DNA of 31,966 nt from an uncultured Thermococci archaeon (GTDB lineage Archaea; Methanobacteriota_B; Thermococci; Methanofastidiosales; SZ-28-30), in contig CAZFAR010000002.1 of assembly GCA_964516825.1 (NCBI GenBank), positions 1-31,966 on the forward strand, written 5' to 3'. The position numbers and the translations under genes are program-made. The notes beneath the pieces are model-generated. The model saw only the letters and a program-made list of their open reading frames with translations. It made no database searches and was not told the DNA's origin. This document shows, in pieces, positions 1-31,966 of the stretch. Numbering within the stretch: position 1 is the stretch's first letter; each line of letters begins with the position of its first letter.

Positions 1-9
1 GAAGAGCCT

Positions 10-552
10 ATGTTATCATCCTCAAAGACGGATCATGAATTTTGTCCCAAAGCCGATGAAGCTGCAAAAGACTTCTTTCATAGACTGCAGACGCAGAGGC
101 CACTCTATCCCGAGGTATTCATTTCATACAGCCACCAGGATAGAGATTTTGCGCAAAGACTATCAAAGACGCTGAAAATGGCAGGAGTGCCCCTCTGGAT
201 AGACACTGAGGAAATAAGAATAGGTGATTCACTCATTGAAAAGATCAGAGAAGGAATAGATAGAGCAGAGTATGTCATTGCAATTATATCGAGAAGCTCA
301 GTAAATTCAGAGTGGGTAAGAAAAGAACTCGATATTGCAATGAATCAAGAAATAGAAAGAAAAAAAGTGAAAGTTCTGCCAGTGCTGCTGGAAAAGTGTG
401 ATTTGCCGGGCTTCTTAAAAGGTAAACTTTACGCAGATTTCACAGTGGAGGAGAATTATTACGCTGAATGTGAAAAGATTATTAGCGTTAAAAATCATAA
501 ATCAAACGCAATACTGCGATATAAACAAAAAAAGAGTAAAATACAAAAATAG
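10..552 (+). CDS. TIR domain-containing protein (TIR_2-like), probably 5'-truncated by the window edge
   Basis: VFISYSHQD...LWID.EEIRIGDSLIEKI.EGI...YVIAIIS..SVNSEWVRKEL matches the prokaryotic TIR pattern, with the conserved Glu in WVRKEL. The frame is open back to position 1 (GAA GAG CCT ATG). Confidence 0.85.
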   Translation: MLSSSKTDHEFCPKADEAAKDFFHRLQTQRPLYPEVFISYSHQDRDFAQRLSKTLKMAGVPLWIDTEEIRIGDSLIEKIREGIDRAEYVIAIISRSSVNSEWVRKELDIAMNQEIERKKVKVLPVLLEKCDLPGFLKGKLYADFTVEENYYAECEKIISVKNHKSNAILRYKQKKSKIQK

Positions 553-564
553 AAAAAAATAAAT

Positions 565-3500
565 CTATTGAAGATCTTCAAGTATACTCTTGTATATCTC
601 AATTGCTTTCAGGGCCCAGTAGACTGCGTCTGTATATTCTCTGTCGTCAAACAGGGCCTTCGCCTTGAGGAGATATGAATTTGCCAGTTCAAAGCGCTCC
701 AGTATATCCTCTGGAACCTCTTGTGAGTTGATGATTTCCTCCACCTGGTACTTCAATGCTGACGCATCTTTGATAGCCTGTCTGGCAAGCTCGCCCACGA
801 CACCCATCAGCGCTCCGCCTTGGGATTTGCCGCCATCTTGCGATTTTCCGCCTCCCTGTGTCGCGCTAAGCAGAGCGTTGACAACCAGAGTTACATTCTT
901 TGTATGGGTGATTCCGTGACCTGTACCTGATATGACCAGGGGATACGAGCCAACTGGAGTAGTGACTGCTGTGTTCACCGTCAAGACAGATGCCCCTGCT
1001 GGTACAACTGGGTTCACTGAGAAGTTTGCTGTCGCACCTGAAGGCAGTCCTGTTACTGAGAGCGTTACCGGATATGAGAATCCATTGATAGATCCTACAT
1101 TAATATTGTAGATTGCTGTACCTCCTTGAACCAGACTGTAACTTGAGGGGTCTACAGATAGTGAGAAATCTCCTGCTACATACAGTGTTACCACAACGTA
1201 GTGAGATTTTGCTCCTCCTGCAGCAGAGACAGTCAGAGTATAGTATCCCATGGGAGTATTCTGGGTAGCATACACGGTAAGAGTTGATGTAGCCGTAGTC
1301 TGAGTTGTAGTCAGTGATAGTGTTGATGGGTTGAATGTTGGTGCTGATTCACCATTTCCTGTAGGATGTCCTGATACTGCGAGGTTTATTGTTCCTGTAA
1401 ATCCATTGAGAGCCTGGACAGTTACCGTATACTGAGCACTTCCTCCTCCTGCTGCTATCTGCTTGTTTGGCGGGCTTACCGACAACGAGAAGTCTCCTTC
1501 TACTCCGGGTGGGGGCGCCTGGAATTCGAAGTCCACGTTTTCAGTTGTCATCCTGTAGTTGCATGGTACTGCATTGGCTCCAACGTATGGCTCATGAGCG
1601 AGTGTGCATCCTGTAGACGTCCCTGTTACGTGGTACATACCTGGATGCAGATGTTCTATCCTGTAGTTACCCGTGACATTTGTGGCAGTCTGAGATGAAA
1701 CCCATCCAAAGGTTGACGAGCCTTCATCTCCTCCAAATATCTGCGTTGCACTGATAGATGCTGCAGCACATCCAGAGTCTAGTGTTACTGCACCTGCTAT
1801 TGTACAGAGAGGATCCATTACAATAATGCCTAGAGAGGTTGGGTTTGTGCACTCCACTACTGCGTTGGCTACTGTAACAGCATATCCTGTTTTGAAGAAT
1901 ACCAGTGTCCATGCCCATGTGGAGCCTCCCACTATCTGGGCATCTGAAAATGGAACCTTGACGAACTCAAAGTTGCCGGTCGCATTCGTAGTAGTAGTGT
2001 AATCTGAGAGATTCCTGCCATACAGAGAATGCTCTATCCCTGTTGAATGCATATCAGATATTGTAACCTGCACTCCGCTCAAAGGAACACCAAATATGTC
2101 TTGAACCTGTCCTGAAATCGTGCTCGTGCACCTTTTCAGATTCATGGTAGGTGCCTTTGTTTCAACACCAGCAATGACCAAGAGCGGACCTCGTGTAGCT
2201 GTCTCATAGGAGTTTGATCCTACATTTCTTGTAGCATGGACGTAAAGGCTCTGTGAAAAGATATCCACGAACAAGTAGTATCCCTCGCTATCAGTGTAGG
2301 TGATGTTTCCCGCAGGATTCAGCCATACTTTTGCATCGCAGAAACCGTCAGTGAGTTCCAGAGTCACATATCCTGATATACTCCCTGTAATCGGAGGTCC
2401 CACAAGTGCGTACAATCCAAATACACCAGTCCAGTTTGCTCTGAACGGAACACCCCAGAGCCACCAGGACCCCAGATTTATCGTCTGGTGAGTATCCTGA
2501 TAAAGTCTTCTCCCGTAGCCGTATCTGTACGCAGAACCTGTGTGAGTTCCTGTAGGTACATTCAGGATCGTGTAGTAGCCCATCGTGTCTGTCGTAGCTA
2601 CGTGCTTTCCTGAAACCTCTACTGCTGCATCTTCAAGGGGCGACCCCAATGAATCCTGGACATAACCATCTACCCGTCCTTTCTTCTTGTAGCGAACAAC
2701 GTTGTCAGCAGTACTCAAGGGTTGATTCACAGTCACTGGTTTCCCATGGCCTGGGTTACTCTCCAGAGTGAACGTGGTCCAGTAATCTATGCCACATTCT
2801 CCGCCTCCACATATCTTCAGAATGTAACTCCCGTATTCTACATCAGCGAATATGTAGAACCCATTCGTATCTGTTTCGTCTATAGTCTCGATAGGCAGAT
2901 AGATACTCACCTGTGCTCCTGAAACATCATATCCGTCTTCATTCACTACTCTTCCCTTGAGAGCTCCTCTGAACCTTGACATGGGAAATACTGTTGCTCC
3001 TGATGTTCCTGGTGCTCCTGGTACGAAGTTCATGACAGCTAATGGAGCTACATCTGGATTCGCAGCACTTATGTACCCAGACTTTTGAGCACCCAATGTG
3101 GTCGTGAAGATCAGCGGGGGCAAGGATATGTTCTGGATTATGTAGAATCCGTAGGTATCCGTGTATGCTGAGAATCCACCGTATGAGGTTTCCACCAGCA
3201 CGTCCTTGATGCCCTCTCCTGGGTCGAACTGTCCTCCATATGCAGATCCTGGAACATAAGGTGTGTCATCAATGATGTTACCACCACTCTGCCGTACTCT
3301 GTTGGAATACACAAAGCCAGTCACGAAAAGCCCCGGCGGTGTAGAAGGCAATACAATATTTCTTATGGTCACAAGATCCCACTGGACTGCAATTCCTCTA
3401 GACGTTTGAAGTATAGTCCTCAAGATATCTATTGCTGCTGCATCGTAACTCCCCACAGGGACTTCATGCGTCTCATACCATCCATTGCTGTCGAGAGGAA

Positions 3501-5301
3501 CCTCTCTTCCAGCGACGAAGACAAATCCTAATGTGACTGGTGCCCCAGTGTTAGTGAGAACCTGTCCCTTGAGTATTCCTGTGTGTGGAACGAGTCTCAG
3601 ATAGTTGACACACACATCACAGGGGTCGTCAGGATATTCAGAACCTGGTGGAATTCCAAGACCTGGTCCTCCAGGTACAGGTATGTAGTACTCCATGGTC
3701 TTCCAGTAATCAGGCTTGTGAGCTACTATGACGAACTTCGCTTTGTACATCCTTCTCGGCTGTTCTGACTCTGGTTGTGGTAATGGATCAACGACGTTGA
3801 CCTGGAAATCATCGAAGAGTCCGCAGTAACTGATCTCGTCAGCCCGTATGTCCATGAGACAGTTCTCAGAATATGTTTCTGAAGGAAGCTTGAGTACGAA
3901 GTAACCATGTGTGTCTGTAGTTGTTGTTATAGCAGAGTTCGGAACATATACGGTTGCACCCTGAATTCCAATGCCATCTGTATTGACCACCCTTCCAAAC
4001 TTGTAGTCATAGTTCTCCTCAAGCATGAAGTCTGCCCTTGATTCACGTCCTTGAACTACATGCACGATGCGTGCATTGGTCTTGTGGTGGTTGTCCCATT
4101 CGTCAGGAACATACCCTGCCTCATTTCTGACGACTACGTAATATTTCTCAGAATTCTGCCCTGGTGTCAGCACAGGATGAGGATCGTAGGTTCCAAAAGG
4201 ATCATCGTAGTTAGCGAATATGTAGTAGCCAGCCTTGTCTGTAAACAAGGGACCCGGTACTGTTGGAGGAACAGGCATTCCTCCTACCATTATCCACCAC
4301 TCATACCCTGCTCCAGGAATTTCGACTACAGCATTCTCGATTGCCCTGGTTCCATCTGTAACAGTGCCGTGAATGTAGCTCGGTGGGAGCTGGGGTTGGA
4401 TGAGCTCAAAGGGATTCAGCATCGTAGCTCCCGCACTTCCTGGTGAAACGCAGACGAACTGGACACCTATCTCGTAACCGTTCATTCTTGCTGTTACGTA
4501 GTACCATCCAGCAGGTATGCCCTCTATGAGATATGATCCATTTGCAGTCGTTATTGTACTGAGGCCAAGACCTGGTACCTGTACCAGAGCTCCTACTATC
4601 GGAGCTAACACTGCATCCAGAACGAAACCTGAAATTCTCCCATAGTCGTAGCTGACTCCTGTGAAATTGATGTATTCTGTAGTATGCCAGTTGTACAGAC
4701 TGCCGCCAAAGTTCCTTCCATCCACCCTTACATTGAACCTCCACTGGTCAAGAAATTCTACCTTTGTGCACAGGATGTCATAGGTCCCTGGTGGAATTTT
4801 TGTCAGAACGTAATTACCATAAAGATCTGTCAGAGCTGTACCCACTGGCACGGCTGGAGGACCTGCTCCTGGTGTGTACGCTTCTATGTGAGCGCCAACG
4901 ATGGGTGTCCCGTCTGCTTTTATGACTCTTCCTGTTACAGACTCAAAGGGAATCAAGCCGAAGTTCACTGTCACATTCGCTCCCATGACAGTGACATTTC
5001 GTGTGTACACCTTGTAACCAGGCATCCTCACGATGATGCAGTGGTATCCGTCTTGGACATTCAGAAAATTGTAGAATCCGACTAGAGTGACAGTTGATGG
5101 ACCTACTGGATAATTGAGAAAGACATCAGCCCCAGTAAGAGGGGGTTCTCCAACATCCTGCACTCCGTTCATGTTGGTATCTTCGTAGACTGTTCCAGAG
5201 ATAGTGAACTGTGCCTGTACCTCGTTGATATTGAGAATGAATAGACTTCCCAGTAAGAGTATTCCTAAAGTCAGCGCCATACCTTTTTTCCTTTGTGCCA
5301 T
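565..5301 (-). CDS. Secreted 1578-aa multi-domain protein with repeated carboxypeptidase-regulatory-like/SdrD-B-like beta-sandwich modules, C-terminal Ig-like modules and a final helical domain
   Basis: Signal peptide MAQRKKGMALTLGILLLGSLFILNINEVQA. Repeated 'ISG.V.D..G.PI.GA.V......TTT..NG.Y.I..IP.G.Y.V.A' modules. Two 'GDFSLSV.P.S..(L/I)..GG.A.Y.(V/I).V..(L/I)NGF' modules. AGGAGG SD upstream. Confidence 0.8.
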   Translation of the reverse strand: MAQRKKGMALTLGILLLGSLFILNINEVQAQFTISGTVYEDTNMNGVQDVGEPPLTGADVFLNYPVGPSTVTLVGFYNFLNVQDGYHCIIVRMPGYKVYTRNVTVMGANVTVNFGLIPFESVTGRVIKADGTPIVGAHIEAYTPGAGPPAVPVGTALTDLYGNYVLTKIPPGTYDILCTKVEFLDQWRFNVRVDGRNFGGSLYNWHTTEYINFTGVSYDYGRISGFVLDAVLAPIVGALVQVPGLGLSTITTANGSYLIEGIPAGWYYVTARMNGYEIGVQFVCVSPGSAGATMLNPFELIQPQLPPSYIHGTVTDGTRAIENAVVEIPGAGYEWWIMVGGMPVPPTVPGPLFTDKAGYYIFANYDDPFGTYDPHPVLTPGQNSEKYYVVVRNEAGYVPDEWDNHHKTNARIVHVVQGRESRADFMLEENYDYKFGRVVNTDGIGIQGATVYVPNSAITTTTDTHGYFVLKLPSETYSENCLMDIRADEISYCGLFDDFQVNVVDPLPQPESEQPRRMYKAKFVIVAHKPDYWKTMEYYIPVPGGPGLGIPPGSEYPDDPCDVCVNYLRLVPHTGILKGQVLTNTGAPVTLGFVFVAGREVPLDSNGWYETHEVPVGSYDAAAIDILRTILQTSRGIAVQWDLVTIRNIVLPSTPPGLFVTGFVYSNRVRQSGGNIIDDTPYVPGSAYGGQFDPGEGIKDVLVETSYGGFSAYTDTYGFYIIQNISLPPLIFTTTLGAQKSGYISAANPDVAPLAVMNFVPGAPGTSGATVFPMSRFRGALKGRVVNEDGYDVSGAQVSIYLPIETIDETDTNGFYIFADVEYGSYILKICGGGECGIDYWTTFTLESNPGHGKPVTVNQPLSTADNVVRYKKKGRVDGYVQDSLGSPLEDAAVEVSGKHVATTDTMGYYTILNVPTGTHTGSAYRYGYGRRLYQDTHQTINLGSWWLWGVPFRANWTGVFGLYALVGPPITGSISGYVTLELTDGFCDAKVWLNPAGNITYTDSEGYYLFVDIFSQSLYVHATRNVGSNSYETATRGPLLVIAGVETKAPTMNLKRCTSTISGQVQDIFGVPLSGVQVTISDMHSTGIEHSLYGRNLSDYTTTTNATGNFEFVKVPFSDAQIVGGSTWAWTLVFFKTGYAVTVANAVVECTNPTSLGIIVMDPLCTIAGAVTLDSGCAAASISATQIFGGDEGSSTFGWVSSQTATNVTGNYRIEHLHPGMYHVTGTSTGCTLAHEPYVGANAVPCNYRMTTENVDFEFQAPPPGVEGDFSLSVSPPNKQIAAGGGSAQYTVTVQALNGFTGTINLAVSGHPTGNGESAPTFNPSTLSLTTTQTTATSTLTVYATQNTPMGYYTLTVSAAGGAKSHYVVVTLYVAGDFSLSVDPSSYSLVQGGTAIYNINVGSINGFSYPVTLSVTGLPSGATANFSVNPVVPAGASVLTVNTAVTTPVGSYPLVISGTGHGITHTKNVTLVVNALLSATQGGGKSQDGGKSQGGALMGVVGELARQAIKDASALKYQVEEIINSQEVPEDILERFELANSYLLKAKALFDDREYTDAVYWALKAIEIYKSILEDLQ

Positions 5302-5411
5302 ATCTCTTTCCTCCTGTTATATGAGTTGATCCCTGATGATCAGAGAACTGATCTTTTAACCTCTTTTGGACTGCAAGCCCAATTGAAGCTTTTAAATCTT
5401 ATGTTCCTATT

Positions 5412-5428
5412 CCTTTATATACTTTTCG
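5412..5428 (-). promoter_or_regulatory. BRE-TATA promoter for the 1578-aa gene
   Basis: Minus strand reads CGAAAAGTATATAAAGG, about 110 bp upstream of the ATG at 5301. Confidence 0.7.
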
Positions 5429-5499
5429 CTTAAGAAAGCTATTTTGTAGGTTTTCCATACATATGAAGAAAGATTTTAGCAGATTTGTTTTTTGTTTTC

Positions 5500-5544
5500 C
5501 TACTATTATAGTAGTTGCTTTTTACTTTACTACTATTATGATAG
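5500..5544. promoter_or_regulatory. Two copies of a near-palindromic operator-like motif CTACTATTATAGTAG / CTACTATTATGATAG
   Basis: Copies at 5500-5514 and 5530-5544, 30 bp apart, both followed by TTGCTT. A related copy lies at 8798-8812. Confidence 0.5.
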
Positions 5545-5637
5545 TTGCTTCATTGAAAGAAGGTATTTCTGAGGTATAGAGTGTATAAGAAATGAAAAAT
5601 GAATAGAAAATGAAATAGATAAAAAAAGGAAAAAGAA

Positions 5638-8472
5638 TCAAACAATGTAGAAGACAGTATTTGATGTAGCTCCTGTGTTATATGGGCTTCCCCTGTAGAC
5701 TGCATAGGCGGAGTGTGGCCCTCGTACTGGTGTGATCCGCAGTGTGGCATAACCATATCTGTTTGTAGTCACTGAGGTCAGGTAGATATTATCCTGATAG
5801 AATGCAATGTTGCACCCTGACAATGGTCTTCCAGCAGAATTGGTAAGGTAAGCTGTCAGGATTATGACGCTTCCCTGCTTGGCGTAGGAAAGAGTCAGGT
5901 TTGCTCCTGATCCTCCCTGGATTGTGAACCTCCAAATTGCAGAATACTGACCACTGCAGGCTCCTTCAGATCTGACTCTCCAGTACCACGTACCACTTGG
6001 AAGGTTCTGAGGTAGCACATAGGCTGTCGCAACTATTCCTGGGTAGGTGAAAGTATTTGCAGTATTGAAGTACCCGGAATCAGATACCTGCAGAGTGTAT
6101 GATGCTGCTGTACCAATCCATGAGAAGGCTACAGGCTGGCTCGAGACTGTGCTGTTGTTTGCAGGAGACAGCAAACTAGGTACTGTACAGACACCCTGAA
6201 CTGTTACTGTATTCGAGGTCGTTACTGGAGACGAGACAGGAGTACCTGTTCCTGAATCTATACCTGAAGCATTTCCGGTAAAACTCAGTGTCCCGTTGCT
6301 TGCTCCTGAATTTGCTGTATACACCCAGATGTAGTTCTGTGAACCAGCTGCTGGAATATTTGCAGAAGCAGGTATTGGTCCAGAAACCAGAGCAGCAGAA
6401 GCTGTTCCTGCAGTATTCACTGTCAATGCTGATGGAGTGACACCGTTAGCCTGTGTCCCCCCAGTATTCTGAACATTCATCGTCACTGTTATCTGCTGTC
6501 CTGAACTCACTGTTGGAGGAGCAGCTGAAATCGATGATACCAGAGCTGAAGGTATTACAGGAGCCGCGAGCGTGAGAGAAGGATCACCATACAGGTTGAA
6601 GTCAAAAAGGTTCATCCATCCCACCCATCCCCAGGGATTGGCCAGAGCATTCTTGCCGTCATACAACGCTTTTCCTGCAGATTCTCCGCTGTTGACCAGA
6701 TGATCTGCATACTCGTACCCGATACCTGCATTGTCAATTATTCCCCAGTTCGACCAGGTAGCCACTGCATACCAGCTTATCCGCGATGCACTCACCGTAC
6801 AGATAGCACCTCTCTTGAGCAGTGCATATCCCAGATTGTTTGGGTTCTCAGGATATCCATTCAGACATGAACAAAGGTAGGCAAAGGTATCAGCATCAAT
6901 CACAGCTCCCGTATCACCGGAAGTGAAGAAAGCAGGTGTAGACAGTTCATCACCTGATGCCCCGCAAAACCAATCTTCTACAACGTTATCACCATCATCT
7001 GCTGCATCTCCCCAGTACTTTCTGTATGCGCCAGTTTGATTCCCATGACCCCACCAGAAGACAATGCCATAGTCATTTGACCACTGGCCAACAACATTTG
7101 CGTTGGTGAGGGGTCCATCATATCCATAAGCAGTCACAGGGACAGGATCATGACCTCTGCCTGTGAAGCCTGAACGTTCGTACATCACGTAGTCAGACCA
7201 CCCATTGGGGCCTGCTATGTTCACAATAACATACTGGGGAAGATCCAACCCATCAGTCCTGATATCGCCATCAGAACATGAATTGCCCTGATTGTGCTCA
7301 TCCTGGTAGTTTGAGATTGCCATTGGAAGCATGATGCTCTGGTTTGCACCATTGTAGTTGATGAATTTGTTTAGAATACTATCCAGGGTAGCGTAGTCTG
7401 ACCCATAGACAGGTACCCTTCCTACGTACACTTCTGGTCCAAAATCCACAGCATCCTGTCCGAACTCTCCATAGAAACCATCACCATCTGAATCCCAGTT
7501 CCCTGTCAGATCAGAGTAGAAGTAGTCAGTAGGGGTTTGATCTGCAGCACTTCCAGGATTAGGCCAGCACATCATCATTGGAACATCCCCGAAACTATCG
7601 CCTGCATTTGCAGGATCATCTGGGTCAGGGTCTCCAATCAGGAGAGCATACTGAAGCTGCAGACTGACGTAGTTTGAAGCCAGCCAGCTCCGAATGTTTA
7701 TCGCCCTCTGCTGCCCTGTAGGTGGACCGTACTGAGTTTCTGTTATTATAGTCACAGTAAACCCTCTCGCCTGCAAATAGGTCACAAAACTGCCCAGGCT
7801 TGAACTTCCACTTAAAATAGCGTTTGTCGTGATGATAGCATATCCTGTCCAGCCTGGAGGAGGAGCTCCTAGTGCCATGGAGAGTCCCTTATTCCATGAA
7901 ATCCCGATTCTCACCTCACGAGTGAGCTGCAATTTCTTAGTAACAGGATTGTACTGCAGTGGTGTAAACTGTATTCTCACCACTTTTCTGTTTCTCTCCT
8001 GATATACCCGTGATATCTCCACTGGAGTTGATGGATAGAATTCATCCTTTCCGTAGATTGCAGTATTCTTTCCCTGGACTATGGTTCCACCATCAGAAGA
8101 TGAAAGTGATCCTGTAGCTGGCAGAGGGGCTGGTGCAATCTCATACTCGCCTGGAAGTATCTCAGAAGTTGCAGAAAGAATCTCCATTTGTACAGTCTCC
8201 AGCTGTGCATCAATGGACAGCTCTACATCGTACGTCTTCTGAGGCAGTTCGGGAGCACCTGGAAGTCCCCTTGTGTAAAACCCTTCCATCTTGACCCTGT
8301 CATACCCACGGATGTTTTCAATAGTATAGGGAGAAGAAACAAGCTTTAGATACTGCGTCCCCGTTTTTCCAGTCCAGCTCGGAGGCTGCGGAGTCGACAT
8401 TATGGGAAGTCCCAGCAGAGAAAGACACAGAATTGCACAGAAAATATAAGAGAAGAACTTTCTAGTCACCAT
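5638..8472 (-). CDS. Secreted gingipain-family (peptidase C25) cysteine protease with propeptide and C-terminal Ig-like domains
   Basis: Signal peptide; C25 propeptide-like GLPGAPELPQKTYDV...YNPV; catalytic-domain motifs YALLIGD, PTDYFYSDL, EVYVGRVP, WWGHG (His), CSCLNG (Cys), FNLYGDPSL. Confidence 0.9.
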   Translation of the reverse strand: MVTRKFFSYIFCAILCLSLLGLPIMSTPQPPSWTGKTGTQYLKLVSSPYTIENIRGYDRVKMEGFYTRGLPGAPELPQKTYDVELSIDAQLETVQMEILSATSEILPGEYEIAPAPLPATGSLSSSDGGTIVQGKNTAIYGKDEFYPSTPVEISRVYQERNRKVVRIQFTPLQYNPVTKKLQLTREVRIGISWNKGLSMALGAPPPGWTGYAIITTNAILSGSSSLGSFVTYLQARGFTVTIITETQYGPPTGQQRAINIRSWLASNYVSLQLQYALLIGDPDPDDPANAGDSFGDVPMMMCWPNPGSAADQTPTDYFYSDLTGNWDSDGDGFYGEFGQDAVDFGPEVYVGRVPVYGSDYATLDSILNKFINYNGANQSIMLPMAISNYQDEHNQGNSCSDGDIRTDGLDLPQYVIVNIAGPNGWSDYVMYERSGFTGRGHDPVPVTAYGYDGPLTNANVVGQWSNDYGIVFWWGHGNQTGAYRKYWGDAADDGDNVVEDWFCGASGDELSTPAFFTSGDTGAVIDADTFAYLCSCLNGYPENPNNLGYALLKRGAICTVSASRISWYAVATWSNWGIIDNAGIGYEYADHLVNSGESAGKALYDGKNALANPWGWVGWMNLFDFNLYGDPSLTLAAPVIPSALVSSISAAPPTVSSGQQITVTMNVQNTGGTQANGVTPSALTVNTAGTASAALVSGPIPASANIPAAGSQNYIWVYTANSGASNGTLSFTGNASGIDSGTGTPVSSPVTTSNTVTVQGVCTVPSLLSPANNSTVSSQPVAFSWIGTAASYTLQVSDSGYFNTANTFTYPGIVATAYVLPQNLPSGTWYWRVRSEGACSGQYSAIWRFTIQGGSGANLTLSYAKQGSVIILTAYLTNSAGRPLSGCNIAFYQDNIYLTSVTTNRYGYATLRITPVRGPHSAYAVYRGSPYNTGATSNTVFYIV

Positions 8473-8473
8473 T

Positions 8474-8611
8474 TCAATGCACCTCCTTGTCCTGGCATCT
8501 TTTTGTCCTCATTCCTGACACTGTTTTGTCTCCAGCATCACGTATCAATTTCATCTGTTTCTTTTCTGCATTTTTTTCCACTTTCAATGCAGTTCGAATT
8601 CTTTTCGTCAC
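8474..8611 (-). CDS. Possible 45-aa basic leader ORF (MTKRIRTALKVEKNAEKKQMKLIRDAGDKTVSGMRTKRCQDKEVH), not in the ORF track
   Basis: AGGAGGT SD 6 nt before a GTG. The TGA stop lies 1 nt before the C25 ATG, and the ORF sits between the promoter and the protease gene. Confidence 0.4.
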   Translation of the reverse strand: MTKRIRTALKVEKNAEKKQMKLIRDAGDKTVSGMRTKRCQDKEVH

Positions 8612-8721
8612 AGAGATACCTCCTTTCCTCAAAATTCTTTCAAACCATCAGACATGTTTACTGATGATCTTCTTTGTTATTTTGAGCTTTTCATTAACTC
8701 TAACAACTAGATAATTACCTG

Positions 8722-8737
8722 TATTTAAACTTTTTGG
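8722..8737 (-). promoter_or_regulatory. BRE-TATA promoter for the C25 peptidase unit
   Basis: Minus strand reads CCAAAAAGTTTAAATA. Confidence 0.6.
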
Positions 8738-8797
8738 TTGATTAAAGGCAAAAATGGGCTCAGAAATATTTTGTATAAATGCTCTTTTTGTAATTTA

Positions 8798-8812
8798 CTA
8801 CTATAATAGTAA
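8798..8812. promoter_or_regulatory. Near-palindromic motif CTACTATAATAGTAA, third copy of the 5500 motif
   Basis: The reverse complement TTACTATTATAGTAG matches the 5500-5514 copy at 14/15 positions and lies a similar distance upstream of a TATA box. Confidence 0.5.
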
Positions 8813-8925
8813 CTAAATTGTTAAGATATCTTTTGAGAGCAGCCTTTCACAGCATTCAGCACTCAACCAAAGTTCTTATTTGAATAGTAGCTTTATTTGA
8901 AACGAATGAGATCTGTTCCCAGAGA

Positions 8926-8941
8926 TGTTACACGTGTAACA
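8926..8941. repeat. 16-bp perfect palindrome TGTTACACGTGTAACA (parS-like), copy 1
   Basis: Read directly; identical copies at 11215 and 30256, one-mismatch copy at 12173. Confidence 0.9.
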
Positions 8942-9038
8942 ATTCCTAGTCTGAAGCTGCAGTCAAAATGTAAGAAAGCTGCAGATAGGTCGGCAAGAAT
9001 TGGTGAAGTGATCCTGAGGCTTTTCCAGTCCTTCGACA

Positions 9039-9209
9039 TCATGCTCGTCCAGAGGCTTGCTCTACGATCATACTGTCTTCAGATTCCTCGAGAACAAAAA
9101 TCACCTTTTCCAGGAAATCCTGCCATGTGGCGCAGCGCAGCTTTCCTTTCCACTCTACAACCTTGAAGTAGAGATTATCTGGTATGTTCTTGAATGTTAT
9201 ATTTTTCAT
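9039..9209 (-). CDS. 56-aa ribbon-helix-helix-like DNA-binding protein, not in the ORF track (MKNITFKNIPDNLYFKVVEWKGKLRCATWQDFLEKVIFVLEESEDSMIVEQASGRA)
   Basis: Hand-translated. GAGGT SD and its own promoter at 9305-9322. An alternating beta-strand (KNITFKNI) + PD turn + two amphipathic helices, as in Arc/CopG/FitA-type RHH proteins. Confidence 0.7.
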   Translation of the reverse strand: MKNITFKNIPDNLYFKVVEWKGKLRCATWQDFLEKVIFVLEESEDSMIVEQASGRA

Positions 9210-9304
9210 GTTTTACCTCTTCTTGTCCGGTATGTTCATGCCAAGGAAAATATCACTTTCCTTAACATTCCACCTTTGCATGCTTTAACACTTTTAACAA
9301 TTAT

Positions 9305-9322
9305 CCTTTATAAGCTTTTCGG
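9305..9322 (-). promoter_or_regulatory. BRE-TATA promoter for the RHH-like gene
   Basis: Minus strand reads CCGAAAAGCTTATAAAGG. Plus-strand TTAACA direct repeats at 9262, 9285 and 9294 lie just downstream of it. Confidence 0.65.
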
Positions 9323-9398
9323 TCAATTTTTGATGGGTTTGAAGAATCCATATATGGTAAAGAAAAATGAGTAATTGGTGAATTGATGATCACGTTTC

Positions 9399-9848
9399 TT
9401 ATATCTCGGCCTCTGCCACTGCTTTTTCCAAAACTAATTCGTATTTCTCCATCATGCGCTGAACTGCAGGAAGTGGAGCATCCAGCTTCTGGGCAATCTC
9501 TTCGGCAGACAGACCTTTCTTAAATAGATCGAGAAAGGCTTTCTCACGAATATAATTGGTCTTTAGTGCCAATCTCTGCCTTCTGTAGTTCACAGCAGCC
9601 TGCGTAGCCCCCAGTGCTTCACCGATTTCCCGATCAACTGACCCCTGATTGTACAAGTTCCGCAATTCATCATCAGAAAAGCTCTTCTTCATGTAGTTAT
9701 TTTTCAATCCCATCTTTTGACGACGATAGTTCACAGCAGCCTGCGTCACGCCAAGTGTGTCAGCAATTTGTCTATCAGTCAGCCCTTCTTGATGAAGCTC
9801 CAAAAGCTGTTCATTCGAAAACTTCAGCATGCACCCCTGTGCACTCAC
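9399..9848 (-). CDS. Tandem helix-turn-helix protein (two near-identical HTH repeats plus a third degenerate one); likely true start is the ATG at 9830
   Basis: FSNEQLLELHQEGLTDRQIADTLGVTQAAVNYRRQKMGLKNNY aligns with FSDDELRNLYNQGSVDREIGEALGATQAAVNYRRQRLALKTNY. A third unit reads GLSAEEIAQKLDAPLPAVQR. GGGGTG SD before 9830. Confidence 0.8.
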   Translation of the reverse strand: MSAQGCMLKFSNEQLLELHQEGLTDRQIADTLGVTQAAVNYRRQKMGLKNNYMKKSFSDDELRNLYNQGSVDREIGEALGATQAAVNYRRQRLALKTNYIREKAFLDLFKKGLSAEEIAQKLDAPLPAVQRMMEKYELVLEKAVAEAEI

Positions 9849-9979
9849 CCGTATAAAAACATTTCCTCATAGGTTATCTCTGACCATAAGGGATAAGGGA
9901 TTGTAGCAGCAGTTAGAAAAGACGGTCGCAGACACAGAGAATCCAGCACAGAATGAGTTGTGGCTGAAAAGCTGGCAGT

Positions 9980-10017
9980 TTATCCACCGCTTATCCAGAG
10001 TTATCCACCGCTTACCC
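9980..10017 (+). repeat. Helically phased direct repeats: TTATCCACCGCTTAYCC x2 (21-bp period), i.e. four TTAYCC units
   Basis: TTATCC at 9980, 9991 and 10001, TTACCC at 10012; spacings are 11, 10 and 11 bp. Confidence 0.75.
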
Positions 10018-10093
10018 GATTACGTGCATCTGAAAGAATCCTTGTGACCTGTGAAAAGACATGTATCACTGTGCCTCTCATTTCTTCTACGTA

Positions 10094-11167
10094 CTATTCA
10101 GAGGTGAGAAACTCCTTCAAAGCAGAACCAACCAGCTTCAACAGGAAAGAATTTCTCAGAAATTCATTCAATAGGGAAGTGTGCCTCTCAAAGTCTGCTA
10201 TGTCCTCAATGATATCAGTATTCTCCTTGAAGATTCTGAAAACTCTCTCAAGATTCTTCTCATTCAATCCTTCATAGATTCTTCGCAGCCGCAGCCCTGC
10301 CCTGATCTCTCTCCCAAATTTCTCTCTCCATTCATTCTCGTAGGCAGAAAGATCATCCAAGTGCTCAACAGCGATTTCTGCAGCCTTCATGCCAAAGAAG
10401 ATTCCTCCACCTGTTAACGGCTTTATCTGACACGCTGCATCCCCTAGCAGGGCCACCCTCCTTCTGGCAATACTCCCGTACCCCAATGAGATGACACCTG
10501 CCTGTTTATCAAGAATTCTGCCTTTGATTTCTTTCCGTTCAATGAACCTTTCCAGTTCGTGGACAGGGTCTGCACCCAGGAATCCGATGCGCATGGTTTC
10601 CTCTGTCTCTGGTATTGACCAAAAGAAAAAGGGCGGATGCACATGAAGTTCCAGAAAATCATCCTCAGGAGCTGTTTGAACGATATACTGAGCTCCAGGG
10701 TAAAATTTGGCCTTCAGTGCAAAAGCTCCCATTTTCCGTATTACAGAAAAAGGTCCATCACAGCCCAAAAGAAGATCACACCAATATGTCCCCCTTTCTG
10801 TTACCACTTCAATAGTATCATGTTCTTCGAATTCAATGACTCTCTCCCCTGTACGTATATCTAGCCCCCTTGAAAGTAATTTGTCTAACCTGGCTCTATC
10901 CAAGACGTATGCAGCTCTTGCTCTCTCAATCTCAAACGAATCATTTCCCAAAAAGAATCGAGCCCCATCGATCCGCCGTAGTATCACCTCTTCAGGAAAA
11001 GGGAGCTTTGATGTCTCCACAGTTTCCTTTCCAATGAGACCTGCGCACTGAACTGGCTTTCCAACTTCTGGATGCTCCTCAAATATGATGGGGTTGAACC
11101 CCTTCCTTCTGAGCAGCTGCCCGGTGTAGCATCCGACAATGCCACCACCTGCGATGATTATATCCAT
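10094..11167 (-). CDS. Geranylgeranyl reductase-family FAD-dependent oxidoreductase
   Basis: IIIAGGGIVG Rossmann motif, KPVQCAGLI, LLLGCDGPFS.IRK, VALLGDAACQIKPLTGGGI. Confidence 0.85.
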   Translation of the reverse strand: MDIIIAGGGIVGCYTGQLLRRKGFNPIIFEEHPEVGKPVQCAGLIGKETVETSKLPFPEEVILRRIDGARFFLGNDSFEIERARAAYVLDRARLDKLLSRGLDIRTGERVIEFEEHDTIEVVTERGTYWCDLLLGCDGPFSVIRKMGAFALKAKFYPGAQYIVQTAPEDDFLELHVHPPFFFWSIPETEETMRIGFLGADPVHELERFIERKEIKGRILDKQAGVISLGYGSIARRRVALLGDAACQIKPLTGGGIFFGMKAAEIAVEHLDDLSAYENEWREKFGREIRAGLRLRRIYEGLNEKNLERVFRIFKENTDIIEDIADFERHTSLLNEFLRNSFLLKLVGSALKEFLTSE

Positions 11168-11214
11168 TGCGACTAGCTGATCTTCTTCTTTTATGAACCT
11201 TTCTCCTCCTTGAC

Positions 11215-11230
11215 TGTTACACGTGTAACA
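11215..11230. repeat. 16-bp palindrome TGTTACACGTGTAACA (parS-like), copy 2
   Basis: Perfect copy, intergenic between the KaiC-like and GGR-family genes. Confidence 0.9.
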
Positions 11231-11357
11231 TCCGGCAGTGTCTGTGGCTCCTCTTCAGTAATGGTATTCAGAACATCCAGATAAATGGGGCTGGTAAGTC
11301 TTTTGATGAACCCACAATTGAATCACTGCTGCCATAAATGCTTCTATGATGGAGGCA

Positions 11358-12104
11358 TTAGATGATTCTTTCAGTTGTTTCCACCACGAGTCCTTCTTCG
11401 CTGATAATGTATGGGATCAACTTGGTAGAGAAGATCATGTTTCGCAGTTTCTGAATTCGCATCGTATGTTCAAGTTCGGAGCCTCTCTCCCTCGTGGAGA
11501 ACTCAAAGATGCCATCTGCCAGGTACAGAAGAGTGTTAACCAGGCGCTCCTCATGCACCCCCCTATCCAATATGAAGAAATAGATTCCTCCATACCTGCG
11601 AGCTGCTATCTGAATGATTTCGAAGAGGTCAACCACATCCTCAGGATTTTCTGTACGCATTAAAGAGGATAAGGAATCAATAATGACTCGTATCTGGGCT
11701 ACATGGCTGCTGGCAAATCTCTCCAGGTACTTGGTAAGAACCATTCTCAACTGATTTGAAGGACCAACATCCCACACCAATTCCTTGAGGATATCCAGAT
11801 CTGTTGAGTAGCTCTTCTCATATTTGGTAGTATATGCATCGATAAAAATCAACTGCTTTTTTTTCACGTACTCGTCCACATTCCAGTTATAGAACTTCAT
11901 ATCTTCTACAATTTCCTCACCAGGTCTCTCGGAAGTGAAATAGATGCCATGAGCTCCCAACACGAGTCCCGAATAAAGGAATTGCTGAGCAAAAACACGG
12001 ATTCCTGTACCAACAGGCCCGTGCATGATGATAGCGGTCTTATCTGGAAGACCTTTATCCATAATTATGTCGAATCCTTTGATTCCAGTTTTGAAATACT
12101 CCAT
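11358..12104 (-). CDS. KaiC/RAD55-like RecA-superfamily ATPase with a degenerate Walker A; likely start is the ATG at 12104 (MEYFKTGIKG)
   Basis: KTGIKGFD..MDKGLP, GIYFTSE, FIDAY, RVIIDSLSSL (Walker B), DGIFEF, MRIQKLR are typical. The P-loop reads GPVGTGIR. A TATA-like TTTTTATTA lies about 25 bp upstream of 12104. Confidence 0.85.
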   Translation of the reverse strand: MEYFKTGIKGFDIIMDKGLPDKTAIIMHGPVGTGIRVFAQQFLYSGLVLGAHGIYFTSERPGEEIVEDMKFYNWNVDEYVKKKQLIFIDAYTTKYEKSYSTDLDILKELVWDVGPSNQLRMVLTKYLERFASSHVAQIRVIIDSLSSLMRTENPEDVVDLFEIIQIAARRYGGIYFFILDRGVHEERLVNTLLYLADGIFEFSTRERGSELEHTMRIQKLRNMIFSTKLIPYIISEEGLVVETTERII

Positions 12105-12172
12105 AGTATTGCAGGCGTACAAGATAATAAAAAGGTTTCCTCTGTCTGTAAGTGTCCGCCCAACCATGTCAC

Positions 12173-12188
12173 TGCTACACGTGTAACA
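12173..12188. repeat. parS-like palindrome copy 3, TGCTACACGTGTAACA (one mismatch)
   Basis: 15/16 match; upstream of the likely true KaiC-like start. Confidence 0.85.
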
Positions 12189-12301
12189 TTTGACCTTCTT
12201 CGCAGAGGTTGACATTTTCTCCCAAAAAGATAGAAGAGCAATCTCCTGGAATGACTGTCTGAGTAAGAGCTTGAAGAGTGATCAAAAAATAGAAGGAAGG
12301 T

Positions 12302-15300
12302 CTATTCTTTTTTCTTCAACACATCTCTTGGACTGAATTCATCTAGTAAATCGATTTCATTGTTCTTTTCTTCTTCATCTTCCTTTTTTTCTTCCTTTCT
12401 TGATCCTTTGAGAAGCTCTTTGATATCTGGTATCTCGAATTCTTCTTCTTTCTTCTCCCATTTTGGAAGTTCTGATACTGGTTCCTTTCTCTTTTCTACT
12501 TCTTCTTTTCTCACTCCTCTGAGAATTTCTCGAACATCTGTGAATCCTGTTCTCTCTGGCTTCTCTGATTTTTCCTCTTCAAACAGATCTTCAAGGCCCA
12601 GTTCCTCTTTCGTGATGTCCCTCGGCGCAAATTCCCTTTCAAGGCTGAATTCCTCTGACTCTTTACCGAATTCGAACTCTTCAGCCTTTCTGACTCCTGT
12701 TTCTTCTGGTTCCAGTAGCTCATGGACATCTCTGACCTTTGCAACCCTTTCCACTTTCTCTTTCTTCTCCTCAATTGTCTCCCGTCTCCTTCTCAGGACA
12801 TCCAGGGGAGTCACTTCTTCCATTGCTTCTGCCTTTTCTTCAGGGGAGGGCAGAGCTGGCTTCCTGATTTCCTCTTTCCAGATTTCTTTCCCCTCTACAG
12901 GTGTTGGGGGAAGTTCCTCTGGTGCATATGTCTCCTCTTCTGTCCGTCTTCTTTCAATGAGAAGGAAGGCCAGCATCATGCTGATGGCCATGATCAAAAA
13001 GATGATCAAGATCAGGGTAATGTCAAAGGACCTGGCCAGTCTCTGTGCTATTGTTTCCACTGCTTTCTTTGCTTCCTCTGTTGGAATCTTTTTCTCTTCT
13101 TCTGGCGGCTTCATTTCCTCTACTGCAACAGAAACAGGTTCTGACATGGATTCATGCTTATCATTATACACATCGATGAAGGTGGCTTTGGCTGCACCAA
13201 GGTTGAAGCTTCCCTGAGCTGTAGGCTTTAGCGAGTAGGTGAACGTTATTTCTTCTCCTGGGTTCAAGACTCCAATGTTCCAGCTCGTTTCGCCTTCCAG
13301 CACAGTAAACTCCTCGGGGACCCAGTCCTTGACGACTACATTGGTCGCCCTTTCATCATAGGTATTAGTTACCCGGACTGTGATCACGACTGCTTCACCC
13401 ACTTTCAGGGTAGCCATATCTGCAGTCTTTTCTATCAGGATCCCCTTGACCCTCAATAGAGCAGGCTCAGATCCTGCAGTGTAGACAATTTTCCATTTGT
13501 CCTCGTAGGTAGCAGTAGCTGCAGGAAGGAGAAGGCTTCCCACCCGTGTACACAGCATCTCGTAGAGGATCTGGGCAGATTCTCCTGGCTCTAGCTTGCC
13601 TTCCCATTCATTTGTTCCTGATAGGAGTACCATTCCCTCAGGCAAAGGATCGACCAGGTGGGTAATTGCAGGAATTTCGCCCTCGTTGATCACGTTGACT
13701 GCAACCTTGACAGAGAAGTTCAGCTTTACATCGCTTTTCTCCACCACCTTGGTGATCCTCAGATAAGGTTTTTGGGCCTTGACATCGAATTTTCCCTTTC
13801 TTTCTGCAGAATATTCGCGATCAAAATCATCGGAGTAGATTGCATTGAATGTCAGCTCATAGGTTTTGTCCTGGCTGAAATGAGGGACTTTAATCGTGTA
13901 CTTTATCACTAGTTCCTCTCCAATACCTACTTCATCAGCGAACAGGGTAATGCCGCCTCCTTCCTGGAGATAATCAGTAGAAACTTCCAGGAGCTGTGCT
14001 CCTTCAGGTAGAGCTGTCCTTACCTTTATTTCTTTGGCTGAAATCCCCCCCATGTTGGGGAGCGTGAGTATCACAGTGATGTATTCTCCATCTAGATCTA
14101 CCTGCCGTTTGAAACTGTAGTCTATCGTCAGATTGGGAGATTCAGTCTCCGGAATCATTACAGTCTGATCCTCTGCTACTACTTCCTGCTTCACTCCATC
14201 CCCATTCTCATAGGCTATCCTCACTCCCTTGAATGTGTACTTGCCTGCCTTCTCTCCTGCTCTTAGAGTGTACTTCAACAAGATGTACTTTTCTGGCTTC
14301 AGCTCGTCGATGTAGTACCTGATTGTACCTTCTTCCTCTTTCAATCCCTTGGTTTCCAGTTTTTCTACTGTGAAGCCCTCAGGTAAAATATCTACGACCT
14401 GGATGTGTTCTAGGGGATTTGATGTATCATTTTCTACTCTGATGACTACTGTTAAAGTGTCTCCCTTTGCAACAACATCAGAATCGAGTTCACGGTGAAG
14501 TGCTGGACCTGGCTCTGTTATCACCCTTATCTCTGTAGTATTGCTGACAGCCTCATATACATGGCCCCTCTCATCCTTGTAGAAGATTTTACCCTTGAAT
14601 TGATAGATGCCAATCTGTTTTACTTTGATCTTGTAGGTAACTTTGACCACATCTCCAGGCTTTAGAGTACCCATCCATTCTGCATGCCCTTCAATGACTT
14701 CCAGTCCCTGGGGTATCTGATCTATGTAGTGAACCTGCTTTATTTCTTCTTCTGACAGATTCTTGATGAAAGCCACTATAGTTCGCTCCTCACCCACTCG
14801 CATGTCTGCTATTTCTTTTCCTGTTTCTTTTACCACAGACTTGCCTTCGACTATGTTTTTCTGTAGATCAATATTGGCTCTTCTCTGGGGGAGTACATTC
14901 AAGTAAGCAGTTTTTGTGTCTGCTTTAGTTTCCAGTCCATCAGAATAGGTTATCCTCACCTTTATGGGAAATGATGTTTCTTTGGAGACTGAAGGTGCTT
15001 TCATCAAGAAGAGAAGACCTGCCTGTTCTCCAGGGCCGATTTCCAGGATTAGGTGTTTATCCAAATTGTATACCCAGGTCACATCTACTGGATTGAAATC
15101 TGGTGCGTCCAGCTCATAAGCAATTTCAGATGCAGTCCCATCTCCATCATTTCTCAAGAGAACGTGAGCCAGGAAGGTATCATCCGAGTAGATCTGAGAA
15201 ATTCCCGTACTCATGGAAACCTCTTCCAATATGCCCCAGTAAACATTCATGTCTATGTCAGGTTTCACTCTGGTGTGCAAATGGAAACGGGCAGATCTAT

Positions 15301-18300
15301 CCTTTTCATTGAAATCAGTAAATTCAAAGAAGAATTTGTTGTCGTAGAATCTGCTCTCAAATATCTTTATCAAGTAGTTCTCCAGTTTTTCCGCACCTTT
15401 CATCACCTGGGTGAAAACAGCGTCTGTCACCACCTCAGTCACATCTTCAGGAGTGATCTTGTAATCCCCTGATCTCGCAATACCGCCCATTCCCAGGTAC
15501 CGATCCTGTTCTTCTTTGTACAGATCGTAGGTATACACCTTGAGCATGTAGCAGTTGTAAGGAACATCCTCAACAACTACATCGAAATCCAGATAGAATC
15601 TGTCTCCTGCTGTCAACTGGCTCAGCTTGAACACTATTGTATCATCTGCTCCATCTCCATCTGAATCGTAGGTGTTCCATGTGACAAAGGGGTTGGTAGA
15701 GGTTATGGAAAAAGGAAGAAGTGTTGTGTACTGGGGAATTTTGTCAATTATGACGATGTTGAAAGCATCTCCGTAAGGGCCTGAGCCGGTATTAGTCACA
15801 GTGATTAGGTAATGCACAGGACCTGCAGCCTGCACGTAAGGCCCTTCCTTTTCTATTGACATAGTAAGACAGGGCTCCAGTGGTTCAGTGATCTGGGCCA
15901 AGGCAGTTTGAATCCAGGTTTCTGCAATGTTGCTGGTCGTTGTTACAGTAGTACTGCTCAATGGCGGGAAATTGACAATATAGGTGAGATCGGCAGTGTT
16001 GTTAATTCTCCCTGCACTCCCTATGGGTACGAAAACACTGTAGATGCCACGTATGAAAGCTCCAGGGACGACTGGCGATCCTACTCCCTGCCAGGTAACT
16101 GTGTTTGCAGTAATGACAGGAGCCAATCCAGCAGGAGTAACAACATTCTGCGGGTTGGTGGTGGGAGGTGGAATTACATCAGTAATACTAGTCACCAGAG
16201 CAGTAAAGGGTATTGGTGAGAGAGGATCTATAGTGTTGTAGGCAGTGAGCCTGTAGTACAGCCTGCTTCCTGGCAGTATCGTGGGAGCAGGGATTGTACA
16301 TGCCGGGTCCTGAAAAGCTTCTTTTATCAGTTGAGCAGCCTGCACCAATATGGTAACTGAAGGTGCTGTCTGAGTTCTCTGCATTCCCAATTCATAATAG
16401 TAGACAATGGCGCTGTCATTGGTAATGCTGTCTCCAAAATTGACACTTCCATCAGAAAGAACGTCTGCCTGGTAGGTGAGCAGTGTATATCCTGGAGGTA
16501 TTGCAGGGATATTCCAGATTACTGTGTCTCCCGCGTTCCCTATAATGAAATCCCCGTTCGTGTCCTGGATGGCTGCTACTGAACCTGGAGGCAATGGAAA
16601 AAGAGGGGGCGGGGGTGTATGAGGAACCTGTGCATTGATCATCCCTTGAGGAATGTCATCCTGTACCTGTACAGAAACGGGAACACCTGCTCCATTGTAG
16701 ACCTCAAGAAAGAAGATTATTGTATCCCCTGGAACGCAAGTGCCAGAGAAATCCTCATCTGAAATCTGGAAATTTGGCAACAAATCAGGACCTACCTGTA
16801 CCAGCCCTGGAGCTGGATCTAAAGGCGGAACGTATCCTGTAAAGGGAGGTATTCCCTCATATCCCAATCCTGACCAATCTCTTGCATTAGGATTGTATGC
16901 TACCTTCCTGATCTGTACTAATGTCACTTCTGTGTTCCATTCAGCCATTTCCCAGGGCTGCTCCTCATATGCAGTCAAGTCCGTAGGATTGCCTTTCAAA
17001 TCCTCGTACTTGAGAACCACATTGTTCAGTAAGTCGCGAATAGGCATACATATGTCTACTAGAATCTTCTCAAATCGCGGGACATACTGATCATTTTTTG
17101 GATAGAAGTCGCATGTACCGAGGGGTCTGTGCCTGTCCAGCTCGTCAAATACAATCTGGAAGTCTCTCATTCCGTAGGGGAATACTGCAGGACTTGCAAT
17201 GAGTTCAGAATCCACCTCTCTCACGAATTTGAGGTAGACCTTTTCGTTTTCCAATTCAATCTTTTCTACAATAATGGCGAAATCAGAAAGGCCTATCTCG
17301 TATTCTTCAGGAAATATAATGTTGTTCTCAAAGTGATCATCACATGCGAAGTAGAAAACAGTGTACATTTTCTCGTCTGGATCAAGAGCATCTGTATTGA
17401 AAAGGTGGGTGTCTTCGTCTATGAACAATCGAGCTACAATGATCTGTTCACAATCAATGGTTTCAATCTGATAAACGTGGATCAGCTCCACACGAATATC
17501 CTTCTCTGTTCCATCAGGATACTTTCTCCTGTAGATATGGAATGAGTATTCTTCCTCTTTCTGATCATAGGGTACGATCAGGGCTTTTCCATAATCAGTC
17601 TCAAAAAGGACTAGCTCATTGTTGTTTCTGATCATCAGGTAGTATGGATCAAAGCTTACGAGCTGACGATACAGCTTGGACATTTCGTCAAGCGCAGTGT
17701 AGTAGTAGGCGGTAGTACCGTCTATGTTGTCGGGAAGCCCTCTGCGTTCCACAGTGTGAAGAAAGAAGTTTTCATACAGTAAATCATATTTCTCGTGCAT
17801 GTAGATTTGCAGCTTGGCATAGTGGGTGATGTCAGCAATGTAGCATCCTTCGCATCGCGGCAACGTCGTGTGCAAAGTTTCCCTGAAGAACCCTTGGAAG
17901 TTGAAGACAATCCGAGCGAATTCATCCTCATACCATGCAGTATCTCCCACGATTTCACAGCGTTCACACTCCTCCAGCCTTAAGAGAAGGATCAGCTTCT
18001 GATTATCTGTAAGGGTGGTCATAGCCTTCAAGGCAGGATGTTGAAACACTCTGGGAGGAGACGCAGGGTGGATGTACTCCTGATAGTCGATCTCTTTGTA
18101 TACAGGAATAGGCAGTTCATACATTTTTTTGTATATCTTTAGGGCCAGCTTCTTTGTAATGGAGCGATCCCTGTTCATTCCTAACCACTCATCAGGATCT
18201 ACTGCACCGTTGAATTCTCCTGGCAGATTGTTTTGAGGATTCAGATCTGTGTTCTTTCCTTCATGCCACTCTCCAATATCAAATACACCATTCCCATTCA

Positions 18301-18820
18301 AATCTGTCAGCTCATTCAGATCTACAATGCCATTCCCATTCCAATCTGTCCATTCACCGTACTCCCTGATATTGTTCCCATTCTCGTCAAACCACTCAAT
18401 AGCTTCAACAATGAAGTTGCCGTTTAAATCCTTCCATTCTCCAGCATCAATGATGAGATCATGCTCAAAATCATATACTACTACCAGGTAAAGGTCGTTC
18501 GGCCCCAGGAATATCAATTGACCTCCAGACATCCCAAGAGGGAAGAAACTGGAGATTGAGGGGCTCTGCATTACACTGCCGTCTGGTGCAAGCGGGAAGT
18601 AGTCTGGAGGATTCTCCAAGTACACAGCTGCATGCCATTCGTTGGGCTCTGTCCGATAAGAGCGAGTCAGATCAATGAGCACCTGTCCCAGATGCTCTTC
18701 CAGTATTACTATGCTGTCATCGTAAGCCAAGTACGGAGGGACTGCACTTTCCTCTTGTGTCTCTATCTGTGCTGCTACCACGAACAGGAGCATTGCTACA
18801 GCAAGGGCCCTCCTCATCAA
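12302..18820 (-). CDS. 2172-aa membrane-anchored surface protein: signal peptide, DxNGN Ca-binding-like repeats, multiple DUF11/BatD/S-layer-like beta-sandwich repeats, one TM helix, highly charged cytoplasmic tail
   Basis: Signal peptide MMRRALAVAMLLFVVAA. Repeated 'I.K......(V/L)..GE...I.(V/I).V.N.......V.V.D.(I/L)PEG..(V/L)..G...W.G.L.PGE....Y.(I/L)'. TM segment ITLILIIFLIMAISMMLAFLLI near 12955-13020, followed by about 215 E/K/R-rich residues. Confidence 0.8.
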   Translation of the reverse strand: MMRRALAVAMLLFVVAAQIETQEESAVPPYLAYDDSIVILEEHLGQVLIDLTRSYRTEPNEWHAAVYLENPPDYFPLAPDGSVMQSPSISSFFPLGMSGGQLIFLGPNDLYLVVVYDFEHDLIIDAGEWKDLNGNFIVEAIEWFDENGNNIREYGEWTDWNGNGIVDLNELTDLNGNGVFDIGEWHEGKNTDLNPQNNLPGEFNGAVDPDEWLGMNRDRSITKKLALKIYKKMYELPIPVYKEIDYQEYIHPASPPRVFQHPALKAMTTLTDNQKLILLLRLEECERCEIVGDTAWYEDEFARIVFNFQGFFRETLHTTLPRCEGCYIADITHYAKLQIYMHEKYDLLYENFFLHTVERRGLPDNIDGTTAYYYTALDEMSKLYRQLVSFDPYYLMIRNNNELVLFETDYGKALIVPYDQKEEEYSFHIYRRKYPDGTEKDIRVELIHVYQIETIDCEQIIVARLFIDEDTHLFNTDALDPDEKMYTVFYFACDDHFENNIIFPEEYEIGLSDFAIIVEKIELENEKVYLKFVREVDSELIASPAVFPYGMRDFQIVFDELDRHRPLGTCDFYPKNDQYVPRFEKILVDICMPIRDLLNNVVLKYEDLKGNPTDLTAYEEQPWEMAEWNTEVTLVQIRKVAYNPNARDWSGLGYEGIPPFTGYVPPLDPAPGLVQVGPDLLPNFQISDEDFSGTCVPGDTIIFFLEVYNGAGVPVSVQVQDDIPQGMINAQVPHTPPPPLFPLPPGSVAAIQDTNGDFIIGNAGDTVIWNIPAIPPGYTLLTYQADVLSDGSVNFGDSITNDSAIVYYYELGMQRTQTAPSVTILVQAAQLIKEAFQDPACTIPAPTILPGSRLYYRLTAYNTIDPLSPIPFTALVTSITDVIPPPTTNPQNVVTPAGLAPVITANTVTWQGVGSPVVPGAFIRGIYSVFVPIGSAGRINNTADLTYIVNFPPLSSTTVTTTSNIAETWIQTALAQITEPLEPCLTMSIEKEGPYVQAAGPVHYLITVTNTGSGPYGDAFNIVIIDKIPQYTTLLPFSITSTNPFVTWNTYDSDGDGADDTIVFKLSQLTAGDRFYLDFDVVVEDVPYNCYMLKVYTYDLYKEEQDRYLGMGGIARSGDYKITPEDVTEVVTDAVFTQVMKGAEKLENYLIKIFESRFYDNKFFFEFTDFNEKDRSARFHLHTRVKPDIDMNVYWGILEEVSMSTGISQIYSDDTFLAHVLLRNDGDGTASEIAYELDAPDFNPVDVTWVYNLDKHLILEIGPGEQAGLLFLMKAPSVSKETSFPIKVRITYSDGLETKADTKTAYLNVLPQRRANIDLQKNIVEGKSVVKETGKEIADMRVGEERTIVAFIKNLSEEEIKQVHYIDQIPQGLEVIEGHAEWMGTLKPGDVVKVTYKIKVKQIGIYQFKGKIFYKDERGHVYEAVSNTTEIRVITEPGPALHRELDSDVVAKGDTLTVVIRVENDTSNPLEHIQVVDILPEGFTVEKLETKGLKEEEGTIRYYIDELKPEKYILLKYTLRAGEKAGKYTFKGVRIAYENGDGVKQEVVAEDQTVMIPETESPNLTIDYSFKRQVDLDGEYITVILTLPNMGGISAKEIKVRTALPEGAQLLEVSTDYLQEGGGITLFADEVGIGEELVIKYTIKVPHFSQDKTYELTFNAIYSDDFDREYSAERKGKFDVKAQKPYLRITKVVEKSDVKLNFSVKVAVNVINEGEIPAITHLVDPLPEGMVLLSGTNEWEGKLEPGESAQILYEMLCTRVGSLLLPAATATYEDKWKIVYTAGSEPALLRVKGILIEKTADMATLKVGEAVVITVRVTNTYDERATNVVVKDWVPEEFTVLEGETSWNIGVLNPGEEITFTYSLKPTAQGSFNLGAAKATFIDVYNDKHESMSEPVSVAVEEMKPPEEEKKIPTEEAKKAVETIAQRLARSFDITLILIIFLIMAISMMLAFLLIERRRTEEETYAPEELPPTPVEGKEIWKEEIRKPALPSPEEKAEAMEEVTPLDVLRRRRETIEEKKEKVERVAKVRDVHELLEPEETGVRKAEEFEFGKESEEFSLEREFAPRDITKEELGLEDLFEEEKSEKPERTGFTDVREILRGVRKEEVEKRKEPVSELPKWEKKEEEFEIPDIKELLKGSRKEEKKEDEEEKNNEIDLLDEFSPRDVLKKKE

Positions 18821-19191
18821 TTCTCACCCTCAACCTTCCAGTGCTTTGCTATCTGAAGCACAGTTTGGAGAAATTCCATGAAATCATCAGAAAGCATCCA
18901 GGTGCCGTCTCTCTTGTAGATCAATCCTGATCCTCTCAATTTCTTGATAATAGAATCATACTGGCCTCTGGTGATAGATGTTTCTGCACAGAAATGTTCC
19001 CACTGACTGTCATCGACCCCCTGGTTTTCCTTAATGAACTCCAGGAACTTCATGGCAGGCTCAGAAAGCTCCGGTTTCCTCCAGAAAATGCATTTGAGTA
19101 CTGCTTTCATGCTTTCTCCGACTCCATCTACAGGTCTGAGAAGGAATGTTGTTTCATACTTTGCTTCACTAATATTTCTTTTCATTGTCAT
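18817..19191 (-). CDS. 124-aa protein with a probable winged-helix C-terminus, translationally coupled to the 2172-aa gene
   Basis: 4-nt stop/start overlap at 18817-18820. ITRGQYDSIIKKLRGSGLIYKRDGTWMLS resembles a recognition helix plus wing. Consensus promoter about 25 bp upstream. Confidence 0.65.
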   Translation of the reverse strand: MTMKRNISEAKYETTFLLRPVDGVGESMKAVLKCIFWRKPELSEPAMKFLEFIKENQGVDDSQWEHFCAETSITRGQYDSIIKKLRGSGLIYKRDGTWMLSDDFMEFLQTVLQIAKHWKVEGEN

Positions 19192-19214
19192 ACATCATTA
19201 ATGCTAATCGACAC

Positions 19215-19230
19215 TATATAAATCTTTCGG
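19215..19230 (-). promoter_or_regulatory. BRE-TATA promoter CCGAAAGATTTATATA for the wHTH/surface-protein operon
   Basis: Canonical archaeal BRE+TATA, positioned for a near-leaderless transcript starting at 19191. Confidence 0.8.
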
Positions 19231-19298
19231 TAAGAAAGGATGAATTACCAACTATTCTCATAGTAGATTATCAGGGTTGAGCTAATACTGTACGGGAA

Positions 19299-19322
19299 GG
19301 AGGTGTTGAAGGAGGTGTTGAA
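19299..19322 (+). repeat. Tandem 12-bp repeat GGAGGTGTTGAA x2
   Basis: Exact duplication in the divergent intergenic region. Confidence 0.7.
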
Positions 19323-19393
19323 TCAGGTGGAATTGATTCCTTTTGGGATCACTCATCCGGTAGCTATTTAAACATAAGACTGTTTTTCTAATC

Positions 19394-20704
19394 ATGGCTT
19401 ATTATCCTGCGCTAAGTGAAGATATCTATTTTGGAGTAGCCAAATTTCCACAGGGTTCACTGGTGAAAATTAGGAACACTTCGACACAAAGGGAATTCAA
19501 ATCCACACCTGCGACTGTTGACTTGCTCAGTCTCTGTTCCGGCACCAGAAGCGTGGCAGACATTATTCACTTCCTCTCACAGCAATCTGGCGAACCAGTT
19601 GAATCATTGACTCTTGAGGTGGAGAGGATTTTGGAAAAACTCCAGGTAAGAGGAATCATCAGCCTCAATGAGACCCCTCATGCGGGGCCTTGTGTCAAGA
19701 GAATAAAGGTGAAGTACCCTCTCCAGTTTGCCCAGGTTGAAATTACCAACAGGTGCAATCTTTCATGCATACACTGCTTCAACGACTCAGGGGATCCGCA
19801 TCCTCACGAGTTGACAACAGCAGAGATACTCTCCACTATCGATGTCATCTCCTTGATGGGCGCAGATAGCATCGTGATAACTGGCGGTGAGCCTCTGATG
19901 CATCCCGATCTCTTTGAGATTGTGGAACATGCCAGGAAAGCCCCCATGACCGTCTCAATATTCACTAATGGCACCCTGATGACAGAAGAGCATGTAAGGA
20001 AGTTCAGAGCATTGAATGTCAGAGGATTCAATATTAGCATTGACAGCGTAGATGAGAACATTCACGATACATTCAGAGGACAGAAGGGAGCATTAAGAAA
20101 GACATTGAAAGCTGTTCAGTTGCTAAGAGAAGCAGGGTTTCAAATCAAGATATCTGTTTCCTTGTGTCAGAACAACAAGAACCGTGTGGTTGAAATACTG
20201 CAGTACTTCAAAGAGAACAGTCTAACGAGTTTTGGATTTATGCCTGTCACCTCATCAGGGAGAGGCATTGAGGGTCTGGCCATTTCTCCGGAAGAGTGCT
20301 ACTATATCTGGGTGGAACTGCTTACGTACCTCAAGGAAGAATTCCCTGAGGCTCTTACTGCAATAAGGGGAGACATGGCAGAGACATGCAGCATAGCCAG
20401 AGATCTCATCGGCATCAAATCTGATGGTACCATTATCCCCTGTCCGGGGTGTAGCAGATCATTGGGTGTGGGGAATGTGAGAAATGTGAATCTTGAGGAG
20501 TTCTGGGATAGAAATGCAACTCTCGAAGCCCTCAGACAGATAACAGTGAAAGAAGATGAAAAGTGCAAGGAATGCGTGTATCTTACGTTCTGCGTGGGAT
20601 GCATTGCATCTGCTCACACCACAAGCGGAGAACTCAAACGTTACTACCCCTACTTGTGTGCTTCACGCAGAGCATATGATGAGGTCATAGGACTGACAAA
20701 GTGA
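19394..20704 (+). CDS. Radical SAM/SPASM peptide maturase with a fused N-terminal PqqD-like RiPP recognition element (RRE)
   Basis: N-terminal TVDLLSLCSGTRSVADIIHFLSQQSG...EVERILEKLQVRGII (PqqD-like wHTH). CNLSCIHC (CxxxCxxC), ITGGEPLMH, FTNGTL, SIDS. SPASM region CSIARDLIGIKSDGTIIPC...GNV...CKECVYLTFCVGC...YLC. Confidence 0.92.
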   Translation: MAYYPALSEDIYFGVAKFPQGSLVKIRNTSTQREFKSTPATVDLLSLCSGTRSVADIIHFLSQQSGEPVESLTLEVERILEKLQVRGIISLNETPHAGPCVKRIKVKYPLQFAQVEITNRCNLSCIHCFNDSGDPHPHELTTAEILSTIDVISLMGADSIVITGGEPLMHPDLFEIVEHARKAPMTVSIFTNGTLMTEEHVRKFRALNVRGFNISIDSVDENIHDTFRGQKGALRKTLKAVQLLREAGFQIKISVSLCQNNKNRVVEILQYFKENSLTSFGFMPVTSSGRGIEGLAISPEECYYIWVELLTYLKEEFPEALTAIRGDMAETCSIARDLIGIKSDGTIIPCPGCSRSLGVGNVRNVNLEEFWDRNATLEALRQITVKEDEKCKECVYLTFCVGCIASAHTTSGELKRYYPYLCASRRAYDEVIGLTK

Positions 20705-20768
20705 ATCCACCATAATCTATTCCATCTTTGTGTACCGTATCGACGATCTGTGATCTGTCATACTTATG

Positions 20769-20784
20769 AAAAAAGAAAAAAAGG
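20769..20784 (-). terminator. U-rich archaeal terminator after the 34-aa precursor-like ORF
   Basis: Minus-strand run of T's (CCTTTTTTTTCTTTTTT) a few nt after the TAG at 20791. Confidence 0.55.
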
Positions 20785-20790
20785 AAATCT

Positions 20791-20895
20791 CTAACCAAAG
20801 AATGCGAAGCCAGGCCCCACATAGATACCATCAATGTAACAAGAAATGGGGTGCTTCGGGGTTACTTCTTCAAGTTCTTCGATTTCGAAATCCAT
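20791..20895 (-). CDS. 34-aa putative RiPP precursor peptide MDFEIEELEEVTPKHPISCYIDGIYVGPGFAFFG, not in the ORF track
   Basis: Hand-translated. GAGGTGA SD 6 nt upstream, own consensus promoter at 20930-20944 and T-tract terminator. Acidic leader plus Cys/aromatic/Gly-rich core. Lies 86 bp from the 3' end of the RRE-rSAM gene. Confidence 0.8.
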   Translation of the reverse strand: MDFEIEELEEVTPKHPISCYIDGIYVGPGFAFFG

Positions 20896-20929
20896 GTTTC
20901 TCACCTCGCTTTTATTCTGTGTACTAATC

Positions 20930-20944
20930 TTATAAATCTTTCGG
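20930..20944 (-). promoter_or_regulatory. BRE-TATA promoter CCGAAAGATTTATAA for the precursor peptide
   Basis: First 14 nt identical to the 19215-19230 promoter; about 35 bp upstream of the ATG. Confidence 0.8.
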
Positions 20945-21074
20945 TTTCGTTCGTTGTCTTGTTGCACATTTTCTTGTCAAATACTATATTTGATGTATTG
21001 AAAATATAGGGTCACCCACAACCTACTCCTCAGCCAAAGCTTGAAGAAGCCTGTAACAGATCAAGACCGATTGA

Positions 21075-21608
21075 CTACTCTTTTCTCACTGCAAAGAGCT
21101 GATGGCAGTGAGGGCACTTATAGGTACCTGGTCTTGTTATTGAGAGCCGAGCTTTGCAGGAAGGACAGACAATATTCTTCTTCTCTCTCTTCTTGACATC
21201 TTCCTCTCTGATCAATCTGCCGTCTGGATACCATATGGGGAACTGTTTGCATCGAAATGGATCGGCCTGCCAGGGATGTTCTCCCTCGAATTCTTGCCGA
21301 TTCAGCGTGGGATGCTCCTTGCCGCAGTAGGGACAGGTCACCAAAGAGTACTCCTTCCAGAACCAAAAAGCTTCCTTCACTGTACGAGAGGGAGCACATT
21401 CCGTGCATATCAGGCGATCAATTTTCCTGCACCAGCAGATCTGCTCAAAAAAGTGTGGCTTTCTGCAATGATCACACACAAATATATCATCATCATCCCA
21501 GGCGTGCCATGTACATCTACCTGATGTCTTACCAAAGACTGCATCCCGTGGGGGATATGATTTGTCCACAGTTCCCGTGATTTTACAGGTGAAACATTCC
21601 ATAGTCAA
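21075..21608 (-). CDS. Cys-rich multi-zinc-finger/zinc-ribbon protein (177 aa), coupled to mer
   Basis: Six CxxC pairs (CFTC, CDHC, CTEC, CPYC, CPSC, CPHC) plus further Cys/His. 4-nt overlap with the upstream gene stop. Confidence 0.7.
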   Translation of the reverse strand: MTMECFTCKITGTVDKSYPPRDAVFGKTSGRCTWHAWDDDDIFVCDHCRKPHFFEQICWCRKIDRLICTECAPSRTVKEAFWFWKEYSLVTCPYCGKEHPTLNRQEFEGEHPWQADPFRCKQFPIWYPDGRLIREEDVKKREKKNIVCPSCKARLSITRPGTYKCPHCHQLFAVRKE

Positions 21609-22594
21609 AAGTGAGGGATCACATTCTCCTTTATCAATTTGATAGCATCAGTCTTGGATTTGCCCAAAGGCATTCCTGTGACAATCTGTGTTACACCCAC
21701 CTTTTCTAGAGCTTTAATTTTCTCTACACAATCTTCAGGCGTTCCCGCGATGCTGAAAGCTTCCACCACCTCGTCTGGTACCCCGCCTTCTTTCATGCTC
21801 TCAAAGTCCTGCTTGGCCACCATTTCTTTCATGGCTGACACAGTTCCAGGCTCAATGCCGTGCCGTTCCAGAACGAAGTCAGGCGATCCCACTGCAATGG
21901 CTCCTGCCACAATCCTCGCTTTTTTCACTGCTTTGTCCCGCTTCTCATCTATGGAAAAGCTCGTGTACGCTGCTACATCAATTTCAGATATGTCTCTCCC
22001 TGCTTCACGAACACCTTCCTTGAGCGCTTCTACTGCAGGTGAAAAATCTCTGGGATGGGAGGCATTCACGAGAACGCCATCTGCCAAAGCTGCAGCGAGT
22101 GCAAGCATCTTTGGGCCTTGTGCACCAATGTAGATCGGGATTTTGTGGGAGGGTTTTTTCTTGATCCTGGCATTGGGAATGTCAAAGAAAGCACCATGGT
22201 ATGTGCATTTCTTCGTATCATTCAACTGCTTGAAAATTTCAACTGCTTCCTTTACTGCAATCAAAGGCTTCTCCCATTTGATTCCAATAGCATTCAGGGT
22301 CATCTTGTCCCCAGCTCCAATACCGAAAATCGCTCTCTCTCCCGAGATTTCATCTATAGTGAAGATCGCTGTAGCAGTCCACACTGGATTACACACGTAG
22401 GGATTGGTTACTGCAGACCCGATGAGAATCCTGTTCGTATTGTAAGCGATATCGGTCATCGTGCTGTAGACGTTTCTGTTGTTGTAGTGGTCTGTTATCC
22501 ATACATGGTGGAATCCTGCATCTTCGGCATCTCTGGAGTAGTAGGCCAGCTCGTAGGTAGGTTTTTCAGGACTAAACTCAATTCCGAATTTCAT
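21605..22594 (-). CDS. mer: F420-dependent 5,10-methylenetetrahydromethanopterin reductase (LLM superfamily)
   Basis: MKFGIEF, WITDHYNNRNVY, VTNPY, GIGAGDK.TL.AIGI.W.KP, IPIYIGAQGPKML, DGVLVNASHP.DF, GVTQIV.G.PLG closely follow recognised Mer sequences. Confidence 0.85.
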   Translation of the reverse strand: MKFGIEFSPEKPTYELAYYSRDAEDAGFHHVWITDHYNNRNVYSTMTDIAYNTNRILIGSAVTNPYVCNPVWTATAIFTIDEISGERAIFGIGAGDKMTLNAIGIKWEKPLIAVKEAVEIFKQLNDTKKCTYHGAFFDIPNARIKKKPSHKIPIYIGAQGPKMLALAAALADGVLVNASHPRDFSPAVEALKEGVREAGRDISEIDVAAYTSFSIDEKRDKAVKKARIVAGAIAVGSPDFVLERHGIEPGTVSAMKEMVAKQDFESMKEGGVPDEVVEAFSIAGTPEDCVEKIKALEKVGVTQIVTGMPLGKSKTDAIKLIKENVIPHF

Positions 22595-22687
22595 GATATC
22601 ACCTGATTATCAGACCGCCCATCTGTCATCATCCTGTGAAGTCAGACGCTGTCGGTATCATCATCTGGCATCCTTTTTGCATGATCC

Positions 22688-22702
22688 AATATAAGTTTTT
22701 CG
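22688..22702 (-). promoter_or_regulatory. BRE-TATA promoter for mer
   Basis: Minus strand reads CGAAAAACTTATATT, about 95 bp upstream of the ATG. Confidence 0.55.
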
Positions 22703-22867
22703 TATCCAGGGAGACAAAGCATAGGACTGTGCTCCCTCTTTATCCAGGGACAGCTGCAGGAATGCTTTGCCTCCACTAGTAGAATTTCAGGATACATTTC
22801 TGGAAGAGTCTCTCTTTCAATAATGCTACATCAGAATGATTTATATTACTCATTGCGTTATCTTGAA

Positions 22868-22883
22868 CCGAAAGATTTATATA
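22868..22883 (+). promoter_or_regulatory. Orphan consensus promoter CCGAAAGATTTATATA pointing toward the 3' end of pan
   Basis: 16/16 identical to the 19215-19230 promoter; no substantial plus-strand ORF follows. Confidence 0.6.
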
Positions 22884-23057
22884 CTATTGATTAATTGTAT
22901 CAGTGCGCCATATCCTTTTCTTTTTTTCTCTTTTTCAATGGACTATCAAAAGCACAATAAATGATAATAGCAGCAATAGAACAACAATAAAGAGCATTGG
23001 TGAAATGGTACGTGTCAAGAAAAGCTGAAGAGCATCAGAACGCAAGGCATATACAGA

Positions 23058-24263
23058 CTATCCATAGATCAATCCAGAATCAGCATCCTTCTCTTCATAA
23101 GATCCCAATACCTTTTCACATGCATTGATGAGATCTTCTTCTTCTATGCAATCTCTCTTTTCCCGTATGGCAAACATTCCTGCTTCTGTACAGATAGCTT
23201 TCAAGTCTGCTCCTGAAGCATTTTCTGCTGCTTCTGCTATTTCTTCGAGATTCACATTGTGCAAGTTCATATTCTTGGTATGAATCTTCAGAATCTCCAG
23301 CCTGCCTTTCTTACCAGGCAGGGGCACCTCGATCAATCGATCAAACCGGCCTGGCCTTAAGAGAGCAGGATCCAGAATATCTGGTCTGTTGGTGGCAGCC
23401 AGCACTTTCACATTTCCTTTAGGATCGAACCCATCCATTTCGGACAAAAGCTGCATCATAGTGCGGTGCACCTCTCTGTCACCTGAGACCTCTGAATCAA
23501 AGCGCTTGGAACCTATGGCATCGATTTCATCAATGAAAATGATGCTGGGATTCTTCTCTCTTGCGAGCTGGTATACTTCCCTGACGATGCGCGCACCTTC
23601 CCCAATGAATTTGCGGACAAATTCAGATCCCACCACTTTGATGAAGGTGGATTCTGTCTCACAAGCCACTGCTTTTGCTAACTGGGTCTTTCCGTTTCCT
23701 GGAGGACCGTACAGAAGAATACCTGAAGGCGGATCAATGCCCACCCTTTCAAAAAGCTCAGGATGCTTCAATGGAAGCTCAACTGTCTCTCTGATCTCCT
23801 CAATTTGCTGTTCCAGTCCGCCAATATCCTTGTACGTTACATCAGGCTTCTGTACAATCTCCATGCTAGTTACTGCTCGATCTCTGCTGAAGGGGAGGAC
23901 TTCAATAATGGAGAGTGTTCTCTGATTCATAGCGACCCTGCAGCCTACTACAATGTCTCTTGTACTGACGAAATGGGAGACATTCACCACATAGTTTGGA
24001 CCAGAAGAACTCTTGACTACCACTCTCCCGTCCACCAGCACATCTTCCACGACTGCAGTGATCAGTGGAGGGGACCTGAGGCGATCCAGTTCTTTCCGCA
24101 ATTCCATGTTCTCACGTTCCAGCCGAACAAGTTCAGTCTCTGTATTGCGTTTCTGCAGCTCCAGGCTCTTGATACGTCTCTGAAGATTCCTCAAGTACGT
24201 TTCTGTTTCGACGTGATCTGCTTCACGCCTGTCCGCATCCTCATACCTCACCTGAGATGACAT
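23058..24263 (-). CDS. pan: Proteasome-activating nucleotidase (AAA+ ATPase)
   Basis: N-terminal coiled coil, OB domain ([24 protein letters not shown]), GPPGNGKT, pore loop [38 protein letters not shown]-terminal HbYX (IYG). Confidence 0.97.
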
Positions 24264-24386
24264 GAATTTCCTCCCTTTTATGTAAAAGCATTATCTACTG
24301 ATATTGTTGCACCCCTTTATAAAGTTTTTGGTTAATGCTATTGATTAGCAAAAAGTTTAATAAGGTTTCCACCAGAATCTTATACA

Positions 24387-24833
24387 ATGATGTGCGAAAT
24401 ATGCGGAAGGCCAATAAAAGGGAGAGGAATAGAGATCTTTGTGGAAGGAGCGAAACTGACTGTTTGTAATAATTGTGCTCGTCATGGTACGCAGGTAAGA
24501 GAAAAACCGAGAGCATCCAGTCAGAGATCTGTTCTTCCTTCCAAGAAAGCCAATCTCGATGTTAAGGAGGATTATCCTTCAATCATCAGAAAAGCTAGAG
24601 AAAAGCAAGGATTGACCCAGAAAGATCTCGCCAGACAGATCAATGAGAAAGAATCGGTGATCCACAGAGTAGAAACAGGACACATGAGACCTTCTCCTCG
24701 ATTAGCCCAGAAACTGGAAGGGGTACTTGATATCAAACTTCTGGAAGAACTGGAAGAACCAGAGATTGCCCACAGGAGAAGCCACTCTGATGAGCTCACC
24801 ATCGGGGACATAATCAGGATAAAGAAGAAGTGA
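24387..24833 (+). CDS. mbf1: Archaeal multiprotein bridging factor 1 (Zn ribbon + HTH)
   Basis: CEICG...EGAKL.VCNNCA.HG; IRKAREKQGLTQKDLARQINEKESVI.RVE.G.MRP; LTIGD. Divergent from pan, a known archaeal gene context. Confidence 0.93.
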   Translation: MMCEICGRPIKGRGIEIFVEGAKLTVCNNCARHGTQVREKPRASSQRSVLPSKKANLDVKEDYPSIIRKAREKQGLTQKDLARQINEKESVIHRVETGHMRPSPRLAQKLEGVLDIKLLEELEEPEIAHRRSHSDELTIGDIIRIKKK

Positions 24834-24842
24834 GAAGGGACT

Positions 24843-25004
24843 ATGAAAAAGAAAGGAATTCTTGTTTGCTTGAAGTGCAGAAGCCCCCGGCTGAAGAGGA
24901 AGGCCCATATCCTGGGCATCATACCAGGATCTTCCTACGTCTGTTCAGACTGCGGGTTTGAGAGCCCGATAATGCTTGAGATCTTCCCAGACACTGAATC
25001 CTAG
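24843..25004 (+). CDS. 53-aa zinc-ribbon protein MKKKGILVCLKCRSPRLKRKAHILGIIPGSSYVCSDCGFESPIMLEIFPDTES, not in the ORF track
   Basis: Hand-translated. CxxC...CxxCG; starts 9 nt after the mbf1 stop; its TAG shares a CTAG with the stop of the convergent FKBP gene. Confidence 0.8.
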   Translation: MKKKGILVCLKCRSPRLKRKAHILGIIPGSSYVCSDCGFESPIMLEIFPDTES

Positions 25005-25777
25005 GCTTTTTCTATCTGTACCACCCAGACTGTGTAGTGGATTGTCTCTCCTGCCAGCAGGGGATTGAAGTCCACAAGCATAGCGTCTTCTCTGATCTCG
25101 ATCACTCTGCCCTGTCCGTAATAGGCAGAATACACTGTATCACCCAGAGAAGGGGTCAAAGTGATCTCATACTCAGTCTCAGTCTCTCCAGTAACGGTGG
25201 CACTTCCCAGAAGAAGTTGAATTTCCTGCCCTATTTCAAGTTCATAGACGAATCGCACTGTATCCTCTGCTACCTCCTTCACCAGAATTGTCAGGTCCTG
25301 CAATTGATACTGTTCGTCTGGCACTGGATCTTTCTGGAGTCTCTGCTTGAACTCATCAACGGAGACTTTTTCTTCCTTGTTCAGCGTCTGAAGCAACTGG
25401 ATTTCTTTGATCTTGTCAGGATTTCTCGATCCATAGGCTCTTTCAGGAGGGATTGCAACCTCCTTTCTTTCTCCCTCGCGCATTCCGATCAGCGCCATCT
25501 CAAGATCAGGTGGAAGGGTTCCTTCGCCTATAACAACTTTCAGGGGTTCATAAGATGCTCTGAGCCTGAACCACCAGATTTTGGGCTGTGCATCGTCCAT
25601 TGCCACCTCCTCGAGGGTTGTATCAATGATCTCTCCCGTATCCAGGTAGATTGTGTAGTTGATCAAGACAGTGTCTCCAACTTGTACAGTCTTGTAGAAC
25701 TTGAGAAAGTAGATACTTATTCCTGCTACAATGATGATAGCGAACACAATAATTATGTATAGTCTTTTGATGCTCAT
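25001..25777 (-). CDS. FKBP-type peptidyl-prolyl isomerase (SlyD/archaeal long-type-like with insert domain) carrying an N-terminal membrane anchor
   Basis: TM segment LYIIIVFAIIIVAGISIYFL; VQVGDTVLINYT..L.TGEIIDTT; GMREGE.KEV.IPPERAYG; VDFNPLLAGETIHYTVWVV. Confidence 0.9.
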   Translation of the reverse strand: MSIKRLYIIIVFAIIIVAGISIYFLKFYKTVQVGDTVLINYTIYLDTGEIIDTTLEEVAMDDAQPKIWWFRLRASYEPLKVVIGEGTLPPDLEMALIGMREGERKEVAIPPERAYGSRNPDKIKEIQLLQTLNKEEKVSVDEFKQRLQKDPVPDEQYQLQDLTILVKEVAEDTVRFVYELEIGQEIQLLLGSATVTGETETEYEITLTPSLGDTVYSAYYGQGRVIEIREDAMLVDFNPLLAGETIHYTVWVVQIEKA

Positions 25778-25978
25778 GATGGGTGTGTCTTTGCGTGTCT
25801 TAAAAATCTTGTGGTTTGAAGGCAGATCTTATCATTATTGGCTGCACCAGTGAAAGCTTTAGTGTCTTATATGTGCATGGTCTGAAGCAGTTTCTGGATA
25901 AGATAAGCAGGCCCCTGTTGACAGCCATGAGAACTGGATATGAAAAGGAATACGAATATCTCAAGGCGATCCCAGAAA

Positions 25979-26150
25979 ATGACATCGCTTATCAGTAGTA
26001 GTTGAAAAAGATGAAGGTGGATATTTTGTATTCTGTCCCAAACTCCAAGGTTGTCATTCGCAGGGAAATATGTGTGAAGAGGCTCCGAGAAACATTGGAG
26101 ATGCGACAAGGCTCCACATAGAGGACAGGCGAAGAACTATCAAGGGGTAA
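25979..26150 (+). pseudogene. HicB-family antitoxin remnant, frameshifted just after the start codon
   Basis: Frame from 25986 reads RLSVVVEKDEGGYFVFCPKLQGCHSQGNMCEEAPRNIGDATRLHIEDRRRTIKG*, a HicB signature. The ATG at 25979 is out of frame, with an in-frame TGA at 25980. Confidence 0.75.
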
Positions 26151-27171
26151 AATCACTCTTTAATAGCTTGATGCAGTTATAAATCAATTCTACGTCGTTC
26201 TGCAGGTTTATTCCTATCTTTCCCACTTTTTCCAACTTTAGCAATAATTTTCTCCCAATCTTGGAGCAACACTTTATCTCCCAAAAATATGCTATTCTCA
26301 TCGCATCCTCATGAAAAAATGATATACCATCTCTATGTATCACAAAAAAATGACATCTTCCAGTCTCTTCATCTGACATTAATGCAAGTCCATAGCTTTC
26401 AGGATGCGCTTCCTCTAATATGTTGAACTCTTCACGAAGTTGTCCTATTTCTCCCCTTGTTACCCTCACTGGAATTCTATGCAGCAAATCCCCTGTATTT
26501 CTCAATTCAAGGTTGGGAATTCCTTCAATTGGAATTTCCATATTATTTCTTAAGAAATTAGTAAAAGACACTCTGTGATAGCGTTGGATATCTTCATTGA
26601 AGGAAAAAATTATTCTGGACAGTCTTTCGATTTCTTCTGAGCAAATTCTATAATCTTCTTTCAAAATTTCAATTTTCTCCCCAATTTGTGTTCCTGAATA
26701 GAGTCCTCTTCCTATTTCATCAATTATCCTCTCCTTTCTGTGTCTTTTCTCTTGAGTATACCAACGGTTAATCTGGTCGTATTTAAAATCCCCCACGTAA
26801 TCAGGCATAGTGCTTCTTCTAAAACGGATGCTGTCCAGGTCCTTTAGGGTTCTATATCCTGAACTATAGAGTCTCAGTACTGTTTTTTCTCCTATGCCAA
26901 AAATGTCATCAATTTTACTTATCGAAGTATTTCTTAACTCCAAATCTAGTATTTCGTTAGATAGTATATCTTCCAATCCAAATATTTGATCTTTCTTGCT
27001 TTTGCGCTCTTTGATTTCTCTTTTTCTTCTGTTAATGTATATTCTATACTCAGATTTGAAGAGTCTGTATTCCTGACATTCTTCTGTCCAGTAGTACTCA
27101 AGAAATCTGTACAAGAAATAGCATACAACAGCAGTTGTGAATAATAAACCCCATGGGATTTGCAGCGTCAT
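26140..27171 (-). CDS. AT-rich hypothetical protein with an N-terminal TM segment and a helix-hairpin-helix motif
   Basis: WGLLFTTAVVCYFLYRFL; IDDIFGIGEKTVLRLYSSGYRTLKDL (HhH-like); long open frame. Confidence 0.6.
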   Translation of the reverse strand: MTLQIPWGLLFTTAVVCYFLYRFLEYYWTEECQEYRLFKSEYRIYINRRKREIKERKSKKDQIFGLEDILSNEILDLELRNTSISKIDDIFGIGEKTVLRLYSSGYRTLKDLDSIRFRRSTMPDYVGDFKYDQINRWYTQEKRHRKERIIDEIGRGLYSGTQIGEKIEILKEDYRICSEEIERLSRIIFSFNEDIQRYHRVSFTNFLRNNMEIPIEGIPNLELRNTGDLLHRIPVRVTRGEIGQLREEFNILEEAHPESYGLALMSDEETGRCHFFVIHRDGISFFHEDAMRIAYFWEIKCCSKIGRKLLLKLEKVGKIGINLQNDVELIYNCIKLLKSDFTP

Positions 27172-27497
27172 TCTATCACTTCCTCTGTCCTTTTCTGCAG
27201 CATGGTATATTTCCTGATGCCATTTGGTGAAAGATGTATAAAAAACTTTCCCTAACTAACGATGGTGAACAACAGTGATAATGCTGTTACACTAAATTCT
27301 CTTGTGCCATAGAACAGTGAGTATCACGAGGAATACGACAAATACAAATACCAAATACCACAAAGATTAAAAGGAAACACTACTTTATACAAATAGAGAG
27401 GTAAGACAATGACCAAGATGTGGTCAGAAATTTATGTGGTTCTCTTGAATTGGGAAAGTGAGAAAAGGAGGAATGCTTATTGTGTTTGGGAGAGCTC

Positions 27498-28181
27498 ATG
27501 AATTGGTTCAAGTCTTTTTTTCAGTTTTATAAGAGAATTAGAAGAACGTTTGGACGTAGAATTGCCAATGCTATAATTCTATTAATTAGTTTCCCACTTA
27601 TGTTCATATTGGCACTCATTGCAGTAGTCGTCTATGAGACTCTGCAGGTCCTTGGGTGGGGTCCTATTCTCTTCTGGATTTCGGTACTTGCTCTCGCAGT
27701 CTTCTTCATTAAGAGACTTGCTCAAAAACAAGGGAACGAATTAACAGATTATCACATTCCTGAAACAGGACGAAGAGATGTTCCTAAGACTCACTGTGAG
27801 AAGTACTTGCATTGCCTGAGCGCTAACATATTGTGTGGAACATGTGCAAGAACCAAGGAAACAGGAATCTCTATCTCTAAGGATGAGTACTTGCCAGAAC
27901 GTGATAGCCTATTCAACCTACATGAACCGAGACGTCGACCTCCACTTTCAGTTGAAAAAATGAAAGAACCTACTGAGGAATTAGGACAGCTACGAAGAGG
28001 TCATGAGGAAGATTTACCTAAGACAGAATTATCTATCAAGATGATTACAAGATGTCATGAATGTCCAGAATTTGAGAAAAAAAGAGGGAGATTTGGATAC
28101 TGTAGATTTCTTAACATGAGTATTAGTGATAACCATCTGGCCTGTGAAACAATGAGGAATTATGTAAAGGCCAACGATTAA
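27498..28181 (+). CDS. Hypothetical membrane protein with two TM helices and C-terminal Cys clusters (likely ATG at 27498; the track starts at TTG 27480)
   Basis: Hydrophobic AIILLISFPLMFILALIAVVVY and PILFWISVLALAVFFI; CEKYLHC...CGTC and CHEC...C.F...C. Confidence 0.55.
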   Translation: MNWFKSFFQFYKRIRRTFGRRIANAIILLISFPLMFILALIAVVVYETLQVLGWGPILFWISVLALAVFFIKRLAQKQGNELTDYHIPETGRRDVPKTHCEKYLHCLSANILCGTCARTKETGISISKDEYLPERDSLFNLHEPRRRPPLSVEKMKEPTEELGQLRRGHEEDLPKTELSIKMITRCHECPEFEKKRGRFGYCRFLNMSISDNHLACETMRNYVKAND

Positions 28182-28385
28182 TTATGTAGAGGTTAACGAT
28201 TATCTACATAGCAAGCTTGGATAAAGGATCAACCAAATATCGATAAGAGATTATACACTTCCTCACCGACATGGTTTCTCATGGAAGAAAAATGCTCTTT
28301 TCAATGGTGGTGATGGGAATCCCTTCCATGCCTGAGATGTGAACCATGTATATAATATAGTGCTTTCTCAAAATAACGTTGAAGT

Positions 28386-28412
28386 AAAAAAGGGGGACAT
28401 ATATATGTCCCT
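28386..28412 (-). terminator. Hairpin plus U-tract terminator after the 71-aa secreted peptide gene
   Basis: 18-bp perfect palindrome GGGACATATATATGTCCC at 28394-28411, followed on the minus strand by CCTTTTTT. Confidence 0.65.
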
Positions 28413-28440
28413 AGAATTGCTCTAAAAAGCACACCAAAAC

Positions 28441-28656
28441 TTACTCAAGCAGGCAGTTCGGAACTGGGGGCGGTCCATCAGGACGACTCAGCAGCCAAAC
28501 AAAGAGATCTCTCAGCCACTGTAGCCATTCTGTCAGTTTACACTCCTGAATGCCTGTAGACTCGCAGTCATCTGTACAGGGAGCTATCACTGGCCCAACA
28601 AAGCCTGTCATCAGCAGCCCTGCCACGACCAACATGAGGATCTTTCGGCTTCTCAT
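28441..28656 (-). CDS. 71-aa secreted Cys-containing peptide of unknown function
   Basis: Signal peptide MRSRKILMLVVAGLLMTGFVGPVIA; mature part has four Cys and a Trp-rich amphipathic helix; GGTGAT SD; promoter and terminator both visible. Confidence 0.7.
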   Translation of the reverse strand: MRSRKILMLVVAGLLMTGFVGPVIAPCTDDCESTGIQECKLTEWLQWLRDLFVWLLSRPDGPPPVPNCLLE

Positions 28657-28689
28657 TTATATCACCATGTCCTTTGAGGCAGACATAAT

Positions 28690-28703
28690 ATTTAAATATT
28701 TCG
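28690..28703. promoter_or_regulatory. Compact, probably bidirectional TATA region shared by the peptide gene and the divergent regulator
   Basis: Minus strand reads CCGAAATATTTAAATA. On the plus strand TTTAAATA lies about 25 bp before the ATG at 28720. The intergenic gap is only 63 bp. Confidence 0.55.
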
Positions 28704-28719
28704 GTTTTGAAAAGAGTAC

Positions 28720-29976
28720 ATGGTACGGCGGGACTTATCGACGAAGGAAAAACTGCTCCTTCAACTCATGGGGAACCAGCCTAATTTAACAAATAAAGAG
28801 CTGTGCGAAATCATAGGGTTCAAGTATGCCGAATATGTCTCCACACTCCAGAAAAAGCTTCAAAAAAGGGAATATTTTGATGGACCTCTGATGTTTGCTG
28901 ATTGGGGAAAGATTTTCAGAAATAGAGTTTCCCGAATCTATGCCTTTATCATGTTCGACATCTCCTACGACTCCATAAGAGCTTTGCTGCAGGAAGTTGG
29001 CTGCTGGTTCTACTTCTACCCACTTGAAGAGGGCGCTTTCCGCAAATACCTGGTAGTCTTCTTGAATACTGATACAGAAGAACTGAAGAGAGTATTTGAC
29101 TATCTCAAGAATAGTGGAATAATCTCCTACTACCATTTGTTTGAGCAGGAAGGAAAGCTGGGTGTAGTCAATCCCACCTTTCTCACAAATGGGAAGGATA
29201 CACCCATTCATCCCGATTTTGACCATCTCACGGAGGATGTTGATATTCCAGATTTGAGGTACGGTGCCTTTGCTGACATTTCCTTGAACAAGGTGGCCCA
29301 GCTCCTGATCATACACCTTTGGATGGGACGTGGTGGATGCGATCTCAGGAAGATAGTTCGGAAAGAAAATGAGTACAGAAAGGATCAGAGAACAGCTCTA
29401 AAAAAGATGCTGCGAGCAGAAAAACAGGAAGAAATGAGGGGAAAACTCAGGACAGAATTGAAAGAGTGGAAGGGAGATCTGCCTCTCAGAGAATTCAGAG
29501 AAGCTTATCAGCTGCTGGTTAGTCATGCTGTTCTGGAAAAGGTCTACTACGTGAACCCCTTCCCGCGCTCTATGTGCAGAGCTTTCATACTTCTGCTCAA
29601 GTGCAAATCTATTGAAGCGACAAATCGCATCATATTCAATTTCGGCAAAAATGTCAGAATATTCACCCGTTCATACATGCTCCAGTCCGTCGAGACAGGA
29701 ACATGGTACGGCGCAATCTATGCTGCAGGAGATCCTTTCCTTGAGGGAAAACTGATGAACAGCCTGGATCGGTGCCCTGAGATTGAAGACAGAAAATTGT
29801 TTCCTGTGCGCAGTTACCCTGCAAGCCATTGGGCAGCTCAAGGTATTCCTATCGAAGGATACTACGACCCAGAGACCCAAACCCTTGGCTATCCGTATGA
29901 CCTCTTTTATGAAAGAGTAAAGCAGAAAGTGGAAGAAGATTTCAATCAGAGGAGAGAAGCTAGAGCATTGGTATAG
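28720..29976 (+). CDS. 418-aa putative transcriptional regulator, Lrp/AsnC-like winged HTH, possibly a duplicated HTH-effector architecture
   Basis: LSTKEKLLLQLMGNQPNLTNKELCEIIGFKYAEYVSTLQKKLQKREYF HTH, followed by an alpha/beta segment. A second similar unit starts at LNKVAQLLIIHL, with a charged helical insert. Confidence 0.6.
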   Translation: MVRRDLSTKEKLLLQLMGNQPNLTNKELCEIIGFKYAEYVSTLQKKLQKREYFDGPLMFADWGKIFRNRVSRIYAFIMFDISYDSIRALLQEVGCWFYFYPLEEGAFRKYLVVFLNTDTEELKRVFDYLKNSGIISYYHLFEQEGKLGVVNPTFLTNGKDTPIHPDFDHLTEDVDIPDLRYGAFADISLNKVAQLLIIHLWMGRGGCDLRKIVRKENEYRKDQRTALKKMLRAEKQEEMRGKLRTELKEWKGDLPLREFREAYQLLVSHAVLEKVYYVNPFPRSMCRAFILLLKCKSIEATNRIIFNFGKNVRIFTRSYMLQSVETGTWYGAIYAAGDPFLEGKLMNSLDRCPEIEDRKLFPVRSYPASHWAAQGIPIEGYYDPETQTLGYPYDLFYERVKQKVEEDFNQRREARALV

Positions 29977-30182
29977 ATTGCCTCAAGAAGGTGTGCCTTT
30001 TCCTCATCCTCTGTCTCAGGGACCAATGCGGCTGAAGCAATCGTTCTCAATACCATGGCCTTGAGCATGGCTATTCTGAATTTTTCTACTTCCCCTTCAT
30101 CAACGGGGAGCCCTGCTGCTCGCATTTCCATTCTTATATTTTCTCTGTCAAGCTCTATCAGCTCCTCTTCGCTCATTTCCAT
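29946..30182 (-). CDS. 78-aa acidic helical hypothetical protein
   Basis: Strong GAGGTGA SD; BRE-TATA GCGAAAGATTAATAAA at 30214-30229; its 3' end overlaps the regulator's 3' end by 31 bp. Confidence 0.65.
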   Translation of the reverse strand: MEMSEEELIELDRENIRMEMRAAGLPVDEGEVEKFRIAMLKAMVLRTIASAALVPETEDEEKAHLLEAIYTNALASLL

Positions 30183-30254
30183 AGCATCACCTCTTCCTCA
30201 ATCTTCCGATCCCTTTATTAATCTTTCGCCCTCATTGCTGTCTCACCTTCGACT

Positions 30255-30272
30255 ATGTTACACGTGTAACAT
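30255..30272. repeat. parS-like palindrome copy 4, ATGTTACACGTGTAACAT (perfect 18-bp palindrome)
   Basis: Core at 30256-30271 is identical to copies 1 and 2. Confidence 0.9.
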
Positions 30273-30378
30273 TCCAGTATTCACTCATTAGATGTGGCAG
30301 AATAATTCATGAAACAATCTTACATCTTGGGAAAAGCTGGAATATTGCTCATGAAAGTATTAGATCTCTCTTGTAGAG

Positions 30379-30593
30379 TCATGAACGATAATTCTCCTTT
30401 ATGTAATTGTAATAATCTTCGTATGAGTATGTACAATCGAGATAATCCTGAAATGCTTCATCACAGTGACCACCGCTACCTTTCCATCTACTCTCATGGA
30501 GTATCTTTCGTGGCTACCGCCTTCGCTTCTTTCGAAACCTTTGCCTATTAAAGCAGATCTAATTCTACGAATTTTCATGCAGATCACACTCAA
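30379..30593 (-). pseudogene. HicA-like toxin gene disrupted by an internal deletion/frameshift
   Basis: N-half MKIRRIRSALIGKGFERSEGGSHERYSMRVDGKVAVVTVMKH is HicA-like. After a frame change the sequence reads FQDYLDCTYSYEDYYNYIKENYRS*, resembling the usual C-terminus of this group; the intervening helix seems to be missing. Confidence 0.6.
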
Positions 30594-31669
30594 GTTTTTG
30601 ACTCGAAAATCTGGATGAGCTTTTCTTTTATCTTCAGTGTTCTTTCGGTTAGTTCATTGTTCGGAATTTCTCTGTAGAATCGATAAAACTCATATAAATC
30701 CTTTCTAAATACCTTTCTTGCTTTTTCAACAGTATCATCTACTCCTACTACTCCCAACTCTTCATTTCTGACTACCCAGAAATCATCTTTATCATCATAT
30801 TTCTCAAATGATACTTCAGCTTTTATTGGCTTTTCCAACCAATTTTCGCCAATCTTGTCGATTATGAGTTCTTTGTTTTGTTCGATTCCATCTATCTCTA
30901 TGACTTCGGCAAATTTCTTCTTTGCTCCCACCCCAAATAGTCTAACAGGAACTCTCTCAGTTAGGAATTTGATGACTTTAGTCCTCCGTTCCCTAGGTAA
31001 GCTTATCTTCGAAAGCTTGTTGTCAAATGTTTTTATCCAAAAAACAGGATCAGGTGAATCATCTTTCAACCTTACGATAGCGCCTTCGATTTCCAATCTA
31101 TCTGTCTCGATCTCTTCTCTCAAATCGTGAGAAACACGATCTTTGAAAATTTTCCTGTTCATCTCAATGGTAATGGTCTGCCCTGTCGAATCATAAAAGA
31201 TTATACTCTCCTGAATTTCATCTTTCGGAAGTAGTTCATTCAGGTAATTAAAAACTGTAAATCTGGCTGCATGATCTGGTATGAGATTTCTAACTCTAGA
31301 TCGATAATCTTCTCCTCCATCTTGTAGGGAAACTAACAGCTCTCGCAACTTGTGGAACACATTCTCCTGCTTTGATTTCTGTTCTGGAAATTCTTCACTT
31401 GGATGTAATATAAAATGCTCATGAAAAGGAGACATCCTTAGAACTACACTCCCTTCTTCAAATGAAACCCTTAGAGTATACTTATCCTCTATGCTTTTTG
31501 TTCTTCTACCATACATATGACCTTCTTGGTCACAATATTGTCCCAGAGAATAAATCAAACCCTGAAAATTCAGTAAGATACTTCCAATAAGCTCTGCGGG
31601 TGCTCTGTCAATGGATATATCATCCCCTTCTATTTTATACAGTACAGTCAGAGTGTCCTTCATTTTCAT
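30590..31669 (-). CDS. About 360-aa AT-rich protein with a C-terminal HicB-like domain (likely ATG at 31669; the track starts at 31741)
   Basis: C-terminal FWVVRNEELGVVGVDDTVEKARKVFRKDLYEFYRFY matches the HicB partial RNase H pattern. It lies directly upstream of, and overlaps, the HicA-like gene. The N-terminal two-thirds are unrecognised. Confidence 0.6.
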   Translation of the reverse strand: MKMKDTLTVLYKIEGDDISIDRAPAELIGSILLNFQGLIYSLGQYCDQEGHMYGRRTKSIEDKYTLRVSFEEGSVVLRMSPFHEHFILHPSEEFPEQKSKQENVFHKLRELLVSLQDGGEDYRSRVRNLIPDHAARFTVFNYLNELLPKDEIQESIIFYDSTGQTITIEMNRKIFKDRVSHDLREEIETDRLEIEGAIVRLKDDSPDPVFWIKTFDNKLSKISLPRERRTKVIKFLTERVPVRLFGVGAKKKFAEVIEIDGIEQNKELIIDKIGENWLEKPIKAEVSFEKYDDKDDFWVVRNEELGVVGVDDTVEKARKVFRKDLYEFYRFYREIPNNELTERTLKIKEKLIQIFESKT

Positions 31670-31966
31670 GTGACGACCTTGGTGCTTTATAGTGAAAGGA
31701 ATATATAAATGTGCTGGTTCATTGACTAATAATGAAGTCATTGGCAGAAGAATTAGGTATTAACCCAGCCACAGATTTCCTATACATTACTAAATGCTAC
31801 AAGAATGGATTTACATTAGTTCACCCTAATTATGACAACTTCCCTCGTCTCAAGGTCACAGGAATGCAAAGCCACAAAACTGCTTTCAGTAATTTTTTAG
31901 TCGCCGAAATGCTGAAGGAAAGGAACCTTTTTTAAGAGGGAATTCCACCCACCTCCATGCTCGTGT

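Follow-up and report, generated by a model that had tools for sequence, protein, structure and literature searches.

A 16-bp palindrome shared by Theionarchaea and Hadarchaeota as a possible recognition site for a dimeric DNA-binding protein

The stretch of DNA analyzed here (31,966 nucleotides, hereafter the window) comes from a Theionarchaea-like archaeon and carries four copies of a near-perfect 16-bp palindrome, and some Hadarchaeota MAGs contain this 16-mer as well. We tentatively infer that it is the recognition site of a putative high-specificity DNA-binding protein, that this protein is a dimer and that it acts on transcription units. The evidence comes from the placement of the sites, their retention in related genomes and the pattern of their variation.

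Four near-perfect copies in non-coding DNA

A motif search of the window recovered exact copies of TGTTACACGTGTAACA at 8926–8941, 11215–11230 and 30256–30271 (sites 1, 2 and 4), together with TGCTACACGTGTAACA, which differs from it by one mismatch, at 12173–12188 (site 3). The sites were assigned to neither strand. The chance expectation is 0.07 matches with up to 3 mismatches in the window and none of 100 shuffles gave five, which confirms the four copies reported in the first-pass annotation. The fifth match, at 21581, was rejected as a site because it has 3 mismatches and lies inside a coding sequence (M-E-C-F-T-C-K in a Cys-rich protein). Among the repeat families of the window the palindrome ranks first, and it has no degenerate tail there: after the sites with 0, 0, 0 and 1 mismatch, matches with 3–5 mismatches occur at chance level. 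As had also been noted, the flanks are unrelated, sharing no more than one further base (to ...AACAT).

All four sites are non-coding, in keeping with the earlier statement that they lie outside confidently called genes. Site 1 is found between a 56-aa ORF (9039–9209, − strand) and a C25-peptidase gene (5638–8472, − strand). By eye, the 56-aa ORF is ribbon-helix-helix-like; it has no Pfam match. Site 2 separates the stop (11358) of a KaiC-like (RecA-superfamily) ATPase gene (11358–12104, − strand; Pfam PF06745, E = 1e-33) from the start (11167) of a geranylgeranyl-reductase-like (GGR-like) FAD oxidoreductase gene (10094–11167, − strand; Pfam DAO and FAD_binding_3), whose homologues carry the name digeranylgeranylglycerophospholipid reductase. 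Site 3, on the other side of the KaiC-like gene, lies between the start of that gene (12104) and the stop of a gene for a 2172-aa surface protein (12302). Site 4 is upstream of a conserved 78-aa gene (29946–30182, − strand) and borders a strain-specific segment (30.3–31.9 kb). The ORF at 11358–12215, which runs across site 3, is artefactually extended at its N terminus, orthologue alignments placing the conserved start at ATG 12104, and the ORFs at 8897–9166 and 30055–30291 have no support as genes.

Three sites lie next to defined promoters

The claim that three copies lie 48–74 bp upstream of likely start codons agrees with the measured distances of 48 nt (ATG 11167), 69 nt (ATG 12104) and 74 nt (ATG 30182). 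In each case a BRE/TATA element on the − strand falls between motif and gene, 17 nt from the end of the motif at site 2, 39 nt at site 3 and 34 nt at site 4. Relative to the predicted start, the three motif centers, listed by increasing distance, fall near −56, −72 and −77. The element of the GGR-like gene (GAAAGGTTCATAAAAG, 11188–11203, −) is common to the window and L076 in the alignment and fits a promoter type, CGAAAG-ATTTATA, that is repeated in the window (families D8, I2 and I19). It ends 20 nt before ATG 11167, implying that the GGR-like mRNA is leaderless or near-leaderless. The element of the KaiC-like gene (GAAACCTTTTTATT, 12126–12139, −), 21 nt before ATG 12104, is invariant in 8/8 aligned Theionarchaea sequences whether the motif is present or not, and that of the 78-aa gene (GGCGAAAGATTAATAAAGGG, 30211–30230, −) is identical in the window, L174 and L067, with its core CGAAAGATTAATAAAGG common to L069 too. 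Two of the three boxes are thus conserved in motif-free relatives, the third being the one common to L076. A fourth promoter is doubtful, with no convincing candidate within 50 nt of site 1: a weak TATA-like box (TTTCAAATAAAG) starts 24 nt further on the − strand and, if real, would place the motif center near −63, and better BRE/TATA candidates probably lie about 200 nt away.

Conservation among Theionarchaea

The sites upstream of the KaiC-like and GGR-like genes recur in L074 and L076, whose proteins are 73–81% identical to those of the window. Exact copies were found at the homologous place for site 2 (L074 9954, L076 9894) and in the same spacer for site 3 (L074 8987, L076 8922). Gene order around both sites is stable across genomes and the site 2 flanks are partly conserved in the alignment (AGACACT..[motif]GT(C/G)AA), but the spacers have otherwise diverged from the window. 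To judge by these exact copies in diverged spacers, sites 2 and 3 appear to be kept under selection. Site 1 is present in L073, which is the same strain, and was not found in the equivalent spacers of L074 and L076. The orthologous spacers of site 4 in L174, L067 and L069 keep the promoter and miss the motif. The spacer equivalent to site 2 in L069 is only 33 bp long and motif-free, site 3 was not found in the same locus of L067–L072, and no motif was detected at the same loci of the other Theionarchaea (L067–L072, L077–L081, L083 and L174).

Distribution in Hadarchaeota

Combining both lineages gave 29 non-redundant archaeal sites, all of them non-coding and intergenic (29/29) in loci of which about 86% is ORF, and 20/29 are exact. 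About 800 kb of unrelated loci gave no match at 2 mismatches or fewer, and the motif was not found in some Hadarchaeota (L165–L168 and L171–L173). It appears limited to a single Theionarchaea clade and some of the Hadarchaeota, as would be expected of a trans-acting factor with a patchy distribution.

The usual arrangement in Hadarchaeota is a stop codon, a T5–6 tract and then the motif, several sites lying only 2–16 nt past the stop. Next comes an A-rich stretch (AACAAAAA) that extends the palindrome and is conserved within species (3/3 sites in L169, and in L014, L001 and L051). One site falls between convergent genes (L066 6599), another in a 42–49 nt spacer within an apparent operon (L036, L162), and one copy travels with a homing-endonuclease cassette, beside an HTH-LAGLIDADG gene (L162). 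The genes adjacent to archaeal sites (among them those for a KaiC-like ATPase, a GGR-like reductase, Ogg, DnaG, DNA ligase, adenylate kinase, UbiA, a tRNA endonuclease and VapBC) are functionally unrelated housekeeping genes and form no coherent regulon. The ten Hadarchaeota-type loci have no conserved neighborhood and no recurring gene family, and no recurrent DNA-binding gene adjoins the archaeal sites.

A proposed dimer reading two half sites

Mismatches among the archaeal sites are concentrated at the central dinucleotide (8/13), which occurs as CG, TA, CA, CC or TG, and never affect position 5/12 (0/13), the half sites being nearly invariant. The motif makes only a weak RNA hairpin, its z-scores (−0.5 to −1.9) being no better than those of shuffles, so conservation concerns the sequence and not its fold. 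Variation at the center between near-invariant half sites is what a dimer that recognizes both halves would leave. We favor a site made of two 7-bp half sites, TGTTACA, separated by a free central dinucleotide and read by a dimeric protein that would be present only in some lineages (part of the Hadarchaeota and a single clade of Theionarchaea). With sites in non-coding DNA at transcription-unit borders, the bound protein would most likely control the downstream promoter, activating or repressing it from an upstream site; or else it may be a roadblock or insulator that limits read-through out of the preceding gene. A gene for the binder was not found near the sites, and the HTH genes that do lie nearby (3×HTH at 9399–9848, HTH_3 at 24387–24833 and a 418-aa protein) are not motif-specific, occurring in motif-free relatives too. 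Since the site equals a variant of parS, the candidates include a diverged HTH of the ParB type.

A global regulator operator had been raised earlier as an alternative. This fits the window better, where the motif lies 17–39 nt upstream of three BRE/TATA elements, but the part implying a coherent regulon did not stand, and one site lies between convergent genes. Elsewhere the tie to core promoters is looser: for the KaiC-like gene, the motif-to-TATA distance is 39 nt in the window versus about 100 nt in L074 and L076. Placements between convergent genes or just past stop codons are awkward for an operator, and all-or-none copies lacking a degenerate tail are unusual for an operator set evolved in place.

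Known archaeal upstream sites, such as the Ptr2 UAS, the TGM of TrmBL1/Tgr (TATCAC-N5-GTGATA) and the SurR site (GTTn3AAC), are degenerate and define coherent regulons. They resemble the present sites as palindromes for dimers just upstream of BRE/TATA, where they activate, comparable to the −56 to −77 positions here, but they differ in sequence, and here a near-invariant motif stands beside functionally unrelated neighbors. The way in which Hadarchaeota sites follow stop codons and T tracts is reminiscent of the stoperators of cluster A mycobacteriophages (dozens of near-identical repressor sites in short intergenic stretches that stop transcription between units) and of roadblock terminators. 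Stoperators, however, are asymmetric 13–14-mers of a phage genome, and the archaeal sites are palindromes on cellular chromosomes.

No comparable cis-element was found for Theionarchaea or Hadarchaeota; a full-text search with the 12-nt core returned only the Lactococcus cop operator. The L. lactis copR operator is GTTTACACGTGTAAAC, with the cop box TACAnnTGTA (PMC7253601). The archaeal motif shares the central 12-mer TTACACGTGTAA, the TACA-nn-TGTA core and the free central dinucleotide with this target of winged-helix repressors (CopY/CopR, BlaI/MecI), but in its half sites the outer bases are shifted by one position (TGTTACA versus GTTTACA). We rejected identity with the cop box: no PF03965 repressor was found among the window ORFs scanned or next to the archaeal sites, no copper-homeostasis, copper-export or bla genes lie in the window or beside the archaeal sites, and inspection of N-terminal sequences in the bacterial loci with the exact 16-mer revealed no CopY-type neighbors.

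Resemblance to bacterial parS

The motif is identical to the parS consensus TGTTNCACGTGNAACA at all 14 specified positions, and the proposed fit to bacterial parS holds and proves stronger than the first pass could show. In an Acidobacteriaceae MAG (L020), the exact 16-mer belongs to an array of ten parS sites that lies between rsmG and parA-parB, and it occurs again beside parAB in L037; in bacteria it is a genuine parS variant. The archaeal sites share with bacterial parS the 16-mer itself, near-perfect copies and local clusters. They differ in having an archaeal host, no nearby parA or parB and intergenic positions next to promoters, and in the window there is no link to cdc6.

These likenesses raise the possibility, unlikely in our estimation, that the motif is an archaeal parS loading a horizontally acquired, probably orphan, putative ParB-family CTP clamp, either as a centromere or SMC loader or as a KorB/Noc-like spreading silencer or nucleoid organizer. 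Near-perfect, all-or-none copies with a patchy phylogeny are what one typically sees for parS when ParB is transferable, and the variable promoter spacing is as in KorB operators. The OB sites of KorB (plasmid RK2) and the NBS sites of Noc are many perfectly conserved palindromes at variable promoter distances or spread chromosome-wide. Their all-or-none copies and loose spacing are also seen in the archaeal motif, but the site sequences differ and no ParB-fold protein was detected, so that the likeness is one of behavior only. Canonical ParB architectures (CTPase, HTH and dimerization domain) are reported to be scattered across archaea, rarely with ParA, but chromosomal ParABS is regarded as absent from archaea (PMC12704722).

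The first-pass inference of a centromere or SMC-loading site received no positive support. Searches with phmmer and HMMs recovered no ParB from the window or from related archaeal loci totaling 473 kb, PF02195 was not found among the window ORFs scanned, and no ParA adjoins the archaeal sites, the sole ParA-type match in the HMM search being a partial MinD/ParA-like ORF (L051 5154–5555) located 1.5 kb from a site. In one Hadarchaeota species (L169), three sites lie within 11 kb of cdc6, but no other motif locus contains cdc6 and the cdc6 regions of L165 and L166–L168 are motif-free. Nor did the suggested clustering near cdc6, ORB elements or a GC-skew switch find a counterpart in the window, which has no cdc6, ORB-like repeat or skew switch. 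The exclusively intergenic placement and the absence of a common neighborhood among the Hadarchaeota-type loci also argue against parS. Finally, bacterial and phage-contig copies have 33/46 mismatches at 5/12 and only 3/46 at the center, the reverse of the archaeal set, which thus departs from canonical ParB site tolerance (5/12 free, CACGTG core kept). This reversal suggests a different read-out. Some Theionarchaea and Hadarchaeota may have gained an orphan ParB-family clamp, possibly with altered base read-out, and kept parS-type sites at transcription-unit borders, locally about one per 10 kb; such a system would serve silencing, insulation or chromosome organization rather than ParA-driven segregation. 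We regard this version, too, as improbable.

Less likely readings: repeats, hairpins and recombination sites

Quite unlikely is a REP-like dispersed palindrome that works at the RNA or single-strand level, its hairpin stabilizing or ending transcripts at 3′ ends, possibly with spread by copying. The near-identical copies and missing degenerate tail would suit such an element, as would the Hadarchaeota placement after stop codons and T tracts, the operon-spacer and convergent-gene sites and the copy that moves with the homing-endonuclease cassette. A G.U pair on the flanking-gene strand is retained in all three single substitutions of the stem, one compensatory pair occurs (L053 6085), and Hadarchaeota copies share TTTTT...AACAAAAA flanks within species. 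The hairpin, however, is short and does not exceed shuffles, an Rfam search gave no matches, and the stem is invariant across two lineages ranging from 37% to 61% GC with almost no covariation; the A7 and T10 that flank the loop do not vary either. In the window, T6 and T5 tracts precede site 3, which is also upstream of promoters and therefore may be untranscribed. The window has no terminal repeats, target duplications or transposase around its unrelated flanks, no transposase or RAYT was seen, and alignment of L022 with L162 shows that the L022 site is not a clean insertion.

Serine recombinase crossover sites have conserved arms and a variable central dinucleotide, and a site-specific recombination or homing target (a 2-bp-core crossover site or a homodimeric LAGLIDADG target) would match the strictly conserved arms, the strain-specific DNA bordering sites 1 and 4 and the Hadarchaeota copy beside the HTH-LAGLIDADG gene in an inserted cassette, but it is very improbable, since about one site per 10 kb would invite rearrangement, yet order around sites 2 and 3 is stable, both flank core genes with no insertion, and the window encodes no recombinase or LAGLIDADG gene.

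Implications

Theionarchaea and Hadarchaeota are uncultured lineages known only from metagenomes. A near-invariant motif present in both therefore offers a concrete handle for finding its binding protein, and the different site tolerances of the archaeal copies and of the bacterial or phage ones lend themselves directly to testing in vitro. A binder that is a regulator or insulator would be a global factor, active at many housekeeping promoters. Should the binder prove to be a ParB relative, archaeal chromosomes could no longer be viewed as devoid of parS-type systems, an orphan ParB clamp being the first chromosomal parS-ParB-type system in archaea, and it would bear on SMC and chromatin organization in histone-bearing archaea.

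Motif copies in the window

A pattern search of the window found exact copies of TGTTACACGTGTAACA, a 16-bp palindrome of the form TGTTACA-NN-TGTAACA, at 8926, 11215 and 30256 (sites 1, 2 and 4) and a variant copy, TGCTACACGTGTAACA, at 12173 (site 3), which bears out the positions reported in the first-pass annotation. The chance expectation is 0.07 matches at ≤3 mismatches, and the observed number was reached in no shuffle. When up to five mismatches were allowed, the copy profile was all-or-none, with four copies at 0–1 mismatch and the remainder at chance level. A fifth match at 21581 has three mismatches and was rejected as a site because it lies inside the coding sequence of a Cys-rich protein conserved in relatives, where it encodes Met-Glu-Cys-Phe-Thr-Cys-Lys. 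The intergenic placement that had been proposed for the sites holds for 4/4 of them, with no coding overlap, once the start of the KaiC-like gene (11358..12104, minus strand) is corrected: the ORF running across site 3 has an over-extended N-terminus, and alignment of eight orthologous loci places the true start at ATG 12104, preceded by an invariant GAAACCTTTTTATT box (alignments A1 and A3). No repeat family in the window is larger than that of the motif, which extends beyond the 16-mer by at most one base. Past that base the flanks are unrelated, as had been noted, which speaks against a MITE or longer repeat.

That the window is part of an archaeal chromosome follows from its gene content, which includes a proteasome-activating nucleotidase 85–91% identical to proteins named Theionarchaea archaeon. 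Further products are a luciferase-like oxidoreductase, the KaiC-like ATPase, a geranylgeranyl-reductase-like (GGR-like) flavoprotein, very large surface proteins and a C25 peptidase. The low-GC segment at 25800–28700 (0.38–0.40), which runs from the FKBP gene to the gene for a 418-aa protein, is missing from relatives and is probably an insertion; it encodes a 343-aa helix-hairpin-helix protein (26140–27171, minus strand) and a 233-aa Cys-rich membrane protein (27480–28181, plus strand). A radical SAM/SPASM enzyme with a PqqD-like N-terminus (19394–20704, plus strand) is confined to the window's strain and may form a peptide-modification (RiPP) pair with the adjoining 58-aa ORF (20791–20967, minus strand). 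The gene for a TIR-domain protein at the left end (10–552; TIR_2, E = 2e-32) possibly serves in defence; no partner for it was identified. Adjoining site 4 is a strain-specific segment (30309–31966) with a 64-aa ORF that is HicA-like by eye and has no Pfam match (30399–30593, minus strand) and a 383-aa protein of no detectable family (30590–31741, minus strand).

Position of the motif relative to promoters

Host promoters are recognisable as CGAAAG-ATTTATA-type boxes repeated in the window. Copies of ACCGAAAGATTTATA(TA), present in both orientations at 19205–19231, 20931–20946, 22866–22893 and 28691–28705, appear to represent the host's strong BRE/TATA promoter consensus. Upstream of the KaiC-like gene, where the promoter GAAACCTTTTTATT is invariant in 8/8 aligned Theionarchaea, the end of the motif is 39 nt from the TATA box. 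The corresponding distance is 34 nt for a 78-aa gene (29946–30182, minus strand) behind site 4, whose promoter GGCGAAAGATTAATAAAGGG is identical in two other loci (L174 and L067) and shares its core with a third (L069), and 17 nt for the GGR-like gene (10094..11167, minus strand) behind site 2, whose promoter GAAAGGTTCATAAAAG is common to L076 (alignment A4). The TATA boxes lie about 20–30 nt from the start codons, which implies leaderless or short-leader mRNAs, and the motif centres fall at roughly -77 (KaiC-like), -72 (78-aa gene) and -56 (GGR-like). Assignment of site 1 to a promoter is uncertain because the only nearby TATA-like box, about 23 nt away, is weak and better candidates are ~200 nt off.

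Distribution in Theionarchaea and other archaea

The same three sites are carried by L073, a locus of the window's strain. The motif is also present in two diverged relatives (L074/L075 of GCA_975963375.1, and L076), whose GGR-like and KaiC-like proteins are 73–76% and 81% identical to those of the window, respectively. In both relatives the copy upstream of the GGR-like gene is exact and occupies the homologous position within partly conserved flanks (A4). The copy upstream of the KaiC-like gene is likewise exact in both and lies in the same spacer, with a TATA distance of ~100 nt as opposed to 39 nt in the window (A3), and an additional copy precedes an AF_0843-family gene in both. No copy was found in at least ten other Theionarchaea loci of the same gene order (L067–L072, L077–L081, L083 and L174) with ≤3 mismatches allowed (≤2 for L077–L081 and L083), and about 800 kb of unrelated loci from the same scan contained zero copies.

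A one-genome-per-species scan returned at least 66 loci with the motif. Among the matches listed, Hadarchaeota or Hadesarchaea MAGs account for seven loci and unclassified archaea for three, with no further archaeal groups represented. Where copies in these archaeal loci vary, the half sites are retained and the central dinucleotide differs, TGTTACA-(CG/TA/CA/CC)-TGTAACA. Sampling of the dnaG region in Hadarchaeota revealed a patchiness like that in Theionarchaea: three sites fall within 14 kb in one species (L169) and two within 21 kb in a relative whose DnaG is 86% identical (L162), and none were seen in this region in H. yellowstonense, a genome with a 1-Mb contig, and another lineage. Local density, based on second sites in loci found via a first, is about 1 site per 10–12 kb, and an even spread would correspond to the order of a hundred sites per genome. 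Among the archaeal assemblies, those that count as motif-positive are GCA_975963375.1, GCA_041479455.1, GCA_041490225.1, GCA_964481545.1 and DYFS01, along with the reads of ERR12264625; those that count as motif-negative, on the loci sampled, are GCA_975970895.1, GCA_975905105.1, GCA_018992805.1, GCA_964514965.1 and H. yellowstonense.

In Hadarchaeota the motif usually has a T5-6 tract before it and an A-rich stretch after it, the unit within one species being TTTTT-motif-AACAAAAA(T). It often lies 2–16 nt past a stop codon, and start codons follow 18–28 nt downstream in three loci (L001, L036 and L162). One site is between convergent genes (L066, 6599), and two or three sites are between divergent genes. 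The adjoining genes have unrelated housekeeping functions, and no gene family recurs next to the sites; the apparent 'MSG...' genes that follow the motif in L066 and in L038 are not real ORFs. Among non-redundant archaeal sites, 20/29 are exact and 29/29 are non-coding, in loci that are ~86% ORF. The motif is a real, selected, lineage-restricted cis-element.

Relationship to bacterial parS

The likeness to bacterial parS that first drew attention to the motif is sound: in bacteria the motif is a parS, and the exact 16-mer is used beside parAB. In an Acidobacteriaceae locus (L020), rsmG is followed by ten TGTT[A/C]CACGTG[T/G]AACA sites, three of them exact, and then by parA and parB; in another locus (L037) parAB adjoins the site. 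Chance is an improbable explanation for the agreement between the motif and parS at all 14 specified positions. The L020 array (3381–6794 of this MAG locus) is unusually dense: its parS-type sites, with A and C mixed at position 5, occupy 1.4 kb in the interval from rsmG to parA.

A canonical ParABS system in these archaea is opposed by four lines of evidence. Neither the window nor 473 kb of archaeal loci yielded a ParB, and the sole ParA-type match is a partial MinD/ParA-like ORF in L051. The window shows no tie to cdc6, and the motif is absent from the cdc6 regions of two Hadarchaeota; in L169 three sites are ≤11 kb from cdc6. Every archaeal site is intergenic. Finally, the mismatch profile of the archaeal sites (none at position 5/12 and 8 at the centre, 13 in total) is the reverse of that in the bacterial loci and a phage contig (33 and 3, respectively, of 46). 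The origin landmarks looked for near the motif, a GC-skew switch and cdc6/orc1, are both missing from the window. According to a survey (PMC12704722), archaea are held to lack chromosomal ParABS, and canonical ParB architectures are scattered among them without ParA, so an orphan, diverged ParB may be present. We rank second, as an unlikely reading, a ParB-type system that would serve as a centromere or loader or in a KorB/Noc-like way.

The phage contig (IMGVR_UViG_3300037423_000235; L157 1–13481 and L161 1–6379) is a 23-kb tailed-phage sequence of 54% GC that encodes a terminase large subunit and an Amidase_2 lysin. It has 18 TGTT[A/T]CACGTG[T/A]AACA sites (8 exact), mostly in short gene junctions, just past stop codons or ahead of ribosome-binding sites. 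A search of 20 kb of the contig gave no ParB, and the sites resemble either operators or stoperator-like elements serving the whole phage, or a parS set.

RNA-level, mobile-element and protein-binding readings

A REP-like or RNA-level element ranks third and is somewhat more doubtful still. The motif can be drawn as a hairpin with a 6-bp A/U-rich stem, which is no better than that of shuffled sequence, and the stem sequence, beyond mere pairing, is conserved across genomes of GC 37% to 61%, which points to the sequence itself as what is recognised. A few stem substitutions retain G.U pairing on the flanking-gene strand and a compensatory pair is seen at one site, in numbers too small to weigh. 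Known RNA families and tRNAs were discarded because Rfam and tRNA scans of the window were empty, and bacterial-type terminators because none are present at the sites.

As to mobile elements, the window has neither terminal repeats nor target duplications nor a transposase, and the L022 site is no clean insertion when aligned to L162 (A5). A recombination or homing target is the least likely reading and a very improbable one. In L162 itself (15638–17954; also L163 and L164, Hadarchaeota) a motif variant (16958) and an HTH_23 + LAGLIDADG_3 gene come after the deoxyhypusine synthase gene and precede a leftover duplicate of the C-terminal end of the synthase, an order that marks a free-standing homing-endonuclease cassette.

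Several candidate binding proteins were rejected. The local candidate regulators, namely a protein with three helix-turn-helix (HTH) repeats (9399–9848), a 56-aa RHH-like ORF, a Zn-ribbon/HTH_3 protein and the 418-aa protein, do not explain the motif distribution because their orthologues are also encoded in motif-free relatives. The first of these, a 149-aa protein with its repeats in tandem, is conserved across all Theionarchaea loci examined, and its presence does not follow that of the motif; its architecture resembles that of Cbp1, a repeat-binding protein of Sulfolobales. Homologues of the HTH-LAGLIDADG protein of L162 are missing from the window and from the other motif loci, and those of the strain-specific 343-aa, 383-aa and TIR proteins from the other motif-positive loci. 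The CopY/BlaI cop box matches in its core, yet copper and bla genes and the PF03965 repressor are absent near every site, and the bacterial matches to the 16-mer resemble parS, not cop operators. The T-flanked Hadarchaeota form is similar to TTTnnTnnC, the half site of the heat-shock regulator Phr; this candidate was set aside because the spacer is N4, not N5, and in the sampled loci the motif is carried by no hsp20, cdc48 or thermosome gene. The reading that we favor, as the likeliest of those considered and still a tentative one, is that the motif is the predicted place on the DNA where a dimeric protein of high specificity binds and would act at promoters or unit borders in these archaea.

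Follow-up and report, generated by a model that had tools for sequence, protein, structure and literature searches.

A likely radical SAM RiPP module of one maturase and one 34-residue peptide in an uncultured Theionarchaea/Methanofastidiosia-type archaeon

The stretch of DNA analyzed here (31,966 nucleotides, hereafter the window) comes from an uncultured Thermococci archaeon and encodes, at positions 19394 to 20704 of the forward strand, a 436-amino-acid protein that Pfam, NCBIfam, AF2, and Foldseek results identify as an RRE-radical SAM-SPASM peptide maturase. A TATA-like ATTTAAA (19366 to 19372, forward strand) stands 21 nt 5' of its ATG, from which the maturase mRNA is probably leaderless. 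Pfam recognizes Radical_SAM (E value, 3.3e-31), SPASM (1.3e-7), and PqqD (9.2e-4) domains. In an alignment of 20 enzyme-clade sequences (A1), the CX3CX2C radical SAM cluster motif (C121, C125, and C128; 19754 to 19777, forward strand) is invariant, as is GGEP, the SAM-binding GGE (G164, G165, and E166). The SPASM domain (20387 to 20659, forward strand; Pfam match at residues 332 to 394) was found in 20/20 clade members, and its seven cysteines (C332, C350, C391, C394, C400, C403, and C422) are invariant in the same alignment.

The N-terminal region, approximately residues 1 to 92 (19394 to 19669, forward strand), is a PqqD-like RiPP recognition element (RRE). The PqqD match in the window enzyme covers residues 43 to 89 and, at 19.9 bits, lies under the gathering score of 23.4; the domain was found in 18 of the 20 clade members, with a best E value of 3.4e-8. 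The AF2 model (pLDDT 85) places strands at residues 4 to 7, 11 to 18, 21 to 28, and 33 to 35, followed by helices at residues 39 to 47, 54 to 65, and 69 to 85, and this predicted succession of β-strands and three helices is the RRE topology. The domain matches, the PqqD hits in relatives, and the modeled fold thus bear out a preliminary description of this DNA, which had reported a radical SAM/SPASM gene with a fused PqqD-like RRE. Some 50 homologs of the maturase, 47 to 67% identical to it, are named Theionarchaea or Methanofastidiosia.

On the opposite strand, across a gap of 86 nt from the maturase stop codon (20705 to 20790), lies a precursor peptide gene of 34 codons plus stop (20791 to 20895, reverse strand), which is recognizable as an open reading frame, by orthologs at two related loci (L081 and L089), and by its membership in the family described below. 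Its translation, MDFEIEELEEVTPKHPISCYIDGIYVGPGFAFFG, is exactly the one given previously. The preliminary description had also proposed a complete opposite-strand expression unit, and all of its parts were found: an archaeal BRE/TATA promoter element, CGAAAGATTTATAA (20930 to 20943, reverse strand, reading CGAAAGATTTATA(A)); a Shine-Dalgarno sequence, GAGGTGA, 5 nt before the ATG (20901 to 20907, reverse strand); and an oligo-T tract, T7-C-T6, that resembles an archaeal terminator and begins 8 nt past the stop codon (20769 to 20782, reverse strand). The 13-mer of the promoter element occurs three times exactly in the window and eight times with no more than two mismatches, versus 0.79 expected from shuffles. 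Upstream of the L081 and L089 orthologs, TTTATAA is invariant and GAGGTG is also present, and T-rich tracts trail precursor orthologs as well. A 58-amino-acid reading from a GTG at 20967 was rejected; it would contain the TATA box, and all homologs start at the ATG that follows GAGGTG. The peptide had been described as unannotated and below the ORF-caller cutoff; a called gene for it (P0121) is present in the protein collection searched, and several homologs are called as "hypothetical protein." Scans of the window for tRNA and Rfam elements were empty.

Relative to the L081 and L089 orthologs, synonymous and nonsynonymous codon changes in the precursor gene number 11 to 5 and 14 to 4, respectively. 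The substitutions are mostly synonymous and at third positions, and they include a switch between the serine codon families TCT and AGC, a pattern indicative of a peptide under purifying selection. Because its homologs also adjoin orthologous enzymes, we judge the small ORF to be far beyond chance.

The peptide divides into a leader of codons 1 to 16 (MDFEIEELEEVTPKHP; 20848 to 20895, reverse strand), defined by an alignment of 46 peptide sequences (A3), and a core of codons 17 to 34 (ISCYIDGIYVGPGFAFFG; 20794 to 20847, reverse strand) that is hypervariable across the family. Residues E6, L8, E9, E10, P13, K14, H15, and P16 are invariant in A3, and V11 and Cys19 are at least 90% conserved. The 120 distinct cores, which range in length from 8 to 24 amino acids, follow a nearly unvarying leader, M-[DE]-F-x-I-E-E-L-E-E-V-x-P-K-H-P. 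An acidic leader had been proposed before and is confirmed, but the segment then assigned to it, FEIEELEE-x-x-P, was too short; the conserved block takes in all of residues 1 to 16, through P-K-H-P. Invariant leaders joined to hypervariable tails are a signature of enzyme-modified peptide natural products.

Homolog searches, made with an alignment headed by the 58-amino-acid extended ORF, recovered 44 loci from metagenomes and 65 called proteins. An exhaustive profile search of 1.84 billion proteins returned 67 cluster representatives; every one is a tiny PKHP peptide, and no longer proteins came up as false positives. The family thus comprises at least 120 peptides with distinct cores, and a single metagenome-assembled genome, JADDYB01, holds at least 6 of the loci. 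No NCBIfam or Pfam model matched the peptides (none of the 46 for NCBIfam), and no description of a PKHP-leader family was found in the literature searched. The earlier statement that the core belongs to no characterized family therefore stands, and these searches place the small gene in a peptide family that is so far undescribed.

Within the cores, a cysteine follows KHP by 0 to 7 residues in 115 of 120 cases (96%). Most cores contain exactly one cysteine (86/120), and five contain none. Cys19 (codon TGT; 20839 to 20841, reverse strand) is the sole core residue conserved family-wide. The cysteine is kept beside quite different radical SAM clades, beside B12-radical SAM enzymes, and in orphan peptides, and it could accordingly serve a family-wide step, such as processing, rather than the reaction of this particular enzyme. 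The window peptide shares the core class SCYI[DE]GIY[VI]G[PA]GF with L081 and L089. Of the core motifs singled out in the preliminary description, C-x-x-D holds as to its cysteine, but its spacing is kept only in these three window-class members; Y-I-D and Y-V-G are likewise kept in the three but show no conservation beyond them across the enzyme clade.

Enzyme and peptide occur together well beyond the window. Tracking of peptide homologs with the radical SAM clade had been set in advance as the decisive test, and 10 of 10 loci fetched through radical SAM homologs alone carry an opposite-strand small ORF with an acidic leader 35 to 260 bp away; the leader is of the canonical PKHP type in eight and a degenerate acidic one in two. 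All 18 distinct peptides beside close-clade enzymes are encoded on the opposite strand, either convergently or divergently, so that a layout previously called unusual is a fixed trait of the enzyme clade. Core class co-varies with enzyme clade. A contig scan with the enzyme alignment (generic radical SAM patterns) yielded a single close relative (L001) together with 79 distant radical SAM-SPASM genes. The latter, from other lineages, served as a specificity control, and the 608 kb around them contained no leader match. These comparisons indicate that enzyme and peptide are conserved together as a two-gene module among uncultured archaea of sediments and that, on present sequence data, the PKHP-leader family is without bacterial counterpart.

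No other neighbor in the window is conserved in any related locus. Roles for a 124-amino-acid ORF (18817 to 19191), a Zn-ribbon ORF (21075 to 21608), a mer-like gene, and a gene for a 2,172-amino-acid surface protein were considered and set aside, none of these being conserved beside related modules, and a Peptidase_C25 gene some 11 kb away found no support as the leader peptidase. The 32-kb window holds no protease or exporter assignable to the module. The absence of both had been remarked upon earlier and holds for this locus, but not for its relatives, whose clusters include MatE exporters (L081 and L115) and, in L089, an MFS exporter together with an Rce1-like (CPBP) protease. The two closest relatives of the window locus additionally carry a B12-radical SAM gene. 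The window locus is a stripped-down, minimal version of the module.

The maturase itself resembles several characterized enzymes and, by NCBIfam cutoffs, belongs with none of them. Its best Foldseek matches are SkfB (7.7e-19) and SuiB (2.2e-16), followed by anSME; its best sequence match in the PDB is SkfB (1.7e-23), and CteB is a weak one (6.9e-6). The best full-length curated HMMs are those of the sactisynthases StsB (1.3e-44, enzyme residues 64 to 423) and AlbA. Scores for StsB (152.8 bits versus a cutoff of 625), AlbA (116.6 versus 850), and SkfB (88.8 versus 300) exclude the enzyme from these three sactisynthase families by NCBIfam cutoffs, and the SCIFF maturase is absent among its best 25 NCBIfam matches. 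The AhbD/NirJ (heme/heme d1) identity was rejected: AhbD gives the best E value, 2e-46, yet scores 159 bits against a cutoff of 500 and spans residues 115 to 301 only, which leaves the RRE unexplained. SPASM enzymes of this architecture form C-C, C-O, or C-S bonds or catalyze epimerization. Since the window enzyme falls far under every NCBIfam equivalog cutoff, its chemistry is not transferable by homology.

In light of these results, we think it likely that the two genes of this uncultured Theionarchaea/Methanofastidiosia-type archaeon make up a self-contained RiPP module, in which the 34-residue peptide is crosslinked by the RRE-radical SAM-SPASM enzyme; the best reading of the module is that of a new RiPP family of the Theionarchaea/Methanofastidiosia. 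The peptide would be translated from its own short transcript, and the enzyme would bind its acidic leader (residues 1 to 16) through the N-terminal PqqD-like RRE. A 5'-deoxyadenosyl radical and two auxiliary Fe-S clusters would then install a crosslink in the 18-residue core. Conservation of Cys19 as the one family-wide core residue favors a cysteine-based crosslink, and a thioether from Cys19 is, tentatively, the most likely chemistry. The product would be a single thioether macrocycle joining the Cys19 sulfur to a carbon in one of the residues that follow it, the acceptor being either a Cα, as in sactionines, or Asp22, as in ranthionines; each of the three window-class members has D or E at position 22. 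Leader removal and export presumably follow, with nothing encoded for either step at the window locus.

A different outcome for the same module, which we regard as unlikely, is a C-C or C-O crosslink on an aromatic side chain (a three-residue cyclophane as in triceptides or a streptide-like link, for example at Tyr20 or Tyr25), with the conserved cysteine serving some other purpose. Among full-length structural matches the best is SuiB, which forms C-C crosslinks; both tyrosines are kept in all three window-class cores; and in most cores of the close clade an aromatic residue comes 1 to 6 positions after the cysteine and the C terminus resembles G-[FY]-x-P. Against it, the close clade has no aromatic-x-x motif at a conserved position, while cysteine is present in nearly all cores, and no cyclophane, StrB, or XyeB-type family figures among the best 25 NCBIfam matches of the enzyme. 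A good deal less probable still is an anSME-like oxidation of the conserved cysteine, to formylglycine or another oxidized species, with no crosslink formed. The single conserved cysteine is the one feature common to the cores, and anSME matches the enzyme both in sequence (2e-11) and in the structure of its core plus SPASM region (TM ∼0.7 on the target; rmsd, ∼4.3 Å). However, anSME lacks an RRE, and its substrates are folded sulfatase motifs (C-x-P/A-x-R), which are absent here, and the N-terminal RRE together with the leader/core organization points to a RiPP crosslinking maturase.

We give very little credence to the peptide as precursor of a redox cofactor, in the manner of PqqA/PqqE or MftA/MftC. 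The combination of a PqqD-type RRE with radical SAM and SPASM domains is common to PqqE and MftC, and both appear among the HMM and structure matches, but the scores reject either identity (PqqE, 90.9 versus a cutoff of 381; MftC, 114.5 versus 265), as does the context, with no PqqB/C or MftB/D/E-type accessory genes near the locus. Cofactor precursors, moreover, have conserved reactive residues and a single copy per genome, unlike the 120 cores found here and the multiple loci of JADDYB01. Finally, a chance ORF, a noncoding element, or an unrelated small protein such as a regulator might be suspected from a length of 34 codons with no database annotation or domain and from the roughly 13 family members with no radical SAM gene within 1.5 kb, but the mostly synonymous divergence with its serine codon-family switch, the conserved promoter and ribosome-binding site, the 67 independent clusters, the empty negative control, and the fact that peptide and enzyme stay strictly adjacent throughout the enzyme clade while the rest of their surroundings is unrelated all speak against these readings. 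A chance ORF is effectively refuted, and an unrelated small protein is very improbable.

Returning to the crosslinked-peptide module, the locus offers a concrete test system of minimal size, in which a single enzyme is paired with a single 34-residue substrate from a family of at least 120 natural substrate variants on one invariant leader. It could reveal the chemistry of archaeal SPASM enzymes on peptides, the family could show how different maturases share a single leader, and both could show whether uncultured sediment archaea (Theionarchaea/Methanofastidiosia) signal or compete with modified peptides. PKHP peptide genes are easily overlooked because of their small size, and the search key [LI]-E-[ED]-V-x-P-K-H-P can be used to annotate them. 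The two SPASM clades found beside PKHP peptides are only 27 to 35% identical to each other. A bolder proposal, possible but doubtful, is that PKHP-leader peptides are the first archaea-specific radical SAM RiPP class, with one leader for at least three enzyme types and, in the case of the window-type enzyme, a new crosslink on the single conserved cysteine close to the end of the leader. If so, the 16-residue leader would be a universal handle for two SPASM clades and B12-dependent radical SAM enzymes, this archaeal lineage would amount to a combinatorial library of peptides made by nature, and its minimal two-gene unit would lie in the window.

Among known systems, SkfB, AlbA, and StsB share with the window enzyme the domain order of RRE, radical SAM barrel, and C-terminal auxiliary Fe-S domain, and they act on small peptides in which an N-terminal leader precedes a core that has a cysteine donor at its N-terminal end; in the case of SkfB, a single Cys-to-Met thioether is formed (PMC6231123). 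However, SkfB, the only one of the three for which identity was measured, is ∼21% identical to the window enzyme (Foldseek alignment) and has a Twitch domain in place of the full SPASM, and the window enzyme scores about 4 to 7 times under the sactisynthase family cutoffs. Further differences from the sactipeptide systems are the unrelated leader, the archaeal host, a precursor encoded in every case on the opposite strand, and, at the window locus, the lack of an ABC transporter, a protease, and an immunity gene. SuiB of the streptide (KxxxW) system likewise acts on a short precursor and matches the full-length RRE-radical SAM-SPASM fold, including the RRE, over 469 aligned columns. Identity is 17%, however, and the PKHP cores lack K-x-x-x-W and any other conserved aromatic motif; what they conserve is a cysteine. 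In streptococci, the gene for SuiB shares its strand and operon with a transporter/protease.

Ranthipeptide systems (SCIFF/CteB and freyrasin/PapB, the latter with Cys-Asp thioethers) also use RRE-bearing radical SAM-SPASM enzymes and link cysteines by thioethers to non-α carbons. The window-class C-Y-I-[D/E] recalls the C-x-x-x-D motifs of PapB (for the scope of PapB, see PMC12373016). SCIFF precursors, in contrast, are Cys-rich, with six cysteines against the usual one here; the NCBIfam SCIFF model matches none of the 46 peptides, and the close clade of the window enzyme shows no conserved acidic acceptor.

To our knowledge, archaeal radical SAM RiPPs exist only as rule-based predictions, and none has yet been characterized. 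According to a 2025 survey, the RiPPs of any kind validated in archaea before it were two haloarchaeal lanthipeptides only, and the survey added further lanthipeptides (PMC12144867). The predicted radical SAM clusters, like ours bioinformatic predictions of modified peptides, comprise antiSMASH "ranthipeptide/sactipeptide" calls and a subtilosin-like sboA-albA in Thermococcus (PMC12144867; bioRxiv 10.64898/2026.07.27.741052); in the former, rules flag an enzyme but define no precursor family, and the latter are clear homologs of a bacterial bacteriocin, unlike the PKHP-leader family. In organization, the family recalls the Nif11 and NHLP leader families (prochlorosins and proteusins), in which one conserved leader carries many hypervariable cores and several unlinked copies occur per genome, some far from any maturase. 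It differs from them in having a 16-residue leader of unrelated sequence, enzymes that are radical SAM proteins of several clades rather than LanM, and a distribution within one archaeal lineage.

The small open reading frame (ORF) beside the radical-SAM (rSAM) gene is a real gene, linked to the rSAM enzyme. Sequence, Pfam matches, and expression signals confirmed what the preliminary description had observed, an rSAM gene with a RiPP recognition element (RRE) next to a 34-codon unit on the other strand. This precursor ORF (20791 to 20895, minus strand), 86 bases downstream of the rSAM gene, reads MDFEIEELEEVTPKHPISCYIDGIYVGPGFAFFG, exactly the peptide originally proposed. On the minus strand, a BRE/TATA element, CGAAAGATTTATAA (20930 to 20943), forms its promoter, a Shine-Dalgarno sequence, GAGGTGA (20901 to 20907), precedes the ATG by 5 nt, and a T7-C-T6 tract (20769 to 20782) lies past the stop codon. 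The 13-mer CGAAAGATTTATA has three exact copies in the window and eight matches with up to two mismatches, versus 0.79 expected, and is therefore a strong promoter consensus of the host organism. A 58-aa reading starting at GTG 20967 was excluded because the TATA box falls inside it. TTTATAA and GAGGTG are kept upstream of orthologous precursors. Over the first 29 codons, the window differs from its closest relatives, the metagenomic loci L081 and L089, by 11 synonymous versus 5 nonsynonymous and 14 versus 4 codon changes, respectively (4/2/14 and 3/2/17 differences at codon positions 1/2/3), and the Ser18 codon alternates between TCT and AGC among orthologues.

The rSAM gene (19394 to 20704, plus strand) encodes a 436-aa protein with Pfam matches to Radical_SAM (3.3e-31) and SPASM (1.3e-7). 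Its PqqD match (residues 43 to 89, 9.2e-4) is subthreshold; 18 of the 20 clade members examined have PqqD matches (best, 3.4e-8). About 50 full-length homologues share 47 to 67% identity, and the next ones only 33 to 36%. In a 20-sequence alignment, the CX3CX2C motif (C121, C125, C128), G164, G165, E166, P167, and seven SPASM cysteines (C332, C350, C391, C394, C400, C403, C422) are invariant. An AlphaFold2 model (mean pLDDT 85.2, pTM 0.87) has strands within residues 4 to 35 and then helices at 39 to 47, 54 to 65, and 69 to 85, which is RRE topology, followed by the rSAM barrel and a C-terminal cluster domain. Foldseek ranked SkfB (7.7e-19) ahead of SuiB (2.2e-16) and anSME (2.6e-14) in the PDB; the SuiB alignment spans 469 columns and therefore covers the RRE, and SkfB is also the best solved relative by sequence (1.7e-23). 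No NCBIfam equivalog cutoff was approached: AhbD gave the lowest E value (159 bits versus a cutoff of 500, residues 115 to 301 only), and the best matches reaching into the RRE were the sactisynthases StsB (152.8 bits versus 625) and AlbA (116.6 versus 850). The domains, invariant residues, model, and structural and family matches establish that the enzyme is built like RRE-dependent rSAM-SPASM maturases of peptides.

Peptide homologues were expected to track this rSAM clade, and they did. We searched six-frame ORFs with a peptide HMM in 10 loci retrieved solely with the enzyme protein (L001, L081, L084, L086, L088, and L133 to L137). Eight contain a canonical homologue 35 to 260 bp from the enzyme, and in the remaining two this position is occupied by a degenerate acidic-leader ORF (L001, MTMTFELLELGVVKPLGCDDDIPGIKFM, 353 to 442, minus strand; L135, MYTNAEIEEFSIEVEQCMCLDECSPPFVGLTP, 5418 to 5516, minus strand). 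The peptide HMM, applied as a negative control, had no matches at E ≤ 1 in 608 kb (24,309 ORFs) surrounding 79 distant rSAM-SPASM genes from bacteria, ANME-1, Woesearchaeota, and others. The two closest enzymes (65 to 67% identity) have the core class of the window (L081, MDLAIEELEEVAPKHPVSCYIEGIYVGPGFAG; L089, MEFAIEELEEVTPKHPISCYIDGIYIGAGFELP). Homologues of the enzyme's other neighbors in the window were absent from all 58 related loci, and the conserved unit is therefore just the rSAM and precursor genes. Eighteen distinct peptides adjoin close-clade enzymes (49 to 100% identical to the window's); every one is encoded on the opposite strand, with nine pairs convergent and nine divergent, so the layout is not the oddity it had been taken for. 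None has a CS[SA]KP motif, and core class tracks enzyme clade. Many close-clade cores share a G-[FY]-x-P-like C terminus. In L136, one close-clade enzyme stands between two precursors (3772 to 3894 and 5364 to 5483, both minus strand), one divergent and one convergent, with related cores (SCWSGGPPGFVP and SCSDFGPAGFTP).

Scanning metagenomes for the pattern [LI]E[ED]VxPKHP yielded 44 loci. Judging from contig names, some of which carry the label SMTZ, they appear to come from estuarine sediment; a further source, MAG JADDYB01, alone accounts for at least six. The 65 called family members in the protein collection lack Pfam domains, and all are unnamed or "hypothetical." When 1.84 billion cluster representatives were searched exhaustively with a profile (E ≤ 1e-3), 67 clusters were returned, every one consisting of tiny PKHP peptides, some with an overcalled start. 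In an alignment of 46 peptides, none of which matched an NCBIfam model, E6, L8, E9, E10, P13, K14, H15, and P16 are invariant, and conservation reaches at least 90% at V11 and the first Cys. The original interpretation of a leader-guided RiPP system is thus supported, with its leader boundary redrawn, as invariant positions run through P16. The pooled set comprises 120 distinct cores of 8 to 24 residues (median, 14). Cys occurs in 115, first appearing 0 to 7 residues past KHP (0 to 2 in 90 cores), and 86 have exactly one.

The dominant core subclass, C-[SA]-S-K-P-x-[KR] (52 distinct cores), occurs in three settings: adjoining SPASM enzymes only 26 to 35% identical to the window's, mostly on the same strand (L097, L114, L127, L131, L081b); adjoining a B12-binding rSAM and a MatE exporter (L115, precursor at 4992 to 5126, plus strand); and with no rSAM within 1.5 kb (L106, L112, L113, L117, L130). 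Because its members sit beside different rSAM types, one leader is predicted to be common to substrates of several maturase types.

The window module is a minimal version of its relatives' clusters. Both closest relatives encode an orthologous B12-binding rSAM (∼600 aa, 76% identity between the two) just upstream of, and on the same strand as, the RRE-rSAM (L081, 2891 to 4693, plus; L089, 6863 to 8671, minus), of which the window has no trace. The L082 and L083 assemblies have this gene in two pieces. L089 adds an Rce1-like CPBP protease, methyltransferases, and an MFS transporter; L081 adds a second rSAM, two CSSKP-class precursors (8547 to 8660 and 9074 to 9184, minus strand), and a MatE exporter. 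The window surroundings look unrelated to peptide maturation: a 124-aa ORF (18817 to 19191, minus strand) with no family match and not conserved beside related modules, a 2172-aa DUF11 surface protein, a Zn-ribbon protein, a mer-like gene, and the proteasomal ATPase PAN (23058 to 24263). The promoter 13-mer of the 124-aa ORF (19217 to 19229) is identical to that of the precursor. Promoter type, PAN, the mer-like luciferase-family gene, and homologue names (Theionarchaea, Candidatus Methanofastidiosia) support an archaeal origin.

Other features of the window were also recorded. Between the 124-aa ORF and the rSAM gene, which diverge from each other, is a perfect tandem duplication of GAAGGAGGTGTT (19296 to 19319, plus strand) and then the similar GAATCAGGTGGA, without an ORF start; this feature may bind a regulator or consist of Shine-Dalgarno-like repeats. 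A third exact BRE/TATA copy (22869 to 22881, plus strand) faces the 460 bp separating the mer-like gene from PAN. This gap gave no tRNA or Rfam match and no convincing ORF, containing only a T-tract (22917 to 22937) and an 8-codon ORF, MDYQKHNK (22939 to 22965); the promoter may belong to a small RNA or micropeptide that has escaped annotation. At the window edge, a stand-alone TIR-domain protein (10 to 552, plus strand; TIR_2, 1.8e-32; ThsB_TIR-like match) could be defense related. Very large secreted or surface proteins cluster on the minus strand (565 to 8472 and 12302 to 18820), including a 1578-aa protein with CarboxypepD_reg repeats, a 944-aa gingipain-like Peptidase_C25 with a propeptide, and the DUF11 protein, which has a predicted membrane helix and then an acidic Lys/Glu-rich C-terminal tail.

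We consider a RiPP precursor/maturase pairing highly probable. The RRE would bind the acidic leader, and the enzyme would then act on the core. Since Cys is the only residue kept across otherwise unrelated cores and the nearest characterized enzymes by full-length HMM, sequence, and structure are thioether-forming sactisynthases, the most parsimonious reaction would be a single thioether macrocycle closed between Cys19 and a downstream carbon; SkfB forms a single Cys thioether (PMC6231123). We propose this chemistry tentatively, at a little under an even chance. In the three members of the window's core class, residue Cys+3 is D, D, or E, which would suit a ranthionine-type acidic acceptor in this class but does not hold across the clade. 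Family members paired with other enzyme types keep the Cys as well, so it may serve a family-wide step. An alternative to the thioether is an aromatic C-C or C-O cross-link, for which the preliminary description had offered cyclophane motifs alongside the Cys; that reading of the core shifts toward Cys, which is present in 115 of 120 cores. anSME-like oxidation of the Cys is another alternative, anSME being third in the Foldseek order behind SkfB and SuiB. It is much less likely that the peptide is a cofactor precursor.

An RRE-rSAM-SPASM enzyme with a leader/core peptide is a well-known kind of system. The precursor family itself is new, lacking a Pfam or NCBIfam model and not described in the literature searched. 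Also new are its restriction to one uncultured archaeal lineage and a fixed opposite-strand layout, probably with separate transcription. There is a genuine, if less than even, chance that the chemistry or the shared-leader logic will prove new. Archaeal rSAM RiPPs have so far been antiSMASH-level predictions only (2025 survey, PMC12144867). A subtilosin-like sboA-albA cluster described in Thermococcus (2026 preprint, bioRxiv 10.64898/2026.07.27.741052) is unrelated to the PKHP peptides. The predicted sharing of one leader among substrates of several maturase types is reminiscent of bacterial Nif11/NHLP leaders.
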